Shown: piece after piece, positions 1 to 64,000 of the stretch
Numbering within the stretch: the stretch's first letter is position 1
Layout: each line of letters begins with the position of its first letter
Source of the DNA: Synergistales bacterium
Lineage (GTDB): Bacteria > Synergistota > Synergistia > Synergistales > JAFGMB01
Assembly (NCBI GenBank): GCA_963666205.1
Contig: OY762654.1
Coordinates: 1,632,001 to 1,696,000 of the forward strand
DNA length: 64,000 nucleotides
Reading direction: 5' to 3'
Translations under genes and position numbers: made by a program
Notes under the pieces: model-generated
The model's database searches: none
What the model was told of the DNA's origin: nothing
What the model saw: only the letters and a program-made list of their open reading frames with translations

Positions 1-286
1 CTGAAGGATAATAAGGAATCCTTCTTTCAAGGCAATTTCCCGAAGAATATAGAACGCCCGAAAGGGGTTCATTATAGTCAAATTTATTCTGGGCACCAGA
101 AGTACATAAGCCTGCTTTGAAACCGCATATCTCGTCTGAAGCAAGTCTTGAATGAAGATATGCCTTCTGAACCAAATAGGCTTCTGAGGGAGTTATTCCA
201 GGCTTCAGCATGGAAGCAAGGGGAATTTTTTCTCCATCTCTATACGCTTTGAATATCTGATCGGCAATTCTCTTTATTTCTCTCAT
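1..286 (-). CDS. 2-keto-4-pentenoate hydratase / fumarylacetoacetate-hydrolase family protein (runs off window edge)
   Basis: Manual translation MREIKRIADQIFKAYRDGEKIP...EAYLVQKAY...GFKAGLCTSGAQNKFDYNEPLSGVLY matches the MhpD-type N-terminus (AY.iQ, GxKxGLTS, EP..G.L). Not in the ORF track. Confidence 0.7.
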   Translation of the reverse strand, partial: MREIKRIADQIFKAYRDGEKIPLASMLKPGITPSEAYLVQKAYLHSRLASDEICGFKAGLCTSGAQNKFDYNEPLSGVLYSSGNCLERRIPYYPS

Positions 287-306
287 GGAAATGCTTTTGC
301 TCAATT

Positions 307-1392
307 TCATATTCTCCTTCCAGGATGAGGTATTGAGTTCTTTTCTATCCTGCCATTCTTTACTTCCCACACTGCTCCGGGCCAATTCTTTATGTTGTTC
401 TCTGCTGTGGCTGCAAATACCTGCCATGAACACTCAGCAAGAGATTTTACCATTACTTCCCTTCCCCGTTCATCGAGTTCTGCCGCTATTTCATCAAGAA
501 TGAGGATGGGTTTCCGTCTTAAACGCCTTTCAACAGCCCAGGCAGCAGCCAGCATCAAAGCCACAGACGCCCTTCTTCGATGGCCCCTGCTGAATTTTTC
601 AGAAGCATTCTGATCTCCGCAGGTCATTATAATATCGTCCCTCTGTGGACCAACCAGGGGTATCCTGTATTTCTGTTCTTCTTTCCGTCTCAGTTCAATG
701 GATTCCCAGAAATCCTGCAAAGGGTCTTCCACACCAATTGAACCTCCCCTTATATGTTTCAGATCCAGATTTCCGGGAAGAAGATCAGGAAAGGAAGAAA
801 GACCAGCACATACAAGATCCATGGCAGTTATCCTGGATGACCATATCCAGGATACAAGGGGAGCCAGAACCTTTGAAGTAATACCCGTATCCCTACCCTG
901 CTTAAGAAGTACAGTACGATGCCTTAATGCCCTTTTGCAGTCATTTAATCTGCTGGCATAAAGGGGAAAAATAAGGGCACATATCCTGTCCATATATCTT
1001 CTTCTTCCTGAAGGAGAACCATCTATCAGGGAAAGGTCTCCCGGGAGAAAGGCAAGGGCAGGGATTCTGGACCTGACCGATGAAAAATTGGATTTTTTCC
1101 CATCACAGCTGATAATATTACTGGAACCCATCGCAGTATATATCTCAATATGTTCTTCTCCAGCAAAAAATCCCTTCATAAGAGTCTGTTCAGAAGGCTG
1201 GTTCCAGTTAACAAGAGATGATTTTCGAAGTGACCTGAATGGCCCCCACCCAGTAAGAAGATGCAGAGTTTCAAGGGTATTTGTCTTCCCTGAACCGTTC
1301 TCACCAATAAGAAGATTAAGCCCCATGGACCATTCAAGTCTCTGGGGCTTAAGATTTCTGAAATTACGGTTTGCAGAAGATATGCAGTACAT
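307..1392 (-). CDS. recF: DNA replication/repair protein RecF
   Basis: NFRN, Walker A GENGSGKTN, GPQRDD, ILILDEIAAELD; lies downstream of dnaN. Confidence 0.95.
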   Translation of the reverse strand: MYCISSANRNFRNLKPQRLEWSMGLNLLIGENGSGKTNTLETLHLLTGWGPFRSLRKSSLVNWNQPSEQTLMKGFFAGEEHIEIYTAMGSSNIISCDGKKSNFSSVRSRIPALAFLPGDLSLIDGSPSGRRRYMDRICALIFPLYASRLNDCKRALRHRTVLLKQGRDTGITSKVLAPLVSWIWSSRITAMDLVCAGLSSFPDLLPGNLDLKHIRGGSIGVEDPLQDFWESIELRRKEEQKYRIPLVGPQRDDIIMTCGDQNASEKFSRGHRRRASVALMLAAAWAVERRLRRKPILILDEIAAELDERGREVMVKSLAECSWQVFAATAENNIKNWPGAVWEVKNGRIEKNSIPHPGRRI

Positions 1393-1396
1393 CTTC

Positions 1397-2575
1397 CTAT
1401 TCTGAAGCTTCTCCTTCTTCAGTGTCTTCTTCTATGGAGGAAATATCGCTATCAGTAAGTTTGATCGGCATAAGCATGTAAAGGAAATCATCCCGATTGG
1501 GTCTCAGCATTGTCATCTGACCTTCAGGTCCGTTAAATGTAAGATATACCCTTTCACCCTGTACAGCCTTCAGACCATCGACAAGGTAACCGACGTTGAA
1601 GGCTATAACAAGGGGTTCACCATCTATGGCTGCATCGAGTACTTCCCTTGCTTCTCCTATTTCGGGAGCCCTTCCGCTCAGAGTAAGGTCTCCTTCGGGA
1701 GACATTTTCATAAGTACCATCCTACTGAAATCCCTTACCACAATATCAACTCTCTCGAGTGCTGATATGAATTCAGATCTCCTGATTTCCATGCTGGAAG
1801 TGGTAAGAGGATTAAGTATCTTCTCATAATTGGGGAAAGAAGATTCTATCCGTCGAATGGAGAACTCTATTCCATCAAGCTGAAAATAAGCAAGAGAATT
1901 ATCGATAAGTATCCTTACTGGAGCGTTTTCATCTATACTTCCAGCTATTCTGAGAAGCTCCTTTAAACCTGTAAGGGGAAGGAGCATTTCACTATTATCG
2001 CCACATTCTTCCACCATACACTTCGATAAAGATAATCTTCTTCCATCCGTGGAGACCACCCTGACTTCTTTTTCTTTCAGCTGGATAAGGGCAGAACCAA
2101 GGTACTTTGGAAATTCTTCTCCTACTGAACCTGCAACAGTACCCTCGGTGAATATTCTGATAAGCTCTGAAACTTTAATATCACAAAAAAGATCTGCACT
2201 TTCGGAAGAAGGAAGATTAGGAAATTCTTCAGGGGAATATGTGGTAAAACGGTATCTGTTCCTCCCGGCAATAAGAGTTCCTCTCCCATCCTTGTTTATA
2301 TCGACTGAAAATGTCTGGGTAGGAGCTTTCTTGAAAAGCTCACCAACTACTTTTATTGGAAAAACTATATCTCCCGCTTCTTCCACAACCACACCGGAGG
2401 CCCTGCATTTTACAGATGTTTTAAGGTCTGTAGCTTCAAGGGTCACTTCAGAAGAGTTTTTGTTGGCCCGGCAAAATATTCCGGCCAGACTGTTTATGGT
2501 ACTTTTTGAACTTGTTGCCCTTTCTGCGATCTGCCAGCTTTTCATGAACGATGATCTTTCAACCTGGAGTTTCAT
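1397..2575 (-). CDS. dnaN: DNA polymerase III beta clamp
   Basis: ATDL, VSTDGRRLS, FPNYEKI, IAFNVGYL, LMPI motifs; follows dnaA. Confidence 0.97.
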   Translation of the reverse strand: MKLQVERSSFMKSWQIAERATSSKSTINSLAGIFCRANKNSSEVTLEATDLKTSVKCRASGVVVEEAGDIVFPIKVVGELFKKAPTQTFSVDINKDGRGTLIAGRNRYRFTTYSPEEFPNLPSSESADLFCDIKVSELIRIFTEGTVAGSVGEEFPKYLGSALIQLKEKEVRVVSTDGRRLSLSKCMVEECGDNSEMLLPLTGLKELLRIAGSIDENAPVRILIDNSLAYFQLDGIEFSIRRIESSFPNYEKILNPLTTSSMEIRRSEFISALERVDIVVRDFSRMVLMKMSPEGDLTLSGRAPEIGEAREVLDAAIDGEPLVIAFNVGYLVDGLKAVQGERVYLTFNGPEGQMTMLRPNRDDFLYMLMPIKLTDSDISSIEEDTEEGEASE

Positions 2576-2604
2576 GTTATCCCCTCCCTTATTGCTTCTT
2601 TATC

Positions 2605-2840
2605 TTTTAAATATAAGTAATATAGTAGTTCTAGTAGTAAGGTATGTGTATTTGTGGAAAACTATTATTTAATACTGGCGTTACACGCTTTTTACTGTGA
2701 ATAAATTTGTGCTGAACCCTGTCGGGTTATACACACTATCCACATAGCAATTGTGAAAAAGTAAGTATTTCTTTAGTGTCCACAATCTATTTTCAGCAGA
2801 ATCACCCTTAAATCACAGTTTTTCCTCTATGTTATCCACA
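2605..2840. other. oriC: oriC unwinding region (DnaA boxes, DnaA-trios, AT-rich tract) between dnaA and dnaN
   Basis: DnaA-box-like 9-mers at 2653, 2696, 2727, 2736, 2752, 2776 and 2832 (perfect TTATCCACA); TAG repeats tagtagttctagtagtaa at 2623-2640 next to the box at 2653. Confidence 0.85.
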
Positions 2841-4147
2841 ATTTTTTTAACCCTGGGCTGTTCTACAAGGAGTTTGTCCACTTTTCTCTGGGCATGGAGA
2901 ACCGTGGTATGGTCTTTTTTGTTAAAGGCAAATCCTATCTGCTGAAGACTTGATTCAGTATGTTTTCTCGAAAGGTACATGGCTATCTGTCTTGCAAAAG
3001 CTATCTGGGATGTTCTTTTACTGCTTTTAAGGTCTTCTACAGTAAAACTGAAATTTTCTGCCACTATCTGTTGAATTGTTTCTACACTCACAGGACCATG
3101 TGAAACATGCCGGATAACATCTTTAAGCCATATGGCGGCATTCTCCACTGTCATGGGTTCACTGTTGAGGGCAGAACAGGCTATTATCCTGTTCAGGGCC
3201 CCCTCAAGTTCTCTTATATTGCTTGGAACATTATTTGCAAGGAAATCTATTATCTCAGCAGGAATTGAGGCATTACGGCTCTGAGCCTTGGTTTCCAGAA
3301 TGGCCATCCTGGTCTCGAAATCGGGTAATTGAATATCTGTAACAAGTCCCCATTCGAAACGGCTTACCAGCCTGTCCTCTATGCTCTGGATATCTTTGGG
3401 AGGCCGGTCAGAACTTATGACGATCTGTTTTTTTGAGTTATGGAGACTGTTAAAAGTATGGAAAAATTCTTCCTGGGTGCTTTCCTTGTTAGCAAGAAAC
3501 TGGATATCGTCTATAAGCAGAATATCTACATTGCGGTATTTTGATTTGAATTCCTGTGTACGGTTGTTCTTGATCGAAGTTATGAGCTCATTGGTGAACT
3601 TTTCAGAGCTTACATATGTAACCTTGAGATTACTTCCCTTATTGCTGTCCAGATAATAGTGTCCTATGGCATGCATAAGATGTGTCTTTCCAAGACCTAC
3701 ACCTCCCCATATGAAAAGGGGATTATATGCTTCACCCGGAGTTTCGGCTACGGCAAGACTTGCAGCATGGGCAAGACGATTGGATTTTCCAACGACGAAA
3801 TTTCCGAAGACATAACTGGGATTAAGACCGGATCGTGGATTTAAAACCGGAGAGGCCTGTGCAGCCTTTTCCGCTCTTTTCTGTTCGTCCTTCTTGGCTT
3901 CTGCGGCGACCTTCATCTCGATCCTTTCCGCAAAACCCTTTTCTATGACGAGCTCGGTAAGATCTTCCAGAAATCTGGATGAGATCTGTTCTTTTACGAA
4001 TACATTAGGTACATCAAGTAGAAGGATATTATCCTCAATGGAAAGGGGAACACATGTTTTAAGCCATATATCCGAAGCCCCTTTATCAAGTTTTTCTTCT
4101 GCAGTTTCGAGAATATCCTGCCATATTTCCTTTACGTTTTGCTCCAA
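2813..4147 (-). CDS. dnaA: Chromosomal replication initiator DnaA (TTG start at 4147 preferred)
   Basis: YNPLFIWGGVGLGKTHL, LLIDDIQF, RELEGAL, KDHTTVLHA. The 4198 start of the ORF track lies among DnaA boxes. Confidence 0.98.
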   Translation of the reverse strand: MEQNVKEIWQDILETAEEKLDKGASDIWLKTCVPLSIEDNILLLDVPNVFVKEQISSRFLEDLTELVIEKGFAERIEMKVAAEAKKDEQKRAEKAAQASPVLNPRSGLNPSYVFGNFVVGKSNRLAHAASLAVAETPGEAYNPLFIWGGVGLGKTHLMHAIGHYYLDSNKGSNLKVTYVSSEKFTNELITSIKNNRTQEFKSKYRNVDILLIDDIQFLANKESTQEEFFHTFNSLHNSKKQIVISSDRPPKDIQSIEDRLVSRFEWGLVTDIQLPDFETRMAILETKAQSRNASIPAEIIDFLANNVPSNIRELEGALNRIIACSALNSEPMTVENAAIWLKDVIRHVSHGPVSVETIQQIVAENFSFTVEDLKSSKRTSQIAFARQIAMYLSRKHTESSLQQIGFAFNKKDHTTVLHAQRKVDKLLVEQPRVKKIVDNIEEKL

Positions 4148-4188
4148 GACCTTCACCCCTGATAACACAATCTTGACCACAAGCCAAC

Positions 4189-4522
4189 TAATCCACAAAA
4201 GTTATCCACATATCCACAGTTATGCACTCGCTCTGTGTATAAATCTGACCAGCGAAGTTGCTGATTATAACAGCTTTTTTATAAAAAAAATTCCTGTCAA
4301 GGAAGACTGATCAAGTTTCACCAAATGGGAATAGCGGTATTTCCACATATTTATCCACACGATATTCACGGGAGTGGATAAATAGATAGCCTCCGGGAGT
4401 ATTTCAAGAATACAACAACAATCGGGACTCCAGAGGAGTTTAGACAGTCCAGACTGAATAATAACATAGGATAGAGCTCTTTTGTGTATAACATGTCAGG
4501 ATTTTCCCATTATGGTGGATAA
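4189..4522. promoter_or_regulatory. DnaA-box cluster upstream of dnaA (second half of bipartite oriC / autoregulation)
   Basis: Perfect TTATCCACA at 4202 and 4351; near-matches at 4189, 4210, 4234, 4339, 4373, 4483, 4514. Confidence 0.85.
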
Positions 4523-4609
4523 CTTACTACTTAAGGCCCATTTTTTCATATACAATAGCTTTACAAAATGAACAGAAATAGAAGAGAAAAACACCGAGGA
4601 GGTATTTTC

Positions 4610-5623
4610 TTGAATTTTCCACAGAACCTGCTTCACATAATCAGCCACACCGACCTGGATGGAATAGTATCTGCGGCCCTGGCCTGGCATTTAAACTATG
4701 GGAGATATCCTCTGAAAGTAACCCTTGCGGGTTACGGTACGGTGGATAACCTCATACAGGAAAGCCTTCAGAAGGAAGAATCCTTTATGGTTCTCGACCT
4801 GTTCTGCCAGTATGACCGTACTGTAGACGAGATTGATAAACGTTTCCTGGAAGGAAGCCAGCCACTGGTCTTCGATCATCATGAAAGTAATTTTTCAAAA
4901 TATTCCAACAGACCATGGCTTGAGCTTGATATAAACTACTGTGCAGCCAGAGTGTACTTTAACTGGGTAAAGTCTACTTCTTCTGACACCGGAACCCTTT
5001 CAATGCTTAAAGATCTTGAAACCATAACAGGGATAGCTAACGACAGGGATCTCTGGATAAATGCCATACCTGAAAGCAGGTTATGGCATGCTCTTGTGAC
5101 CCTGTGCGGTCCCTGGAGCGTTTTTACAAGGCTTGTTGCAGATCCATCGGGAGATCTGAATTCCAATGAGAAGGCCATAGCCAGGGCTTTCGTGGAAGAT
5201 CAGGAGAAGAGGTTTATAAGGGCCGTCGAATCAATAAAGAGTAATGGCAGGGATCTTTCTTTTCTTGGAAACGGGATCCTGGAATTTGGTGATGTATCCG
5301 ATTTTGGAGGTCTTGTCCTTGACAGGATGGATTCTCCTCCCCTCCTTCTGGCCGTCGCGACGAGAAGGTTCAGGGGAGACTGGGCTGTTTCCCTTCGAAG
5401 CAGAGATGGTTTTGCCGGCAGAGTTTCGGGGATTCTTCAGGATGGGAAGAAAGTAAGAGGAGGAGGACATGAAAATGCCGCAGCACTGTATTTCCCGCCT
5501 TCCTATTCTGAAACAAGGATCCGTGAAAGCCTGGAAACGGCACTTCATACCTTGAAGGAACAGGAAAAACCCATGGGAGCCACGCTGGGAGACTTGTTCA
5601 GGGATTTATCAGATAATAAATAA
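4610..5623 (+). CDS. DHH/DHHA1 family phosphoesterase
   Basis: SHTDLDG, FDHH and GGGHENAA motifs; GGAGG RBS before TTG 4610. Confidence 0.85.
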   Translation: MNFPQNLLHIISHTDLDGIVSAALAWHLNYGRYPLKVTLAGYGTVDNLIQESLQKEESFMVLDLFCQYDRTVDEIDKRFLEGSQPLVFDHHESNFSKYSNRPWLELDINYCAARVYFNWVKSTSSDTGTLSMLKDLETITGIANDRDLWINAIPESRLWHALVTLCGPWSVFTRLVADPSGDLNSNEKAIARAFVEDQEKRFIRAVESIKSNGRDLSFLGNGILEFGDVSDFGGLVLDRMDSPPLLLAVATRRFRGDWAVSLRSRDGFAGRVSGILQDGKKVRGGGHENAAALYFPPSYSETRIRESLETALHTLKEQEKPMGATLGDLFRDLSDNK

Positions 5624-5694
5624 AAGAAGTATGTACTATGGGGAAAATATCCGTGAACAAGCAATTTATCTTGTTCTGGTGAAGGAAGAATACA

Positions 5695-6678
5695 ATGCAT
5701 AAAATACTTTTTTCTCTCTCTCTCATAATATCGGGAGTTTTTTCCGGCTATATTATCCAGTTGAAAGTTCAGAAGGGATCACTCAAGCTTCCCCTGGATC
5801 TTGCTTTTCTCAGACTGAATATCCAGAAGGCCGTAATTCTATTCATTGTTCCGGTAACGGTCATAGGAGCACTCTGGAAAATTGAGTTCGATGATATAAG
5901 ACTGGCGGCCTTTCCTATCCTGGGAGCATCTCATTATATTTTTGGCGGTATTTTTGCTCTTCTTGCTGCAAAATTGCTTAAACTTGACAGGAAAAAAACG
6001 GGTTCCCTTTTCTGCTGCGGTTTTTTCAGCAATATAGGATCCGTGGGAGGCCTCGTTGTTTATACTTTCCTTGGAGAGGAAGGCTTTGCCCTGGTTCCCG
6101 TATATCACCTTTTCGGTCAGCTTTTTTATTACACGGTAGGATTCCCCATAGCAAGGTTCTACAGCTCAAGCCATAAAGAGGGGGACCCTCTGCTGGTAGT
6201 TATCCGAAGAGTTTTTTCGGATAAATTTGTAAGGGCAACTGTAAGTGCCATAGTAATAGGGAGTTTACTTAATATATCCGGAATAGATAGACCGGCTTTT
6301 TACGGTGTTGTAAATTCTATTTTCATTCCTGTTGCTGCTTTCCTCATGCTTGTATCAATAGGGCTGGCAATGCGTTTCAGCAAGGTATGGTCATATCCGG
6401 GGGAATGTATGGCCATCGGGATCATTAGAATGATAATAATGCCCATGGTTCTTCCCCTGATAGCATTTTTTCTGGGTTACCATACCCTGATGGGAGGAAT
6501 TGCTTTCAGAGTGGTCATAATATTGTCTTTCATGCCCGTTGCTTTTATAGGGATGATCCCCCCTTCAATTTACGATCTCGATATTGACCTTTCAAATTCA
6601 TGCTGGCTTTTTTCCACAGCTAGCCTTATATTTATTATTCCTGTTTTGTACCTGATCCTTTCGGTTATCCCCTTCTGA
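5695..6678 (+). CDS. AEC-family (auxin efflux carrier-like) membrane transporter, paralog 1
   Basis: About 10 hydrophobic segments; CGFFSNIGSVG and MPVAF motifs. Confidence 0.7.
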   Translation: MHKILFSLSLIISGVFSGYIIQLKVQKGSLKLPLDLAFLRLNIQKAVILFIVPVTVIGALWKIEFDDIRLAAFPILGASHYIFGGIFALLAAKLLKLDRKKTGSLFCCGFFSNIGSVGGLVVYTFLGEEGFALVPVYHLFGQLFYYTVGFPIARFYSSSHKEGDPLLVVIRRVFSDKFVRATVSAIVIGSLLNISGIDRPAFYGVVNSIFIPVAAFLMLVSIGLAMRFSKVWSYPGECMAIGIIRMIIMPMVLPLIAFFLGYHTLMGGIAFRVVIILSFMPVAFIGMIPPSIYDLDIDLSNSCWLFSTASLIFIIPVLYLILSVIPF

Positions 6679-6730
6679 TACCGGGGCTATTCTTAAGGGT
6701 TTCAATTTCTGGTGATCGGGGAAAGATATT

Positions 6731-7711
6731 ATGGATAAAATTATTTTTTCACTGGGGCTTATATTTTTCGGACTTTCCTTCGGCTACACTATCCAGATAC
6801 TTGTTCGGACAGGCAAGTTGGCCCTTCCCCTTGATATTGACCTTCTCAGGAAGGGTATCCAGAAGGGAGTACTTCTTTTTGTCGTCCCTGTAACAGTTAT
6901 GGGTGCCATCTGGATAATGAATCTAGATGACATGAGGATCATTGCTCTGCCCTTTGTAGGAGCCCTTCACTTCCTCCTTGGAGGGTCCATCGCCATATTT
7001 GGTGCAAAGCTTTTCAGGCTTGACAGGAAAGAAACGGGTTCACTCTTCTGCTGCGGTTTCTTTACCAATATCGGTTCTGTTGGAGGGCTGGTGGCTTACA
7101 TACTGCTGGGTGAAAGCGGATTTGCCCTGGTTCCTGTCTACAAGGTGATAGGAGAGGTTATCTACTACGCCGTGGGTTTTCCTGTGGCCAAATTTTTCAG
7201 TTCCGCATCAATAAAGAAGGAAACCCCCATGGATGTGCTGAAAAGGATCAGCAGGGATATCTTCGTCCGCGTTTCCATGATAGCCATAACCGCGGGGGCC
7301 GTTCTGAATATTTCAGGTATTGAAAGGCCCTTTTTCTACACCAGGATCAACGCCCTCTTCATTCCTCTCAGTGCTTTTCTCATGCTTACCTCAATTGGCC
7401 TTGCCATGCGTTTCGGCAAGGTAAAGAACTATAAAAAAGAATGTATCCTTATTGCCTGCATAAAGTTTTTCATCATGCCTTTGGTTCTGGGTTCGCTGGC
7501 CCTTCTGCTTGGTTTTGATGAACTTATGGGGGGCCTGGTCTTTAAAGTGGTGGTGATACTGTCCTTTATGCCAGTGGCTTTTACAGCCCTTGTTCCTCCG
7601 TCCATCTACGACCTTGATCTTGACCTTGCCAATGCCTGCTGGTTTGTGACAACTTTGTGTCTGGCTTTTATTATCCCATTTCTTTCAGTGGTTATGAATT
7701 TTTTATCCTGA
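6731..7711 (+). CDS. AEC-family membrane transporter, paralog 2
   Basis: Tandem paralog sharing TGSLFCCGFF.NIGSVGGLV and PPSIYDLD.DL. Confidence 0.7.
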   Translation: MDKIIFSLGLIFFGLSFGYTIQILVRTGKLALPLDIDLLRKGIQKGVLLFVVPVTVMGAIWIMNLDDMRIIALPFVGALHFLLGGSIAIFGAKLFRLDRKETGSLFCCGFFTNIGSVGGLVAYILLGESGFALVPVYKVIGEVIYYAVGFPVAKFFSSASIKKETPMDVLKRISRDIFVRVSMIAITAGAVLNISGIERPFFYTRINALFIPLSAFLMLTSIGLAMRFGKVKNYKKECILIACIKFFIMPLVLGSLALLLGFDELMGGLVFKVVVILSFMPVAFTALVPPSIYDLDLDLANACWFVTTLCLAFIIPFLSVVMNFLS

Positions 7712-7855
7712 TTTTACAGTTCCATTGCAGAAACCGGATTATCTTCTGCTACGAAAAAAACAGGGTTTCTTTTTCAGGATCAGCTATTCCATTTTCCCCT
7801 TCGGGTAATGGTACAATAAGTAATAATCATTATCACGAAAGGTGATGGTTCTGTA

Positions 7856-9037
7856 ATGGCTATATATCTTAACAATGCTGCTACTTCATGGCCCAAACCC
7901 GAGGCTGTTCCCAGGGCTATGTTCGATTTCCTGACAAGCAAGGGCGCAAATCTTGCCAGGGGTGCCGCTGCAAAACGGGATCTCTGCACCATGGATATGG
8001 TCATGTGCTGCAGGGAGAACATTGCAAAGATCTTTGACGGATTCCAGGATGCAGATCCTAGATATGTGACCTTTACGTCAAACATCACTGAATCCCTTAA
8101 CTTAGTTCTTAAAGGCTATCTTAAACCTGGCATGAAGGTCGTCACATCGAGTATGGAGCACAATGCATCCATGAGACCCCTCAGAAGGCTTGAGCAAAAA
8201 GGGATCATCCAGATGACAGTAATAGAGTGCGACAGGGAAGGCGTCCTTCATCTGGGAGACCTCCGCACCGCCCTTGAAAAAGACTCCTTCGACCTCATGG
8301 TCTTCACCCATGCAAGCAACATCTGCGGTACCGTTCAGGACCTGTCGGGAATCTCTGCCATCTGCAACGAATATGGAGTACCCATTGTTCTGGACAGCGC
8401 CCAGACTGCAGGCGTAATTCCCATTTCAGTTTCGGAGCTTAATCTTGCAGCCCTTTGTTTTACAGGCCATAAGGGCCTTATGGGTCCCCAGGGTATGGGT
8501 GGAATTTTATGGAGGCCCGATTTTGCCGGGGAAGTTGATTGCTTCATTGAAGGAGGAACAGGAAGTTTTTCTCACCTGGAATTTCAGCCGGATATGATGC
8601 CGGACAAGTTTGAGGCCGGAACGCCAAATCTTCCGGGAATTGCCGGGCTCCTGGCTGCAACAGAATGGCTTCTTGAGGAAACCATCGAAAATATTCAATC
8701 CAGGGAACATGAACTTGGCAGCTTCCTTCTCCAGGGATTGAAGAAACTGCAGGGCCTTGAATTAGCTGGTAAAATGACCATGGAGGGGAGATTGCCGGTC
8801 TTCCCCATCAACTTCAAGGGTCGGGATCATGCCGAAGTGGCAGCCCAGCTTGCTGATGATCCGGGAATAGAGACAAGACCTGGTCTTCACTGTGCTCCAA
8901 CAGCCCATAAGACCATAGGTACCTGGGGAAACGGCGGAGCAATGAGAGTCAGCGTGGGGTATTTCAACACAGAGGAAGAGATAGAAATATTTCTAAAAGC
9001 TCTTGAGGGAATCCTTTCCATACCGGCAGAAGCATAA
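7856..9037 (+). CDS. Class V PLP aminotransferase, cysteine desulfurase family
   Basis: YLNNAATSWPKP, SMEHNA, FTGHKGL (PLP lysine), EAGTPN, RPGLHCAP (catalytic Cys). Confidence 0.9.
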   Translation: MAIYLNNAATSWPKPEAVPRAMFDFLTSKGANLARGAAAKRDLCTMDMVMCCRENIAKIFDGFQDADPRYVTFTSNITESLNLVLKGYLKPGMKVVTSSMEHNASMRPLRRLEQKGIIQMTVIECDREGVLHLGDLRTALEKDSFDLMVFTHASNICGTVQDLSGISAICNEYGVPIVLDSAQTAGVIPISVSELNLAALCFTGHKGLMGPQGMGGILWRPDFAGEVDCFIEGGTGSFSHLEFQPDMMPDKFEAGTPNLPGIAGLLAATEWLLEETIENIQSREHELGSFLLQGLKKLQGLELAGKMTMEGRLPVFPINFKGRDHAEVAAQLADDPGIETRPGLHCAPTAHKTIGTWGNGGAMRVSVGYFNTEEEIEIFLKALEGILSIPAEA

Positions 9038-9064
9038 ATCTTGATATCAGGAAGGTGATCTCTA

Positions 9065-10036
9065 TTGGTAATTGATCCGACCATTACCGATGTTCTTTTA
9101 GCTTATCGTTTTCTTAAAAACAGGGTAAGACATACCCCAACAGAAAGATCCGCCCCCTTGAGCGAAAAACTTGGCACCAATGTTTTCATTAAGTGGGAGA
9201 ATCAGCAGATAGCCGGATCATTCAAACTTCGGGGAGCTCTTAACAAAATGTTCAGCCTCTCCTGTGATGAAACAAAGCTTGGAGTAGTGACGCCATCAAG
9301 CGGAAACCATGCCCAGGGTGTCGCCATAGCCGCAAAGATGCTTGGAGTTCGGGCAGTTATCTGTGTTCCGGGTGTATGTCCCATGACCAAACAGAAAGCC
9401 ATAAAGATGCGGGGCGGCGAGTTTGTAGACCTGAGGGTCATAGGACATTTTTACGATGATGCAGAGGCAGAGGCAAAGAGACTTGCCCGTGAGGAAGGAT
9501 TGACCTTTGTTTCATCCTACGAAGACCATTTTGTGGTGAGCGGTGCTGGAACATTAGGGCTGGAACTCATGATGGATGAGCCCGAACTCGATGTTCTTGT
9601 GGTTCCTGCCGGAGGCGGAGGTCTGTTAAACGGTATTGCAATAGCGGCCAAGGCATTGAGACCTCACGTCGAGCTATACGGTATCCAGTCTGTTGCATCT
9701 CAGCCATGGATAAAGTCCTGGCCCCTTGGTAAGGTAGTGGAAGTTGAATACGAAGATTCCCTTGCTGATGGACTGATGGGATCCATACCCCAGAGCCTGC
9801 TGGATCTTTCAAAGAAAAGGATCAAGGATTTCCTGGCAGTTACCGAGGATGATATTGCCCGTGCCATAGCCTTTCTCCATAACGAACACCACCAGGTGGT
9901 GGAAGGATCAGGAGCCATAGGTGTGGCGGCTCTCCTTGCAGGTAAAATACCTGTAGAAGGTAAAAATGTAGGAGTTGTTATTTCCGGAGGCAATATAGAT
10001 AAAAAGAGGCTTATGGAAGTACTCAACCTATTTTAG
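9065..10036 (+). CDS. Threonine/serine dehydratase (PALP family, no regulatory domain)
   Basis: GSFKLRGA, SSGNHAQG, PAGGGGL, ISGGN. Confidence 0.9.
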   Translation: MVIDPTITDVLLAYRFLKNRVRHTPTERSAPLSEKLGTNVFIKWENQQIAGSFKLRGALNKMFSLSCDETKLGVVTPSSGNHAQGVAIAAKMLGVRAVICVPGVCPMTKQKAIKMRGGEFVDLRVIGHFYDDAEAEAKRLAREEGLTFVSSYEDHFVVSGAGTLGLELMMDEPELDVLVVPAGGGGLLNGIAIAAKALRPHVELYGIQSVASQPWIKSWPLGKVVEVEYEDSLADGLMGSIPQSLLDLSKKRIKDFLAVTEDDIARAIAFLHNEHHQVVEGSGAIGVAALLAGKIPVEGKNVGVVISGGNIDKKRLMEVLNLF

Positions 10037-10065
10037 ATTTGCGATTTCGGATTTTGGATTGAAAA
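10037..10065 (+). repeat. Degenerate 7-bp tandem repeat (ATTnnnG)x3 + ATTGAAAA, copy 1
   Basis: atttgcg atttcgg attttgg attgaaaa; a sister copy lies at 18001. Confidence 0.6.
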
Positions 10066-10095
10066 CAGGAACCGAAAAACATATGAGAGAGAAAT

Positions 10096-10131
10096 ACATA
10101 AAGCCGGGCAGGATCCTGCCCGGCTTTATGT
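10096..10131. terminator. Perfect 36-bp palindrome, probable bidirectional terminator or REP-like hairpin
   Basis: acataaagccgggcagga|tcctgcccggctttatgt between convergent genes. Confidence 0.75.
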
Positions 10132-10144
10132 CGTGGAATGTTTA

Positions 10145-10228
10145 TCAGGCTTCACCTTTTTCGGTGCGGTCTCTTCCTCTTTCTTTTGCATGATAGAGAG
10201 CCTGATCTGCCCGGGAAAACAGGCTGGG
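10145..10228 (-). pseudogene. C-terminal remnant of a GGDEF diguanylate cyclase
   Basis: Translates PSLFSRADQALYHAKERGRDRTEKGEA*, the canonical GGDEF C-terminal motif RAD.ALY.AK..GR.R; an in-frame stop lies about 9 codons upstream. Confidence 0.8.
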
Positions 10229-10327
10229 ATAAATTATACTAAGCACAAACTGTTTTTACTGAAAGTAAATTTACAGCATTTTTGAGATTTGACTGTACAG
10301 ATAAGAACAAGTCTTGACTGAAAAGTG

Positions 10328-11173
10328 TTATTTCTTTTCGAATTCTTTTACTGCCTTGCTTACCGTTGAATAATGGACCCCGAAATGATTTCCAACTTCC
10401 TTAAGGGTGAACTGACCTGAAAGATATGCCCTTGCCATAGCTTCTTTGCGGTTTGAATATTCAACATCAAAGTATTCGAAGGTTTTCATGGGATTTTTTT
10501 TCTGTCCCCATGGAATTTCTGAAAGGTCTTTTCCAAAACTGTAGTTTTCCTGGAGTTCAGCAATAAATTCTGCACTTCCCAGGAAAACCTGGTGCCTTAT
10601 CTCCTTCTCCAGGTCCATTCTCAATTTTAAACCCTCTTCAACAAATTCCATGTAAAGGGTTCTGGCCAGCTTCTTTGATCTGTCAAAACAGGAAAGGATC
10701 GGGTCGACGTTGAGCCATTTCTCTCGGGCATCAAGTCCGGCAGTAGACCGGTAACTGCTCCATGGATAATCTTCGGCCTTTTCTGTTATGTTTGCCAGGA
10801 CGGGGGTAAGGGCTACATACCGCGCAAGTTCTTTGAGGTAAGCTTTTTTTTCTACCAGGATGGATTTGAATCTTCCCTGGAACAGATGTCCTGCCCCGTC
10901 ATGACGACGGTTGAAGGTCTGGGTGTAGACTCCGTTAAGCAGGCGCATGCCTTTTGAGAGATTTGCCTCGGGGGTTTCAATGATCAGATGGTAATGGTTT
11001 ATCATCAGGCAATAGCCGTGACATATCCATCCCATTCTTGAAATGGTATTGCCCAGGATATCAAGAAATACTTCCCTGTCCTCCCCATTCATGTAAATAT
11101 CCTGTTTTGCGTTTCCCCTTGAGGTTATCAGATACAGGGCGCCTTTGAATTCAATTCTTAGTGGTCTGCTCAT
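10328..11173 (-). mobile_element. HUH Y1 (RAYT / IS200-like) transposase with C-terminal HTH
   Basis: MSRPLRIEF, ITSRGN, YCLMINHYHL (HUH), GHLFQGRFKS, YPWSSY, C-terminal TLKEVGNHFGVHYSTVSKAV; end-like motif caagacctgacccc at 11206-11219 with a degenerate inverted copy at 10303-10316. Confidence 0.85.
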
Positions 11174-11254
11174 GGTTACAGGATACATCAATAATAATAT
11201 TATTCCAAGACCTGACCCCATATGGTTGAGACCGAACCTGAGGGGCGGGGGGTG

Positions 11255-11790
11255 TTATTTGTTGTTTGGGGTTTCTTCGGGATCGTTCTGGGAGGGCTCG
11301 AAGGATTCCCGGGCAGCTTCCTGGTTCAGCCTGATGGCTTCCAGCTTGAAGGCTTCTATGATCTTCTGGAAGTCTGGCATGAGGATGTTTTCTCCCTCCT
11401 GCTTAATAACGAAGATGAGGTGTTCCCCTAGAAATGTGCCCTTAAGAGTGGCGTCAAGCTGTTTTTACGACACGTTGCAGATCCTTCCCACGGTGTCCAC
11501 GGCCACGCCAGTCTCTATTCCCTTTTCCTCGAATTGAATAAGAAGTCTTTTCTTCTGTAAGGGAAGGAATGATTCAATTTTAAGGAATTCCGCCAGGTCT
11601 CTAGCGGGGAGTATCTACCCCCTTATGGTGTAAACCCGGGGGAGAGTGGCCAGTGTCAGTGCCATAACCCTCACTTTCTCAGGCCTATGATCTTTTTCAT
11701 GATGCTGATATTGACAGTGAAGACCCTGCTTCCAGGTTCCAATACCACCACTTGCATCACGGTTTTACCCTGTTTGGGGCCTTCTCCCAT
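11255..11790 (-). pseudogene. cheW: cheW/cheV CheW-domain pseudogene
   Basis: MQVVVLEPGSRVFTVNISIMKKII, a frameshift, then VYTIRG*ILPARDLAEFL...GVAVDTVGRICNVS*...ENILMPDFQKII; internal stops at 11615-11617 and 11465-11467. Confidence 0.8.
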
Positions 11791-11856
11791 TTTTCTCTTT
11801 CTGATTAAAGGCTGTTCATATTTCTTTTGCCCTTAACAGCCTTGTAAAAAGGGTTA

Positions 11857-12645
11857 TCACTTTTTCATCGAATTTGCAATGGCAAGAAGTTCATCGGCGG
11901 TCTGAATGGCTTTTGACCCGGCTTCGTAGGCTCTCTGGGCAGTGATCATGCTAACCATTTCCTCTACCACCTGCACATTGCTTCTTTCAATGGTACCCTG
12001 CACTATAGAGCCGATCCCATCTTCCGATGGTGTGCCCACTATGGGGGCTCCGCTTGCATCAGTCTCAAGGAAAAGACTTTTTCCTGCTGCCAGAAGCCCT
12101 GCAGGGTTGACAAAGCGTGCAAGTTCTATCTCCCCTATTTCCTGGAAGAGAGGATCATCTGCTACTTTGACCGATACTATTCCGGTGTCGCTAATGTTCA
12201 TCTCGGTGGTATCCTCCGGAATTGTCACGGCAGGCTCCAGAATATAGCCGTCCATTGTTACCATCTGGCCTTCCCCGTCTATGCTGAAGGCGCCGTTCCT
12301 TGTGTACGCTATTGATCCGTTGGGGAGAGTGACCTGGAAAAAACCGTCCCCCTGGATCATTATATCCGTAGGGTTATCGGTGACCTCCGCAGTTCCCTGT
12401 CCCATCATTCGCATAGTTCCTGTTACTCTGCTGCCAAGACCTACCTGTACACCAGTGGGTACTGTGGAACCCGGCTCTACAGGTGCCCCCGGCTCTCGAT
12501 CTATCTGGTAGAGGAGATCCTCGAAATCCGCACGCTGCTTCTTGAAGCCGGAGGTATTAACATTGGCAAGGTTGTTGGCTATGACGTCCAGATTCGTCTG
12601 CTGTGCTTTCATGCCTGATGCTGCCGACCAAAGGGCCCTGATCAT
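11857..12645 (-). CDS. flgG: Flagellar distal rod protein FlgG
   Basis: MIRALWSAASGM, ANNLANVNT, FEDLLYQ, YTRNGAF, ERSNVQVVEEM. Confidence 0.95.
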   Translation of the reverse strand: MIRALWSAASGMKAQQTNLDVIANNLANVNTSGFKKQRADFEDLLYQIDREPGAPVEPGSTVPTGVQVGLGSRVTGTMRMMGQGTAEVTDNPTDIMIQGDGFFQVTLPNGSIAYTRNGAFSIDGEGQMVTMDGYILEPAVTIPEDTTEMNISDTGIVSVKVADDPLFQEIGEIELARFVNPAGLLAAGKSLFLETDASGAPIVGTPSEDGIGSIVQGTIERSNVQVVEEMVSMITAQRAYEAGSKAIQTADELLAIANSMKK

Positions 12646-12679
12646 ATGTTTCACTCCCCTTTTCTTTATCGGATCAAAA

Positions 12680-13126
12680 TCATGCCAGGAGAGACAGGAG
12701 ACATCCCTGGATCTCTGTGGTGATACCCATGATCCTGCTTCTTTTTCCTTCCCGGCCTATCACCTTTTCAAGTTCGCTGAGTCCCTTGCGGGTCCTGTCA
12801 ATAAGTAGTCGGGAGGATCCGCATATCATGGAAAAGTCCCTTCGTATCTCCAGCATGGACTCTGCCTTCTGAAGTATCTGACCCACCACACTTCGATACT
12901 CCTCCAGGACCTTGTCAGAGGGAAAGCGGAAAAGCTTCTCCGTCACAATTTCCAGGTCGCTCAGGATATCCCTTGTTTCTACCCTGAGAAGATCTTCCTC
13001 GAAGTTTGCCTTCCCTGCATCTTTTGTCTTTAGCTGAAGTTTTCCGGTTTGGGTCCCCTTTGAACTTTCCATAAAGGATTTTTCCAGAAATATTCCTTCA
13101 GCAACGCAGTTACCGGAAATGCTCAT
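12680..13126 (-). CDS. YaaR/DUF327-like protein
   Basis: Helical protein with LEEYRSVV and C-terminal EIQGCLLSLLA; sigma28-type promoter upstream. Confidence 0.6.
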   Translation of the reverse strand: MSISGNCVAEGIFLEKSFMESSKGTQTGKLQLKTKDAGKANFEEDLLRVETRDILSDLEIVTEKLFRFPSDKVLEEYRSVVGQILQKAESMLEIRRDFSMICGSSRLLIDRTRKGLSELEKVIGREGKRSRIMGITTEIQGCLLSLLA

Positions 13127-13186
13127 TAACGGGCCACCTTTCGGGAACTAGGGCCTTCCTGTAAAAGGAAAGGGACTCCTCATAGA

Positions 13187-13214
13187 GTATCGGTCCTCCC
13201 TGTCCTGCTCTTGA
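13187..13214 (-). promoter_or_regulatory. sigma28 (FliA)-type promoter
   Basis: TCAA-N16-ACCGATAC on the minus strand. Confidence 0.65.
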
Positions 13215-13227
13215 GTAGGAGCGTATA

Positions 13228-14394
13228 TTATTCAAGGGAGGAAATGTACCATCCGCCCTGAAGCTCCGAAAGCTTGAGGGAGACAGATCGGAGTGTTCGT
13301 ATAACCAGCAGTTTCTGGGCGAAGATCACCTTTGCCTCGTCCTTATCTCCTTCATCAACTAGTTTTGAGTCAAGGGGAAGTGTACCGGGCAGGGATCTTT
13401 CCTTCAACAGGGCTTCCAGGTCTTCTGAGCTCTCTATCTCCTCTCGGAAAGCTGGCGAAAGAAAATTCAGCATCTCCATGGAGTCGCCCTTTTTCCATGC
13501 CACCAGAAAAAGCTTCATAATCTGGTTTCGACTGAAGCCTGGAATGATAGGAGCCTCTTCTTTCTTCCGGGAGGGAAAACTCACCTCCGGAAGAATCACT
13601 TTCTTCTGTTCAGCAAAGAGGGGTTTCTGTTTTTTGACCAGTTCCGCCAGGGTCTCATCGAGCCTCTCTCGAAGAAGAGCCTTCTGGCAAGAGAGGGCTT
13701 CTATCTGTTTGAGAAGGATGGACTTTTCTCCCTCCCAGTTGTTCCTGTTATCCTCCAGTTCCTTTTTCCGGATCTCTTCAGCCTGGATCTGCATTTCCTG
13801 AACTTCTGCAACGGAGGCAATCTCAGACTTTTTCTTAACCTTTTCGGTAACTTCCTTCCTCAAACGATTGTCCCGATCCTCGGGAAATTCGAAGGTAAGT
13901 TCTCCTCCCCTGTCTGGAAATAGTACAAGCTCAAAGGGGCCCTCCACAAGAGGAAAGAAGACCAGTCCCTGCACCAGGCCGGTTATGGGACTGTCGAAAA
14001 GGTTGTCGTAGGAAGTGGGAGCCAGTCTTTCACCGTCCGAGGTCTGTAGGAAGAACTTTTCAGATAGAGGTTTGAGCTCAATAGCTCTATCTGTGTAGCT
14101 GTGAAGGGAAAGGAGAACGGGGGTGGATTTATCCATTTTCAGGGAACAGCGGAAATCTTCCGCCATCTTCCCTGTAGGGTCCCCTGCTCCGCCAGTTCTT
14201 GACCTTACCCAGGGATCCACCATATCCTCGGGATAGTGGACCGCCCATACCAGAAAGTCCCTGCCCCAGCGAAAGGCTGTCCTGCCGTCCAGAATGGTCT
14301 CCACAGGGTTTACCCCTCCATTCGAGGGAACAGGGGAAAGAAACAGGAGAAGGGTTAGTGTAACGGTAAAAAAATTAAGGGTTTTACGGATCAT
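13228..14394 (-). CDS. Exported hypothetical protein with central coiled coil
   Basis: Signal peptide, GGAGG RBS, E/K-rich heptad region. Confidence 0.7.
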   Translation of the reverse strand: MIRKTLNFFTVTLTLLLFLSPVPSNGGVNPVETILDGRTAFRWGRDFLVWAVHYPEDMVDPWVRSRTGGAGDPTGKMAEDFRCSLKMDKSTPVLLSLHSYTDRAIELKPLSEKFFLQTSDGERLAPTSYDNLFDSPITGLVQGLVFFPLVEGPFELVLFPDRGGELTFEFPEDRDNRLRKEVTEKVKKKSEIASVAEVQEMQIQAEEIRKKELEDNRNNWEGEKSILLKQIEALSCQKALLRERLDETLAELVKKQKPLFAEQKKVILPEVSFPSRKKEEAPIIPGFSRNQIMKLFLVAWKKGDSMEMLNFLSPAFREEIESSEDLEALLKERSLPGTLPLDSKLVDEGDKDEAKVIFAQKLLVIRTLRSVSLKLSELQGGWYISSLE

Positions 14395-14582
14395 GACAAA
14401 CCTCCGGATATCTTGACTGTATGAAGATTCTTTTGACCATATACAAACCTATAAAAAATATTATAATAATAAACGTTTATATGTCTACTATATATTTTTA
14501 ATTCTTTTCGGAACTGTAATTTCAGAAGATGAGGGGGGCCTTGTTCAAGAGGGGTTCTTCCAGGAAGGAGCTGGTCTAGCCA

Positions 14583-15074
14583 ATGACGGTAAGGATAAAC
14601 ACCCCTCTTATGGGGGAAGTGGATGTGGAGGAGAAGGACCTACTCTTTTTCCCGAGAGGTCTGCCGGGCTTCGAAAAACTGCACCGCTGGGTACTGGCGG
14701 GAGAGGACGATGATTGTATAAAGTGGCTTATCTCAGCCGACCTAGGCCAGATAACTCTGCCGGTGATGGACCCGGTTCTGGTGGATTCCCGTTATTCCCC
14801 CTCTATTCCGGTAGAAGTGCTGGAAGAACTGGAGATAAGGGAATTTAAGGATGCTCTTGTGATTGTTATCCTTAACATTCCCCGGCAGGAGCCCTGGAAG
14901 GGAACGGCCAATCTTCTCGCACCCCTGGTGATAAACCCCGTGAGCCGAAGGGGCAGACAGGTGGTTCTCTATGACGAACGCTACAGCGTCTATTCTCCGC
15001 TGATTTCCGAAGGGGAAGTGCCCCGGGTAGAAACCGGAGAGCCGGAGACTTGCGAAGAAAAGGAGAATAACTGA
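14583..15074 (+). CDS. fliW: Flagellin-sensing CsrA antagonist FliW
   Basis: FPRGLPGFE, TANLLAPLVIN, GRQVVL; translationally coupled to csrA (TGATG). Confidence 0.92.
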   Translation: MTVRINTPLMGEVDVEEKDLLFFPRGLPGFEKLHRWVLAGEDDDCIKWLISADLGQITLPVMDPVLVDSRYSPSIPVEVLEELEIREFKDALVIVILNIPRQEPWKGTANLLAPLVINPVSRRGRQVVLYDERYSVYSPLISEGEVPRVETGEPETCEEKENN

Positions 15075-15328
15075 TGCTTGTCCTCACCAGGCGCAAGGGT
15101 GAAAGCATAGTTCTGGATGTGGGCAACGGCATAGAGATAACCGTCATTGAAGCGGGCAACGGATCAGTAAGGCTGGGCATAGATGCCCCACGGTCGGTGG
15201 ATGTGTGGAGAAAGGAAGTGCTCCTCCAGGTGCAGGACTCCAACAGGACGGCAGCCCAGCTGCCCGAAAAGGGCCTGGAGGGTTTACAGAACCTCCTTAA
15301 AAAGCGAAGCCATACCCAGGAAGGATAG
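15074..15328 (+). CDS. csrA: Carbon storage regulator CsrA (FliW-type, extended C-terminus)
   Basis: [27 protein letters not shown]-x-x-A tail. Confidence 0.95.
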
Positions 15329-15447
15329 ACACAGGGTAATGGAAGCCCTTGAGGGTTCAGAAACACTGGAGTCTGTTTATCAAGCCCATTCCTTCAGGGA
15401 TGAGACCTGGAAGCAGTATGATCCTAAAAATCCTTATGATTATTTTT

Positions 15448-15476
15448 TTGTTTCCAGAACTCAGGACTCTTATATT
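15448..15476 (+). promoter_or_regulatory. sigma70-like promoter upstream of flagellin
   Basis: TTGTTT-N17-TATATT. Confidence 0.4.
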
Positions 15477-15499
15477 TCTCCACGAGGGGCAGGGTCCTG

Positions 15500-15580
15500 C
15501 CGGCGGATTTTGCCCGGAAGTGCTCACTCGGGTGCTTCGGATTCCACGGAAGGAATTTCAAACAACTTACAAGGAGGTTT
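15500..15580 (+). promoter_or_regulatory. CsrA-binding leader of flagellin mRNA
   Basis: Six GGA motifs in about 70 nt; ACGGA in the loop of hairpin attcc-acggaa-ggaat (15541-15556); AAGGA overlapping the SD. Confidence 0.75.
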
Positions 15581-15587
15581 CAGCAAT

Positions 15588-17879
15588 ATGCGTATTTACC
15601 ATAATATCAATTCCATGGTAACCCAGAACAGCCTCAAAACTAACGACAGTTCCCTTTCCAAGTCTCTTACCAGGCTTTCCACAGGTCTCAGGATCAACAG
15701 TGCTGCCGACGATGCAGCAGGACTCGCCATCTCCGAGAAGATGAGGGCCCAGACCTCAGGACTTGACCAGGCTGTGAGTAACTCCCAGGACGGCATTTCA
15801 CTCATCCAGACCGCAGAGGGTGCTCTTAACGAGACCCAGTCCATTCTTCAGAGGATGAGGGAACTCACCGTCCAGGCTGCCAATGACACCCTTACTTCCA
15901 ATGACCGCCAGGCTATGCAGGGTGAGATCGACCAGCTCACCGAGGAGATCGACCGCATTTCCGACACCACTACCTTTAACACCAAGAAGCTCCTGGACGG
16001 TTCCGCTTCTGCTCTGACCTCAACAGATAACGCCAATACAAGCGTTTTCGCAAGGGGTTCCGTAACCAATGAAGGCAACTACAAGATCTCCGTTGATCTT
16101 CTTGAAGCAGGTGTTGGCCAGGTTCAGAAGAGCGACGTTTTCACCATAAAGTCTGATGTAGATGCAGTAGTTGACAAGACAATTGACTCCAGTGCCGGAA
16201 TTACCCAGATGGACGCTTCAAGTCTGGCTTATGATACCTATACCATTAAAACAGACGCTTCTGAAGCTGCAGCTGGAGTAGCATTCGCAATCACAGATTC
16301 TTACATTCAGAATACTGGTGGCGGAGCGACCGATATCTTTGATGGAGATCTTGCAATAGGGTCAAATGCTGTGGATATCAATGCTTCCATTTCGATGGAA
16401 ATTACCGATATCACCGGTGCGGATGTTACTGTTGCGTGGGAAAGTTATGAAATGGCTGCTGATGGAACAACCACCACTTACAGTGGGACCTATACCTGGG
16501 ATTCCGATGGAGCAGATGCTGCTGATGTGGTTTTTGGTACCGTTAAACTGGATATTGCAGGTGGTGGTGGTAGCGGATCAGCCGATATTACAAACCTTAC
16601 TGTTGGAGATAAAAGCATCATAACGCAGTCCGGAGACAACGGAACTGCTGCCCACGATGCCATTACTGTTACTCAGGGAACGGCTGATGCTGCGGCCAAG
16701 TTCGTTTTTGCCGAAGATCAGTTTGACAATGGTACTGCCACAGTCAGCATGTACACAATGGATGCTAATGGAGAAGTTTCTGAGGGTACAATCAGTTTCG
16801 AATTCGGTTCAATGGTTTCTACAGATCCGGCCGCATCTTTTACATATGGCATGTCCGAGGGTGATGTGGCGACTTCAAGCACAACCCTTAAGAACGTTGA
16901 TGCATTCTACGATGCATCAGGGACTTTTCTGCTTGAAGACCCCCAGACCCTTACCATAGTGCAGGGCGATGGACAGAAGGCAACCGTAACCCTTTATGCT
17001 GATGATACTTTGGGCGATGTAGAAACAAAACTTAACGATGCCCTGAAGTCAACCCTTAACCAGGGTGATTATGTCGGTCTTGCAGATAGCGAAAATCTCG
17101 TGCAGTTTATCGACAAAGGTGAAGTTGTTGCCAATACCAATTTCTCAACCAATGGAAACTTTGTTATCAGCAGTGCTGTTACCGGAGCGTCTGGTGAATT
17201 TAATTTCATTGGCGATGAGGCCCTTATAAATGCTATGGGACTTACCGAGATCCAGGCAAGCCAGGAAAACCGCTTCTCACTAGATGTTACTGACGCCCAG
17301 ACAGGGTCTTTCATTGCAAGCGGAGTTGAGCTCACAAGCAACACCCTTGTTGGTGTCGTGGATGCCAACGTGGATGTCCAATTCGACAAAATGGCAAATA
17401 CTGCAGTTTCCTGGGATTCCACCAATAAGGGATGGACAGTGGCAAGTGATACGGGTTCAACCGACATCAACATACACATCGCAGCCCATTCCACCAGGTT
17501 CCAGATCGGCGCAAATGAAGGCGAAACCATGAGCATCGATCTTGGCAATATGTCAGCTGCCGCCCTTGGTGTTGCTAATATTCTTGTTACCGATCTTGAC
17601 AGTTCTTCCCGCTCCATAACAGTTCTTGACAATGCTATCAATAAGGTATCCAAACAGAGGGCGGGCCTGGGTGCTTACCAGAACCGTCTTGAGCACACCA
17701 TCAATAACCTGAGCACGGCCAGCACCAACCTCACTGCTGCCGAAAGCCGTATCCGCGACGTTGACATGGCTGCAGAGATGACCGAGTTCACCAAGAACCA
17801 GATCCTCATGCAGGCTGCCAATGCCATGCTTGGTCAGGCGAACCAGCTCCCACAGCAGGTCCTCTCTCTTCTCAGGTAG
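15588..17879 (+). CDS. fliC: Flagellin (763 aa, large hypervariable region)
   Basis: MRIYHNINS after [62 protein letters not shown]. Confidence 0.97.
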
Positions 17880-17910
17880 CATCCTGCACCATACCTGTAA
17901 GTAAAACCTC

Positions 17911-17944
17911 AACGAGGCGAGCCCACTGGCCCGCCTCGTTTTTT
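17911..17944 (+). terminator. Intrinsic terminator of flagellin
   Basis: aacgaggcg...cgcctcgtt followed by a T run. Confidence 0.85.
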
Positions 17945-17962
17945 AGTGTTTTGGTATTTTTT

Positions 17963-18186
17963 GCCAGGATGGGCTAAAGCCCATAAATTCCATCAGAAGT
18001 ATTTCCGATTGCGGATTCGGGATTGAAAAACTCAAGTCAAAAGAAGGAAACCTTCTTCGCCGCAAAGCTGCGGAGGACGAAAAGATTAACTCTCACCGTG
18101 GCAATACTGGACAAAATGATGGGACATTGTAATCGATGAGAATCATTTGAAACGAATCGGCAGGATTGGGTTCAGCCTATCCTGCC
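17963..18186. repeat. REP-like hairpins and second heptamer repeat
   Basis: atgggctaaagcccat (17969-17984); atttccg attgcgg attcggg attgaaaa (18001-18029); ggcaggat...atcctgcc (18159-18186). Confidence 0.5.
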
Positions 18187-18382
18187 TTTAAATTTTCATG
18201 AAATATCCACCGCAAATTGGCATTCAACTAAGTTAAGGCGAACTTACAATTCATCCAACATTTATTCCATGTTTTTGGGGAAGAAAAATTCGTTTTTAAA
18301 AGAGTTTTCAGAGAGAGGTGTTTTCGAAAGTAACAAAATTGTAAATTAATGTCTGTTTAGTTAATATAATGAATGAAATCGG

Positions 18383-18410
18383 TTGACAGTATATGAAGTA
18401 TATGTTTAAT
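18383..18410 (+). promoter_or_regulatory. sigma70 promoter for the riboswitch leader
   Basis: TTGACA-N16-TTTAAT. Confidence 0.6.
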
Positions 18411-18464
18411 TATAGAGGCACTATATATAGGGATTTAATTTTGCTGTTCACAGAATGAGAGAGT

Positions 18465-18550
18465 TGAAAAAGGCAAAACCGTCGAAAGGCGGTGACGCAA
18501 AGCCACGGATCTAAAGCCTTGTAAGGTCATGGTAGCCGGGTTGCCGAATA
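18465..18550 (+). ncRNA. c-di-GMP-I (GEMM-I) riboswitch aptamer
   Basis: GGCAAA-ACCGTC-GAAA-GGCGGT-GACGCAAAGC...TCTAAAG...CATGGTAGCCGGGTTGCCGAA: GNRA tetraloop, receptor and conserved junctions. Confidence 0.95.
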
Positions 18551-18571
18551 TTATGAGAAACGATGTTCGGT

Positions 18572-18607
18572 ACGCCTTTGGTTTGATATTCCCCAAAGGC
18601 GTTTTTT
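18572..18607 (+). terminator. Riboswitch expression-platform terminator
   Basis: acgcctttgg...ccaaaggcgt followed by tttttt. Confidence 0.9.
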
Positions 18608-18718
18608 ATTCATCCGATACCAGGATAAAATAACTTGTTTTAAATAACGTTATTTATGTTAGAATAAGTTTCATGTTAAGCGATGAACAATTTCTCAAAT
18701 TCTAGGGATGGTGAAAAT

Positions 18719-19213
18719 ATGTCCATGTACTTTTATTATGTCGGGCGATCTGTAAGGATCACTCTGCTTGACCCAGACAACTATATCTACATGGAACGGG
18801 TCAGGTGTCTTGCTTCCTTTGTTTCTGAAGCAGTGGAAAAGTGGGAGCGGTCTTGCGATCCATCTTTAAAAAGTACAGATTTGCCAAAACATCTTGCCTA
18901 TGTCCTACGCAAGCTTGCTGAAATGCTTCCTTATGACGATATCAAAAAAATCCCCGAGCAGAGTTTCTACAAAAACGCGTCTGTCCTTCTGCATAGTTCA
19001 GGTAAGACTAGGTCGGAACATGCTTTGAAGATACTTTGCGAAGGTTTTGCCAGGATCCAGAACCGCCTGGACCATGGACTTAAACCCTTTGATACCTGGA
19101 CCCTGATGCCTATATTGGAGATCCAGCAAACAGGAATAAAGGATTCTGTTGCAGGTAAAAGGATGTCCTTTCTGGAACGGAAAGACAAAACCCCATTGCT
19201 TCTGGCCAATTGA
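18719..19213 (+). CDS. Riboswitch-controlled hypothetical protein (164 aa)
   Basis: ORF directly after the riboswitch terminator; GGTGA RBS before ATG 18719; no family recognised. Confidence 0.7.
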   Translation: MSMYFYYVGRSVRITLLDPDNYIYMERVRCLASFVSEAVEKWERSCDPSLKSTDLPKHLAYVLRKLAEMLPYDDIKKIPEQSFYKNASVLLHSSGKTRSEHALKILCEGFARIQNRLDHGLKPFDTWTLMPILEIQQTGIKDSVAGKRMSFLERKDKTPLLLAN

Positions 19214-19269
19214 CTGGATAAAAGGAGAAAATATTTCCTAAAGGATCTTAATCAGATCCTTTATCGCTT

Positions 19270-19848
19270 TTACCCCTTGGGGTGCTGCTTTTTAGGGACC
19301 CTGGCAGTTTTCTTTTCTCCTTCAATGGCTTTACCGGTTTCCCGGGCAAGGTCCTGGAGAAGAGAGTCGTCCTCGGCTTCTGTCCCGCCGAAAAAGCTTT
19401 CGAGTTTTCCTCCTAGCTCATTCATGGGTGAAGGCAGGCCCCTGCGTTCCAGATCCTTGTCGAAAAGCAGTGCGAAAAGAACGCTTACAAGGCTGCCTGA
19501 ATTTATGACTCCCAGGTAATCCGTCTCCATTTCCTTGAGGTAGGGAAGGTAATGAGGCATTAGCTCATGGTCGGATGTGAGCTTAAGATATTTGATAAGC
19601 TTATTGGCAGGCAGGAATTCCGGATGGCGCATGGATTGTTTGAGAAGAGTAGTAAGATATTTGTAATTGGGAAAACTTGAACTTCTAGTGCCGTCGAGGC
19701 CTGATTTTTCCCAGTTGGCCACAGTCACATTGCCAACTTCCATGAGTTCTGCGAACTGAAGCTGGGTAAGGCCCAGACTCAGTCTGAGTTTACGTATGTA
19801 TTCCCCTGAAACAACGGGAGCAAATTTCTCTTTACCGTTGTTACTCAT
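19270..19848 (-). CDS. XRE/Cro-family HTH transcriptional regulator
   Basis: IRKLRLSLGLTQLQFAELMEVGNVTVANWE; GGAGG RBS. Confidence 0.85.
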   Translation of the reverse strand: MSNNGKEKFAPVVSGEYIRKLRLSLGLTQLQFAELMEVGNVTVANWEKSGLDGTRSSSFPNYKYLTTLLKQSMRHPEFLPANKLIKYLKLTSDHELMPHYLPYLKEMETDYLGVINSGSLVSVLFALLFDKDLERRGLPSPMNELGGKLESFFGGTEAEDDSLLQDLARETGKAIEGEKKTARVPKKQHPKG

Positions 19849-20040
19849 AGCCGATATACCTCCCCTGAATAAAGTTATTATCCTAAATTATAATAAATTC
19901 TATATATTTATACAACTACTGTCCCAAGAATACTATACCAGGGTTAATTACGCACTATTCGTGAATAGTGGCATAAATTACGCTGTCATGATTATAAGTA
20001 TAATAACTAATGACTCTTTAAAAAACGTTTATTCAATGAA

Positions 20041-20616
20041 TTATGAACTCTGCTCAATATTGACTAATTTCATGAACTCATTGTCTTTGAGATCTGAAAG
20101 GTTCCTGTAGATGAGGTTCTGCTCGGGAAAATGGAGCCCTTCCCGGAAGGCTGCGGTCCTGATGGAATTTAAGAGATCCTTTCGCACAGTTTCCTCGAGG
20201 GGAAAGAGTTTTCTATCTCTGGTGAGGGTGTATTGTTCGTAGGTCTTAAGGCATGCCTTTTTGTATCCCCTGTTCTGGTCCCTGTAAAAGAAAAGAGCTT
20301 CGGTTGCTGAAATGCCTGATCTCTGAAGAACTTTCTCCAATATATATACGTGATCTTCGGGAAAAAAAAGGTCCCTATCGATCTGTGATGGGGCGAGAAA
20401 GAACCTTTCGCCTGCCAGTTCCCTGAAAATGGAGGCGAATTCTTGCAGGAAAATGTTGAAATTCTCAAGATCCCTGTTTCGAAGTGAGGCAAGCTGAACC
20501 TCTTTTTGCCACTCCTTCATCCTGTAACCTGGTTTCCTTCCAGAGAAACTTTTACCCTTCTTATTGGGAGGGGTATTTTTATCCTCTATGTTTTGAAGGT
20601 TTTCCGGATATTTCAT
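20041..20616 (-). CDS. Hypothetical protein under a sigma28 promoter
   Basis: GGAGG RBS; promoter at 20659-20685. Confidence 0.7.
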   Translation of the reverse strand: MKYPENLQNIEDKNTPPNKKGKSFSGRKPGYRMKEWQKEVQLASLRNRDLENFNIFLQEFASIFRELAGERFFLAPSQIDRDLFFPEDHVYILEKVLQRSGISATEALFFYRDQNRGYKKACLKTYEQYTLTRDRKLFPLEETVRKDLLNSIRTAAFREGLHFPEQNLIYRNLSDLKDNEFMKLVNIEQSS

Positions 20617-20658
20617 TGAGTGTACCTCCCTGCGGAAAAGATGGCTCCATACGCTTAA

Positions 20659-20685
20659 GTATCGGTATTTGGATGGGTTAATTTA
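20659..20685 (-). promoter_or_regulatory. sigma28-type promoter
   Basis: TAAA-N15-ACCGATAC. Confidence 0.75.
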
Positions 20686-20768
20686 AGGAAAAACAAAGAT
20701 AGAAGACAAAACTTTTCCCTTAATTCCGTCTGTGTTTCTGGCAGTGTTTGTGAGGGAGGTCGGGTATA

Positions 20769-21257
20769 TTGAAGGACATAAATAATGTAGTTGAGAATCT
20801 TGCCTTTGTAGATTCTTCCGGGAAATTCATAGATGGTGCGGATTTTGCGAACCTTAACCTGAAGTTTCCCAGGCTTGAGAGGCTTCTGGATGACATTATG
20901 AGAAGGAATGAATTTAGCCGTCTCATTTACCAGTCCAGAGAGAGCATGGGGGAGGTATGGATAAGAAGGCTAGACAGCAAAGGGAACTTCTGGAAAGTAT
21001 GGCAGGAAAGGGAAATAGATGGAGAAAGTGAGGAAAATCCCTCCATACGGTTCATCTATCACCCTGACCATGGTGTGGTCCGCCCTGTGGACTATGCAGA
21101 CCCTTTTGTTCAGCTGGAGGGGAACAGGCGCACGGCCCAGCTTCTCATCTCGTCTTTTCTTACCCACTGGCTTTCGGGAGTCCTTGTGCTTGCTGAGGAA
21201 AGAGATACTTTCAGGGGTCTTGAGGAAGTGGTCGAAATGGAGAGGGATCTGTTTTAG
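20769..21257 (+). CDS. Hypothetical protein, DUF1249/DUF6908-like
   Basis: NPSIRFIYH...ISSFLTHWL resembles the DP.m.irv.H...ln.FL..WL pattern; GGAGG RBS with TTG start. Confidence 0.5.
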   Translation: MKDINNVVENLAFVDSSGKFIDGADFANLNLKFPRLERLLDDIMRRNEFSRLIYQSRESMGEVWIRRLDSKGNFWKVWQEREIDGESEENPSIRFIYHPDHGVVRPVDYADPFVQLEGNRRTAQLLISSFLTHWLSGVLVLAEERDTFRGLEEVVEMERDLF

Positions 21258-21447
21258 AAAAGGAGCTCCTGGAGATTTCTCTCTATTCAGAATCATCCAG
21301 TACCTGACAGGCTTTCTCTGATGTTATCTATGGGCCCGAGGGAACTCCATATTTCCCTTTCCAAGTCCAAACCTAACAATATTGTTCAAACATGGTACCT
21401 CCCGGTCTATTATTCTTTGCCGGCTTGATCTGCTTAATATTCCAGTG

Positions 21448-22476
21448 TCAGAAAACCTCCCAGGAATTGCAGAATTCCCTTATTTCGGGATTCTTTCTGA
21501 TTTTTTCCATGCTTCTGTTCACAATGCTGCGGATATGCTCAGAACTCTTTCCGTAGACCTTGGCGATGTCAGCCAGTGTCTGGCATTCGTATATTCCCAG
21601 GCCGAAACGCCTGCATAGTACGTCAAATTCCTTTTTGTTGAGTTTGTCTCTCAGAAGATCCAGAGCTTCCTGGCGGAACAGCTGTTCTTCGTCCGGGGGG
21701 GCGTAAAAAGTTTCGCCCAGAGAATTGTCATCCATATAGCCGTTGCTGTTGCCCATTTTTTCAGGACTCAAAGAGAATGAACCCTTTCCCGATTCTTCAG
21801 GATAATCAATGGAAATAGTAGATGCCGATATCCTTACCAGGGCCTTGAGCCTTTCCAGGTCAATGTCCTTGGGAATAGATTCCAGTTTCCCCTCCTTGAA
21901 AGCCTGGATATGTTCCGACATGATATGCACAGAAGTTCCTGCATATCCAGGAACGCTGAATCCGTGACGGTGTTGTACCAGGGCGATCTTTATGCACTGG
22001 TATATCCAGGGTATCCCATAGGTGCTGAACCTGGTATTTCTTTTGTAGTCAAACCTTCTTACAGCTATCATAAGACCCAGAATGCCCTCCTGTACCAGAT
22101 CCATGAAGGATAGTATGCTCTGGTGGCCCATACGATCCCTTATCTTCTTTGTACAGGCTATGACCAGCCTGAGATTGGCCAGGACGAACTTCTGGAAGGC
22201 TTCTCTGTCGCCTTCCTCCTGAATGCGCCGCGAAAGTTCTTTCTCTTCTCGGGGAGTCAGGAGAGGTATGTTTCCTACCTGGGAGTGAAAAAGCTCGTAA
22301 ACTGTCTTAAGGGCTTCCCGGTCTTCTTCCGAGTCTACTGTGATCTCTATGATATCTCCTTCATCCTTTCCAGGCTGAAGTTCCAGAGATGTATCTATCC
22401 ATGAGGAATATGCCTCATGGGGTTTTCTTTCCTTTGACGACAATAATGATATGGTCCCCTGTTTCTTCCTTGACAT
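21448..22476 (-). CDS. Divergent RpoD/RpoS-like (group 2-type) sigma70 factor
   Basis: Region 1.2 IPLLTPREEKEL; region 2 ANLRLV, DLVQEGILGL, RFSTYG.PWI; region 4 RFGL...TLADIA; no region 1.1. Confidence 0.88.
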   Translation of the reverse strand: MSRKKQGTISLLSSKERKPHEAYSSWIDTSLELQPGKDEGDIIEITVDSEEDREALKTVYELFHSQVGNIPLLTPREEKELSRRIQEEGDREAFQKFVLANLRLVIACTKKIRDRMGHQSILSFMDLVQEGILGLMIAVRRFDYKRNTRFSTYGIPWIYQCIKIALVQHRHGFSVPGYAGTSVHIMSEHIQAFKEGKLESIPKDIDLERLKALVRISASTISIDYPEESGKGSFSLSPEKMGNSNGYMDDNSLGETFYAPPDEEQLFRQEALDLLRDKLNKKEFDVLCRRFGLGIYECQTLADIAKVYGKSSEHIRSIVNRSMEKIRKNPEIREFCNSWEVF

Positions 22477-22518
22477 TTTCCCGGCTCCTTCCCTGGATCC
22501 GTCACTGCTTTCTTTTAG

Positions 22519-22547
22519 TTATCGGCAGTAAGGAGGGGGGTAATTTA
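22519..22547 (-). promoter_or_regulatory. sigma28-type promoter of the sigma-factor gene
   Basis: Perfect -10 GCCGATAA with TAAA 17 nt upstream. Confidence 0.65.
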
Positions 22548-22643
22548 GCTTATCTGTATGAATCTGTTTAAAAGAACCCTCTTTTCCCATCTTCATTTAT
22601 AGGTTAGATTAGAAAATGAATATTAGACAGGGAGGGATGAGAC

Positions 22644-22961
22644 ATGGATAGAACCGGAAAGGTGATAAGAAAACTTCCTTCTCCTGAAGCTCTGAAAACA
22701 ACCAGTGCTCTCTATGACAGAAAAGGGAATCTTGCACAGACCGGAGAGACCACCGAAACAGCGAACCTGGAGCATATAGCTTATATCATGGAGAGGCTGT
22801 CTGCTCTCTACGGAAGAATAGTGGAGACAAGGGTCCTTCCCGGGGAGATAGCCTTCTCAGACGAAGATGGAGAACTTGTAAGGATCTCAGCAGTCAGGGC
22901 CCTGTCTATGGTAGAGGATATCCGTTTTCTCCTCTCCCCCGTCCTGGACCGTAAGGCCTGA
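22644..22961 (+). CDS. FlaG-like protein
   Basis: C-terminus DEDGELVRIS...MVEDIRFLLSPVLDRKA resembles the FlaG tail; GGAGG RBS. Confidence 0.45.
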   Translation: MDRTGKVIRKLPSPEALKTTSALYDRKGNLAQTGETTETANLEHIAYIMERLSALYGRIVETRVLPGEIAFSDEDGELVRISAVRALSMVEDIRFLLSPVLDRKA

Positions 22962-23165
22962 ATTGTGATTATCTTCATTTGATCAAAAGTCCATATTCAG
23001 CGGGCGTCTCTACGGGGCTACCCTTTCTTTTTATGATTTACTGAAGTACAACTTACGGTTTTTTGGATTAAGAAAGAAAAGTCCTGGTTGGCTAAGGGGC
23101 CATCTTGCCGACCAGATGATGAGAGAAAAGAGATGGTTCCTGTCAAGGGATTAAAAAGATTGATG

Positions 23166-23194
23166 TTGACAGGTGCTTTCTATGGACTTAGTCT
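23166..23194 (+). promoter_or_regulatory. sigma70 promoter
   Basis: TTGACA-N17-TAGTCT. Confidence 0.6.
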
Positions 23195-23221
23195 TTCTTG
23201 ATGAAAGGGGTGAAGTCCTGT

Positions 23222-24091
23222 ATGCCGGAAAGAACAGCGGAAAAGGAATCTGAAGGTTTCCGAAGAGATCCTGAAACAAAGGTCAGGAAGCTTCTGCAGT
23301 CGGGAGGTTTGCCAAGTTACAGACTTGAGCGAATTGCCGGAGAAGGAGTATGTCTTGAGCTTATCCTCTATTCACCGGAACATCTTGCTGCAGCCAAAGA
23401 TCTGATAGATAAGGAATCTGGCCCTTTCCGAGGTTCTTCACAGACCTCTGTGAATTGTCGTCACGGAGACCTTTCTCCCATGGAATATGATATTTCCCTG
23501 GACGGAATTCCCTTTATCCTGAAGATGAATACCCTTTTCGGACAGGCCTTTTGCGCTGCCCTCTCTCACCTTGAGAGCGTACGAGGCCCCCTTTCGTCTA
23601 AAGAAAGGGAAAAGCTGAGAGAACAGGTGCTGAAGCTGGAGGGAGCTTTCTCGAAAAAAGGGTCCCCTATTCATGGAAAAAATAAGTCTCTTCGCAGAAA
23701 AAGATCTGCCCCGGATAGTACCGATACCCTTGATTATTATGAAGACCTGATCAATGTATCAGAGGTTATGCTCTATTTCCAGATTCACCCTTCAACCCTG
23801 GAAAGGTGGACCTCCCTTGCCGAAGATAAAGGCATATCCATTCTAAGGGATCCTGTGAATGGCGTAAGGGATGATGAGCTGCCTGAGGATCTTGTGCTGC
23901 TCATGGAGGTTCTCAGAGGCCTCAGGATACGGGATCTTCTGGATTTGAAGGAGTACATCTGCAGGAACCTGGAAAGCTGGGAAGACCTTTACGAAGCCTT
24001 CGAGACGGCCAGCTTGATGGGACTTTTCCCTTCGGAAAGCATTACACCCTTCAAGTTCGCCTGGGCTCTTATGGAGGCAAGAAAAGGCTGA
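23222..24091 (+). CDS. Hypothetical protein with MerR/RacA-like HTH in its C-terminal half
   Basis: NVSEVMLYFQIHPSTLERW...ILRDPVNGVR...EDLVLLMEV. Confidence 0.6.
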   Translation: MPERTAEKESEGFRRDPETKVRKLLQSGGLPSYRLERIAGEGVCLELILYSPEHLAAAKDLIDKESGPFRGSSQTSVNCRHGDLSPMEYDISLDGIPFILKMNTLFGQAFCAALSHLESVRGPLSSKEREKLREQVLKLEGAFSKKGSPIHGKNKSLRRKRSAPDSTDTLDYYEDLINVSEVMLYFQIHPSTLERWTSLAEDKGISILRDPVNGVRDDELPEDLVLLMEVLRGLRIRDLLDLKEYICRNLESWEDLYEAFETASLMGLFPSESITPFKFAWALMEARKG

Positions 24092-24351
24092 GCATCAAAA
24101 CAAGGGACTGAAAAAGATGTTTGAGTGATACCCCATGATTCGGCCCCCCTATATCCATTGATAGCTCTTGGAGAACAGAACTGTTTCCAGGTAACAGGTT
24201 TCCCGATCAATACTCCAGTCTCATTGAATCTTGTGATGTGGCCGCAAATAAGGGGAGGAGTACGACTTTCCATACTGAAACAAGCGTCCTGGAGGTTTGT
24301 GTTATTTGAGAAAGGAATAAAAGCATCCGAACCCTTCAGGAGAGGTCGTTA

Positions 24352-24804
24352 TCAGGCTCTGGTATCAAGGCTGACAGTAACATGGCCGGGCCGGACAAAA
24401 CTTTTGAGTCTTTCAAGGATCATTTCCGACAGGAAACGCTGTTCTTCAGCCTGCCTGGAGAGGATGAAACTGATCTCCTTGATCGAAACGACCACAGAGA
24501 GAAGATTTCTGGATGATTCCTTGAGTCTGCAAGAACTTTCGTTGTCCAGGGCGGTGCATATTTCCTTCAACACGGGATTACATCCCAGAGTCTCGGCGAG
24601 TTTGGCTGCAGCCCTGTTTCTTTCAGCTTCTGCCAGCATGGCCTTTCCTGAAATTTCCTGGAGATGCCGAAGCAGTGCGGGCAGTAGATGGGGTTCGCCC
24701 CTTCTGAGGACTTCTTTCTCTTCCTGGAGAACTTCCAACAGCCCAATAAGGGCCTCTCTCTGTAAATTATTCTTTTCTATGAGGGAGTTCAGGAGTTGTT
24801 TCAT
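24352..24804 (-). CDS. flgN: Flagellar export chaperone FlgN
   Basis: 150-aa helical protein, LLEVLQEEKEVL pattern, after flgJ. Confidence 0.7.
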   Translation of the reverse strand: MKQLLNSLIEKNNLQREALIGLLEVLQEEKEVLRRGEPHLLPALLRHLQEISGKAMLAEAERNRAAAKLAETLGCNPVLKEICTALDNESSCRLKESSRNLLSVVVSIKEISFILSRQAEEQRFLSEMILERLKSFVRPGHVTVSLDTRA

Positions 24805-25163
24805 TTTGTTTCACCTCGCGGAGATTGTAATTCAGACCCACCCATCTGTTTCTTATATTCCCTTGATGCTTTTTCCTGCTTGAGGGTCTGGTATAGGTCC
24901 TTCCATAGACCAATTCCTCCATTTTCCTGAGAAGCCAGACTTTCTCCGGTCATTTCAATTGTGAGTTCACGGAGGGATTCAAAGGGTTTGTTTCCTTTTC
25001 GTTCACCTTTAGCAGAGTTGGAACTCAGGGATTCCTTAAGCATGCTGGCAATGAAGATTCCCTCGAACTGTTTGCAGGCTCTCTTTAATTTCTGATCGTC
25101 CTTTTCCTGCAGGTGTTTCTGCTGTTGAAGTCCCTGGACCTGATCTGAGTTACCTACCTTCAT
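24801..25163 (-). CDS. flgJ: FlgJ, rod-binding domain only
   Basis: LKRACKQFEGIFIASMLK...GGIGLWKDLYQ. Confidence 0.85.
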   Translation of the reverse strand: MKVGNSDQVQGLQQQKHLQEKDDQKLKRACKQFEGIFIASMLKESLSSNSAKGERKGNKPFESLRELTIEMTGESLASQENGGIGLWKDLYQTLKQEKASREYKKQMGGSELQSPRGETK

Positions 25164-25175
25164 AATTTATTCCTC

Positions 25176-26321
25176 CTAAAGGATGACCAGTTCGCCTTGA
25201 AGGGCTCCTGCCCTGTCGATGGCCTGAAGGATGGTTATTATATCCCGCGGAGTTGCTCCAAGGGCATTAAGACTTTTTACAACGTCTTCCACCGTAGCCG
25301 ATGCTTCCAGGTGGGCCAGGCTCCCTCTCTCTTCCTCCGCTGTGATCAGGGATTGCTCAAGTATCACCGTCTCGCCTTCGGAGAAAGGCTGGGGCTGACT
25401 AACCCCTTTCTGCGTCGCAATGGTAACGGTGAGATTCCCGTGTGCCACGGCCACTTCGCTGATCTTCACGTTGCCCCCCATGGCTACCGTTCCGGTCCTC
25501 TCGTTTATGACCACCCTGGCTATAGTATCGGGTGTTATCTTCAATATCTCCAGTTCTGCTATGAAATGGGGAGTCCTTCCCTTGAAAGTCTGGGGTATTT
25601 TTATCTCCACACATCCGGCATCAGAGGCATAGGCTACTGAACCGAACCGGGCATTGAGGACCCTCGCAACCCTGTCAGCGGTTGTGAAGTCAGGTTCTCT
25701 CAGAAGGAACCGTATGGTCTCCCCGTTACCGGAGTTCCAGGAGGTCTCCCTTTCTACCAAGGCTCCTCCGGGGATCCTCCCCGTGGTGGAGATATTCTTC
25801 GAAAGGCTTGAGCCTGATGCACTGGCGGAGAATCCGCCGATGAATATGGGACCCTGGGCTACGGCATAAATATTTCCGTTAGCAGCCTTAAGGGGGGTCT
25901 GAAGCAATATTCCGCCTTCGAGGCTCTTGGCATCGCCCACAGCACTTACTGTAACATCGATCTTTTCCCCGTTCCTTGCAAAGGGGGGCAGTTCACAGGT
26001 TACTGTTACAACGGCAGCATTCTTGCTCTTAAGATCATTTCTGTTTATTGATATCCCGAAATTCTGCGTTAGGTTGCCCAGCATGGCTATAACCAGGTCC
26101 CCCTTGTCGCCCGTTCCCTGAAGACCCATAACGAGGCCCATACCCGCAAGCTGGTTAGACCTGACTCCTTCCATCCTTCCCAGGTCTTTAAGACGAACCT
26201 CGGGATGGATCTGAGCGGCAGGGATCGCAGGAGAGGCGAGGATGAGTAAAACCAGGCTCCATAGCAGGATGTTTTTCAGTTTAAGACCAGATTTCTTAAG
26301 AAGAGGGCTGTAATGGTCCAT
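25176..26321 (-). CDS. flgI: P-ring protein FlgI
   Basis: GVRSNQL.G.GLV.GL.GTGD, GDAKSLEGG, VINERTGT. Confidence 0.95.
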   Translation of the reverse strand: MDHYSPLLKKSGLKLKNILLWSLVLLILASPAIPAAQIHPEVRLKDLGRMEGVRSNQLAGMGLVMGLQGTGDKGDLVIAMLGNLTQNFGISINRNDLKSKNAAVVTVTCELPPFARNGEKIDVTVSAVGDAKSLEGGILLQTPLKAANGNIYAVAQGPIFIGGFSASASGSSLSKNISTTGRIPGGALVERETSWNSGNGETIRFLLREPDFTTADRVARVLNARFGSVAYASDAGCVEIKIPQTFKGRTPHFIAELEILKITPDTIARVVINERTGTVAMGGNVKISEVAVAHGNLTVTIATQKGVSQPQPFSEGETVILEQSLITAEEERGSLAHLEASATVEDVVKSLNALGATPRDIITILQAIDRAGALQGELVIL

Positions 26322-26332
26322 TCTATATCACC

Positions 26333-26944
26333 TCAAAATATGGCGTTGAATAGCCGGGTAAGGAGGCCGGGATTCTGGATATCGCTTATGGTGCCTATTC
26401 CCTCAACGCTGACGGTAACGTTGGCAAGTTTGTCGCTATGTATGATGTTGTCCGGTCCCACATCGAGGGGCCTCAGGATCCCTTCTATCTGGAGGGTCAT
26501 GTTTTCTTTATGGGTCTGAATATTTTTGCCCCCCCCTACCCGCAGGGTGCCTCCCGGAAGGATTTCCGTGACCATACAGGTCACAGTTGTGGAGAGGTTG
26601 TGGGTTCTTTCCGTGGATCCGTCCCCTTCCATGGTGCTTTCCGTGGAAAATCCCAGCTTCCTTATGAAATTCAGGATACCTGTACCATCTGAGGCTGTAC
26701 TGGAATTTTCCTTTGATATGTCAGTGTTGGCTTCGTCTTTTGCCTTTGTTTTTTCTTCTACCAGAACAGTTACGATGTCCCCGACCCGTGAAGGCCGATG
26801 ATCCTCCACCAGGGACGGACCGTCCATCCACAGTGACTGGCCCGGAGATGTTCCTGCGAACAGGGATAGAATAATTGGCACTATGAAGCAGATCTTAATG
26901 GATCTCAAGAAGATCACTTCCTTCCGGGGATCAGATCCCCTCAT
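26333..26944 (-). CDS. flgH: L-ring protein FlgH (true start probably about 9-12 codons downstream)
   Basis: RVGDIVTVLVEE, GILRPLDVGPDNIIHSDKLA. Confidence 0.9.
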   Translation of the reverse strand: MRGSDPRKEVIFLRSIKICFIVPIILSLFAGTSPGQSLWMDGPSLVEDHRPSRVGDIVTVLVEEKTKAKDEANTDISKENSSTASDGTGILNFIRKLGFSTESTMEGDGSTERTHNLSTTVTCMVTEILPGGTLRVGGGKNIQTHKENMTLQIEGILRPLDVGPDNIIHSDKLANVTVSVEGIGTISDIQNPGLLTRLFNAIF

Positions 26945-27635
26945 TTACTAGAACCATGCCTGGACTTACGACCATGGCATGAATGTCCTTACGGTATTTC
27001 CCTATCCTTACTCTTATGGTAGATCCCCTGGAACCTGATTCAAGGGCAAGTCCAGGGAGTTTCACCTCTACGCCTCCGGATCTCGATATCACGGTTAGCC
27101 GGGCTCCCCGCTCTACCATCATTATCCTTTCCACGTCCCCTTCGGAAATAAAATCCCCCGATGCTATCCTCCGTTTGGCCCTTTTCCCGATCAGGAGTGT
27201 CATGTCTGAAAAGATATCACCATAAGTCCGTTTATAGTGGGCCTCCCGAAGATTCATGTCTTCTCCTGAAAGGATCTGTCCCCGCTCTATATTCCTGGTG
27301 GCATAAACCATAATGGCATTCCATTCCAGCCTGTAAACGCCGCAGAACTCTCTTGTGCCTGATCGCAGTCTCAAGGTCAGTGACGGAATTCCCGGGTATA
27401 TCCTCCGGGGATTAGTCACCTCTCCGGTCATGCCGAAATGATGTGGTTCCATGGTTATGCCGGTCCATTTTATTCTGCTTCTATTTTCCCGGAGAAGGTC
27501 CAGTAAAACCTCAGTTCCGTCTGTGTGATCCAGCTGAAGTCCTTCTATGGATATTGGGGCTGCTGCGAGGGCCGGAACAACAACCAGCAACAACAGCATA
27601 AAAAACAATACAACTTTACAGAAAGCTTTAATCAT
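26931..27635 (-). CDS. flgA: P-ring chaperone FlgA
   Basis: SAF domain ATRNIERGQILS, MVERGA, GLALESG; GGAGG RBS before ATG 27635. Confidence 0.85.
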   Translation of the reverse strand: MIKAFCKVVLFFMLLLLVVVPALAAAPISIEGLQLDHTDGTEVLLDLLRENRSRIKWTGITMEPHHFGMTGEVTNPRRIYPGIPSLTLRLRSGTREFCGVYRLEWNAIMVYATRNIERGQILSGEDMNLREAHYKRTYGDIFSDMTLLIGKRAKRRIASGDFISEGDVERIMMVERGARLTVISRSGGVEVKLPGLALESGSRGSTIRVRIGKYRKDIHAMVVSPGMVLVNEGI

Positions 27636-27814
27636 AAATAATTTCCTCCAGTTATAAATAATAACATTATAAACAACGTTTTTCCATATAACCTTAATTA
27701 ACAATGCATGACCTTTTCATTGTTTTTTACACAGGGAACTGTTGCTGAATGCTTGTATTCCCGATAACAGAACTAGATCTCCCGGATAATCCGGGTCGAG
27801 ATGGAGGTATGAAA

Positions 27815-30292
27815 ATGTCAAACACATTTTCGGGTCTTGAGATAGGCAGACGAGCGATGAATTATTTTAGACAGGGCATAGAGACTGCTGGTCATAACAT
27901 AAGCAATGCGGATGTTGAGGGTTATTCGCGACAGACTGTAGAGGCTTCTCCTTCAACACCTTTCACTGCTCCGGGTCTCAATAGCGGGGGGCAGCCCGGG
28001 CAGATAGGAACAGGAGTGGATATCGACGCCATTTCAAGGATCAGGGATTCATTCCTGAATTCCCAGTACTGTCAGGAATCCATTGAGGGAGGTTTCTGGG
28101 AGGCTGCCAGCAGAACCATGGAATATCTGGAGATGTTCATTGGAGAACCCTCGGATAGCGGTATTTCGGCGGTTATGGAGAATGTAAACCAGGTTCTGCA
28201 GGAGCTTCAGAAAACGCCTGATTCCAGCATTACCAGGGAGTCTTTCATAAGCGAAGTTGACAATCTCTGCAGTCTTATAAATCACACCTACAGGAACATG
28301 TCAGAATATCGTGTTTCCCTCAATCAGGAGGTGGAGGTAAAGGTTCAGGAGGCAAATGTTCTTATTGAAAGAATCGCATCACTCAATGGCCAGATAGAAA
28401 CGGTAATGGGCATTGGGAATAACCCCAATGATATTATGGATCAGAGAGACAAACTGGTGGAAGAACTTTCCGGACTTATCGATATCTCCGCCTACTCCAG
28501 CGGCGATAAGGGTGCTGTGAACGTAAGTCTGGCTGGAAGGTTGCTTGTACAGCAGAGCCAGAGCCGCCATCTTCTGCTTGTTCCACAGGAAGGAAACTCA
28601 GGATTTTACGATGTGCAGGTGGAGGACAACGAATTCGATTCTTCATCTCATCCCGAAACAGCCTCAGCAGCCATAGGAAGGGAAGCAGTGGAGGGCATTT
28701 ATAACATTGAGATAAGCAGGCCTGCAACAGAATCCTTGTGGGCCATAGGTAAGGGTTATGACACCGGTATTGCTGATTCAGCGGACACAGCCCTTGGTAT
28801 AGAAGGTTCCTTTTCGCTCCAGGTGGGAGTTGATGGTTTCAGGGGAGTATCTTCAAGCATTTCGGGGGGAGTTCTTCTGGAAGCTCCTTCGGGAAATTCA
28901 CCGCTTAACTACTCCTTCCGGATCGCTGCAGGTTCAGAGGAGCAGATAGCGACTATAAACTGGGACGATTCTACAGTCCCTGGACATTGGACCATTGACG
29001 GGACTGACGTGGGGAGTGAACTCGATCTCACAGAACTGAGAGATTCCATAAATAGCCTTTCCATGAACATTAATGTTTCTCTGAATGCTTCGGGAGATAA
29101 GATATTCTTTTCTGAAAATAATGGTTTCATGGTTTCCCTGACGGACCTGGAGGGGGACCTGGTTTCCGGTATGGGTTTCGAAAAAACCTCTCCCAGCGTG
29201 GACATTTCCATATCCGGTACAGATTCTCTTCAGACCGTAGCCAACAAGATCAATAGCTTATATGATATTACTTCTGGCGGAGGCCCGGATTCCCCCCATG
29301 AATGGTTGCATGCCAGCGTTGAGGAGGCAGGGGACGGTTCTTTCTTTCTCATGCTCGAGAGTAATTCCGTAGGGGAGAGTTACAGGATAAATGTTGGTTC
29401 TGCCGGCGGAGGAAGCCTTGAGATAGCCAGACTTCTCGGTCTGGTTGATGGAAATGGTGCAACAAAGATCATCAGGAATTCAAATGATGCCCTTCTGAAA
29501 GTGAACGGCATGGAGTACCTTTCCTCAGTTAACTCCTTCTCGGAGGCACGCCTCATAACCTCTTTCAATTCATACAGGGCAGATACCCTCCAGACTGTCA
29601 TACAGGGTGTGAAACTGGACATAAAGGAAAGTTCGACAGGATCTTCCACTGATATAAGGGTGGAGCGGCATGTGAATGGCGGTTTCATAGAGGGCCTGCT
29701 TCAGTCCAGGGATGATCTGGTAACGGGAGCAATGGATTTTCTCAACAGTTTAGCCATGTCCCTTTCAGATCAGTTCAATGCTGTTCATTATTCAGGACAT
29801 GGATCCGGAAATCAGAGTCAGACAACGGGAATATCACTTTTTGAGCCTCTTTCATCTAAAAATAATTCCGCCCTGTTCCTGGCAGTAAATCCCGAGCTTC
29901 TTGCCGATTCCAGACTCCTTGCCGTTACGGGAGACGACGGTCTGGGCTCAAGCCTGGGCAGCGGTGACGGATCAAGAGCCCTTCAGATGATCGGTTTCTT
30001 TTCGAACCCTGTTTTTGACGGAGGTGCATCAACTCTGGATGAATATTACATCTCCTTTGTTGCATCCCTGGGATCCCAGAGTCGGCAGGCCAGTATCATG
30101 TACGATAACCAGCAGACCCTTATGGATCAGATATCCAACCAGAGGCAGTCTATATCGGGAGTAAATATTGACGAAGAGATGATGGATATGGTCCAGTACC
30201 AGCAGTCATATCAGGCAATTGCCCGGTACATCACGGTTCTGGACGAGATGCTGGACATGGTTATTAATGGGATGGGGTTAGTGGGAAGATAA
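27815..30292 (+). CDS. flgK: Hook-associated protein FlgK (long form)
   Basis: GHNISNADVEGYSRQ, GQIGTGV, PNDIMDQRD, SGVNIDEEM. Confidence 0.95.
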   Translation: MSNTFSGLEIGRRAMNYFRQGIETAGHNISNADVEGYSRQTVEASPSTPFTAPGLNSGGQPGQIGTGVDIDAISRIRDSFLNSQYCQESIEGGFWEAASRTMEYLEMFIGEPSDSGISAVMENVNQVLQELQKTPDSSITRESFISEVDNLCSLINHTYRNMSEYRVSLNQEVEVKVQEANVLIERIASLNGQIETVMGIGNNPNDIMDQRDKLVEELSGLIDISAYSSGDKGAVNVSLAGRLLVQQSQSRHLLLVPQEGNSGFYDVQVEDNEFDSSSHPETASAAIGREAVEGIYNIEISRPATESLWAIGKGYDTGIADSADTALGIEGSFSLQVGVDGFRGVSSSISGGVLLEAPSGNSPLNYSFRIAAGSEEQIATINWDDSTVPGHWTIDGTDVGSELDLTELRDSINSLSMNINVSLNASGDKIFFSENNGFMVSLTDLEGDLVSGMGFEKTSPSVDISISGTDSLQTVANKINSLYDITSGGGPDSPHEWLHASVEEAGDGSFFLMLESNSVGESYRINVGSAGGGSLEIARLLGLVDGNGATKIIRNSNDALLKVNGMEYLSSVNSFSEARLITSFNSYRADTLQTVIQGVKLDIKESSTGSSTDIRVERHVNGGFIEGLLQSRDDLVTGAMDFLNSLAMSLSDQFNAVHYSGHGSGNQSQTTGISLFEPLSSKNNSALFLAVNPELLADSRLLAVTGDDGLGSSLGSGDGSRALQMIGFFSNPVFDGGASTLDEYYISFVASLGSQSRQASIMYDNQQTLMDQISNQRQSISGVNIDEEMMDMVQYQQSYQAIARYITVLDEMLDMVINGMGLVGR

Positions 30293-30310
30293 AAGATGGA
30301 TAAAAAAATA

Positions 30311-30344
30311 AAACGGGAGGGCTAATGATGAGCCCTCCGTTTTT
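30311..30344. terminator. Bidirectional terminator between flgK and fliS
   Basis: aaacgggagggct...agccctccgttttt. Confidence 0.75.
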
Positions 30345-30808
30345 CAGCAGGATATGTTCAGGCCGCCCCCCACAAGTTCAGGTGTGGCAAATCTCTCCTC
30401 TTCCTCTGTAGAGAGAGTGCCCTCTTTCAGGAGCCCATCCAGGGCCTTTTGCCAGCTTTCAAAAAGTTCTCCAAGCATAAACATTACCTTTTCTATTTTC
30501 CCCGTATCTTTTTTGAGGTTTGCAATTACAAGCTCGTTATGCATGAAGTCATAGAGTTGGTTAAGTCCATGGGACAGTTCTTCCGCCTTCTCAGGCCTGA
30601 GTGCGAACTGAAGTTCCCTGATGGCTCTCTGGGCTGTCTGAAGCTCTGCATTGGCTCTCTCAGCATTACTCTCCTCTATGGCCGCTATGGCTTTGTTACA
30701 GGCACCGATGGCGATCTCGTAGGTTAAGAGAAGGAGTTTTTCCCTGGGAGCGGAGAGAATCTCCTGGTGAAGATATCTGAGGCGAACGTTAGTGTCTTTT
30801 CCTTTCAA
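30344..30808 (-). CDS. fliS: Flagellin chaperone FliS
   Basis: ILSAPREKLLLLTYE, LNQLYDFM, ANLKKD, ELFESW. Confidence 0.9.
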   Translation of the reverse strand: MKGKDTNVRLRYLHQEILSAPREKLLLLTYEIAIGACNKAIAAIEESNAERANAELQTAQRAIRELQFALRPEKAEELSHGLNQLYDFMHNELVIANLKKDTGKIEKVMFMLGELFESWQKALDGLLKEGTLSTEEEERFATPELVGGGLNISC

Positions 30809-30831
30809 TTTGTCCTCTCCTTTCCAAAATA

Positions 30832-32274
30832 TCAGGCGATCCAGTGCAGTATACCCTTTTCAAGATCTATCCTGGCAAGGATGGGTCCATCCTCTTCAGG
30901 TTGAGGATTTTCGCAGTTCCATATTTTATGTCCAGAAAAGGTATTTCTTTCTTTTCCAGAATTACTTTCTCTTCCGTCATTTCCCACGTCCACGGAGAGA
31001 TCCCCAAGGGTTAAACCCTGCCTTTTCATGGCTTCCCGGAGAATGTCCTCCGAACCCTTTATAATATCTCCTGCCTCTGGTCTTTCCACGGTGAGATGGA
31101 CCTGAACTTTATCATCCGAGGTGTTAATGATTATCCTGACCTTTCCCAGTTCGGGTGGTTCCACCTGAAGGATGCCCTTTCTTTCTCCCTTTTCATTTTT
31201 CAGAAAGGATACCATGTGAGCCAGTCCTGCGCTTATTGCCCTTTCGCCTGATGTCTCCAGGGTTATGCTCTTATGTTCCCCCGCGGCTGAAACAATTGTT
31301 TTCCGGAGGTGGATTGTTTCGGGCAAATTTTCGAATATGGAGGAAAAGTCTCTTTCGGCTTTTTCCCCTGTTTCCCCTTTCTGAAAGGGTGCCTTTTCAG
31401 AAAGATGTTCATTTTTCAGAAAGATCTGCTTTTTAATGAACTTTTCGTTCACTTTATTAAGGAGTCCCTTATCAGGAAAAACCGTCTCTTCAGCCTTCTT
31501 ATCAACTGTGGATATTTCCATATTTCCTTCTTTCTGTTTTTTACCGGACTTTCCCCTAATTTCCCGGTGGCCACCTGATAGAAGGGAATCTTCTATGTTC
31601 ATCTTTACCGCTGATAGGATCTCTCCTGACAGCGCAGATTCCTCATTCCCGGGAGCGTTGTTTCCAGGGGGATTTTCCAGGGGCTGTCGGAGTATGTCCT
31701 TCTGGAGAGGGGCACAGTATTGAGAAAGAGCTATCTCTTCAGGGATGAAGTCTCTCTGTTTCTCGGGTTCAATCATTGTGTCTGCCTGATCAGGAACGAC
31801 AGGACTTTTCGTGTTGTGGGGGGTGGGCATCCCACGGTTTTCATCAAGGACAGCCAAGGTCTTCTCCAATCCCATCATTTCCGCTGATGAAAAAGCTTCC
31901 CTGTATCCTTCGGATTTCACAGTTTTGTAGACTGATCCTGTCAAGGCCTTCCCCCGATATCCTTGTTCAAACCATGGCTGGGTTTTCGTCTCAGGGCAAA
32001 GATCTTCGGGAAGTGTTTTTCCTGTCAATACATTTGGAAGGGAGAGGGGCTCCTGAAGTATCCCTTCCCGAAAAGATTCATCCTGTCCTACTGGATTAGA
32101 AATAGAAAAATTTTTCTCCTGCATTTCAAGAGTAAGGACCTTCTTGTACAGGGCTTCTCCAAAAGAGTTTTCTTCGTTCAAACCCTCCAGAGAGGCTTCT
32201 CCTTCATGACAGGTGTTCCTGTTCACCAATTTAGGGTTGTTTTCCGTCAGCATTACTGAATTCAAAAGATCCAA
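30832..32274 (-). CDS. fliK: Hook-length control protein FliK
   Basis: Low-complexity N-terminus; C-terminal LQVEPPELGKVRI...LREAMKRQGL. Confidence 0.85.
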   Translation of the reverse strand: MDLLNSVMLTENNPKLVNRNTCHEGEASLEGLNEENSFGEALYKKVLTLEMQEKNFSISNPVGQDESFREGILQEPLSLPNVLTGKTLPEDLCPETKTQPWFEQGYRGKALTGSVYKTVKSEGYREAFSSAEMMGLEKTLAVLDENRGMPTPHNTKSPVVPDQADTMIEPEKQRDFIPEEIALSQYCAPLQKDILRQPLENPPGNNAPGNEESALSGEILSAVKMNIEDSLLSGGHREIRGKSGKKQKEGNMEISTVDKKAEETVFPDKGLLNKVNEKFIKKQIFLKNEHLSEKAPFQKGETGEKAERDFSSIFENLPETIHLRKTIVSAAGEHKSITLETSGERAISAGLAHMVSFLKNEKGERKGILQVEPPELGKVRIIINTSDDKVQVHLTVERPEAGDIIKGSEDILREAMKRQGLTLGDLSVDVGNDGRESNSGKERNTFSGHKIWNCENPQPEEDGPILARIDLEKGILHWIA

Positions 32275-32412
32275 GTCAAAACCTCCCGGCTTTAAAGGCG
32301 TCTCTGTCCCTGTTTATTTTTCGGCCATTTTCGCTTCCGGGAATAGAGAGAGTTTCAAAAAAGGACCCCTTCAAAGGTCGAGGGAGTCCCAGATATTACG
32401 CTGCCAGGGGTA

Positions 32413-33858
32413 TCAGGAGTTGCTGGAGTAATCGAAGCTGGTGAGGCTCGAGAGGTATTCTGCTTTCTGGGTCATTTCAGCCAGGCTTGTCTCCATGTTG
32501 GCATAGAGGATTTCCAGGGAAGCTTTTTCCATTGCTAGCCTTGCTTCCAGGTTTTCTATCCTCTCGTCGATGTTGTTTGAGCTCCTTTCCAGAGAATCCA
32601 TACGATTGCTCAGGGACCCTTCCTTTGCAATGGTAGTTCCTACGGTAATGGCGGACTTGGAGATCATGCCTTCTGCAAAAGTCTTCATATCTGCAGCAAA
32701 CGAATTCATCAGTTCTTTCACAGCTGAGGGATCTTTGAGCATCCCCTCCATGAAAGCCGATTCGTTGAATTCAAGTTTTCCGCTTTTTCCGTAATCAAGA
32801 GATTCGGTGGCTATACCTATTGATGAAAGGATTTTGTATTGCCCGTCAACGGAATCGCTTCTGGATCTGCTCGCAATATATCTCATGTTCTGTTTGGTAC
32901 CCCATACCAGGGAATCTCCCCTGAGAAGGCCCCACCTTCTTTCCACATCTGACTTGGGATCCTCGGCAGTTTCTTCGTTCAGGCGAATGTTTATCCAGTC
33001 TATTGCTGCATTATAGGCTTCCATCATTTTCTGCACCGATGTGACTGATTTCTCTGCATCAAGCACCACGTCTACAGACGCAGACCCTTTTCCTGTTATA
33101 TCCAGAGTGAGTCCTTTGATTAGGTCATCTATGGTGTTGGAGGAACGGCTTATTTCAAGACCGTCCACTTTGATAATGGCATCATGGGCTGTCTGAAGCT
33201 CCCTTGCCAGGTTTCCGGTTTCATCCAGTACCCCAAGATCCAGGAGGATGCCGTCATCGTCTGTGGTACTTATTTTGTAATCCTCACCTGTCTCATTGCT
33301 GGTGAGGATCAGGGTATTATCCATTATCTTCGCGGAAAGGGGATTCCGGATGTCTTCTTCCGAAGCTTTCTCCTGCACCGCAATGTTGATGGCTGAAGCT
33401 ACATCGTTGAGACTATCTCCGGATGATATGTTTACGGTGATCTCGAAGTCTCCCACGGAAAGAGAAAAATCCCCTGAAAGTTCAAGGTCGGCTGAAGCGC
33501 TGTCCACCATGTTTCCTGCGATACTATGGTACCCAGCCACCGATAGGACTTCCATTTCATATTTACCGATCTCGGCCTCTGTGGATGCCGTTATGGAGAG
33601 AAAGCCCTCAGAACCGTCAAGTACATTTATATCCGCCGTTTTATCAAGGAAGGTGGATTCCATTCCAAGGGGATCCATACTGTCTCTGAGGTCATTCAGA
33701 TAAGTGTCCAGTTCTCCATAAAGAACCATTTTCCCCTGAATGTCCTCCTGTTCCTCAAGCCATTGGATCTCAACGCTCCTCTTGCTTGACATCATACTGT
33801 CGATAATGTCTCCCCAGTCGATGCCTGAGGATATACCCGTGATCTGAAGATCGGACAT
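32413..33858 (-). CDS. fliD: Filament cap FliD
   Basis: ITGISSGIDW, DAIIKVDG..ISRSSNTI, GLLRGDS, GKLEFNE. Confidence 0.92.
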   Translation of the reverse strand: MSDLQITGISSGIDWGDIIDSMMSSKRSVEIQWLEEQEDIQGKMVLYGELDTYLNDLRDSMDPLGMESTFLDKTADINVLDGSEGFLSITASTEAEIGKYEMEVLSVAGYHSIAGNMVDSASADLELSGDFSLSVGDFEITVNISSGDSLNDVASAINIAVQEKASEEDIRNPLSAKIMDNTLILTSNETGEDYKISTTDDDGILLDLGVLDETGNLARELQTAHDAIIKVDGLEISRSSNTIDDLIKGLTLDITGKGSASVDVVLDAEKSVTSVQKMMEAYNAAIDWINIRLNEETAEDPKSDVERRWGLLRGDSLVWGTKQNMRYIASRSRSDSVDGQYKILSSIGIATESLDYGKSGKLEFNESAFMEGMLKDPSAVKELMNSFAADMKTFAEGMISKSAITVGTTIAKEGSLSNRMDSLERSSNNIDERIENLEARLAMEKASLEILYANMETSLAEMTQKAEYLSSLTSFDYSSNS

Positions 33859-34010
33859 ATCTTATGTCCCCTTTCTTCTTTGATTGCTTCAGAAAATCTA
33901 TTTATAATCTGAATCACTCTTAACATTTAAAATCTCTTTGCAGATTCTTTCAAGTTTCCGGAAGAGATGGTCCTGACGCTGAATATTTCCTGAACCAGTG
34001 TTTTGTCCTT

Positions 34011-35009
34011 TCATCCCTTTTTCTGTGAAGAAGACTCCGATGGAAGAATATCCACTATGTTTGCACAAAGATTGCCTCTTCGATTTGAACCGAACGTGAC
34101 ATAAAATTTGGGTATTGGGCCCACATGCATAGTTCCCCCTTCGGTTATGGGGGTACCCAGGTTTATGACATCACCCGGAGAGAGGGTGCTGAGTTCCTCC
34201 AGAGTCAGGGTTGTATTTGTAAGTTCTGCCGTCAGATCGATGGAGACCTTCTCGATTTTTCTCGATAGTCTTGCCCTGTCCTCTTCTGAAAGGAATTGAT
34301 CTTTTGTTACGAACCATTCCTGGGGATTGAACCGTTCCATTACCGATTCCAGAGTATGGAAAGGGAGACAGAGATTCATCCTTTCTTCCACCATGCCCAC
34401 CTGTGCCTTTATATTAACAAGAAGGACCATTTCTGCCTTTGGTACTATCTGGACGAAAAAGGGATTACTCTCCTTGCCGAATAGACTGAAATGGATATTT
34501 TCTTCTATGGTTTTCCAGCTCGCGTCAAGCTCCTTCAGGATTCTTGAGAGAGTCCTGTCCACTATTACCCTTTCGAGGTCGGTGAACTCTCTTGCTGAAT
34601 TAATGGGAAGGCCCTTTCCTCCAAGCATCCTATCTATGAGTGCGAACATCAGGATTTGGTTTACTTCCAGTATGGCCTTGCCGTTAAGGGGAATTACGTC
34701 CAGGATTGCAAGAGTGGTAGGAGATATGACGGATCTTACGAATTCTTCATATGGGACCTGTTCCACGTTGGATATCTCAACTGATACCATGGATCTTGTC
34801 ATGGTGGACAGGGTGCTGGTCAGATATCTGGCAAAGCTTTCATGGAGCATCTGAACGGCCCTCATCTGGTCACGGTTGAATTTGTTGGGTCTTCGGAAAT
34901 TATATGGTTTTACTGCTTTTTCCGTATTTTCAGGCGGGCTGGAAACTTCTCCGGAAGCCAGAGCACCAAGGAGTTTATCTATTTCAGCCTGATTCAGTAC
35001 ATCAGCCAC
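34011..35009 (-). CDS. fliM: Motor switch protein FliM
   Basis: CheY-binding peptide LNQAEIDKLL, YNFRRPNKF, LGGKG, ESNPFFVQIV. Confidence 0.95.
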   Translation of the reverse strand: MADVLNQAEIDKLLGALASGEVSSPPENTEKAVKPYNFRRPNKFNRDQMRAVQMLHESFARYLTSTLSTMTRSMVSVEISNVEQVPYEEFVRSVISPTTLAILDVIPLNGKAILEVNQILMFALIDRMLGGKGLPINSAREFTDLERVIVDRTLSRILKELDASWKTIEENIHFSLFGKESNPFFVQIVPKAEMVLLVNIKAQVGMVEERMNLCLPFHTLESVMERFNPQEWFVTKDQFLSEEDRARLSRKIEKVSIDLTAELTNTTLTLEELSTLSPGDVINLGTPITEGGTMHVGPIPKFYVTFGSNRRGNLCANIVDILPSESSSQKKG

Positions 35010-35021
35010 GTAAGTTCCTCC

Positions 35022-35498
35022 TTACTGTACAACGAAGGATTTGAGAAGAACCCTTCTTATCGGACTGGATACCTTTGGCAGGGTGGGACCCACACTGTTA
35101 AGACGGGTGGTTATTGATTCGGAGAGTTTCAGAATTCCTTCAGAGTTCTGAAAAGCCTCCTGGCCATAACTGAGGGATTCGGAAATGACCTCGTTCCTGA
35201 AGAGGGCATTCCAGTATTCCTCGGAATTAAGGGTTTCAAGTACCTTCTGATTATGAAGTTCCAGGATCAGCTCAAAACTTACCAGACTTGGATCGGTGAA
35301 TTTGCCTCCCGGCAGGGAAAGATTGAACTCACCCAGATCAAATATGGGAAAAGCCCTGGTTTCCTCGGTTTTTAATGATTCCTCTCCCATCCCTGCCGCC
35401 ATGGTGCTGAAGAAGATACCTCCTGCAAATCCCACGGCAAAGACAAGTAAAAGAAAGATGCCTCCAAGAATCATTTTTTTGAAGTTTAGTTTTAACAA
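35022..35498 (-). CDS. fliL: FliL
   Basis: N-terminal TM helix, DLGEFNLSL, C-terminal SFVVQ; upstream of fliM. Confidence 0.8.
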   Translation of the reverse strand: MLKLNFKKMILGGIFLLLVFAVGFAGGIFFSTMAAGMGEESLKTEETRAFPIFDLGEFNLSLPGGKFTDPSLVSFELILELHNQKVLETLNSEEYWNALFRNEVISESLSYGQEAFQNSEGILKLSESITTRLNSVGPTLPKVSSPIRRVLLKSFVVQ

Positions 35499-35546
35499 AT
35501 TATCCCCTCCTGGAAAAGTGACACCCTTTCGCCTATACTCCTAGTA

Positions 35547-35577
35547 TAATAATCGGCTTTCACGCACCGATTCATTA
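35547..35577. promoter_or_regulatory. Overlapping divergent sigma28-type promoters
   Basis: Minus strand TAAT-N16-GCCGATTA; plus strand TAAT-N15-ACCGATTC. Confidence 0.55.
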
Positions 35578-35602
35578 ATGGAAACTGAAACAATATTTTT
35601 AC

Positions 35603-36817
35603 ATGCCGGAAGGGAGAGCATTCACCTTGCATCAGCCGCGAACTTTGTTACGGCTTTTTTCATATTTTTTATTTTTCCTGTTCCTCCTTCTGCCGCATTA
35701 TGTTCTTGCAGCCGAAAAAAACAGTCCTACAGCCTGCCATAGCTTGAAGGTTGCCTTTCTGGTGAGTGAGAGTAAAAAGGGTATTGCCCTTTCGCAGGCA
35801 GCAAGCCTTTTTCTGAACGAACTATTTCAGGAGGGCGGCACGAAGATAGAACCTCTTTTTATCAGGATGGGATCATCAGGCAATACATGTTCCTTCGAGG
35901 ACCTGCCGGGATTTCTTGAAGAAAAGGAAGTGGCAGTGGCGATATCTCTCCTTAGAGGTCCTGGTGTTTCCTGCCTGAATAATGTTTGTGGAAGGATCAA
36001 AATTCCAATTTTAATGACGTGGGCAGAAAGAATAGACCTGTCAGGGTATAGAGACGAAAACCCTCCCCTATTGTTTAGCCTTGATTTTCCGGAATCATTC
36101 AGGGCTTCAGCCATGACTTTATGGGCAAAAAGCAGTGAACAGAAGGATTGGTTGGTCTTTACGGATAATCTTGACAGAAGGTCAAAGAAGATGGACAAGT
36201 TGTCCTCGGATCTTTTCTTCACTAATAACATACAGCACAGGTCAATAAAATTTCTTCGAAACAGCCCATATGGTTTCATAAATTCTTCCAGAGAGTGTGT
36301 CACTTCCGGTTCAGAAAACCTCCTTTCCTGGCTCGCGTCTTCAGATACCATGATATTACAGCAAACAATCTTTTCCCTGGGAGCCTGTGTGAGGAGGCTG
36401 GTCTACGGAGGTCAGAAAGAGGACATATTACTGGGTGCTGACGGGATAACTGTCTTCAGTCAGGATCCATTTCCGGAAAATAAATTTACTGAGCAGATCC
36501 TTGATACTCTTCCTCAAAACCTGATGGACAGGATATCGTCCTCGGAGCTTATCAAGGTGAGAGCCGTCCTGGTATGGTTTTCCACGGCTCTGTCCGATCT
36601 TCAGGATAATCCTATTACCTCAGCGGATCTGGTCTCTTGTCTCGAGGAAGTAATCTCTATTTCCATGCCGGGTTTCTCCGTCAAGTTTTCCAGGGGTCTT
36701 CACTGGCCTGTTAGAAAGACTATATTCATTCTACACTCCAGAAATGGTCTATGGGTAGAGGAAGGAAGTCTGTTGATGGAGATGTCTCCAGATGGATCCT
36801 TTTCTATAGCCCGATGA
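35603..36817 (+). CDS. Exported protein, type I periplasmic-binding-protein-like
   Basis: Signal/TM segment followed by an alternating beta/alpha pattern (LKVAFLV..., KIPIL). Confidence 0.5.
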   Translation: MPEGRAFTLHQPRTLLRLFSYFLFFLFLLLPHYVLAAEKNSPTACHSLKVAFLVSESKKGIALSQAASLFLNELFQEGGTKIEPLFIRMGSSGNTCSFEDLPGFLEEKEVAVAISLLRGPGVSCLNNVCGRIKIPILMTWAERIDLSGYRDENPPLLFSLDFPESFRASAMTLWAKSSEQKDWLVFTDNLDRRSKKMDKLSSDLFFTNNIQHRSIKFLRNSPYGFINSSRECVTSGSENLLSWLASSDTMILQQTIFSLGACVRRLVYGGQKEDILLGADGITVFSQDPFPENKFTEQILDTLPQNLMDRISSSELIKVRAVLVWFSTALSDLQDNPITSADLVSCLEEVISISMPGFSVKFSRGLHWPVRKTIFILHSRNGLWVEEGSLLMEMSPDGSFSIAR

Positions 36818-37586
36818 AGAGAGGGATCATTTCGAGGAACCTGTCCACCTCAAGGGGTAGAAGCTGCTTTACCATGACAACGGCCAGTATGGACAGCAGG
36901 AACAGTGCAAGAAGGATCTTCACAGGAAAGCCAAGCATGAATATGTTCATCTGCGGTACTGTTCTTGCCATGAAACCCAGTCCCATTTCCGCAAGGAAGA
37001 GAACCCCGAAATAGGGAAGTACTATCTTTACTGAAAGGATAAAAAGTTCTCCTATCCACGTGTAGATTCCCTCTAAGGACAGCATGGAGATCATGGAGGT
37101 ACCTACGGGAAGTAAATTGAGACTTTCCACAACGGCCCGGGTCATGATCAGATGTCCCCCCAGATAGAACCAGAACCATGTTCCCAGAATGTATTTGAGC
37201 TGCCCTATGATAGCAACTTTTTGCTGCGAAAAAGGGTCGAGGATCTCTGCCATGGCAAAACCCATCTGCTGGCCTATAAAGCGTCCAGCCATCTGCAGAG
37301 CGTAGAGAGGGCTGGATGCCAGCACTCCCAACATAACGCCCACCAGTATTTCCCTTCCTGAAAAGATAAGAAAGCCTGCGGTGGTTAGAAGATCCTTCAT
37401 CTCCACCTCGGTGTCCTTCAATATTGGCATACAGGCGAGGGCAAGGGTAAGGGACATCCAGAACTTCACAGGTGTGGGCAGAGAGGTTCCAGAGAAGAAT
37501 ACAAGAGACGTCATGAGCCCGAGAAATCTCAGTGAGGTCAGAAACACTATAAGGATAAAGGGAATAAGTTCGTTATGAAAATCCAT
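36804..37586 (-). CDS. fliR: Export gate FliR
   Basis: AGRFIGQQMGF, RTVPQMNIFMLGFP. Confidence 0.93.
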   Translation of the reverse strand: MDFHNELIPFILIVFLTSLRFLGLMTSLVFFSGTSLPTPVKFWMSLTLALACMPILKDTEVEMKDLLTTAGFLIFSGREILVGVMLGVLASSPLYALQMAGRFIGQQMGFAMAEILDPFSQQKVAIIGQLKYILGTWFWFYLGGHLIMTRAVVESLNLLPVGTSMISMLSLEGIYTWIGELFILSVKIVLPYFGVLFLAEMGLGFMARTVPQMNIFMLGFPVKILLALFLLSILAVVMVKQLLPLEVDRFLEMIPLFIGL

Positions 37587-37591
37587 GGCCC

Positions 37592-37858
37592 TTAATTGAT
37601 GAAAGAGTTGAGGTTTCCCAGTACATCCACCGCCATTTTCAAGATAGGTCTAAAAATAGTTGGGCCAAGAAACAGGGTGCTCAGGATAACCACCAGTATT
37701 TTAGGAACGAATGATAGGGTCTGTTCCTGGATGGAGGTTGCCGTTTGGAGTATCCCGATAATAAGTCCTACTACCATTGCTGCCGCCAGAATGGGCAGAG
37801 CTGCCCATATGGCAGTCCAGACTGCATTGTTGAATAAAGCGGCCAGAGAACCATCCAA
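37592..37858 (-). CDS. fliQ: Export gate FliQ
   Basis: QTATSIQEQTLSFVPK. Confidence 0.95.
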   Translation of the reverse strand: MDGSLAALFNNAVWTAIWAALPILAAAMVVGLIIGILQTATSIQEQTLSFVPKILVVILSTLFLGPTIFRPILKMAVDVLGNLNSFIN

Positions 37859-37871
37859 GAGACCTTCCTCC

Positions 37872-38642
37872 TTAATTGAAACTCTTTACCAGGCTGACCA
37901 CCACAAGGTTCCACCCATTAGCAAGAACAAAGAGAAGAACCTTGAAGGGAAGGGATACCAGCATTGGCGGCAGCATTATCATCCCCATGGACATGAGAAT
38001 GCTGGAGACTATCATATCTATGACAAGAAAAGGGACGAAGATGACAACACCCATCTGGAAGGCTGTCTTGAGTTCACTGAGCATGAATGCCGGAAGCAGA
38101 ACCAGTGTGGACACATCCTCGGGAGTCTCGGGTCTTTCCATGTCTGATAATGAGATCATCAGGGATAATTCCTCGTCCCTGGTTTGGGAAAGCATGAACT
38201 GCCGAATAGGCTGGAGGCCTCGGTTAAGAGCCTGATCAGCCTGTATCTGACCTGACTGAAGAGGTTTATAGGCTTCCAGATAGACCTCTTCCCATACCGG
38301 TCTCATGACGAAAAGACTAAGGAAAAGAGCCAATGTAACTATAACCTGGTTGGGGGGAAGCTGCTGAATTCCCATGGCATTGCGAAGGAATCCAAGTACC
38401 ACCAGGATGCGGGTGAAACTGGTTACCATAAGGACCATGGCAGGTGCCAGGCTAAGGATCGTTATCATAAGGAGTATCTGTATTGTTACAGAAAGCTGTT
38501 GCGGGTCTCCTGGCTGACCTACGCTCAGATTCATCGAGGGAAGGGTCGGGAGGGAAACTTCCGCAGCAGAGGCTCCCCCTGCTAGAACACAAATGAAAAA
38601 CAACAGTACAACTTTCAGAGGCCAGCCCCTTATAGTGATCAA
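37872..38642 (-). CDS. fliP: Export gate FliP
   Basis: TSFTRI, PPNQV, SELKTAFQMG, MGMIMLPP. Confidence 0.96.
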   Translation of the reverse strand: MITIRGWPLKVVLLFFICVLAGGASAAEVSLPTLPSMNLSVGQPGDPQQLSVTIQILLMITILSLAPAMVLMVTSFTRILVVLGFLRNAMGIQQLPPNQVIVTLALFLSLFVMRPVWEEVYLEAYKPLQSGQIQADQALNRGLQPIRQFMLSQTRDEELSLMISLSDMERPETPEDVSTLVLLPAFMLSELKTAFQMGVVIFVPFLVIDMIVSSILMSMGMIMLPPMLVSLPFKVLLFVLANGWNLVVVSLVKSFN

Positions 38643-38735
38643 CTCCTTTTGATAGAAGTCAAATATTAATTATAATATTTATACTGTTGTTTATAATAAA
38701 ATAAAAACTATTATTTGTACAGATAGGATTTGCTT

Positions 38736-39269
38736 CTACTGCTGAAAACCAATTACTACGTAAATGGTGTAACCCTTTTCTCCCTGGAGGGAGATAGTGT
38801 ATTATCAGATACCCTGAAGTGAGGATGGGAAGGATAGTAGATTATTCCCTGCAAAAAGCCGGGGAGCGGTTATATTGATCCTGACGGGTTGGGATTTCCC
38901 GAACTCCTTCAAGGCGGTTCCGCATATCATGTTTGCGAGTTCTCCCAGGTCGGTTATGGAAAGGGGGGTATCTGTTTTCGGATCCTGGATCATTCCTCCG
39001 GACATGGTGATAATGGTTTTCTTGAAAGCTCCAGGGTCTGTGAGAATTGTTATGAACCCCTCAATATCATCTCCTATTACGCCTATAAGAGCAGCGGCGC
39101 AGCTTCCGGAGGTTTTCATCCAGGTCCCTTTCATGTCAAGTTTGAGGCTCAGCCCGAGATTCTTTGCTACTGTAATGGTGGAGACTGCAAATGCCGGAAC
39201 CATGAGTGTCAAGATTTCCAAAAACGCTATCTTGCAAAATTCCTTTCCTTCTTTCTCGCTGTTATTCAC
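38736..39269 (-). pseudogene. cheX: cheX phosphatase, nonsense-truncated
   Basis: IGVIGDDIEG and GELANMICG (ExxN); tandem TGA-TAA at 38802-38807 followed in frame by YTISLQGEKGYTIYVVIGFQQ*, which resembles the missing CheX C-terminal strands. Confidence 0.7.
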
Positions 39270-39414
39270 CTTAGCAGCAGTTGAAAATTCTTTCTTTGAT
39301 CATTCAAAACTTCGCTTGTTTATGTTTCGGGGGGCAGAACTTGGTTGTTGTAAATGACTACCTATTCTATAATTAAGAAAATTGACCTAACACTTTTCTT
39401 GAGGAGAGATAACT

Positions 39415-40719
39415 TTGGCCACCATAGATGTTAAGGTGAAAACTTCGGAGCTTAGACCTGGACAGGTTCTTGCTGAGGACATTTACGATATTTACGGAAG
39501 GCCTCTCCTTTACGCAGGGGTTATACTCACCCCCACAATCATCAGGGGTTTGATCCTCAGGGATTATTTGGATTATGTAAAGATCCGGGTACCCTGCGAA
39601 GAAGCTCCCCAAGGCCTTATCAAGCCCGAGGAATCTGTAAAAGGAATTCCCAGGGGTATCCACAAGAAGATAGGTAATTTCTTCGACCGAGCCAGAGATG
39701 TTGACCGGATCAATGCAGAAATGATTGATGAGCTTTCCAAAGATGTGAAACCTGTAATAGATAATATTTTCGATTCGGAGCCGGTCGTAATGGATAGCCT
39801 CCAACTTCTCTCCAGTCACGATGACCATACGCACCAGCATTCCTGGATGGTTATGCTTCTGACTCTTTCGATCCTGCGAAATGCGGAAATTAAAGGAATT
39901 CTTCGACCGGATCCTTACGATAAGATGGATGCTGCACTTGGGGCTCTCCTCCATGACATAGGTAAGACAAAGATCTCCCTTGATGTCCTTCTCAAGCCAG
40001 GCAAGCTGACATCAGAAGAATTTGACCTTATTCGAAAACACCCAACCTATGGCTACGAGATGGTGAAGACTACACCAAATCTGATGCCCATTCCAAAGGC
40101 CATAATAGCCCATCATCATCGTTATCTCGATGGTACCGGATACAGTGCAGAAGGTTTGCCTCCCCTGGAGAGGTTGCCTGATCTGGTTAGGATAGTTACC
40201 ATTGCTGATGTATACGATGCAATAGTGTCAGAAAGGCCCTATCACGTGGCTGCCCTTCCCTTCCATGCCTTGAAAATACTTTTTCAGGGTGCAGTAAGCA
40301 GGTTCGATGAACGCTTTATTTCTCTTCTCAATGATATTGTTGCGGCCTTTCCTTTAAGCTGCTTCCTGCTTTTTTACGGTGGAATAATCGCTCAAGTTGA
40401 AGAGATCAATGAGGAAAATAAAGATAATCCTCTAATTAAGATCATTGGGTCTTTTTCTCGAAAAGGGGCTCACCTTGTGGGTAGCAAATTTTATCTGGAT
40501 TCCGCCCCTTTTGAAATGCCTAAAGAAAAAAGCCTCGTCCTCGGCGCCTATTCAATAGACAGTCTTGAAACAAAAGTCAAGGGAGCTGTGAGCCTGGGCA
40601 AAAGTTCAGAGGATATAATAGGTCCGGAAGAAAATAACTACTTTAGCTCTCTTCCAATATTCGAGGAGTCCCTGCAGAAGATTTTCTCGTTATTTCAAGA
40701 AAAATCCCTGCAACTTTAA
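39415..40719 (+). CDS. HD-GYP family phosphodiesterase (GYS variant)
   Basis: HTHQHS, LLHDIGK, RKHPTYG, HHHRYLDGTGYS, IADVYDA..SERPY; promoter TTGTTG-N17-TATAAT at 39345-39373. Confidence 0.88.
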   Translation: MATIDVKVKTSELRPGQVLAEDIYDIYGRPLLYAGVILTPTIIRGLILRDYLDYVKIRVPCEEAPQGLIKPEESVKGIPRGIHKKIGNFFDRARDVDRINAEMIDELSKDVKPVIDNIFDSEPVVMDSLQLLSSHDDHTHQHSWMVMLLTLSILRNAEIKGILRPDPYDKMDAALGALLHDIGKTKISLDVLLKPGKLTSEEFDLIRKHPTYGYEMVKTTPNLMPIPKAIIAHHHRYLDGTGYSAEGLPPLERLPDLVRIVTIADVYDAIVSERPYHVAALPFHALKILFQGAVSRFDERFISLLNDIVAAFPLSCFLLFYGGIIAQVEEINEENKDNPLIKIIGSFSRKGAHLVGSKFYLDSAPFEMPKEKSLVLGAYSIDSLETKVKGAVSLGKSSEDIIGPEENNYFSSLPIFEESLQKIFSLFQEKSLQL

Positions 40720-40761
40720 TCATAATCACTGGTTAACTGAAAATAATCATCAGTCTGGTTA

Positions 40762-41118
40762 TCATAACAACACCTTGTTCACTGCTTCCAGGATCCTATC
40801 GGGCTGAAATGGTTTTACAACAAAATCCCTGGTTCCTGCCTTTATGGCCTGAACAACAATGTCATGCTGTCCCATAGCGCTTACTATGACCACATTTGCT
40901 GGGGGATCCAGTTTTTTCAGGGCAAGAAAAGTGTTGAGTCCGTCCAGTTCAGGCATGGTTATATCCAGGGTTACCAATTCGGGTTTAAGCCTGACATATT
41001 CCAAAAGGCACTTTTTCCCGTCTTCGGCTCCGCCGACTACTTCATGATTTCCCTTGGTCTGGATATCCTTCATCATCCTCATGAAGGCAGCATCGTCTAC
41101 GACAAGAATTTTACCCAC
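40762..41118 (-). CDS. cheY: CheY response regulator (open frame, atypical substitutions)
   Basis: VVDDAAFMR, LDITMP, SAMGQ, DFVVKPF. Confidence 0.85.
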   Translation of the reverse strand: MGKILVVDDAAFMRMMKDIQTKGNHEVVGGAEDGKKCLLEYVRLKPELVTLDITMPELDGLNTFLALKKLDPPANVVIVSAMGQHDIVVQAIKAGTRDFVVKPFQPDRILEAVNKVLL

Positions 41119-41441
41119 ATCAATACCTCAAGTTCATTTTCAAGTTCAACGTTCTTCCAGTTCAGGAAAAGGATAAGAATTAAAGAGAATCATAAAACCA
41201 TTTTTCTTTTCTTAACTTCCTGAAAGTTCAACTCTCTTTCCGGTATATGTCCCAAATCACCTGAAAAACTGCTCTCGGCTATAAACCATCGTAATGATGC
41301 CTCAGGAACGGATCCTTACATCCTTGGATTTTCTCTGACTGATCATCTTTGTGGGGGCTTTCATAAAACAGTACAAGGATAAATACTGTGAGGACTCCAG
41401 GGACAAGGAAAGGTACAGGATCTTAAATCTTCTAATGATCT

Positions 41442-41795
41442 TTAAACATCTCCGACCTTTTTCCTGTTCTGCAAGCCATCTGTCAGTCTTGCAGAGGCCT
41501 CCCGAACTGACTCGGCATCTCCCCTGGCAAATGATTCGAGCATCTCCAGAAGGGTTTCTTCTTCCATCCTCAACCTTGCCATGACCCGGCTGTATTTTCT
41601 TATCAGAAGGGTATCCTTTTTTTGGGGCCTTGGAACATCTCTCCTCAGCCCAGAGTAGTGATCCTCTATCCGTTTTTTCAGTTCTTTTTTCCTGTAGGGA
41701 TCTCTAAAACAAGCAGCCATTTCTGCTGCACCTGGCAGCGAAAATCCCTTGTTTCTGATCATTATATATTTTCTCTCCTCCCGGATGGGGTTCAT
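41442..41795 (-). CDS. Hypothetical basic helical protein coupled to flhG
   Basis: Overlaps the flhG stop; GGAGAG RBS before internal MIRNK. Confidence 0.5.
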   Translation of the reverse strand: MNPIREERKYIMIRNKGFSLPGAAEMAACFRDPYRKKELKKRIEDHYSGLRRDVPRPQKKDTLLIRKYSRVMARLRMEEETLLEMLESFARGDAESVREASARLTDGLQNRKKVGDV

Positions 41796-42787
41796 TTCCT
41801 GGAGCCGAACTTGTCGAGCATGGTTTTCAGAAGTCTTGCCATAGGCCCCTTCTGGCCGTCCAGAGGAGCCTCTCTGTCCTTTTCTTCAGGAACGGAGAGG
41901 ATTCTCTCCGTTATATCCTCCATTTTCTTTGCCAGAACACTTCTTGGATAAAGTTTGACCAGAGGACATCTTGCTTTTACAGCCCTCGAAACTCTCAGAT
42001 CATATGGAAGGTAACCAAGAAAGTTCAAGTGAAGATCAAGGAAATGCTCGCTAGTGCGGATAAGCCTTTCTGCTCCGAGAATGGCCTCCTGCCTTGAGAA
42101 GGCCATGTTGATGACGATGTAAATTTCCTTTTCTCCAAGCTGCTCCTTTGTATAGCAGTGGAAAAGGCTTTTGATCATGCCGTAGGCATCTTTCAGGGCA
42201 GTGGGTTCGGGAGTTGTAATAAGAACAATGGCATCGGCGGCCATTGAAAAATCCCGTACCGTGGAATTGATTCCCGCCCCTGTGTCTATAACTATTACAT
42301 CCACCATATCGTCCAGGGCCATTATTTCGGGCAGAAGTTCGGCTCTGGCCTGGGGGTCCATTTCTGCGAGCTCAGGTATGCCGCTCCCGCCAGGAACGAG
42401 CCATACCCTTTCCGAAACGGGAAGGGTTATTTCTCTGAGGGAAAGCTCTCCCCGGATCACGTGATTGAGATTAAGCCTTGTATCCAGCCCCAGAAGAACA
42501 TCCGCATTGGCAAGCCCCAGATCGGCATCTATAAGGGCGGTGGGTTTATTGAACTTTTCGCCTATGAGGAGAGCGAGATTCAGTGCAAAACTGCTTTTCC
42601 CAACGCCCCCCTTGCCGCTTATGACGGCTATGGACTTCTTCCCTTCCTGGCGGATCTGCTTATTTTTCAATGCTCCTTCGTAGAGAGCTTTCTGTAATTC
42701 CCTGAGCTGAAGGGATTCGAAACTGTAATCCTCTATGTTTGAGGAGGTATTGTTCCCTTTTGTAGAAATGATCTTGCCGAGCCTCAT
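41792..42787 (-). CDS. flhG: MinD-like ATPase FlhG
   Basis: SGKGGVGKS, DADLGLAN, DTGAG, TTPEPTA..DAY. Confidence 0.93.
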   Translation of the reverse strand: MRLGKIISTKGNNTSSNIEDYSFESLQLRELQKALYEGALKNKQIRQEGKKSIAVISGKGGVGKSSFALNLALLIGEKFNKPTALIDADLGLANADVLLGLDTRLNLNHVIRGELSLREITLPVSERVWLVPGGSGIPELAEMDPQARAELLPEIMALDDMVDVIVIDTGAGINSTVRDFSMAADAIVLITTPEPTALKDAYGMIKSLFHCYTKEQLGEKEIYIVINMAFSRQEAILGAERLIRTSEHFLDLHLNFLGYLPYDLRVSRAVKARCPLVKLYPRSVLAKKMEDITERILSVPEEKDREAPLDGQKGPMARLLKTMLDKFGSRK

Positions 42788-43995
42788 CTTTCTTCTCCCC
42801 TGCCGAAAATAGAATCCATAATGAACTCGGGGTCGGCGTAGTTTATATCCCGAGGTACGTTCTGTCCAGTAGTGACGAAGGAAAGCGGGAGGTTAAAGGT
42901 CAGAGGCAGAGCCAACAGGCATCCAAGACCCAGGGTTTCGTCGGCTTTTGTCAGAAGCAGCCTGGAAATTGGGACAGCTCCCCCTGTTTTTTCAATGGCA
43001 ACCCTGACATCACCTGGTCTGGAAGTGGCCGATACCGCCATGTGAACAGCCTGGGGGGAGAAGTTTTTATATATGTTCTCTACCTGTCCGATACGGTCTT
43101 TTTCCCTGAAACCATGTCCAGCCGTGTCCATAAGGATAAGGGTGTCCTCCGAATATTTTTTCAGCAGTTCAGGTATCTCCGCACCATCGTTAACGGCTTC
43201 CAGGGGGATGTGAAGGACTCTTGCGAATGTCCTGATCTGATCCACTGCAGATACACGGTAGTTATCTGAAGTGAAGAGGGCCACATCCCTTCCTTCCTGA
43301 ACGGCTATAGCAGCTATTTTGGCTATTGTAGTGGTCTTGCCCACTCCCGTGGGACCAACTATCATTACCCTGTTTCCTCCCAGAGCACTGGTGAGCATGT
43401 CCTTTCCGGGAGCAAAACATAGCCCTTTACATCGCATTTTCAGCCACTTCCGGAAAGAAAGTCCACTTTCAGAGGAGTCACAGAATTCGTTCCATAGCAT
43501 CTCAGCATGATCTTCAGGAAGGTCGCTTTTCAGCAATACTTCCAAAGCCAGGGCCTTTTCAGAGAATTTTCCTTGTCCTTCTGTCCCGGTTTTTCCCATC
43601 TCAGGTATTGGTTCAACAGGATTGGAAGCAGGGTGGACTTTGATATCCACAGTGTCTTCCATTCCCTCAATGAGACGCTCCTGAAGGTTTTTTGTATCCT
43701 CTTTCTGAACCAGGTTCTTTTTGTATTCCAGCAGGGCCTTGAAGACCTCCATCTGCCTCTTTTCGAGTTCGGGATCCCGTTCTTCCACCGTGGGTTTCTT
43801 TTCATCCTCCAGGATGCCCGCTCTTACGACCAGTTCCTTCTTCCTGAAAAAGGGGAAGAACGAAGGAGCTCTAACGGTTTGTATGGAAAGGATAATTCCG
43901 TCGGATCCAAGCTTCTCCCTTACCCGCTGAAAGGCTTCATTCTCGGTTTTTGCACGGAATTCTATTTCTTTAATCAGCCTCAATGGTACCATCAC
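42784..43995 (-). CDS. flhF: SRP-family GTPase FlhF
   Basis: GPTGVGKTTT, DNYR, DTAG, TKADE, TGQNVP. Confidence 0.93.
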   Translation of the reverse strand: MMVPLRLIKEIEFRAKTENEAFQRVREKLGSDGIILSIQTVRAPSFFPFFRKKELVVRAGILEDEKKPTVEERDPELEKRQMEVFKALLEYKKNLVQKEDTKNLQERLIEGMEDTVDIKVHPASNPVEPIPEMGKTGTEGQGKFSEKALALEVLLKSDLPEDHAEMLWNEFCDSSESGLSFRKWLKMRCKGLCFAPGKDMLTSALGGNRVMIVGPTGVGKTTTIAKIAAIAVQEGRDVALFTSDNYRVSAVDQIRTFARVLHIPLEAVNDGAEIPELLKKYSEDTLILMDTAGHGFREKDRIGQVENIYKNFSPQAVHMAVSATSRPGDVRVAIEKTGGAVPISRLLLTKADETLGLGCLLALPLTFNLPLSFVTTGQNVPRDINYADPEFIMDSIFGRGEER

Positions 43996-44097
43996 CTTCT
44001 CCTGTCTGATCCCGGGTATCAGAATTCTATTTGGTAAATATCTTATCTTATATGATGGAGAATCTTTATGAGTCTCAATCCTCTTTTCTTTGATAAT

Positions 44098-44481
44098 TCA
44101 AGTGTAAGTAACCTTTGAAGGTTTTTTGTTGAGTAAGGAACCAGACGTTTTGAATCTCACTTTGGTGGGACCGCATATCTCTTAAATAGGCCCGATCATC
44201 AGATAACTATCCGGGTCAAGCCAGTTAAAGAAGTCTTTATAAAGCCTGGACTTCGCCTCTGATGGAAAGTAGATAACCACGTTTTTGCAAGTCCTCTGGA
44301 GAAGTTAATGGTATTCCCTGTAATTGGAGATGTTCCAAGTATTCATAAGGGAATGAATGGGAAGATGGATCTGGTATTTGTAAATTTCCAGAGCCACTCC
44401 AGTAAGGAGGCAAAATCCTTTTTGGATTCTTCATATCCGCCAGTCGGGTATATTTTCTGACTCACGAAAAATTTCCAGCAT
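44098..44481 (-). pseudogene. cheR: cheR methyltransferase pseudogene with core deletion
   Basis: N-terminal YEESKKDF../GVALEIYKYQIHLPIHSLMNTWNISNYREYH* fused in frame to CKNVVIYFPSEAKSRLYKDFFNWLDPDSYLMIGPI*EI (the CRNV.IYF motif); has a frameshift and two stops. Confidence 0.85.
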
Positions 44482-44485
44482 GTTT

Positions 44486-45178
44486 CTAGGAAGAGACCCC
44501 GTAGGTTATTACCTGTTCCCTGTTGCAATGACCGACGAGTTCTGTAATCCTGATCCCGAAATTTTCATCTATTACAACCACTTCGCCTTTGAGGATTAGT
44601 TTGCTGTTGGCAAGGACCTCGACCGGCTCTCCCACCAGCTTATCCAGCTCCACCACGGTTCCCTGTTCAAGGGAAAGGATCTCGCCGATGGTCATCTGGG
44701 TTCTTCCAAGAACCACTGATATCTTCACGGGTATATCCATGAGCAGGTTTATCCCCACTCCATCCATGGTCGAAGAGAATTGGGGTGTTTCCATATTGCC
44801 GATCTGGGGAAAGCTTGCTGGTTTTGCCTGAAGCTTTTCTACAGGAGAAGATGATAGGGGTTTCAAATTGGAGCCTGAAGAGGATTTCACACCTGTAGTT
44901 GTTTCATCGAGAGATGAATAACTCTCGCCTTGGCAGCATGATTCGATCCCCATCCTCTCAAGGTCTGGAATTTCAGGGATGCTTTCCGCGAGGACGTCCA
45001 ATCCTTCAAGTCCCCTGGTAATGGCATCGGCCTCCTCGGGGCTTATTCCCGAATAATCAGATTTTTCAGGAGTTTCGGACTTTCTAGGTTTCTCCTCCTG
45101 GGAAAGGACGGTTTCTTCAGAACCTGTCTGATTTTCAAACGTGGGTTGTCCATCCTTTATTGTTTTCTCTTCGGACAT
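44486..45178 (-). CDS. fliN: FliN / shortened FliY switch protein
   Basis: C-terminal LMDIPVKISVVLG...GEVVVIDENFGIRI; no CheC-like domain. Confidence 0.88.
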   Translation of the reverse strand: MSEEKTIKDGQPTFENQTGSEETVLSQEEKPRKSETPEKSDYSGISPEEADAITRGLEGLDVLAESIPEIPDLERMGIESCCQGESYSSLDETTTGVKSSSGSNLKPLSSSPVEKLQAKPASFPQIGNMETPQFSSTMDGVGINLLMDIPVKISVVLGRTQMTIGEILSLEQGTVVELDKLVGEPVEVLANSKLILKGEVVVIDENFGIRITELVGHCNREQVITYGVSS

Positions 45179-45239
45179 GATAAAGGGTAACTGCCTGCCG
45201 GCAATTCACCCTCACCTCCTTCTGTCAGCCTTTTTTCTT

Positions 45240-46007
45240 CTAGGACCCGAAGGTCTCGATCATCTTTCTTGCGGATTCAGAACCGCATTCGAAAGCCTTT
45301 GAGGCAGCTTCATAAGCCCGGCTAGCTTCGATCATTCTCGTCATTTCTTCCACAATATTTACATTTGAGCCTTCCAGAGCTCCAGCAAACAGGTTCACAT
45401 CTTCCCCGTCAACTTCTTCAGGAGAGCCGGAGAGGCTTGTCTCGGAAAGGAGGGTACTTCCCCTTCTCATTAGGTAGGAGGGTGATGCAAAACGGTACAG
45501 GGATATTTTGCCTATTTCCGCTCCATCCGCCAGGACTGACCCGTCAGATCCTATCTCTATGGCCGAAGCTTCTCCGGGGGTTATGGGACCGCCCTCTCCC
45601 ATAATGGTCATGCCCGTGGATGTTACCAGGTTACCTTCTGAGTCCAGAGAGAAGTTTCCTGCCCGGGTATAGTAATTGTTATGGCCGTCGGAGACATGGA
45701 AATAACCATCACCACTTATGGCACAATCCAGGGGATTTCCTGTTTCCACTATTGTGCCGGGTTCAGTGTTAACTGCCGTTTCGGAGAGTACTACCCCCAA
45801 CCCGGCAACATCTACTGTTTTTTCAGAGATGCCTCCTGAACCGTTACTTTCCTTTCGAAAAAGTTGGACTTCCGGAAATGTTTTTGCCACAGCCAGACTT
45901 TTGGAAAAACCCGAGGTACTGGCATTGGCAAGGTTATTGGATGCCACATCCACTGCTTTTTCCTGAACCAGCATGGCTGCAATACTTCCATAAATTCCTC
46001 GAAACAA
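45240..46007 (-). CDS. flgF: Rod protein FlgF/FlhO
   Basis: SNNLANAST, TGNPLD, YTRAGNF, LEGSNVN. Confidence 0.88.
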   Translation of the reverse strand: MFRGIYGSIAAMLVQEKAVDVASNNLANASTSGFSKSLAVAKTFPEVQLFRKESNGSGGISEKTVDVAGLGVVLSETAVNTEPGTIVETGNPLDCAISGDGYFHVSDGHNNYYTRAGNFSLDSEGNLVTSTGMTIMGEGGPITPGEASAIEIGSDGSVLADGAEIGKISLYRFASPSYLMRRGSTLLSETSLSGSPEEVDGEDVNLFAGALEGSNVNIVEEMTRMIEASRAYEAASKAFECGSESARKMIETFGS

Positions 46008-46019
46008 GTGATCAGCCCC

Positions 46020-46439
46020 CTATCCCTTAAGGAGGTCTGTGGCTGCTTCCCACATGGATCTGGCCGACTGGACAACCTCCAGGTTAGCCTCGTAGGCACG
46101 GCTGGCTGCCATCATGTCAGCCATTTCCCTGACCACTGAGACGTTGGGGTATGCCACGTATCCCTCTTCGTTTGCATCGGGGTGGCCCGGGTCGTATTCC
46201 ATACGGGAAGGGGAATCATCCAACTCGATTTCCTTGATCACAACTCCCGCGGATCTTCCTCCATCTCCCATGGCTTCCACCAGTTTCTCTTCAAAGACAG
46301 GGATTTTCCGCTGATAAGGGCCGCCATCTTCTGTTCGGGTGGAGTTTACGTTGGCCAGATTTTCCGCAATAGTGTCCATCATGACTCTGTGTGCTGTAAG
46401 GGAGCTGCCTGCTATGTCCATATTCTTGAAAACTCGCAT
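46020..46439 (-). CDS. flgC: Rod protein FlgC
   Basis: YDPGHPDA..GYV.YPNV, ASRAYEAN. Confidence 0.96.
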   Translation of the reverse strand: MRVFKNMDIAGSSLTAHRVMMDTIAENLANVNSTRTEDGGPYQRKIPVFEEKLVEAMGDGGRSAGVVIKEIELDDSPSRMEYDPGHPDANEEGYVAYPNVSVVREMADMMAASRAYEANLEVVQSARSMWEAATDLLKG

Positions 46440-46440
46440 T

Positions 46441-46854
46441 TTACTTGCCTCCCATTGCTGTTTTTATCATATCGGCCCGCTTTGCCATCATTCTCAGGAT
46501 GCCGTTGTAGGCCATCTTTGTTTCTGCCATCTTTGCCATTTCGATCTCAGGGTCCACGTTGTTCCCGTCAAGGCGATAAATCCCTTCATCGTTGGTTATT
46601 TCCCTGACCTGGAAAACCTCAATTCCCTTTTCCTGGGTATTTGTGCCAAGGTGTTTCTCATCGGTGGTCTTAAGAGCCAGCTTTTGCGAAGAGCCATTTT
46701 TTTCAAGGGCTGACCGGAGATTATCTTCGAAGGGAACTTCCTTTTTTTTATAGGCAGGGGTGTTTACGTTGGCCAGATTTTCAGCCACTGCCCCGAACCT
46801 CCTGGCAAGGGCGGAAGCTCCCAGTTTGCCTGCCATCCATGTTTTGTCATTCAT
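46441..46854 (-). CDS. flgB: Rod protein FlgB
   Basis: ENLANVNTPAYK, RLDGNNVD. Confidence 0.95.
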   Translation of the reverse strand: MNDKTWMAGKLGASALARRFGAVAENLANVNTPAYKKKEVPFEDNLRSALEKNGSSQKLALKTTDEKHLGTNTQEKGIEVFQVREITNDEGIYRLDGNNVDPEIEMAKMAETKMAYNGILRMMAKRADMIKTAMGGK

Positions 46855-46930
46855 CGGACCCGTTCACCCTCTCTTCAAGGTGCTTGTATTATTTCTGAAC
46901 AGATTTTTTCTTGAATTATCTTATGTTCTT

Positions 46931-47545
46931 CTAAGTCTTTTCGGTTTTTATCCTTGCAAACCTTACAAGTTTTGCTGCGGATTCGGGATTCATTTTTCCC
47001 AGAACCTGGGATCTCTGCTCCGGATCCATAACTTCCAGCAGAGAGGCGGCTTCCTCCAGTGGAAGAAGAGAGATTATCCTGGCTGCCTTTGAAGAAGGCA
47101 TCTCTGCAAAACTTTCGGAAATCAGACCGAAGAAGACTGGAGCCTCCTCGCTTTGTGTCTTTTTTCCCTTGATCTTATCAGGGGTTGCAGCCTTTTCATC
47201 AAGGAGGGTCTTGCTGGTCCTGATCTTGTTCTTCTCCTTTTCGAGGCTGGCTCTTTCTTCTTCCAGGGCCTTGCTCTTTTCCAGGAGATATTTCTCCTTC
47301 TCCTCAAGTTCCAGGAGACGGCGTTCGTAGGCAGTTACAGGGGGTGATATTTTTTCTAGGAGGGGATAGACTTTCCTGCCGATGAGGGGTACTCTCTCTA
47401 CCCATGGCACTATCCTGTCAGCGATCATATACATACCGCCACCCATATAAAGTCCCGCAATTATGCCTGTTAAAAGGACCAGAAGGAGCAAAAAGATCTT
47501 GAAGAATTTCAAGGTATTTCCTAATCTACCAATGCTGGTTTCCAT
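46931..47545 (-). CDS. MotE/YlxF-like membrane coiled-coil protein (MgtE-N-like tail)
   Basis: TM helix, coiled coil, EMPSSKAARII...LGKMNPESAAKL. Confidence 0.75.
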   Translation of the reverse strand: METSIGRLGNTLKFFKIFLLLLVLLTGIIAGLYMGGGMYMIADRIVPWVERVPLIGRKVYPLLEKISPPVTAYERRLLELEEKEKYLLEKSKALEEERASLEKEKNKIRTSKTLLDEKAATPDKIKGKKTQSEEAPVFFGLISESFAEMPSSKAARIISLLPLEEAASLLEVMDPEQRSQVLGKMNPESAAKLVRFARIKTEKT

Positions 47546-47563
47546 TTTCTTCTCCTTGTCCCG

Positions 47564-47932
47564 TCAGTAGATCTCGTTACGGGAAATTTTGCAGAGGTAA
47601 TTCTTGTCCGTGCTCAGATAAATTTCAAGTATGGTTCCGTCCTGATCGTTTTCGCTGAAGCAGTTTATCCAGTCGGCAGGAATGAAGCTGCCGTCCAGCA
47701 TGATGTCCCGGGCCCTTTCGAATGTCCTGCATACGAAGGTTCCAAGGTTAACCTGGGGTTCTCCGTCCAGAGAGAAGGCCATTTTTATCCTTTCCCTTTC
47801 CTCTTCTTCTTCTTCTCTCTCCTCCTCTGCAAGAAAGGAGGAACTTCGGTAGGGAGCGGGGATCTCAACCATCCTGCAGGAGCATGACTCTATTTCAAAG
47901 ATCTGAAGGACATAGCATCTCTCCATATACAC
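47564..47932 (-). CDS. Hypothetical acidic protein
   Basis: GGAGG RBS; poly-E tract; same operon as its neighbours. Confidence 0.55.
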   Translation of the reverse strand: MYMERCYVLQIFEIESCSCRMVEIPAPYRSSSFLAEEEREEEEEERERIKMAFSLDGEPQVNLGTFVCRTFERARDIMLDGSFIPADWINCFSENDQDGTILEIYLSTDKNYLCKISRNEIY

Positions 47933-47942
47933 TGGGACCTCC

Positions 47943-48593
47943 CTAAAAGACTTTCCAGGTCCGTTCTCCTATGTCCTGGTTGTGTACAAGCTCTGCTGAA
48001 AAGGAACTGTATTTTTTCAGCAGGTTATGGTTGAGACCTTCAAGAGCATCCAGATCTGGTCTGTAAGGATCGATCTGAAGGAAGATCCTGGTCATCTCTT
48101 CTATTGTTCCCTGTGGTTTTCGATCTATTTGCCAGAAATACTTTGCCTCTGCAATTGTAAGGGCTACCTGAAGGGTATGAGAGAGACCCGCCCTGATCCG
48201 GCCTTCAGGAAATGAACGGCCGATGAGATCGAGTTTTTTCTCCATTTCCTTTCTACTTTCCTCGGGACATCTGTCCTTCATAAGGGCATCGGCGAACCAG
48301 AGCCTTGACACACAGAAAATCGGCCATATCTGGTTTTCGAATACACTTTCCGGCATTGCTTCCGGTCCCTCAACTACAATAGCAGAAAAGAGTGGGTGAA
48401 CCCTTTCCGCCAGGAATGCGAGGCAGAGGCATCTTATAAATTGGGAGTTATTTCGGTTTTCCCCTTCCGGTAAGAAGAATATGTGCTTTTTCCCTTCAGG
48501 ATCACAGGAGGCTTCAAAGAGATCACCGTCAGTTTTACATATCTCCAGTGGCCATTTCAGTTCTTTTTGCAGTTTTCTGATAGCTTTATCCAA
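47943..48593 (-). CDS. Hypothetical protein, possible catalytically dead zincin fold
   Basis: TTG start at 48593 after GAGGTG; FIRCLCLAFLAERVHPLFS segment. Confidence 0.6.
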   Translation of the reverse strand: MDKAIRKLQKELKWPLEICKTDGDLFEASCDPEGKKHIFFLPEGENRNNSQFIRCLCLAFLAERVHPLFSAIVVEGPEAMPESVFENQIWPIFCVSRLWFADALMKDRCPEESRKEMEKKLDLIGRSFPEGRIRAGLSHTLQVALTIAEAKYFWQIDRKPQGTIEEMTRIFLQIDPYRPDLDALEGLNHNLLKKYSSFSAELVHNQDIGERTWKVF

Positions 48594-48637
48594 AATTGTT
48601 GCACCTCTTTTCTTAGTAAAGGGGACTCCCTTTTCTA

Positions 48638-48665
48638 GAATCGGCAATCTGCGGACGGAAAAATA
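48638..48665 (-). promoter_or_regulatory. sigma28-type promoter
   Basis: TATT-N16-GCCGATTC; same architecture as TATT-N16-GCCGAAAA upstream of fliK (about 32318-32345). Confidence 0.5.
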
Positions 48666-48769
48666 GGGGGTTTTTCCAAATTTTTACTTTTTTCCAGGGG
48701 TCCCGGCTAACATACTTAAAAAGAGGTCTTTAATCACTTGTTTCACCTCAGGAGAGAGGAGGTCCATGG

Positions 48770-49606
48770 ATGGACATATTGGCAATGTCAAGTCTTCTTG
48801 CTACATTAGCCCTGGTAGTGGGGAGTATTATACTTGGAGGTTCCCCAGGAGCGTTTTTTAATTTGCCTTCCATATTCATCGTTGTGGGCGGAACCATGGG
48901 TGCTATTGGTCTGGCAACGCCCATGAAAGAACTTATGATGCTCCCTCACACTCTTAAGAAGGTCTTTGCTCGAGAGGAGAACCTGGATATCTCACATGTG
49001 ATCCGCATAATGATGTCCATGGCAAAGAAGGCAAGATCCGAAGGGCTTCTTGCTCTTGAAGAGGAACTGGAAAAGATTGATGACGGTTTCATACTTAAAT
49101 CAGCCCAGCTTGTTATAGATGGGACTCCTCCGGAACTTGTAAAATCCATCATGGATGTAGAAATAGATCTTATGGAAAGACGTTACGATGAGTCCAAAAA
49201 AGTATTTGACCTCATGGCTGATCTTGCACCAGCCTTTGGAATGATGGGGACCCTGATAGGATTGATCCAGATGCTGAGAAACCTGGATACTCCCGAAGCC
49301 CTGGGGCCAGGGATGGCTGTGGCCCTGATAACTACCTTCTATGGAACATTCATCTCCAATGTATTCGCCATACCTATTTCTAAAAAACTGGTAACCAGAA
49401 AGGTCAATGCTACCAAAGGAATGGAGATTGTAATGGAAGGTATCCTGTCTATACAGGCCGGTGATAATCCCAGACTGATAGAGGAGAAATTGAAGATTTT
49501 CCTTTCACCTCAGGAGAGATTAAGGTTGGATGAACCGGAAAACCGATCCTCAGAGAGAAACATAACGGGGGTGAATGTATCGGAGGAACCCGTCGTTCAG
49601 TCGTAA
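48770..49606 (+). CDS. motA: Stator A subunit (PomA/MotP-like)
   Basis: ARSEGLLALE, APAFGMMGTLIGL, AVALITTFYG. Confidence 0.93.
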   Translation: MDILAMSSLLATLALVVGSIILGGSPGAFFNLPSIFIVVGGTMGAIGLATPMKELMMLPHTLKKVFAREENLDISHVIRIMMSMAKKARSEGLLALEEELEKIDDGFILKSAQLVIDGTPPELVKSIMDVEIDLMERRYDESKKVFDLMADLAPAFGMMGTLIGLIQMLRNLDTPEALGPGMAVALITTFYGTFISNVFAIPISKKLVTRKVNATKGMEIVMEGILSIQAGDNPRLIEEKLKIFLSPQERLRLDEPENRSSERNITGVNVSEEPVVQS

Positions 49607-49611
49607 AGTCA

Positions 49612-51435
49612 TTATCGGGGAAAGGGCAGAAAACCGTTCCAGAAGGGGATACGGCCCTCCATTACTGTGTTCGCGAACCTTCCTGTAATGAAAAGTCCTG
49701 AGGCCTTGGGATTCCCGGGCAGTTCCAGGGATGGCTTAAATGCTATCCTAAAATTAAGTGACAGACATGGTCTTAAGTCAGGTATCTGATCTCTTGAAAG
49801 AATCATCCTTCCGCCTGTGGCCTCTGAGAGCCTTAATTGATAAAGATCTGGAATTACCTTGTCAGCCAGAAGATGGATCACAATGCCGTTGGAGAGGGCA
49901 TATCCTCCGAAGAGGGTTAGGGAAGCCAGATCCTGGGGAATGTTACCAGGATCAAGTAAAAGCTGCACTGCAGGTCCTCTAATGAATTCCTCGTCTGCGG
50001 GATCGGGAAGGCTGGGTTTTTCAATGGGAGCACTATCATAAGTTATCTCAGTTTCTACAACATCGATGAGGTTCCCTCCAAGTATTCCCTGGAATATCCT
50101 TTCATCAGTTCCTGATGGTCTGCCCAGAGGATGAATCAGCCTTGCTTCCACTATCCAGTTCTGGCGATTCCCTCTCTTTGCAGAAACAGGCCGGGGATAT
50201 TTCAGGGCCAGAAAACCTTTTTCAGCTTTTGTAATTATATTGCTGCACCTGTAAAGACGGGTGTCAGTTACTAAAACCTCCCCCTGACCGTTGCTGAAGA
50301 GAAACCACGCCTCGGGAAATGCCCCTCCGATACGAGAGCTTCGTTCATCCTTCAGGGATAATTCGAATAATTCCCTTTCCTCGGTAAGTACAAGAAGTTT
50401 TTCCGAATTGAGCCATTCAACCGATCGGGGATGTCCTGTAATATTAAAATTAGTAATTTCTTTACCTTTTTGAATATCCAGGATGAAAACCCTGTTTCCC
50501 ATCCTGTCCGCGACTGCGAGCAGTGGACCAAGAGATGCCAGGGATACAGGTTCGAAGCCTGATGAGGAAGGGTGCCATGAGTAGAGGGTCTTTCCGTCGG
50601 AGATGTTCACTACGAAGATCCTGCCCATTATCCTTTCGGCCAGGACAATGCGCCCAGCTCCGGCAAAGGATGCATCTGATATTGAACGGGCTTGGGTATT
50701 TCCCCTGAGTATTTCTGAAAAAACCTTACGGTTGAAACTTCCCCGAAGGAAGGTACCATCGGAGAATACCAGAACCAGACTATCTCCCCCTGTCGGAAGT
50801 GCCCGCACTATCTGGCCTCCGGCTTTACCGGAATAATATCTGCTCCACCCTTTTTCGTTTTTCTTGTAAACCCAGACCTTTTGGTTCATGGTATCGCAGA
50901 GTGTAAGGATATTTCCCATGAGAGACGGGCGGCCCGGCATGGAAAAGGAGGATCCCCAGAAAATGTCCAGGTCGAATTTATCCCTGAAATTGCCTGGACC
51001 TGACATTTTAGTACTGCTGCTTATTCCTGAAGAAAGGCTTTTCTCAAGATAAACACTTCTATCTTCAATTTCCTTGAGAAAACCGATGGCGAAAGGGTCA
51101 TCAGGCTTTACTTCAAGGTAGAGTTCCAGGTTCCGCCTGGTTTCGGCATAATCGCCAAGAAGTGAAAAACAGTAACCTCTCAGGAGGTAGTATGAAACCA
51201 GGTAGGGATCATACCTAAGGGTCTCCTCAAGTTCTTCAAGGGCATTGCCTACCTTCCCCTCCAGAGCCTTCTGATAGGCGGAGGCGAAGATGGCTTCGCC
51301 GTACATATGTTCCGCTGTTGGGAGAAAGATACGGGGTTCAGATGCATTTACAAAGGCAGGAATCACAATAATGGTTCCTACCAGGAGATACAATATGAAC
51401 TTATTCACCCTTTTCAAAACAATTCCCCCGTTCAT
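49612..51435 (-). CDS. Exported TPR + beta-propeller-like protein
   Basis: Signal peptide; TPR-like YLLRGYCFSLLGDYAE; repeated propeller-like strands. Confidence 0.6.
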   Translation of the reverse strand: MNGGIVLKRVNKFILYLLVGTIIVIPAFVNASEPRIFLPTAEHMYGEAIFASAYQKALEGKVGNALEELEETLRYDPYLVSYYLLRGYCFSLLGDYAETRRNLELYLEVKPDDPFAIGFLKEIEDRSVYLEKSLSSGISSSTKMSGPGNFRDKFDLDIFWGSSFSMPGRPSLMGNILTLCDTMNQKVWVYKKNEKGWSRYYSGKAGGQIVRALPTGGDSLVLVFSDGTFLRGSFNRKVFSEILRGNTQARSISDASFAGAGRIVLAERIMGRIFVVNISDGKTLYSWHPSSSGFEPVSLASLGPLLAVADRMGNRVFILDIQKGKEITNFNITGHPRSVEWLNSEKLLVLTEERELFELSLKDERSSRIGGAFPEAWFLFSNGQGEVLVTDTRLYRCSNIITKAEKGFLALKYPRPVSAKRGNRQNWIVEARLIHPLGRPSGTDERIFQGILGGNLIDVVETEITYDSAPIEKPSLPDPADEEFIRGPAVQLLLDPGNIPQDLASLTLFGGYALSNGIVIHLLADKVIPDLYQLRLSEATGGRMILSRDQIPDLRPCLSLNFRIAFKPSLELPGNPKASGLFITGRFANTVMEGRIPFWNGFLPFPR

Positions 51436-51470
51436 TACCTTAAGCTTGTTTTCTTCGGCAAACCATACTA

Positions 51471-51768
51471 TTAATCTTTTTTGACGGAAGCAGGGTCGAT
51501 TATAAGAGCTACATTTCCATCCCCGAGGATAGTCCTTCCTGAGGTTGAACTTTTACTCTTCCTTGATCCGTCAGGTACTTCTTCCATTGTATTGGTGAGT
51601 GATGTCATGTTATTGAAACCCATGGTTTCCCCCATTCCCTTCAGGGTATGGACAACCCGGAAGATCTTGTTGATCACCCTCTTCGAAGGCCAGAAGATAT
51701 TTTTTCAGCCTCTACAGGTTGTCTTCAGTTGAATCGATAAAGGTTCCGATATAATCATTGAGATCCAT
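51471..51768 (-). pseudogene. cheA: cheA histidine kinase remnant
   Basis: MDLNDYIGTFIDSTEDNL*RL..., a frameshift, then Hpt motif INKIFRVVHTLKGM joined directly to the extreme C-terminal GRTILGDGNVALIIDP; the kinase core is absent. Confidence 0.9.
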
Positions 51769-51849
51769 AATGGAATTCTCTACTTTTTACTGGTAGCTGG
51801 AAAAGCAATTCTTTCCCTGGAAATAAAGACAGATGAGTGCTTAATACCC

Positions 51850-52236
51850 TTAGATATTTTTCCTTTTCCGTCTTTCATCAATGAACATCTCGTTTGGCTT
51901 CGAGTTTTCACAGGAACCTCTCTGTTCCATCTTTCTAAGCTCCGAGGCGAACTGGTCTGCCAGGTCTCTTCTGTAAACAGTTTCTTCTGACAATTTTTCT
52001 ACCTCTTCAAAGAGGCCTTCCTCTGCTAGTATCCGGATATAGAGGAGATCCACATCAAGTCTTTCAGAGAGCTTCAGGCTGTCGAGCTTCTCACCGGGAG
52101 AGGCGTTACGGATCTCATTTCTGGCTCTGAAGTATATCTCGTTGAGTTCATCCTTGCATTCAGGGCAAACCCTGGGGCCTCTGACATGCATATAAATCTT
52201 TCCGCAAATCCTGCAATTTTTCAAAGAATCTTTCAT
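51850..52236 (-). CDS. YvyF-like flagellar operon Zn-ribbon protein
   Basis: LKNCRICGKIY...VCPEC. Confidence 0.75.
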   Translation of the reverse strand: MKDSLKNCRICGKIYMHVRGPRVCPECKDELNEIYFRARNEIRNASPGEKLDSLKLSERLDVDLLYIRILAEEGLFEEVEKLSEETVYRRDLADQFASELRKMEQRGSCENSKPNEMFIDERRKRKNI

Positions 52237-52348
52237 TTTGGCAAGTTTCCTCCCATCTGGAACGATCCACAATAACGAGTATAGAAGTAAAAGAGACAGC
52301 AAAAACAGCATAGGTTCTTAAAAAGGGGGTTACAGGCATGTTTCTTTA

Positions 52349-53062
52349 TCAGGAAAGAATGACCAGGTCCACTCTCCTGTTCATCTGCCGGTGATAATCT
52401 GTGTCGTTGGGCATGATAGGTCTGGATTCCCCATATCCTATAGATAGCAATCTCCTGGGAGAAAGGCCAACAGATCCTGAGAGAAAGGACACTATTCTTG
52501 AGGCTCTGAGAGCTGAGAGGTCCCAGTTGTCCCTTATGATCCCTTTTCCGTTGACGGGTATGCTGTCTGAGTGTCCTTCTGCTGAAATATCGTTGGGTAT
52601 CTCCCTGAAGATCTCTCCAAGGATAGATAGGACCCTTTTCCCTTCGGGCAGAAGCTCATATTGCCCTTTCTGAAAAAGGAGCCCCTCCGAAATTGAAATC
52701 ACCACTCCACGCTGATTTATTGAGACATTGATCTCTTCTTCCAGCCCATATTCCTTTATGATGGATTCTATCTTCCTGGCCACTTTCATGGTGTCCATGG
52801 TCTGTTTCCTTGAACTGCCCGCATCCTTCATGGTCTGGCCCGAAAATACGTTCTGGTCCTCTTCGAAAGTCTTACCTCCTTCGATAATTCCGATGGCTCC
52901 CCGGAATGAGGAAAGCATTTTCTGAAACTTCATGACATCTATGGTGGAGAATGAATAGAGGAGGATGAAAAAGGTGAGGATAAGGGTGACCATGTCGCCA
53001 TAGGTTGTCATCCAGTTTCCTCCAGACTTGGATTCTTCATTTTTCCTCTTTTTTCTTGCCAA
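52349..53062 (-). CDS. motB: Stator B subunit (PomB/MotS-like)
   Basis: WMTTYGDMVTLILTFFILL; OmpA-like domain GHSD, NWDLSALRA, NRRV. Confidence 0.93.
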   Translation of the reverse strand: MARKKRKNEESKSGGNWMTTYGDMVTLILTFFILLYSFSTIDVMKFQKMLSSFRGAIGIIEGGKTFEEDQNVFSGQTMKDAGSSRKQTMDTMKVARKIESIIKEYGLEEEINVSINQRGVVISISEGLLFQKGQYELLPEGKRVLSILGEIFREIPNDISAEGHSDSIPVNGKGIIRDNWDLSALRASRIVSFLSGSVGLSPRRLLSIGYGESRPIMPNDTDYHRQMNRRVDLVILS

Positions 53063-53083
53063 TTTTCATCTTCCTTTCGCGGC

Positions 53084-55198
53084 CTATTCTACAATCCCTA
53101 CGGTCTTTATCCTGGTATCGCCGGGAAGTTCACTGTACCCCATGACCGCCACGTTGGGAAAGGACCTTTCTATGATCTTCCTCACAAAAAGCCTGACCTC
53201 AGGATGGACTATGAGTACCTGGGGTAGACCTTCCCGAAGAAGATTTTCAGTGGCAGAACCCACGGCATAGATGAAGCTCTGAATATCCTTCGGGTCCATC
53301 TTCATGCGCCACCCCTCCACCAGGTTGCCCTGGACGGATTCTTTGATCATCTTTTCTCTTTCAGGTGAGAGGGTCACTGCCGTAAGTTCTCCCGAAGTTT
53401 CATTGATATAAAGGGAGAGTATAATTTTTCCCAGGGTTTCCCTGGCCTTCTCAGAGAGAAAATCGGGATTCTGTACTGACTTGCCGTAATCTGCAAGGGT
53501 TTCGAAAATGCCAGCCAGGTCCCGGATGGGTACCTTTTCTCTCACAAGGTTCTGAAGCACTTTCTGAATATCGCCCAGGCTGAGGTATCTGAGCATTTCT
53601 TCCACCACTGCAGGAGCGCTGTCCTTGACCATATCAACCATGTTCTGAACGGTCTGCCGGGTCAGGAGATCCGCAGCATTGGTCCGGACCACCTCTGAGA
53701 GATGGGTTGCCAGAACGGAAGGAGCATCCACAACGGTGTAACCAAGCTCCTCAGCCTTGGACCTCAGTTCAGGAATTATCCACAGGGCATCCAGATTGAA
53801 AGTAGGTTCCTTCGTGGGTATACCCACAAGTTCACCCTTCGTGTCTCCCGTATCGATGGCAAGGAAGTGATCGGGCATGAGCTCAGCAGCCTTTTCGGGA
53901 ACCCCCCTGACCTTTATCGTATAGGATGTCGGTTTTAGCTGTAGATTATCCTTGATCCGTACCGGAGGAGTGACCACACCCATTTCAAGTGCCAGCTGGC
54001 GCCTGAGGGTCTGAATCCTGTCAAGCAGATCTCCTCCTCTTGAAGGTTCGATCATTGGAATAAGGGCGTATCCGACTTCCAGTTCCAGCGGGTCCACGGC
54101 GAGGAGCTTCATTACATTGTCAAAACTGCCGCTGTCAGTTTTAGACTGGGGCGCAGGATTTGCCTGTTCCTTCCGGCTCTTTGAGGCCTGCAGATCTTGT
54201 TCCTCCTCTTCCTCTTTCTTGATCTTGAAAACCCAGTAACCCAGTACGCACAGAAATGAAGCCATAAGAATGAAAGGGATCCTGGGAAAACCGGGTACCA
54301 CTGCAAGTGCAAAAAGAAGAACGGATCCCACCCATAGGGGCCTGTAATGGTTTATAAGCGATTTTGTTATGTCCCGGCCGAGGTTGTTTTCTCCTGCTGA
54401 GCGGGTGACCAGAATACCTGTAGCCGTTGAAATTATAAGGGCCGGTATCTGCGCAACCAGACCATCTCCAACGGTGAGAAGGCTGAATTTCTGAGTAGCT
54501 TGTGAAAGAGTGAGGCCCTGCTGGAATATCCCTATGCAGATTCCTCCGATGATATTTATGGTTGTTATTATGAGGCCTGCAACTGCATCACCCTTGACGA
54601 ACTTTGAGGCGCCATCCATGGCTCCGAAGAAATCGGCCTCCCTCTGGACTGTTTTCCGTCTCTCCCTGGCTGTATGTTCGTCTATAAGGCCGTTACCGAG
54701 ATCTGCATCGATAGCCATCTGTTTGCCCGGCATTCCGTCAAGCTGAAAGCGAGCCTGTACTTCCGCAACCCTTTCTGCACCCTTGGTAATTACCAGGAAC
54801 TGGATAAGGACCAGGATGAGAAAAACTATACCTCCTACCAGATAGTTTCCACCCACTACAAAGTTTCCGAAGGCGGTGATGAGTCTTCCCGCAAAGCCAT
54901 GAAGAAGGATAAGACGAGTGGTTGATACGTTCAGGGAAAGCCTGAAAAGGGTAGCTACCAGAAGTATGGAGGGAAAAGCGGCAATCTCAAGGGCATTATG
55001 GACATAGAAAGTGGTGAGAAGTATGATAACTGCAAATGTGATATTCAGAGCCAGAAATACGTCCAGAATGATAGTGGGAAGGGGAATAACCATCATAGCC
55101 ACAATAAGGATCACCATTAAGGTGATCCCCATGTCGGAGTATTTCAGCATTCTTTCGATGGGATTATGTTTTCCTGCCTTAGCTTTTGCCATTGCCAT
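53084..55198 (-). CDS. flhA: Export apparatus FlhA
   Basis: ITKGAERVAEV.ARF.LD.MPGKQM, FFGAMDGASKFVKGD. Confidence 0.97.
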   Translation of the reverse strand: MAMAKAKAGKHNPIERMLKYSDMGITLMVILIVAMMVIPLPTIILDVFLALNITFAVIILLTTFYVHNALEIAAFPSILLVATLFRLSLNVSTTRLILLHGFAGRLITAFGNFVVGGNYLVGGIVFLILVLIQFLVITKGAERVAEVQARFQLDGMPGKQMAIDADLGNGLIDEHTARERRKTVQREADFFGAMDGASKFVKGDAVAGLIITTINIIGGICIGIFQQGLTLSQATQKFSLLTVGDGLVAQIPALIISTATGILVTRSAGENNLGRDITKSLINHYRPLWVGSVLLFALAVVPGFPRIPFILMASFLCVLGYWVFKIKKEEEEEQDLQASKSRKEQANPAPQSKTDSGSFDNVMKLLAVDPLELEVGYALIPMIEPSRGGDLLDRIQTLRRQLALEMGVVTPPVRIKDNLQLKPTSYTIKVRGVPEKAAELMPDHFLAIDTGDTKGELVGIPTKEPTFNLDALWIIPELRSKAEELGYTVVDAPSVLATHLSEVVRTNAADLLTRQTVQNMVDMVKDSAPAVVEEMLRYLSLGDIQKVLQNLVREKVPIRDLAGIFETLADYGKSVQNPDFLSEKARETLGKIILSLYINETSGELTAVTLSPEREKMIKESVQGNLVEGWRMKMDPKDIQSFIYAVGSATENLLREGLPQVLIVHPEVRLFVRKIIERSFPNVAVMGYSELPGDTRIKTVGIVE

Positions 55199-55218
55199 AT
55201 TTGTGGTTCAACTCCCCG

Positions 55219-56799
55219 CTACTCTTTAAGTGAAACGATCTTTACTCTACCATTCTGGTAGACAAATTGGACTTCTTCCAGGGTTTCCCTCAACAGAAGA
55301 GTGTCCTGCCGTATGGAAACGGCAACGCCTGGGTAACATATACCCCGGACTTTAACGGTACCCTGGAGCTTTGCACGGTCGATTGTCTGATCTATTTCCT
55401 GCTGAAGGGCCTCTATCCTGGCCAGTTGTTCCTGAAGTACTGGACGGAGCTCAAGGAATCTGGTGGCCAGTGTTTTCTGGTTGTCGTTGAGGCCCCTTTC
55501 TTTCAAAGTTTTTGACAGATAGAAAATGTTCTTTTCCAGAGTTTTGACTTTGGCCATAAGATCAAGTTTTTTGTTCAGGAGATCCTTCTTCTGAGCGATA
55601 AGTTTTGGTGAGATTCCTACGAGAAGTGAGGTTTTTGTTCCTATCCTGGAACCAAGGGAGGTACATTCTATTTCCAGGCCGGCTCTCAATATACCTCCTG
55701 CAATGAGACCCTTTCCTCCCTCAACTAAACGGATTGCTCCTTCCGCTTCCACTTCGCAATGCATCAGGGCTTTTTTAAAGAAAAGGTTTCGCCCTGTTTT
55801 TATTCTGCACTGGTCCATATATTCTGCATTAAGGTCGTTACCGCACTCGATGAAACCACTTCCCATTCCCCTGACGCTGGACCTAAGGGTCATGTCCTTG
55901 CCTGCGGAGAGATAAGCGCCCTCAACTACTCCCATGATCTCAATGTTTTCGTGAGCTTTCAGGGAAAAATGGTCCCTGACCGAGCCAGAAACGATTATGC
56001 TTCCGAAGCACTCAAGGTTACCTGTCCCGTAGTCAATGTCACCACGGACCTGGAAGACTGTTTCCACGGAGAATCTGTTGCCATCCCTTAAAAGATGGCC
56101 TCCAGCTGTGGCTGTAAGCTCCAGCCCGTCCTCAGAAAGGCTGGTGTTGGGGCCAGCCTTTATAGTGATATCCTTTGCCTTGCGCGACTTGACGGATTTT
56201 CCCGTAACATCCATTCCATCAAGGCCCTCTTGAAGGGGGGTCTTCACAGCTATGAGCTGTTTTTCCCGAATACTATTTATGATCCCCAGGTTCTTCAGAT
56301 CTACCTGGACAGCATCGTCGGAGTTAAGGGGGGTATTTCTACCCGTATCCACAAGGACATTTAAAGAGGCATCGATCCCGTCTCTGGAGGGCTTCCCCCT
56401 GGCTATCTCAATCCATTTCCAGGAGAGAGCGGCTCCTTTTTCCGGGATTTTGTTCAGGAGTTCTTCATCCAGACCTTCAATAACCCCATTTTCTTCAAGA
56501 GCCTTCCTGATCTCGTCCATTCCGGGCATGCCGTCCGATTCTGAAAAATCCAGAAAGATCTCAGCTTTCATATGGTCCGGGGAAATACGGACCTGTATTT
56601 TTTTATCCCCTTTTCCGGTTATCAAGGTCCATTGTCCAGATGCTCCTGCAATTGCTCCTTTCACCTTTTCAAATGAAACGGCTATTCCCTTGTCTGCCAG
56701 GGATTCAAGGATAATGTGCGGGTTTGTATCTGCATCTAATACCCTTAAAAAAATCTCTCCAGATTCTTTTTTCAATTCGTAGGGTTTTTCGTGATCCAT
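55219..56799 (-). CDS. FapA / DUF342 family protein
   Basis: GDIDYGTGNL, GLIAGG, ICYPGV. Confidence 0.85.
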   Translation of the reverse strand: MDHEKPYELKKESGEIFLRVLDADTNPHIILESLADKGIAVSFEKVKGAIAGASGQWTLITGKGDKKIQVRISPDHMKAEIFLDFSESDGMPGMDEIRKALEENGVIEGLDEELLNKIPEKGAALSWKWIEIARGKPSRDGIDASLNVLVDTGRNTPLNSDDAVQVDLKNLGIINSIREKQLIAVKTPLQEGLDGMDVTGKSVKSRKAKDITIKAGPNTSLSEDGLELTATAGGHLLRDGNRFSVETVFQVRGDIDYGTGNLECFGSIIVSGSVRDHFSLKAHENIEIMGVVEGAYLSAGKDMTLRSSVRGMGSGFIECGNDLNAEYMDQCRIKTGRNLFFKKALMHCEVEAEGAIRLVEGGKGLIAGGILRAGLEIECTSLGSRIGTKTSLLVGISPKLIAQKKDLLNKKLDLMAKVKTLEKNIFYLSKTLKERGLNDNQKTLATRFLELRPVLQEQLARIEALQQEIDQTIDRAKLQGTVKVRGICYPGVAVSIRQDTLLLRETLEEVQFVYQNGRVKIVSLKE

Positions 56800-56830
56800 T
56801 ATTATGGGCCTCTCTCTCAGGGGTAATTCT

Positions 56831-57418
56831 CTATTTTTCTCTTGCTCTGCCGATCATGGCAAGAACACATTTCACATAATGGTTCACCATGGGATGGGGT
56901 GGAACGCCACCGTAATGATCGACCCGGGAAGGCCCTGAATGATAGGCCGCAAGGGAAAGATCTTCCCTGCCTTTATAACGTTCAAGAAGTGTTTTCAGGT
57001 ACCGGATGCCGCCGTCCAGATTCTGCTCCGGATCATAAGGGTCCTGAACGCCCAACATTTCAGCTGTGGAGGGCATTAACTGCATCAGCCCCATGGCTCC
57101 AGCCCTTGAAGTAGCCCGGGGATTGCCTCCTGATTCCATCTCCACCACAGATCTGACCAGGTTCTCATCCACTCCGTATCTGAGGGCCTTTTCCCTGATC
57201 AGAGAGTCCACGTCAGGTGACTCGCCCCTCGTTTCAAGATTCTTATGGGAAAGTCCAGGGGAAACATTTCCCCCCTTCCTGTCTTTTTCAGGGAGGGGGA
57301 TATCTTTCTTTTCATTAATTTTTTCCAGGACATGGATGAATTTGCGTTCGGGTTCCGATTCCCCAAGTCTGCAGAATCGGTTCCGTATCTCCTCCATTCT
57401 GGACTGGACATTTCTCAT
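56831..57418 (-). CDS. Lytic transglycosylase (SLT domain)
   Basis: ESGGNP..SRAGAMGLMQLMP, QNLDGG, LAAYHSG. Confidence 0.9.
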   Translation of the reverse strand: MRNVQSRMEEIRNRFCRLGESEPERKFIHVLEKINEKKDIPLPEKDRKGGNVSPGLSHKNLETRGESPDVDSLIREKALRYGVDENLVRSVVEMESGGNPRATSRAGAMGLMQLMPSTAEMLGVQDPYDPEQNLDGGIRYLKTLLERYKGREDLSLAAYHSGPSRVDHYGGVPPHPMVNHYVKCVLAMIGRAREK

Positions 57419-57467
57419 ATTGGAATAACAGGGTCCTGCAAAATTTTTCAGGGTTCGTCACTCCTGT

Positions 57468-57914
57468 CTATTTTCCGAAGGACATGAGAATCAGTTCGTC
57501 GAGTTCCTTCTGTTCATCCTTCAGAAGCTGTTTCCGGATTTCCCTGTTACTGTTCTCAAGAAATACTTCTGTCAATTTCACATCGCTATGTTTTTTCCTA
57601 AGGTCTTCCCTTATGGATTCAGCATCCTCGCTGACCTCCACTATGAGGCCATCAACCTCCCTGATGTTATCTTCCAGGGAATCTATGTCATCTCTTATCC
57701 ACCAGAGCTCTTCCGTTGTGATATTCCCATTTCCGCATCTGTTACGGAACAATCCCATGGCACCTTCCCACCTGCATTCCAAGTCAAGGGATTTTTCCTG
57801 GAGTGATCTCTTTTTCTCTTCCACTTCTTCCAGACGGATCCTTACTTCATCCCGGATCTTTTCTCTCAAATCTTTAAGGCGTTGTAGTTTTTTTAGCTTT
57901 TTATGAGCTATCAT
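57468..57914 (-). CDS. fliJ: FliJ
   Basis: Coiled coil ending EQKELDE, coupled to fliI. Confidence 0.8.
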   Translation of the reverse strand: MIAHKKLKKLQRLKDLREKIRDEVRIRLEEVEEKKRSLQEKSLDLECRWEGAMGLFRNRCGNGNITTEELWWIRDDIDSLEDNIREVDGLIVEVSEDAESIREDLRKKHSDVKLTEVFLENSNREIRKQLLKDEQKELDELILMSFGK

Positions 57915-59278
57915 TTTGAGCTATCCTCCCAAAGTGGTAAAGCCAGCATAGCTTTTTTCGTTTCATCGAAAGTCGAACATTCGTCTATAGGCTGCTTTAG
58001 GAATGACTCGATCTCATCCCTCGAATGTACCGCAAAATCAAGTTTCGGATTACTTCCAGGCTTGTAAGCTCCCAGGTTGATAAGCTCTTCCGCTTCCTTG
58101 TATATTGAAAGGAGTTCCTTGAGGCTTCCCGCTGTTCCTGACTGCTCAGAGGATACAATGTCTATCATGATCCTGCTGATGCTCTGCATTACGTCAATGG
58201 CAGGGTAGTGGTTCCGCATGGCAAGTTCTCTTGTGAGGACGACGTGTCCGTCAAGGATCCCCCTGACAGCATCGGAAATGGGTTCATTCAGATCATCACC
58301 CTCTACCAGAACCGTGTATATACCAGTAATGCTTCCCTTTTCTCCTCTACCTGCCCTTTCGAGCAGTTTTGGGAGGAAGGCGAAAACTGAGGGAGTATAA
58401 CCCCTGGTTGCCGGGGGTTCTCCTATGGCCAGACCAACATCCCGTTGGGCCATGGCGACTCTGGTGACCGAATCCATCATGAGCAGTACGTTCTTCCCGA
58501 TATCTCTGAAGTACTCCGCTATTGCAGTGGCTGTCATTGCTGCTTTGAGCCGTACAAGGGGAGGCTGGTCGGATGTGGCTACTATTACCACTGAGCGTTT
58601 CATTCCATCTTCTCTAAGGTCTTTTCGGAGGAATTCCTGAACCTCCCTGCCTCTTTCACCCACCAGTGCAATGACATTTATATCTGTTTCCGCGTTTCTG
58701 GCCATCATTCCCAAAAGGGTGCTTTTCCCTACTCCCGAGCCGGAAAAAATTCCTATCCTCTGGCCCTGGCCAAGGGTGAGGATACCGTCTATGGCCCTTA
58801 TGCCAACGGGAAGAATGGTATCCACGGGTTTCCTCTTCAGAGGATGAGGCGGATCAGCCTGAAGAGGATAATATTCCTGACCCTTTATGGGGCCCTTATC
58901 GTCAAGAGGATCTCCGAGCCCGTTTAATACCCTTCCAAGAAGGCCCTGTCCTACCTTGACACCCAGAGCCTTACCAGTGGAAAAAACATCACTTCCCGGA
59001 CCTATCTTCTGTAGGTCTCCCAAGGGCATGAGGAGGACTTTTTCTCCACGAAAACCCACTACCTCGCAAGGAAGGGGTGCTTTGTTCCTGTTACGGAAAC
59101 GAACTTGGCACAGGTCGCCTATTTGTACGTCAGGGCCCCTGGATTCGATGACGATCCCAATCACTTCGACTACTTTGCCGTTAACCGGAACAAGCTCCAG
59201 AAGGCTGAGTCCATCCTCAAGAGCATCAAAGATCCGCCCCAGTCTGGAACAGTTCATCACATCAGATCTCCCTGACAA
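57911..59278 (-). CDS. fliI: Export ATPase FliI
   Basis: GSGVGKS, GERGREV, MDSVTR, GEPPATRGY. Confidence 0.96.
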   Translation of the reverse strand: MSGRSDVMNCSRLGRIFDALEDGLSLLELVPVNGKVVEVIGIVIESRGPDVQIGDLCQVRFRNRNKAPLPCEVVGFRGEKVLLMPLGDLQKIGPGSDVFSTGKALGVKVGQGLLGRVLNGLGDPLDDKGPIKGQEYYPLQADPPHPLKRKPVDTILPVGIRAIDGILTLGQGQRIGIFSGSGVGKSTLLGMMARNAETDINVIALVGERGREVQEFLRKDLREDGMKRSVVIVATSDQPPLVRLKAAMTATAIAEYFRDIGKNVLLMMDSVTRVAMAQRDVGLAIGEPPATRGYTPSVFAFLPKLLERAGRGEKGSITGIYTVLVEGDDLNEPISDAVRGILDGHVVLTRELAMRNHYPAIDVMQSISRIMIDIVSSEQSGTAGSLKELLSIYKEAEELINLGAYKPGSNPKLDFAVHSRDEIESFLKQPIDECSTFDETKKAMLALPLWEDSSK

Positions 59279-60107
59279 GAAGGTCTATCTGTCCATTGAT
59301 AGCCTCAAGCTGTGAACTCCACCTTGCATCGTGGACTCCCAGATTAGTCTCAAGGATGCAGCTTCCCCTTTCGATGTTATCGTCACCAATGATCTCGAAA
59401 AGTTCCGCCACTCTTTTAATTTCGGCCATTTCATCGCTTCGGCTTAGGAAAAGGTCTTTATCGGATGGATTTATGAAGAGTTTTACCTTACCCCTGTCAC
59501 TTACCCTGGTCATGAGTTCCCTGAAAACCCGTAGGGCCACATCTTCATCAAGTTCCACTCTGGTGCGAAGAAGCCTCTTCAGCATTATCTGCCATAGCCG
59601 TACCATTTTAGGGGCATTTATTTCAATATCCTTTTCTATGGATTGTTCCAGACTCTTCAGAGCCCGGATGAGGAGTTCTTCCGTCTGGGAAAAACGGTCT
59701 GAATATTCGTGTCTTAGTTTCTCTTCAATTTCTTTTTCAGCAGTGGCAAGGCCTTTTCCATACCCTTCTTTGAATCCTCTTTCAGATTCCTTCCGGTGTA
59801 ACAGCAAACCTTCCTCCCGGATCTTATCCCTCAGGGAGTCTTCTTTTTCTTTGAGTTGGAGCTCTGCTCTTTTCCATTTGTCCTGGAGTTCTGAGATCTC
59901 GTGCTTCATCTGTTGTTCTCCGTCCAGAAGGGTTTCGATCCTCCTCTGGAGTTCCTGAACCTCCACCGCGGCAAGCAGGTAAGGATCTATCTGTCTGCCC
60001 CCTTCGAAAAGGCAGTTCCGTACGCCCGAGGGAAGGACCACTTTCTCCTTGGAAAGGGGAAGATCCCTGAGGACTATCCCCCTGACTTTATTAGATGACA
60101 ATATCAT
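59262..60107 (-). CDS. fliH: FliH (start moved to ATG 60107)
   Basis: GFKEGYGKG repeats; ERGSCILET..G..DA. Confidence 0.88.
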   Translation of the reverse strand: MILSSNKVRGIVLRDLPLSKEKVVLPSGVRNCLFEGGRQIDPYLLAAVEVQELQRRIETLLDGEQQMKHEISELQDKWKRAELQLKEKEDSLRDKIREEGLLLHRKESERGFKEGYGKGLATAEKEIEEKLRHEYSDRFSQTEELLIRALKSLEQSIEKDIEINAPKMVRLWQIMLKRLLRTRVELDEDVALRVFRELMTRVSDRGKVKLFINPSDKDLFLSRSDEMAEIKRVAELFEIIGDDNIERGSCILETNLGVHDARWSSQLEAINGQIDLLVREI

Positions 60108-61098
60108 CACCGCTTCCTGCGAGGACGATCTCTCCAGCCTCTTCCAGGGCACGGATCTTGCTGACCACCTTCTGCTGGGCTTCTTCCACATCCCTGAGCC
60201 TTATGGGACCCATGTATTCCATTTCTTCCTTCAGCATCTCTCCAGCGCGCGCTGACATGTTCTTGTAGAATTTCTCACGAAGGTCATTGCCCACACCCTT
60301 GAGGGCCATGGCGAGTTCCTTGTTGTCCACATCGCGGAGGAGTTTCTGGAGGGAACGGTCATCCACCAGCATGATGTCCTCGAAGGTGAACAGTTTTTTG
60401 CGGATATCTTCTGAGAGTTCCGGATCTTTTTCATCCAGGATCTCCAGAATGAGTTTCTCCGTTTTTCTCCCTGCCTTGTTTATTATTGCGACCACAGAAT
60501 CTATTCCACCTACAATTGAAAAATCGGATCCTACAACGGCGCTGAATTTCTTTTCAAGGACCTTTTCTGTATCTCTAAGCACGTCCGGTGCCACTCTATC
60601 CATATTGGCTATCCGGAGGGCCACCTCTGCCTGGAGTTCTCCCGGGAGGCCCCCCAGAACGGGAGCAGCCTTGTCGGCAGAGAGGAATGACAGGATCAGT
60701 GCGATCATTTGAGGGTGCTCCCCCTGCAGAAAGGACAGAAGCTGTACGGGGTCTGAAGCCCTGAGAAAATCGAAGGGCTTGGACTGCAGGTTTGAGGTGA
60801 GTCTTCTCAGAAGTTCTTCTGCCTTACTTGAACCCATGGACTGTTCAAGGATTTCTCTGGCGTAACCAACTCCTCCCCTGCCCATGTACTCCTTTGCCAT
60901 TACAAGTTCCCGGGATTCGCGGAGTACTGTATCCCTTGTTGCATTATCTATTCCCCTTAGAGATGCTATCTCAAGGGTCAGGAGTTCTATGGTGGCCTCA
61001 TCCAGGTACTTGTAGATGTGGGCAGCCTTCTCCTGTCCCAGAAGGACCAGAAATATTGCAGCTTTTCTTCTTCCCTTTATGTCTTTAACGGGAGCCAT
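60091..61098 (-). CDS. fliG: Rotor protein FliG
   Basis: EHPQ, LFTFED, NMSARA; RBS before ATG 61098. Confidence 0.96.
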   Translation of the reverse strand: MAPVKDIKGRRKAAIFLVLLGQEKAAHIYKYLDEATIELLTLEIASLRGIDNATRDTVLRESRELVMAKEYMGRGGVGYAREILEQSMGSSKAEELLRRLTSNLQSKPFDFLRASDPVQLLSFLQGEHPQMIALILSFLSADKAAPVLGGLPGELQAEVALRIANMDRVAPDVLRDTEKVLEKKFSAVVGSDFSIVGGIDSVVAIINKAGRKTEKLILEILDEKDPELSEDIRKKLFTFEDIMLVDDRSLQKLLRDVDNKELAMALKGVGNDLREKFYKNMSARAGEMLKEEMEYMGPIRLRDVEEAQQKVVSKIRALEEAGEIVLAGSGDDIVI

Positions 61099-61100
61099 GA

Positions 61101-62657
61101 TCAGTCCTCCTCCAGCCAATTCTTGACTATGGAAGCAACTTCTTCAGGGTACGTCTGGGCGTAAAGACCCATCTGTTCTTCCAGGATCTGCATATCGTTC
61201 TTAGGTATGTTCAACAGGTCCAGTGTTAGATGGGGTGTCACTTTCTCCTCTTCATCTTTATCTTCATCGGTCTCCACTTTTTTTCTTCTCCGTCTGAAGA
61301 TCAAAAAGAATGCTCCTCCAACAGTCAGAGCTGCAACCAGGACCGTGATAGGAAGAAGAAATCTCTTAAGGGAGCCCCGCGGCTGGGGTATGGTTGCGAA
61401 TTTATCTTCTTTCTGATCTACCGATGCGAAGGGCATGAAGGCAAGGGAAAGGAGGTCTCCACGTTCCTCGTTTATCCCTATGGCTGTAGAGATCGAATAG
61501 AGGAGTTCATCTTTGGGGACCGAACTCTCCTCCGAGTTTATGACCACCGATGCGGTGATCCTTTTCATTGTCCCGGGAGCCTTCTGTTCCTCCTGCTGGA
61601 AAGATGAAATTTCATAATTGATTACCTGGTCTGTTTTATTGTAGTCACCGTTATTGGAACCCGAAGCTTTAACAGCGTATCCAGGTATGTTGGAGGCAGT
61701 GCCCACTCCCTTATTGGATTGGGCGGAACCGGAAAAGCTTTCTTCTACGGTCTGGATGCTCCTTACGATACCCTTTCCTCTCGCTTCTGGAAGATATCCC
61801 TGCTTGGTCCTGCTGAGGCTGCTGAAATCAAGCTCCACCCTTACCCTTACAACGGAATTTCCAGGGCCAAAGATGGCGGAAAGCATATTCTGGACCTTTT
61901 TTTCCAAGTCTATTTCCTGAAGCCTTTCCATCTCCCTCTGGACGGAGGAAACTCCACCGGAGGAACCCTGGTATATGAGAAATCCGTCCCCCACAAGTTC
62001 GGAAAGAAGATGGCCCGAGGTGTCCACTATAGACACATTGTCCGGATTCAGCCCTTCTACACTTGAAGCGACCAGCTTCATAACTGCTTTTATCTGGTCC
62101 GTCTTCATCTGCCTTCCGGGGCGGAGTCTTATCAGTACCGAAGCGGTAGCAGGCTGTTCTTCCTTGAGAAAGAGCTTCTGTTTTACAAGAACGACGTTGA
62201 CTCTGGCAAATTCCACTACATCCAGCCTGCTGATGGTTCTTGCAAGCTCTCCTTCCAGGGCTCTAACATAGGCAACCTGCTGCTGGAAATCTGTCATGCC
62301 CATCTTCGAATCGTCAAATATCTCATATCCTACTGTACCGCTCTTGGGAAGGCCTGAAGATGCCATGTCAAGCCTCAGGTTATAAACTGCATCTTCGGGT
62401 ACAAGAATTGCGGAAGCTGAAGGATCTAGCCGATATTCCACACCCTTTTCCTTGAGGATGTCCACTATGGATGCCTGATCCTCCAATCCAAGGCCTGAAA
62501 AGAGGGGGGCATAGCTTATCCTTCCGGAATAGAAGAAAAGGAGAGAAAAAAAGATCATCAGTACAACTGCTGCACCCGTAAGGGTCCACTTCTGCCCTTT
62601 GCCAAGGGAATTCCAGAATTCTTTTATCTGTCCGAATAGTTCCTTAAATTTCTGCAT
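61101..62657 (-). CDS. fliF: MS-ring FliF
   Basis: GYEIFD, RALEGELARTI, SSVEGL; two TM segments. Confidence 0.95.
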   Translation of the reverse strand: MQKFKELFGQIKEFWNSLGKGQKWTLTGAAVVLMIFFSLLFFYSGRISYAPLFSGLGLEDQASIVDILKEKGVEYRLDPSASAILVPEDAVYNLRLDMASSGLPKSGTVGYEIFDDSKMGMTDFQQQVAYVRALEGELARTISRLDVVEFARVNVVLVKQKLFLKEEQPATASVLIRLRPGRQMKTDQIKAVMKLVASSVEGLNPDNVSIVDTSGHLLSELVGDGFLIYQGSSGGVSSVQREMERLQEIDLEKKVQNMLSAIFGPGNSVVRVRVELDFSSLSRTKQGYLPEARGKGIVRSIQTVEESFSGSAQSNKGVGTASNIPGYAVKASGSNNGDYNKTDQVINYEISSFQQEEQKAPGTMKRITASVVINSEESSVPKDELLYSISTAIGINEERGDLLSLAFMPFASVDQKEDKFATIPQPRGSLKRFLLPITVLVAALTVGGAFFLIFRRRRKKVETDEDKDEEEKVTPHLTLDLLNIPKNDMQILEEQMGLYAQTYPEEVASIVKNWLEED

Positions 62658-62691
62658 TCGCAGTATTCCCTGTCATCAGAGGCTTCCAGTC

Positions 62692-63036
62692 TCACACGGA
62701 GATCCTGATAAGCTGGTTATAAGCATCAAGAAGCTTATCTCTCACCTGTATTGCAAAACGAAGGGCGAGGTCTGCTTCTGAGACTGCTGCAGCAACTTCG
62801 GAGATATCATCCACATCTCCCGTTACCATGTTCTGCATGGCGCTTTCTGCACTTATCTGAAGGCTGTTGACCTTCTGAAGACCCTCCTTGAGAGATTCTT
62901 CAAAGGAAGGGATAGCTTTTGTGTCCTTATTGTTTTCATCGCTTTTTGCCAGGTCGGCGGATTGAAAATTCTTGTTGATTCCGTAGGCTGAGCGCACGGA
63001 CCTAGGGTTTGCAAAAGTCACCGGGGAAGAGCTCAT
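62692..63036 (-). CDS. fliE: FliE
   Basis: QVRDKLLDAYNQL. Confidence 0.92.
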   Translation of the reverse strand: MSSSPVTFANPRSVRSAYGINKNFQSADLAKSDENNKDTKAIPSFEESLKEGLQKVNSLQISAESAMQNMVTGDVDDISEVAAAVSEADLALRFAIQVRDKLLDAYNQLIRISV

Positions 63037-63084
63037 TCTGGCGGATACCCCCTTATTTTCCTGCTTCTGTATTGAAGAAAATTA

Positions 63085-63894
63085 TCACACGGCGATCTCA
63101 AGTATCTGGACCAGCCTTTCCTTGAGTTTGGAGAGGACTCTTTTGTGAAGCTGTGAGATCCTGGATTCTGAAAGACTGAACTCCACAGCGATATCATGAA
63201 AGTTCCAGTACTTGAAGTAATATAGGTAGATAAGCTTTTTTTCCCTCTCCGTAAGATCGTTCATTGCCTTATAAAGCTTCTCTATTTCATCCATGTTTTC
63301 TGTAACTTCTTCAGGCCCGGGTTCATCTCCTGTAAGAATAGAGCTCTTGCTCACTTCAGAATCTTCAAGGACCAGCTCCTCATCAAGAAAACCTATGTAA
63401 CTCCTGTTGGCTATCTCCAGGACTTCCCGGAACTGTTCCTCCGACATGCCCAGCTTTTCCCTGAGCCTCCTGTTTGAGACCTCTCCGGTTTCCTGCAGAA
63501 CCTGTTCCGATGCTTTTTCCAGCGCATGAATTTTTTCCCGTCCTGTGCGGGATATCCAGTCGAACCTTCTCAATTCGTCCAGGATCGCTCCCCTTATTCT
63601 GGAAGCTGCATAGGTCTGAAAGGCATAACCCAGGGCAGGGTTGTAACGGTCGATGGCATCAAGGAGTCCCATGTTTCCATAACTTAGGAGATCATCATAA
63701 TCAAGTTCTCGAGGAGGGGAGATGTTTGTCCTTCGAATGACGAATCTGACAAGATACTGATATTTTTCTACCAGTTCCTTCTGGATCATTCTTCTATCCA
63801 GACTGAGTTGAGGGCAAAGTTGATATCTTTCCCAGAGATCCCTCTCGGCGTTTCTGTCAAAATCCGATCTTGTCTTTCCAACTTTCTGCCGCAT
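63085..63894 (-). CDS. fliA: Flagellar sigma factor FliA (sigma28)
   Basis: FQTYAASRIRGAILDELRRFDW, LSESRISQLH; GGAGG RBS before ATG 63894. Confidence 0.93.
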   Translation of the reverse strand: MRQKVGKTRSDFDRNAERDLWERYQLCPQLSLDRRMIQKELVEKYQYLVRFVIRRTNISPPRELDYDDLLSYGNMGLLDAIDRYNPALGYAFQTYAASRIRGAILDELRRFDWISRTGREKIHALEKASEQVLQETGEVSNRRLREKLGMSEEQFREVLEIANRSYIGFLDEELVLEDSEVSKSSILTGDEPGPEEVTENMDEIEKLYKAMNDLTEREKKLIYLYYFKYWNFHDIAVEFSLSESRISQLHKRVLSKLKERLVQILEIAV

Positions 63895-64000
63895 GGAATA
63901 CCTCCAAAGGGCCAAATTAAGAAACAAAATAAACATCATTATAAATAACATAAATACAAACGAAAGTATAAACTAATATATACATTTATGCAATAAGGTG

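Follow-up and report, generated by a model that had tools for sequence, protein, structure and literature searches.

Can a bacterium discard the whole apparatus that steers its flagella and still keep the flagella? Gains and losses of chemotaxis almost always go hand in hand with those of flagella. The question is raised here by a window of 64,000 nucleotides from the complete 2.95-Mb genome (one contig, completeness 100%) of a free-living, anaerobic bacterium of the Synergistota, in which an initial annotation had described about 35 open flagellar genes among che genes broken by different lesions. Our main reference is a syntenic genome of the same genus, G001 (85–93% nucleotide identity), in which ten intact che genes (CheW-like, CheW, MCP, CheB, CheC, CheD, CheX, CheY, CheR and CheA) are interleaved with flagellar genes at sites matching the window; a second MCP gene elsewhere in that genome brings its set to 11. 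In G002, of another genus in the same family, CheA, CheR, CheX and CheY stand at matching sites. Very probably, the loss of the entire chemotaxis signalling pathway is genuine, old and specific to this lineage, with the complete flagellum kept under purifying selection.

The flagellar genes are as follows, in window coordinates unless stated otherwise:

11857-12654, minus strand: FlgG-like distal rod protein; Pfam match, full length against G001, no stops
11857..17879: two unknown genes within this flagellar stretch; full length against G001, no stops
14583-15074, plus strand: FliW; Pfam match, full length against G001, no stops
about 15339-17879, plus strand: flagellin; Pfam match, full length against G001, no stops
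24352..35498: FlgN (weak match), FlgI, FlgH, FlgA, FlgK, FliS, FliK, FliD, FliM, FliL; Pfam matches, full length against G001
36804..38642, minus strand: export gate FliR, FliQ, FliP; Pfam matches, full length against G001
41792..46854, minus strand: FlhG-like and FlhF-like NTPases, (cheR remnant), FliN, a second FlgF/G-type rod protein, FlgC, FlgB; Pfam matches, full length against G001; the names FlhG, FlhF, FlgB and FlgC are assigned from family and gene order
48770..49606, plus strand: MotA stator subunit; Pfam MotA_ExbB and MotA_N
52349..63951, minus strand: MotB, FlhA, FapA, lytic transglycosylase, FliJ, FliI, FliH, FliG, FliF, FliE, FliA-type sigma factor; Pfam matches, full length against G001
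genome 1697270-1702665: FlgE (640 aa), FlgD (140 aa), FlgL (973 aa)

The earlier figure of about 35 open flagellar genes is close: Pfam supports 33 open frames in the window, with FlgN and FlgB just under the cut-offs, and all are full length against G001. Pseudogenized FlgE or FlhB had been named as the sign of a whole system in decay; both are intact just past the window end, as are FlgD and FlgL. The type III export apparatus (FlhA, FlhB, FliP, FliQ, FliR, FliH, FliI and FliJ) is complete, each frame being open and its Pfam match full length. Rod, P and L rings, hook, junction, filament and cap are likewise complete (FliE, FlgB/C/F/G, FlgI/H/A, FlgE/D, FliK, FlgK/L, flagellin and FliD), and the rotor and switch proteins FliF, FliG, FliM and FliN and the stator proteins MotA and MotB are all present, with dN/dS of 0.10–0.30. 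Flagellar genes overall have dN/dS of 0.05–0.3 at dS of 0.3–0.5 (0.08–0.25 for the genes at 52349..63951, 0.17 for MotA), pairwise values in which the two lineages are mixed. Flagellin is conserved at its ends (dN/dS 0.15 and 0.06) and hypervariable in the middle.

The che genes and their immediate neighbours present a different picture:

11273..11686, minus strand: cheW-like pseudogene; its G001 orthologue encodes 186 aa with a CheW domain, and this is the genome's only CheW HMM match
21275..21340: scar of a deleted cheW, a synteny break at which G001 has 465 bp more, with an ORF for a 153-aa CheW
23030..23109: scar of a deleted MCP gene; G001 has 2.5 kb more, with an ORF of 710 aa
24100..24330, plus strand: scar of deleted cheB-cheC, and cheD remnant (last third); G001 has 2.1 kb more
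38742..39269, minus strand: cheX interrupted by two adjacent stops; 154 aa remain open (38805-39269)
39415..40719, plus strand: HD-domain protein (HD_5 / HD-GYP-type; Pfam HD_5 and HD), intact, between cheX and cheY
40762..41118, minus strand: cheY, open frame of 118 aa with a Response_reg domain
41119..41445, minus strand: unk143 pseudogene (a 143-aa membrane-anchored protein in G001), upstream of cheY
44101..44427, minus strand: cheR remnant, methyltransferase core deleted, TAA inside the HMM remnant
51436..51768, minus strand: cheA remnant, consisting of the broken Hpt part and the last few codons

Of the 11 che genes in the G001 set, 10 are missing or broken here, leaving cheY as the only one with an open frame. 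Five genes (cheW, both MCP genes, cheB and cheC) have been deleted outright, losses visible only by comparison with G001, and five (the cheW-like gene, cheD, cheX, cheR and cheA) survive as broken remnants. In the cheW-like gene one base is missing at codon 47, and two substitutions create stops, GAG>TAG at codon 69 (11615) and GAA>TAA at codon 120 (11465); these are the frameshift and two stops already reported for a gene given as cheW or cheV. It is a paralogue of CheW, because the intact 186-aa orthologue has a CheW domain only; by the same token, CheV identity is ruled out. The double stop in cheX is confirmed on alignment to G001 as adjacent TGA and TAA at codons 144–145 (38805/38802), with loss of the C-terminal 22 of 165 residues and a Pfam CheX score of 33 bits as against 48 in G001. 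Two further lesions were also described correctly, namely the core deletion and stops of cheR, where residues ~63–206 are gone and the pieces corresponding to G001 residues 15–62 and 207–269 contain one stop each, and the loss of the CheA kinase core. In cheA, CAG>TAG at codon 19 (51712) and an 11-bp deletion are accompanied by the loss of 1649 bp, which takes out P2 through P5 of a protein whose domain order in G001 is Hpt-P2-dimerisation-HATPase-CheW. The cheB-cheC deletion, with its breakpoint at ~24154-24159, also took the 5' end of cheD, and the rest of cheD (24155-24327) has three stops and two frameshifts; the intact proteins in G001 have 355 (CheB), 206 (CheC) and 170 aa (CheD). The 710-aa MCP ORF of G001 contains MCPsignal plus sub-threshold HAMP and dCache matches, and the second MCP gene, which lies outside the window region in G001, is missing here as well.

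In total there are at least five che deletions, plus stops and frameshifts in five other genes. By hand count, disabling lesions occur about once per 100 bp in the che remnants, versus none in ~40 kb of flagellar genes, and the proportion lost or broken is 10 of 11 for che as against 0 of 37 for flagellar genes (Fisher p = 1.7e-9), in agreement with the proposal that the lesions strike che and spare the flagellum. In a control stretch of 400 kb, losses and breaks affect no more than 82 of 339 ORFs (p = 9e-6 versus che). The flagellar genes, including those for both stator subunits, the switch proteins and the filament, are thus preserved among the che wreckage, and because the two are interleaved, the contrast between decay and preservation is not due to a regional mutation rate. 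The remnants have dN/dS of 0.60 (cheW-like) and 0.64 (cheR), and lineage-specific changes in this genome and G001 number 19 and 1 in CheR, 24 and 6 in CheX, and 8 and 0 in CheA. Remnant dN, 0.18 for the cheW-like gene and 0.26 for cheR, would be close to the neutral expectation over the whole branch (dS/2 ~0.15–0.2).

A replacement system elsewhere in the genome was sought with HMMs and tblastn, and no intact che set or MCP came to light. Whole-genome HMM searches gave no MCPsignal match at E <= 0.01, no match to the CheA dimerisation domain (H-kinase_dim) and no intact CheW, the single CheW match being the broken gene that contains TAG and TAA. With tblastn, the 11 che proteins of G001 hit nothing beyond the remnants in the window, generic receiver domains and a single orphan CheR; neither G001 MCP matched anything in the genome, and the 153-aa CheW had no match in the window or in the genome. 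The orphan CheR is intact (282 aa), is shared with G001, and lies beside a hybrid histidine kinase and c-di-GMP enzymes, with no che genes among its neighbours. CheA kinase, CheW and MCP are therefore absent or broken, and none of the cluster's adaptation enzymes CheR, CheB, CheC, CheD and CheX is left intact, while a CheY with phospho-acceptor residues is present. Judged from its genes, this complete genome combines a complete flagellar set with no che pathway anywhere. The annotation had also suggested gating of dispersal by c-di-GMP, which finds no support, as PilZ domains are lacking both here and in G001.

Within the phylum, this combination stands alone in our sample. FlhA is found in 120 of the 184 genomes that are at least 90% complete, and 116 of these 120 also have the CheA dimerisation domain. 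Three of the four exceptions have intact CheW genes and fragmented assemblies, leaving the present genome as the only FlhA-positive one sampled without intact CheA or CheW. The inverse state, CheW and MCP present and FlhA absent, is seen in two genomes of the same order (G020 and G029). [quoted passage not shown] Like G001 and G002, it shows the normal state; from the present genome, the chemotaxis part is gone.

cheY, whose intact state went unmentioned in the initial annotation, is the one gene of the set that complicates this picture. CheY retains D8, D9, D52, S80 and K102, has one codon deleted, and shows 11 lineage-specific changes as against 1 in G001 (p = 0.006). At the density of the remnants, its 357 bp would be expected by hand estimate to hold about 3–4 disabling lesions, and there are none. 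The N-terminal docking segment of FliM, LNQAEIDKLL, is also retained. The cheY that survives is probably a relic under partly relaxed constraint that no longer serves as an input to steering, but the retained catalytic residues and docking segment leave room for some residual steering. Next to cheY, the HD-domain protein is full length against G001 (85% identity) and occupies the same site in G002. The unk143 remnant on the other side differs from G001 by several frameshifts and two stops, and it has no Pfam or NCBIfam family, a weak match to PrcB_C being the sole lead.

How might such a pattern arise other than by loss of steering from a flagellum still in use? That the lesions are assembly or sequencing artefacts, or mutations acquired in the laboratory, is extremely improbable. 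Single-base frameshifts can be long-read assembly errors, and our read-level check with Logan contigs covers 32001-52000, with the lesions at 11–25 kb lying outside it. Against this, five separate deletions of 0.4–2.5 kb each remove che genes, there are many stop substitutions, and dN is raised in every remnant. Within the region checked, the lesions are carried by contigs of the likely source sample. Contig X1 spans the region with one 1-bp difference from the assembly, at 38754-5, and X2 shows none. From a second study, contig X4 covers 48797-52000 without differences, including the cheA deletion, and X4 and X5 match across the cheA, cheR and unk143 remnants. This agreement supports the earlier view that sequencing error is not the cause, and the number and age of the lesions exceed what laboratory passage could produce. 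Another reading is that motility as a whole is on its way out, with che struck first and the flagellar genes not yet hit or weakly relaxed. Two genomes of the same family (G003 and G004) have neither FlhA nor CheW; complete motility loss therefore occurs in the family, and the present genome could follow. When the 27 non-che rows of the relative-rate test are pooled, there are 301 lineage-specific changes here versus 216 in G001 (chi-square 14), with skews in FliN (16/9), a 153-aa gene adjoining cheA (12/3) and a 607-aa TPR-like gene (21/9), so there may be some general or local relaxation in this genome. However, the 17 core flagellar proteins have 170 changes here versus 146 in G001 (p = 0.20), FlhA (14/12), FliG (12/12), FliF (22/21) and MotA (10/7) are near parity, rotor and stator rates are symmetric except for FliN, stator dN/dS is 0.13–0.17, and the flagellar genes are free of the stops and frameshifts that riddle the che remnants. 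This symmetry, together with the low dN/dS, upholds the idea that selection keeps the flagellum, and makes transitional decay an improbable account.

Selection could also preserve the flagellum for a job other than swimming, such as adhesion, contact with syntrophic partners or protein export, in which case steering would be useless. Pelotomaculum reportedly signals to its partner through FliD. In its favour, chemotaxis has proved dispensable in this genome and the genes for filament, cap and hook junction remain, and the hypervariable middle of flagellin is as expected of an exposed surface; yet MotA, MotB, FliG, FliM, FliN and FliL are all intact and under purifying selection, and torque is unneeded for pure adhesion or export, which leaves this an unlikely explanation. 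Another route of steering is likewise rather doubtful. CheY might be phosphorylated by acetyl phosphate or by a kinase other than CheA and switch the motor via FliM, as would suit its lesion-free frame and conserved residues, the FliM docking segment, and the many receiver and kinase genes elsewhere in the genome. On the other hand, the skewed changes and codon deletion in CheY indicate relaxed constraint, the CheY phosphatases CheC and CheX have been lost, and the genome has no receptor, CheW or CheA-like domain.

Before the loss, the ancestor had one che gene set interleaved with flagellar genes, as G001 and the second genus still do. After signalling failed, the remaining che genes became neutral, and each decayed separately. 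On this basis the cell would still build a rotating flagellum, although the flagellum could be silent, and would have no receptor-driven phosphorylation of CheY; swimming would therefore be undirected, in the motor's default mode, and not up gradients.

Flagella without chemotaxis are known in Legionella pneumophila, and the present case therefore belongs to a known kind: the state is rare but already known, and in this genome the wreckage of the genes can still be seen. L. pneumophila and most other Legionella are described in a review as having a complete flagellar regulon and no chemotaxis operon; the review takes the pattern to mean that one subclade acquired che, and it reports no che wreckage. 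Unlike Legionella, the present genome, from another phylum and a free-living anaerobe, shows loss directly, with remnants at the ancestral sites and cheY retained. Aquifex aeolicus is similar in being flagellated without a chemotaxis pathway, its genome paper reportedly describing a motile organism and no che genes; there the absence is a lineage trait, and no remnants are known. According to a review, cells deleted for general che genes become smooth-swimming or tumbly, with altered attachment and spreading (PMC8632791). As in E. coli and other model bacteria whose che genes have been deleted in the laboratory, the motor here would rotate without receptor bias. Laboratory mutants are engineered and usually counter-selected in gradients, while natural fixation of the present state has lasted about as long as the age of the split of the two species (dS ~0.4).

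Understanding of how the flagellum or the chemotaxis machine works is unchanged by this case. Its usefulness lies in a complete assembly, a congener with every che gene at matching sites, and wreckage that permits rough dating. It offers a clean natural experiment on the worth of a flagellum without steering and, if the organism is cultured, a strain pair for a direct test. We tentatively suggest, as a possibility we would not press, that the chemotaxis-free flagellum is a long-lived, adapted state about as old as the split of the two species, with rotation serving ends other than following gradients, such as random dispersal, mixing, or locating and touching partner cells within anaerobic consortia, and that the orphan CheY may have been recruited to bring the motor signals from metabolism (acetyl phosphate) or from another kinase. 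If true, this would be an instance in nature of motor control being rewired once the receptor-kinase array had gone.

The genome is a single contig of 2,948,783 bp with a completeness score of 100%, and the window spans its bases 1,632,001–1,696,000. A search with FlhA, near records left aside, yields only distant relatives, at 48% identity or below. The Synerg-CTERM sorting signal has 19 matches in it, 10 of them above the cut-off, and none in 14 control genomes, a pattern that fits the Synergistota label at the level of the phylum. Pfam scans of long ORFs identify 33 flagellar genes in the window, all with open frames. The genes for FlhB, FlgD, FlgE and FlgL, which the initial annotation had looked for in vain, turn out to lie intact just past the window's end.

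Flagellar genes of the present genome (Pfam)
Rod, rings and hook-length control, in window: FlgG-type rod protein, second FlgF/G-type rod protein, FlgC, FlgB (just below cut-off), FlgI, FlgH, FlgA, FliK, FliE
Filament, junction and chaperones, in window: FliW, flagellin of about 850 aa, FlgN (weak match), FlgK, FliS, FliD
Export, in window: FliR, FliQ, FliP, FlhA, FliJ, FliI, FliH
Rotor, switch and stator, in window: FliM, FliL, FliN, FliG, FliF, MotA, MotB
Placement and regulation, in window: FlhG- and FlhF-type NTPases, FapA, FliA-type sigma factor
Just beyond window end, intact: FlhB, 396 aa (Pfam model positions 1–335 of 335 matched)
Just beyond window end, intact: FlgL, 973 aa (genome 1,697,270–1,700,191)
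Just beyond window end, intact: FlgE, 640 aa
Just beyond window end, intact: FlgD, 140 aa

The presence of FlgH and FlgI indicates a diderm-type flagellum. The filament-family proteins are very large, with a flagellin of about 846 aa (15339–17879, plus strand) and the 973-aa FlgL. The ends of the flagellin are conserved (w 0.15 and 0.06; 90–92% identical to G001, the same-genus comparator), and its middle 560 codons are hypervariable, with 56% identity to G001 and saturated dS (1.66).

The whole window aligns with G001 as one syntenic run at 85–93% nucleotide identity, interrupted at six sites, at each of which G001 carries extra DNA. At or between these sites lie ten of its chemotaxis (che) genes, identified by Pfam, together with a gene for an unknown 143-aa protein. 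In G002, from a second genus of the same family, the genes for CheA, CheR, CheX and CheY occupy matching positions amid these flagellar genes. As both comparators share this interleaved layout, it is ancestral and the present genome is derived.

Chemotaxis genes of G001 (product length) and their state in the present genome
cheW-like (186 aa, CheW domain): 1-bp deletion at codon 47, TAG at codon 69, TAA at codon 120 relative to G001
cheW (153 aa): deleted; 465 bp in G001 versus 65 bp in window
MCP, chemoreceptor (710 aa): deleted, 2.5 kb
cheB (355 aa), cheC (206 aa) and two thirds of cheD (170 aa): deleted, 2.1 kb; cheD tail with three stops and two frameshifts
cheX (165 aa): TGA and TAA at codons 144–145; last 22 residues lost
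cheR (287 aa): residues ~63–206 deleted; one stop in each piece left
cheA (652 aa; Hpt, P2, dimerisation, HATPase and CheW domains): TAG at codon 19, 11-bp deletion, 1649-bp deletion
cheY (120 aa): open frame
Second MCP (on another contig in G001): no trace anywhere in the genome

Thus cheY has the sole open frame among the 11 che genes, the other ten being lost or broken. All the lesions listed in the initial annotation are present; its "cheW/V" gene, however, lacks a receiver domain and is a CheW paralogue. By hand count, the remnants carry about one disabling lesion per 100 bp, versus none in the ~40 kb of interleaved flagellar genes.

HMM and tblastn searches find no intact che set elsewhere in the genome. 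The CheW model has one match genome-wide, at window 11351–11671, with a TAG and a TAA inside it, and whole-genome profile searches give no match to MCPsignal or to the CheA dimerisation domain. When all 11 G001 che proteins are searched against the whole genome with tblastn, only the remnants, generic receiver domains and an orphan CheR are recovered. The CheR model has two matches:
Window 44176–44292: 40-aa cheR remnant with a TAA
Genome 2,401,929–2,402,777: intact orphan CheR gene

The neighbourhood of the orphan gene (genome 2,396,696–2,405,382), in a genome without any MCP, encodes a dCache-HAMP-HisKA-HATPase kinase with four receiver domains, a receiver-HD-GYP protein and a HAMP-PAS-GGDEF-EAL protein. 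Since these are its neighbours, and since G001 has the same paralogue besides its chemotaxis CheR, the orphan CheR is not part of a substitute che system.

Assembly errors are a very improbable source of the lesions. We compared window 32001–52000 with Logan contigs of sequencing runs. Three runs of one sample contain the whole stretch, and two runs of another study contain about one third of its words. In the first sample, which may be the source of the genome, X1 crosses the 20 kb as a single contig and X2 contigs match 32001–38303 and 40193–52000 with zero differences. From the second study, the X4 contig matches 48797–52000 with zero differences and thereby bridges the cheA deletion and remnant, and short X5 contigs carry parts of the cheR and cheA remnants and of the broken 143-aa gene with at most one difference. 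The lesions in this interval are therefore carried by contigs, those in cheA, cheR and the 143-aa gene by contigs of both studies; cheX (38.7–39.3 kb) lies outside the cover of X2, X4 and X5, and X1 is the only contig to carry its lesion. The only difference between X1 and the assembly in the 20 kb is a 1-bp indel plus an A>C change at 38754–38755, in the dead 3′ part of cheX, downstream of the stops.

Within the window, the decay is confined to che genes with one exception:
41119–41445, minus strand: pseudogene of the unknown 143-aa protein, with an N-terminal membrane anchor, decayed along with the che genes

G001 retains an intact orthologue between flhG and cheY; G002 gives no match. As the protein belongs to no Pfam or NCBIfam family and resembles, weakly, only PrcB_C (0.87, Atlas), nothing ties it to chemotaxis. 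Two further genes appeared 5′-truncated relative to G001, in both cases owing to over-long ORF calls in that genome:
13228–14394: 388-aa gene; in G001 a plausible signal-peptide start follows the extra 36 residues
49612–51435: 607-aa gene after cheA; both species start at MNGG...

As a wider control, 400 kb of another G001 contig were compared with the present genome (ORFs of at least 120 aa, orthologue threshold at least 65% identity). Here 70 of 339 ORFs have no orthologue and at most 12 of the remaining 269 look broken, some of these 12 probably being spurious. Loss or breakage of ten of 11 che genes thus stands against at most 82 of 339 control ORFs (p = 9e-6) and 0 of 37 flagellar genes (p = 1.7e-9), which bears out the initial observation of an intact flagellum beside a destroyed chemotaxis system.

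Between the present genome and G001, dS is mostly 0.3–0.5 and flagellar dN/dS is 0.05–0.3, versus 0.60 for the cheW-like remnant and 0.64 for the cheR remnant. Counting amino-acid changes specific to either lineage, with G002 as outgroup, we find 170 in the present genome and 146 in G001 across 17 core flagellar proteins (p = 0.20), for example 14/12 in FlhA, 12/12 in FliG, 22/21 in FliF and 10/7 in MotA. The che remnants are one-sided (CheR 19/1, CheX 24/6, CheA 8/0). The core sum leaves out FliR (its ORF has a non-coding extension), unknowns, the HD protein, the transglycosylase, the MgtE_N-like protein, the TPR-like protein and CheY. All 27 non-che rows together give 301 versus 216, a significant excess in the present genome, to which CheY (11/1), the TPR-like gene (21/9) and the 153-aa gene adjoining cheA (12/3) contribute; a mild lineage-wide acceleration may also contribute. 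For the cheR and cheW-like remnants, dN is near the value for full neutrality along the present genome's branch, and from these pairwise values we infer that the che loss may date from about the time the two species split. Low flagellar dN/dS, symmetric core changes and genome-wide loss of the che pathway support the main claim of the initial interpretation: judged from sequence, the genome has lost the receptor–kinase pathway and maintained its flagellar genes.

A residual role for the remaining che gene is a less likely alternative. The cheY frame is open and retains D8, D9, D52, S80 and K102, and FliM keeps its N-terminal LNQAEIDKLL segment, which we take to be the CheY-P docking motif. On the other side, one codon of cheY has been deleted and the protein shows 11 lineage-specific changes versus one in G001; we read the gene as probably partly relaxed. 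Gating by c-di-GMP had also been proposed; we dropped a YcgR-type brake, as a search for PilZ domains (E ≤ 0.001) finds none in the present genome or G001, although GGDEF, EAL and HD-GYP proteins exist. In both genomes c-di-GMP must be read by receptors other than PilZ. With the receptor–kinase pathway lost, the motor would turn in its default mode without receptor input, and swimming would be undirected.

Some other loci deserve mention:
10328–11221, minus strand: IS200-type Y1 transposase domain fused to HTH, 297 aa
5695–6678 and 6731–7711, plus strand: tandem paralogues of 326–327 aa, ~55–57% mutual identity, present in both congeners
Genome 1,889,381–1,889,971: orthologue of a 198-aa G001 protein (91% identical), with one in-frame stop

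The transposase gene occupies the same syntenic site in G001 (92% identity, dN/dS 0.46) and has the appearance of a resident and perhaps domesticated (RAYT-like) gene rather than a mobile copy. One member of the tandem pair has a far higher dS (1.13 versus 0.47), and the gene with the in-frame stop could be a pseudogene or contain a selenocysteine codon.

FlhA is present in 19 of 31 relatives; among these 19, the present genome alone has neither an intact CheW nor any MCP. A sample across the phylum (184 genomes with completeness of at least 90%) contains 120 genomes with FlhA and 122 with the CheA dimerisation domain; FlhA without the CheA domain occurs in four, the present genome and three fragmented assemblies, all three of which have intact CheW genes. 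Two other family members (G003, G004) have lost both FlhA and CheW, with one MCP match left in G004. The inverse state is seen in genus g10 of the same order, where G020 (99% complete) and G029 each have two CheW genes and three MCPs and no FlhA match, which suggests that their chemosensory system serves something other than flagella.

Flagella without chemotaxis are a known state. To our knowledge, Aquifex aeolicus has flagella and no chemotaxis genes. Most Legionella, including L. pneumophila, are described in PMC5655016 as having flagella without chemotaxis genes. Within Synergistota, A. hydrogeniformans OS1 is characterized in PMC6025917 as motile with polar flagella, a complete set of flagellar genes and multiple genes for chemotaxis. 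According to a review (PMC8632791), cells from which general che genes have been removed become smooth-swimming or tumbly, and their attachment and spreading change. Literature searches gave only archaeal and Brucella reviews for flagella with che genes lacking and, among the matches listed, no comparable case of che pseudogenes with flagellar genes kept. What the present case adds is wreckage still visible at the ancestral sites, a congener with an intact set, and evidence for long-term selection on the flagellum.

Follow-up and report, generated by a model that had tools for sequence, protein, structure and literature searches.

Flagellar gene hierarchies serve in textbooks to illustrate how genes are expressed in order, and to our knowledge every hierarchy described so far has its flagellin transcribed through FliA, sigma-54 or the housekeeping sigma factor. 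The window analysed here, a stretch of 64,000 nucleotides from a Synergistales bacterium, carries a further sigma factor gene within its flagellar cluster, here called sigmaX, which raises the question of what switches this gene on and which promoter its product reads. A search of part of the literature, outside subscription journals, yielded no paper on a flagellar sigma factor of Synergistota or on a FliA-driven sigma factor reading flagellin. The positions of the features discussed below are given in Table 1.

Table 1. Features of the sigmaX locus and related genes (positions refer to the window unless a genome is named)
Feature	Position	Strand	Remarks
fliW	14583-15074	(+)	directly upstream of csrA/flagellin
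csrA	15074-15328	(+)	directly upstream of flagellin
Flagellin promoter TGTTT-N17-TATATT	15449..15476	(+)	proposed sigmaX target
Flagellin gene	15588..17879	(+)	leader hairpin with ACGGAA loop 15541-15556; SD AAGGAGG 15571-15577
u191	CDS 20041-20616 (element 20041..20665)	(-)	unknown family
u191 promoter-like site TAAA-N15-ACCGATAC	CCGATA at 20660-20665	(-)	kept in 4/7 orthologous loci
u162	20769..21257	(+)	unknown family, convergent with sigmaX
sigmaX	21448..22476	(-)	342 aa, diverged RpoD-like, sigma-70 family; residues 1-53 disordered, 50-171 sigma1.2+sigma2, 178-217 short sigma3-like, 219-261 disordered linker, 263-338 sigma4
sigmaX leader element CGGATCC-AGGGAA-GGAGCCG	22482..22501	(-)	conserved; candidate CsrA site
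sigmaX sigma-28 (FliA)-type -10 GCCGATAA	22519..22526	(-)	conserved in orthologues
sigmaX -35-like box CTAAAT	22543..22548	(-)	TAAA at 22544-22547
u105	22644..22961	(+)	small conserved protein, divergent from sigmaX; FlaG resemblance weak
fliA	63085..63951	(-)	presumed reader of the GCCGATAA promoter; TIGR02479 FliA/WhiG, 194.9 bits vs cut-off 189.6
Host canonical rpoD	G000:2433165-2434442		separate from sigmaX

In sigma-70 factors, region 2 serves core binding and -10 recognition, and region 4 holds the helix-turn-helix for -35 recognition. A preliminary sequence-only reading of this DNA had described the gene product as an RpoD/RpoS-like sigma factor, and profile and fold comparisons bear this out. 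Regions 1.2, 2 and 4, which sigmaX has in common with RpoD/SigA and RpoS, exceeded their Pfam cut-offs (PF04542, region 2, 39.3 bits at residues 99-166 versus 24; PF04545, region 4, 40.9 bits at residues 277-328 versus 24.1). The best NCBIfam matches were RpoD and RpoS, and SigA and sigmaS were the best structural matches. The AF2 model reached a pLDDT of approximately 90 in sigma2 and sigma4. Pfam gave no match to region 3 (PF04539); the model has three short helices at residues 178-217 followed by disorder at 219-261, and the SigA alignments continue across this part with low similarity. Region 1.1 (PF03979) is absent according to Pfam. An assignment to RpoD (group 1) was rejected on the score of 113.2 bits versus a cut-off of 572 (NF006666), the missing region 1.1, the altered recognition residues and the separate RpoD of the host, and an assignment to RpoS (group 2) on 113 bits versus 378.7 (TIGR02394). 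Of the 44 NCBIfam families matched, the 25 best did not include FliA/WhiG (TIGR02479). The host genome contains six sigma-70-family genes, fliA among them. SigmaX is predicted to bind core RNA polymerase and to initiate transcription at specific promoters.

Altered residues had been claimed for regions 2.3-2.4 and 4.2, and both stretches were located, RFSTYGIPWIYQCIKIAL at residues 150-166 and KSSEHIRSI at residues 310-318. Solved SigA chains align to them as FSTYATWWIRQAITRAI and VTRERIRQIEAKALRKLR, and exactly these canonical residues are found in the host RpoD. F150, S151, T152, W157, I158, Q160, S311, E313 and R316 are invariant among the 41 family sequences; P156 is present in 31 of them. 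As a family trait the unusual residues held, except for C161 of the quoted 'WIYQCIK', which is peculiar to the host genome (28/41 family sequences have R at this position). In E. coli numbering (W433, R584 etc.), applied to computed alignments, sigmaX keeps the equivalents of F427, T429, Y430, W434, Q437, E585 and R588. The residues exchanged comprise W433 (now P), R436 (Y), T440 (K or R) and R441 (M, I or V) and, in region 4.2, R584 (S and other residues) and R586 (H, Y or F), with Q589 variable. W433 belongs to a conserved tryptophan pair, and its exchange may affect promoter melting. Pseudogene-like drift was rejected because the orthologues are full length and conserved; the TGA within the six-frame match of the G075 orthologue lies upstream of the real start. 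By these alignments, the changes at the recognition positions have become fixed across a conserved family and do not represent drift.

Strong orthologues of sigmaX (E <= 3e-85) were present in 8/201 sampled Synergistota genomes, belonging to three families. All eight genomes are FlhA-positive, compared with 125/201 overall, and G176, the sole FlhA-positive genome among seven of its genus, is also the sole one with sigmaX. Both in genomes and in metagenome contigs the gene occupies a conserved order, fliW-csrA-fliC / u176 / HTH / u191 / u162 / sigmaX / u105 / u297 / flgN-J-I-H-A, and u162 occurs in exactly the eight sigmaX-bearing genomes. Mobile-element genes were not found within the sigmaX island. 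Comparison of the island proteins with Pfam and NCBIfam (E up to 5) gave sub-threshold resemblances only: u105 to FlaG (E=0.029), u297 to HTH_17 (E=0.0023) and u148 to DUF327 (E=0.03). A complex prediction for sigmaX (residues 50-342) with u162 scored 0.00, which is under the mark and bears neither way. Metatranscriptome contigs from three runs of one study (6-7% of sampled words), which can show neither transcript starts nor levels, overlie parts of flagellin, a riboswitch, u176 and the HTH gene; none of them covers sigmaX. The sigmaX-bearing families may represent one lineage and one possible transfer, so that the co-occurrence of sigma factor and flagellin promoter described below may amount to one or two independent events.

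Upstream of sigmaX an exact match to GCCGATAA, as reported before, is separated by 42 nt from the ATG at 22476. Together with the -35-like box it can be read as TAAA-N17-GCCGATAA or equally as TAAATTAC-N13-GCCGATAA. By itself, the lone GCCGATAA in the window is not significant (1 observed vs 1.07 expected; 67 of 100 shuffles contain at least one). TAAA-N13-19-GCCGATA is expected 0.15 times per window, and CCGATA was counted 33 times in the window versus 18.5 expected, a number that none of 100 shuffles reached. The case for the sigmaX promoter lies in its conservation and not in its count in a single window. The motif [G/A]CCGATA[A/C] precedes sigmaX at 25/25 orthologous loci (8 genomic, and 17 metagenomic with 43% identity or more), always equally far from the start. 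These metagenomic loci were found by scanning with alignment A2, while a scan with a single protein gave none. A CTAAWT or GTAATT -35-like box is kept in most orthologues; the GTTT half is poor. With 12–13 nt, the spacer is 1–2 nt longer than the 11–12 nt of the sigma-28 promoters before flagellin in relatives. Neither the -10 motif nor the leader was found at 12 more distant sigma loci or at the G026 homologue. CCGATA-type -10 sequences also precede flgK in 4/4 loci and u148 in 3/3. Sites of like form, e.g. TAAAGTTT...GCCGATAAC, are contained in the part of the E. coli FliA ChIP data available (PMC4183435). Pfam searches of the host genome found neither FlgM (PF04316, E <= 0.1) nor sigma-54 (PF04552). 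The proposal of a sigma tier below FliA thereby gained a sigma-28-type promoter at 25/25 loci and a FliA encoded in the window; the dependence itself, a switching on of sigmaX by FliA, is a prediction that these motifs support well.

The ACGGA, AGGGA and AAGGA motifs described earlier in the sigmaX leader were confirmed at 22482-22503. They form part of a conserved element that could fold into a hairpin whose loop contains GGA; the element shares nucleotides with the Shine-Dalgarno sequence, which lies 8 nt ahead of the ATG. The leader CGGATCCAGGGAGGGAnCCG is kept at the same 25 loci, 8/8 genomic and 17/17 metagenomic (identity 43% or higher). An alignment of 15 distinct leaders had 16/50 invariant columns, and ACGGAU, AGGGA and AGGAG are conserved in all of them. 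The element has the features of CsrA-type sites, namely at least two GGA motifs, one in a loop and one over the SD, with csrA present in the genome. In the hairpin 90.5% of the cells pair; one cell is compensatory, and 90/500 shuffles matched this, so the covariation is not significant. The form resembles that of the flagellin leader hairpins, and in the host flagellin leader both the ACGGAA loop and the SD AAGGAGG resemble CsrA sites. Possibly, CsrA and FliW gate the translation of sigmaX via this candidate site.

A candidate target of sigmaX is suggested by the flagellin promoter. CCGATA is absent from the 330 nt upstream of the host flagellin ATG. All nine sigmaX-linked flagellin loci carry TGTTT-N17-TA(T)(A/C)(T/A)T at constant spacing and GCCGGC downstream, whereas the TGTTT-N17-TATATT type was found before 0/14 flagellin genes in sigmaX-less genomes. 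In these sigmaX-less Synergistota, 7/14 flagellin genes are preceded by a TAAAGTTT-like -35, a spacer of N11-12 and a GCCGATAA-like -10. The -35 sequence TTGTTT matches TTGACA at 3/6 positions, and the tRNA promoters of the host have TTGAC[ACG] in 13/24 cases and TTGTTT in none of the 24. A generic scanner for sigma-70 promoters gave no call at the flagellin promoter. The -10 sequence, TATATT or TATAAT, is RpoD-like. A -35 element that keeps TTG and exchanges ACA for TTT fits a region 4.2 in which E585 and R588 are retained while R584, R586 and Q589 are lost. What had been announced as novel promoter specificity has thus become a concrete candidate, the non-RpoD -35 of TTGTTT-N17-TATATT at 9/9 linked flagellins, which sigmaX would read. 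Three chemoreceptor genes adjoining u105 are preceded by TGTTT-N17-TATACT or TAAACT. The spacer of the G080 flagellin promoter contains a CCGATA hexamer, and G170 has sigmaX, while a flagellin gene was not found in its assembly (92% complete).

A wider sigmaX regulon did not emerge, as no enrichment over controls was obtained with the strict or one-mismatch TGTTT-N15-CTTATAT pattern, a 15-position match or TGTTT-N17-TAnA[ACT]T. The one-mismatch pattern occurred 28 times in the host genome (G000) compared with 40 times for the reversed control. TGTTT-N17-TAnA[ACT]T followed by an ORF gave 12 gene-proximal matches at N17 versus 2-17 at other spacings, a count of 12 that leaves out flagellin itself, whose promoter is overlapped by a spurious ORF (15183-17879). 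Since TGTTT-N17 is not enriched genome-wide, the sigmaX regulon would comprise only one or two genes. Promoter-scan matches upstream of u162 in L118 and L122 were discarded, since they fall within u191 coding sequence and reflect coding conservation.

We propose that sigmaX is a late, FliA/sigma-28-dependent flagellar gene in a subset of Synergistota. FliA-RNA polymerase would start at the conserved CTAAWT-N12-13-GCCGATA before sigmaX, and CsrA/FliW may add a translational gate at the GGA motifs over the ribosome-binding site, as in flagellin mRNAs. SigmaX would then transcribe flagellin from TTGTTT-N17-TATATT and, in some genomes, maybe also the neighbouring chemoreceptor gene. The TTGTTT-type promoter would take the place of the sigma-28 promoter that other Synergistota have at flagellin. 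Counting against the proposal are the RpoD-like -10 hexamer, which RpoD might read together with a weak -35, the lack of genome-wide TGTTT-N17 enrichment, the possibly small number of independent events, the longer spacer of the sigmaX promoter, the CCGATA in the G080 spacer, the single compensatory cell of the leader hairpin, the exchange of W433 and the G170 assembly, in which no flagellin gene was found. This proposal builds on observed family membership, conservation, synteny, co-distribution and promoter motifs. We lean slightly towards the scheme as a whole, from FliA via sigmaX to flagellin with CsrA/FliW possibly gating sigmaX translation, in which the sigma factor reading each promoter and the binding of CsrA are deduced from sequence comparison. 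A more far-reaching version is a four-tier hierarchy with a domesticated sigma factor of conjugative-element ancestry, whose production requires both active FliA and titration of CsrA by FliW. This sigma factor would be dedicated to flagellin (and to the chemoreceptor in some genomes) with a new TTGTTT -35 specificity, and FliA would no longer transcribe flagellin directly. We regard this version as conceivable, though somewhat less likely than not; if true, one secretion checkpoint would govern both transcription and translation of flagellin.

Three other explanations were considered. SigmaX might be driven by FliA and read other promoters, e.g. those of u162, u105, u297 or the HTH gene, while RpoD reads flagellin from a weak conserved sigma-70-type promoter that is mainly controlled by CsrA/FliW. 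Borrelia flaB is a parallel for an RpoD-read flagellin under CsrA/FliW control. The RpoD-like TATATT/TATAAT with its 17-nt spacer suits this explanation, as do Y153, W157 and Q160, which are common to sigmaX and RpoD, the missing wider TGTTT-N17 regulon and the strict linkage of the island genes to sigmaX. Against it stand the TGTTT that is invariant at 9/9 loci, with a -35 matching only half the positions of TTGACA, and the host tRNA promoters, which favour TTGAC[ACG] and lack TTGTTT. Nor do the sequences preceding the island genes have any other motif in common. We consider it unlikely, though deserving of attention, that RpoD reads flagellin here. A further possibility is that FliA does not read GCCGATA and that sigmaX accordingly is not downstream of FliA; the motif might instead be a -10 by which sigmaX regulates itself, or a conserved element of another kind. 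In favour of this are the chance expectation of about one GCCGATAA in a window, the spacer exceeding that of the relatives' sigma-28 promoters by 1–2 nt and the failure of Pfam to detect FlgM. Like -10 sequences, however, precede the flagellins of flagellated sigmaX-less genomes and flgK of the host, FliA is present and scores above its family cut-off, and the motif keeps its fixed start distance in 25/25 loci, which makes a reader other than FliA improbable.

A third explanation sees in sigmaX the remnant of a conjugative element, carried along as a passenger and without any part in flagellar gene control. It draws on the neighbourhoods of relatives: sister clades adjoin genes for type IV secretion coupling proteins and TraC/VirB4-like genes (L210, L213), and the G026 homologue adjoins an integrase fragment, AbiEii and a restriction-modification methylase. 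The tree, too, puts the whole family on a long stem outside the Synergistota RpoD. The flagellar clade, in contrast, holds one cluster position over three families and 17 metagenome loci, is confined to FlhA-positive genomes, has a conserved flagellar-type promoter and leader, and lies in an island without mobile-element genes. A mere passenger is therefore very improbable in our view.

In the FliA class 3 tier of enterobacteria and Bacillus, genes have a late TAAA...GCCGATAA-type promoter, and sigmaX has one likewise. Flagellin is the typical sigma-28 target in sigmaX-less relatives; here, however, the sigma-28-type promoter precedes another sigma gene, the flagellin promoter differs and FlgM is undetected by Pfam in the host genome. 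A FliA-driven second sigma factor and a flagellin with an exchanged promoter would be a new wiring that adds an extra tier to the textbook cascade. According to the available part of one report, the flagellar sigma factor SigD of Clostridioides difficile positively controls the TcdR gene (PMC3865298). The likeness lies in a flagellar sigma factor controlling the gene of a second sigma factor with a narrow regulon; TcdR, however, is a group-5 sigma factor for toxin genes outside the flagellar regulon, whereas sigmaX is RpoD-like, lies in the flagellar cluster and has flagellin as its proposed target. Sigma factors like sigmaX would also exemplify a natural re-tuning of -35 recognition through few substitutions in region 4.2.

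Flagellin homeostasis by Hag-FliW-CsrA is described for Bacillus subtilis (PMC6529632) and C. difficile (PMC8523840) in the available parts of these papers. Here too, fliW and csrA lie directly before flagellin, and GGA is found in the leader loop and over the SD. The sigmaX leader carries a similar GGA-rich element overlapping the SD. As far as the available text of these papers goes, in the described system CsrA has no additional target among sigma factor transcripts, a role for which the sigmaX mRNA would be a candidate.

The conjugative-element sigma factors share FST[YC][GA][IV][PS]WI with sigmaX, both are without a Pfam region 3 match, and together they form one clade (SH-aLRT 100, 23 rows). 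They adjoin T4SS coupling/TraC-like or integrase/AbiE/RM genes, unlike sigmaX, and are without its GCCGATA promoter, leader and flagellar neighbours. On this ancestry, a core cellular machine would have taken over its sigma factor sigmaX from a mobile element. One source names Thermovirga lienii DSM 17291 as the bearer of a family member.

The complete 2.95 Mb genome containing the window encodes six sigma-70-family proteins: RpoD, FliA, three of ECF size and the diverged RpoD-like protein studied here, sigmaX. In the whole genome, sigma-54 (PF04552) was not found and FlgM (PF04316, Pfam, E <= 0.1) was not detected, though FliA is present. The window, G000:C1:1632001-1696000, opens with dnaA, dnaN and recF; a single flagellar and chemotaxis cluster makes up most of the remainder. 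Pfam matched Sigma70 regions 1.2, 2 and 4 in sigmaX, each above cut-off, and gave no match for region 3 or region 1.1. The top NCBIfam models, RpoD and RpoS (approximately 113 bits), remained far under their cut-offs of 572 and 379. An AlphaFold model from 41 input sequences (mean pLDDT 69) was confident for sigma1.2/sigma2 (residues 50-171) and sigma4 (263-338), with a short sigma3-like part of three helices (178-217) and disorder at 1-53 and 219-261; SigA and sigmaS were its top PDB matches.

A search of 5.8 billion proteins returned 44 clusters with E <= 6e-45, followed by a gap, ordinary RpoD beginning at 6e-31. The sources assign the homologues to Synergistota (Synergistales, Thermovirgaceae, Thermovirga lienii). 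The altered recognition strings quoted in the sequence-only reading lie at residues 150-166 and 310-318, and solved SigA chains and the host RpoD bear out the canonical counterparts (FSTYATWWIRQAITRAI, VTRERIRQIEAKALRKLR). The pseudogene-like drift named there as a counter-argument was not seen, the unusual residues being fixed in 41 aligned family members. F150, S151, T152, W157, I158, Q160, S311, E313 and R316 are invariant, Y153 occurs in 35 and P156 in 31 members, and position 163 is K or R in 34; C161 is peculiar to the host protein (R in 28/41). In what we take to be the equivalent E. coli numbering, Y430, W434, Q437, E585 and R588 are kept, and W433, R436, T440, R441, R584, R586 and Q589 are replaced. 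The proposed sigma-70 phylogeny, a quick maximum-likelihood tree (46 rows, LG+G4, SH-aLRT support only, long branches flagged by the tool), has a Synergistota RpoD clade (10 rows, support 96) to which no family member belongs; the family is a group of its own (23 rows, support 100, stem 1.54), and the flagellar members form one clade (12 rows, support 99). We are virtually certain that sigmaX is a sigma-70-family factor under selection.

Eight of the 201 Synergistota genomes sampled, from three families, carry a strong orthologue (E <= 3e-85): G000, the host, and G135, G080, G144, G170, G075, G022 and G176. FlhA is present in all eight, versus 125/201 overall; in genus g29, one of seven genomes has FlhA, G176, which is also the sole sigmaX carrier there. 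The island order fliW-csrA-flagellin, u176, HTH, u191, u162, sigmaX, u105, u297, flgN-J-I-H-A (u, proteins without family name) is conserved in the sigmaX genomes and in the metagenome contigs of sufficient length. The distribution of u162 matches that of sigmaX exactly (the same 8/201 genomes). It has no family match, is strongly conserved (e.g. IRPVDYxDP, QLLIASF.HWLS) and is a candidate partner of sigmaX.

Features of the sigmaX island and related loci (window positions unless a locus is named)
Feature	Position	Strand	Remark
IS200/Y1-transposase-like ORF	10328-11221	-	C-terminal HTH_28 domain
csrA	15074-15328		with fliW, immediately 5' of flagellin, 6 kb from sigmaX
flagellin ORF as annotated	15183-17879		rejected, too long
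flagellin 5' leader	15480-15515	+	starts with hairpin
flagellin	15588-17879	+	true start ATG 15588; 763 aa
c-di-GMP-I riboswitch	18462-18548	+	RF01051, 89.9 bits vs gathering score 35
metatranscriptome pile-up	18464-18520		many contigs from other organisms
u176	18683-19213		no recognised family
u162	20769-21257	+	always tail-to-tail with sigmaX
sigmaX	21448-22476	-	342 aa
sigmaX N-terminus	22435-22476	-	residues 1-14
sigmaX -10 element GCCGATAA	22519-22526	-	
sigmaX promoter spacer	22527-22537	-	contains CCCCCCTCCTT
flgK start as annotated	27749		likely wrong
flgK -10-like site CCGATAA	27761-27767		
flgK likely ATG	~27815	+	MSNT...
fliA	63085-63951		TIGR02479, 194.9 bits vs cut-off 189.6
second Flagellin_N match	G000:1699775-1700182	-	just beyond window; open frame 975 aa
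f6 MCP-gene promoter-like sites	L118:8747-8838, L122:4731-4798, L121:8906-9043	-	
nearest sigmaX relatives outside flagellar clade	L210:5696-7240, L213:9824-10825, L123:9422-10543		

The perfect FliA-type GCCGATAA reported earlier before sigmaX is present and occurs once in the window, as often as chance alone would predict; its weight rests on conservation. The promoter is kept upstream of 8/8 genomic orthologues and 17/17 metagenome loci (>= 43% identity), several of which duplicate the genomes (15 distinct leaders). All share [G/A]CCGATA[A/C] with a CTAAWT-like box 12-13 nt upstream (8-nt -35 counted); the 12 more distant sigma loci examined have no GCCGATA-type -10, CTAAWT-like box or leader element. 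The same type of -10 precedes flgK (4/4 loci), u148 (3/3) and u191 (4/7). The likely flgK start, preceded by a -10-like site and a Shine-Dalgarno (SD) sequence, agrees with orthologue starts (MS.TFSGLEI).

For comparison, we took the 14 best-scoring flagellin-like genes of nine flagellated Synergistota that lack sigmaX, leaving out weaker FlgL-like matches (L140-L144, L151, L152, L154-L159); a tenth such genome, G149, gave no flagellin match. Seven of the 14 carry a TAAAGTTT-like box followed after 11-12 nt by GCCGATAA, GCCGATTA, TCCGATAT or a similar motif; in one other there is a weak TCGATA, and six show no obvious sigma-28 promoter within 200 nt. E. coli FliA sites, as compiled in PMC4183435, have this same form. 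On this likeness the best interpretation of CCGATA in Synergistota is a FliA -10, and sigmaX transcription is probably FliA-dependent, with the caveats that its promoter spacer exceeds that of the relatives' flagellin genes by 1-2 nt and that Pfam detected no FlgM. The 11-mer in the sigmaX promoter spacer recurs unchanged as the spacer of the tar FliA site in E. coli (TAAAGTTTCCCCCCTCCTTGCCGATAAC, PMC4183435), which may reflect coincidence or a C-rich spacer preference.

No sigma-28 promoter was found before flagellin in the nine sigmaX-linked loci (G000, G135, G080, G144, G022, G075, G176, L195, L196). All nine instead carry TGTTT-N17-TATATT with invariant spacing, in most cases approximately 100-110 nt upstream of the ATG; in G080 and G075 the hexamer reads TATAAT and TATCTT, respectively. 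The promoter is flanked by (C/T)T(C/T)T before and GCCGGC approximately 22 nt after it. In G080 a CCGATA hexamer lies within the spacer, with no TAAA at the right distance. The main rival explanation is that RpoD reads this promoter and sigmaX has other targets. A generic sigma-70 scanner makes no call here because the -35 matches TTGACA at only 3/6 positions. Host tRNA promoters are classical (TTGNNN-N16-18-TANNNT in 24/31 upstream regions), and among the 24, 13 have TTGAC[ACG] and none TTGTTT. On the presumed contacts of region 4.2, a missing R584 equivalent beside conserved E585 and R588 would fit a -35 in which TTG is retained and the ACA half altered.

In three family-f6 loci a chemoreceptor (MCP) gene inserted between u105 and u297 is preceded by TGTTT-N17-TATACT or TAAACT; an MCP gene occupies the same place in G135, preceded by TTGTGA-N17-TATCAA, and the host has none. 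Genome-wide scans showed no enrichment of the TGTTT-N17 pattern, which counts against a broad sigmaX regulon, and the co-occurrence of sigmaX and promoter is phylogenetically clustered and so may stem from no more than one or two independent events. On balance we lean slightly towards flagellin as a sigmaX target. The flagellin is very long, its middle large and variable; the second, weaker Flagellin_N match is probably FlgL-like. The stem of the flagellin leader hairpin differs between genomes, and the palindromic GCCGGC, apparently in its loop, is invariant in 9/9 loci (the window, L117, L118, L120, L124, L190, L191, L195, L196), a possible stability element or protein site.

Regarding the suggested CsrA sites, the leader CGGATCC-AGGGAG-GGAnCCG ends 3-8 nt before the sigmaX ATG in 8/8 genomes and 17/17 metagenome loci. 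It can be folded into a hairpin of 7 bp, mismatched at the centre, whose AGGGAG loop overlaps the SD. Sequence conservation dominates: 90.5% of cells pair, and with one compensatory cell and 90 of 500 shuffles doing equally well, the hairpin is at most compatible with the data. Across the phylum, flagellin leaders form a hairpin with an A[ACU]GGA[AUC] loop and an AAGGAGG SD. We consider it plausible, with roughly even odds, that CsrA controls sigmaX translation. The N-terminus M[SG]RKKQG..[CS][FL]L is kept in the flagellar clade, though predicted to be disordered, and a GGA motif also occurs in the first codons (AUGUCAAGGAAG); the constraint may thus act on RNA, peptide or both.

The most economical model is a cascade from FliA via sigmaX to flagellin, in which CsrA/FliW may act on both transcripts. 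Our literature search found no account of such wiring. The nearest described, SigD to TcdR in C. difficile (PMC3865298), leads out of the flagellar regulon, whereas the proposed sigmaX target is flagellin.

Outside the flagellar clade, the sister-clade sigmas of L210 and L213 adjoin T4SS coupling-protein and TraC-like genes. A weak homologue (5e-47) from the other clade, in a genome without FlhA (G026), adjoins an integrase fragment, AbiEii and a restriction-modification methylase. Such neighbours suggest that conjugative or integrative elements carry a family of these sigma factors. The transposase-like ORF of the window is found at the flagellar cluster's edge. Upstream of u176, the riboswitch is followed by a terminator-like hairpin, and its aptamer sequence is recognisable 5' of u176 orthologues in L117, L120, L122 and L118.
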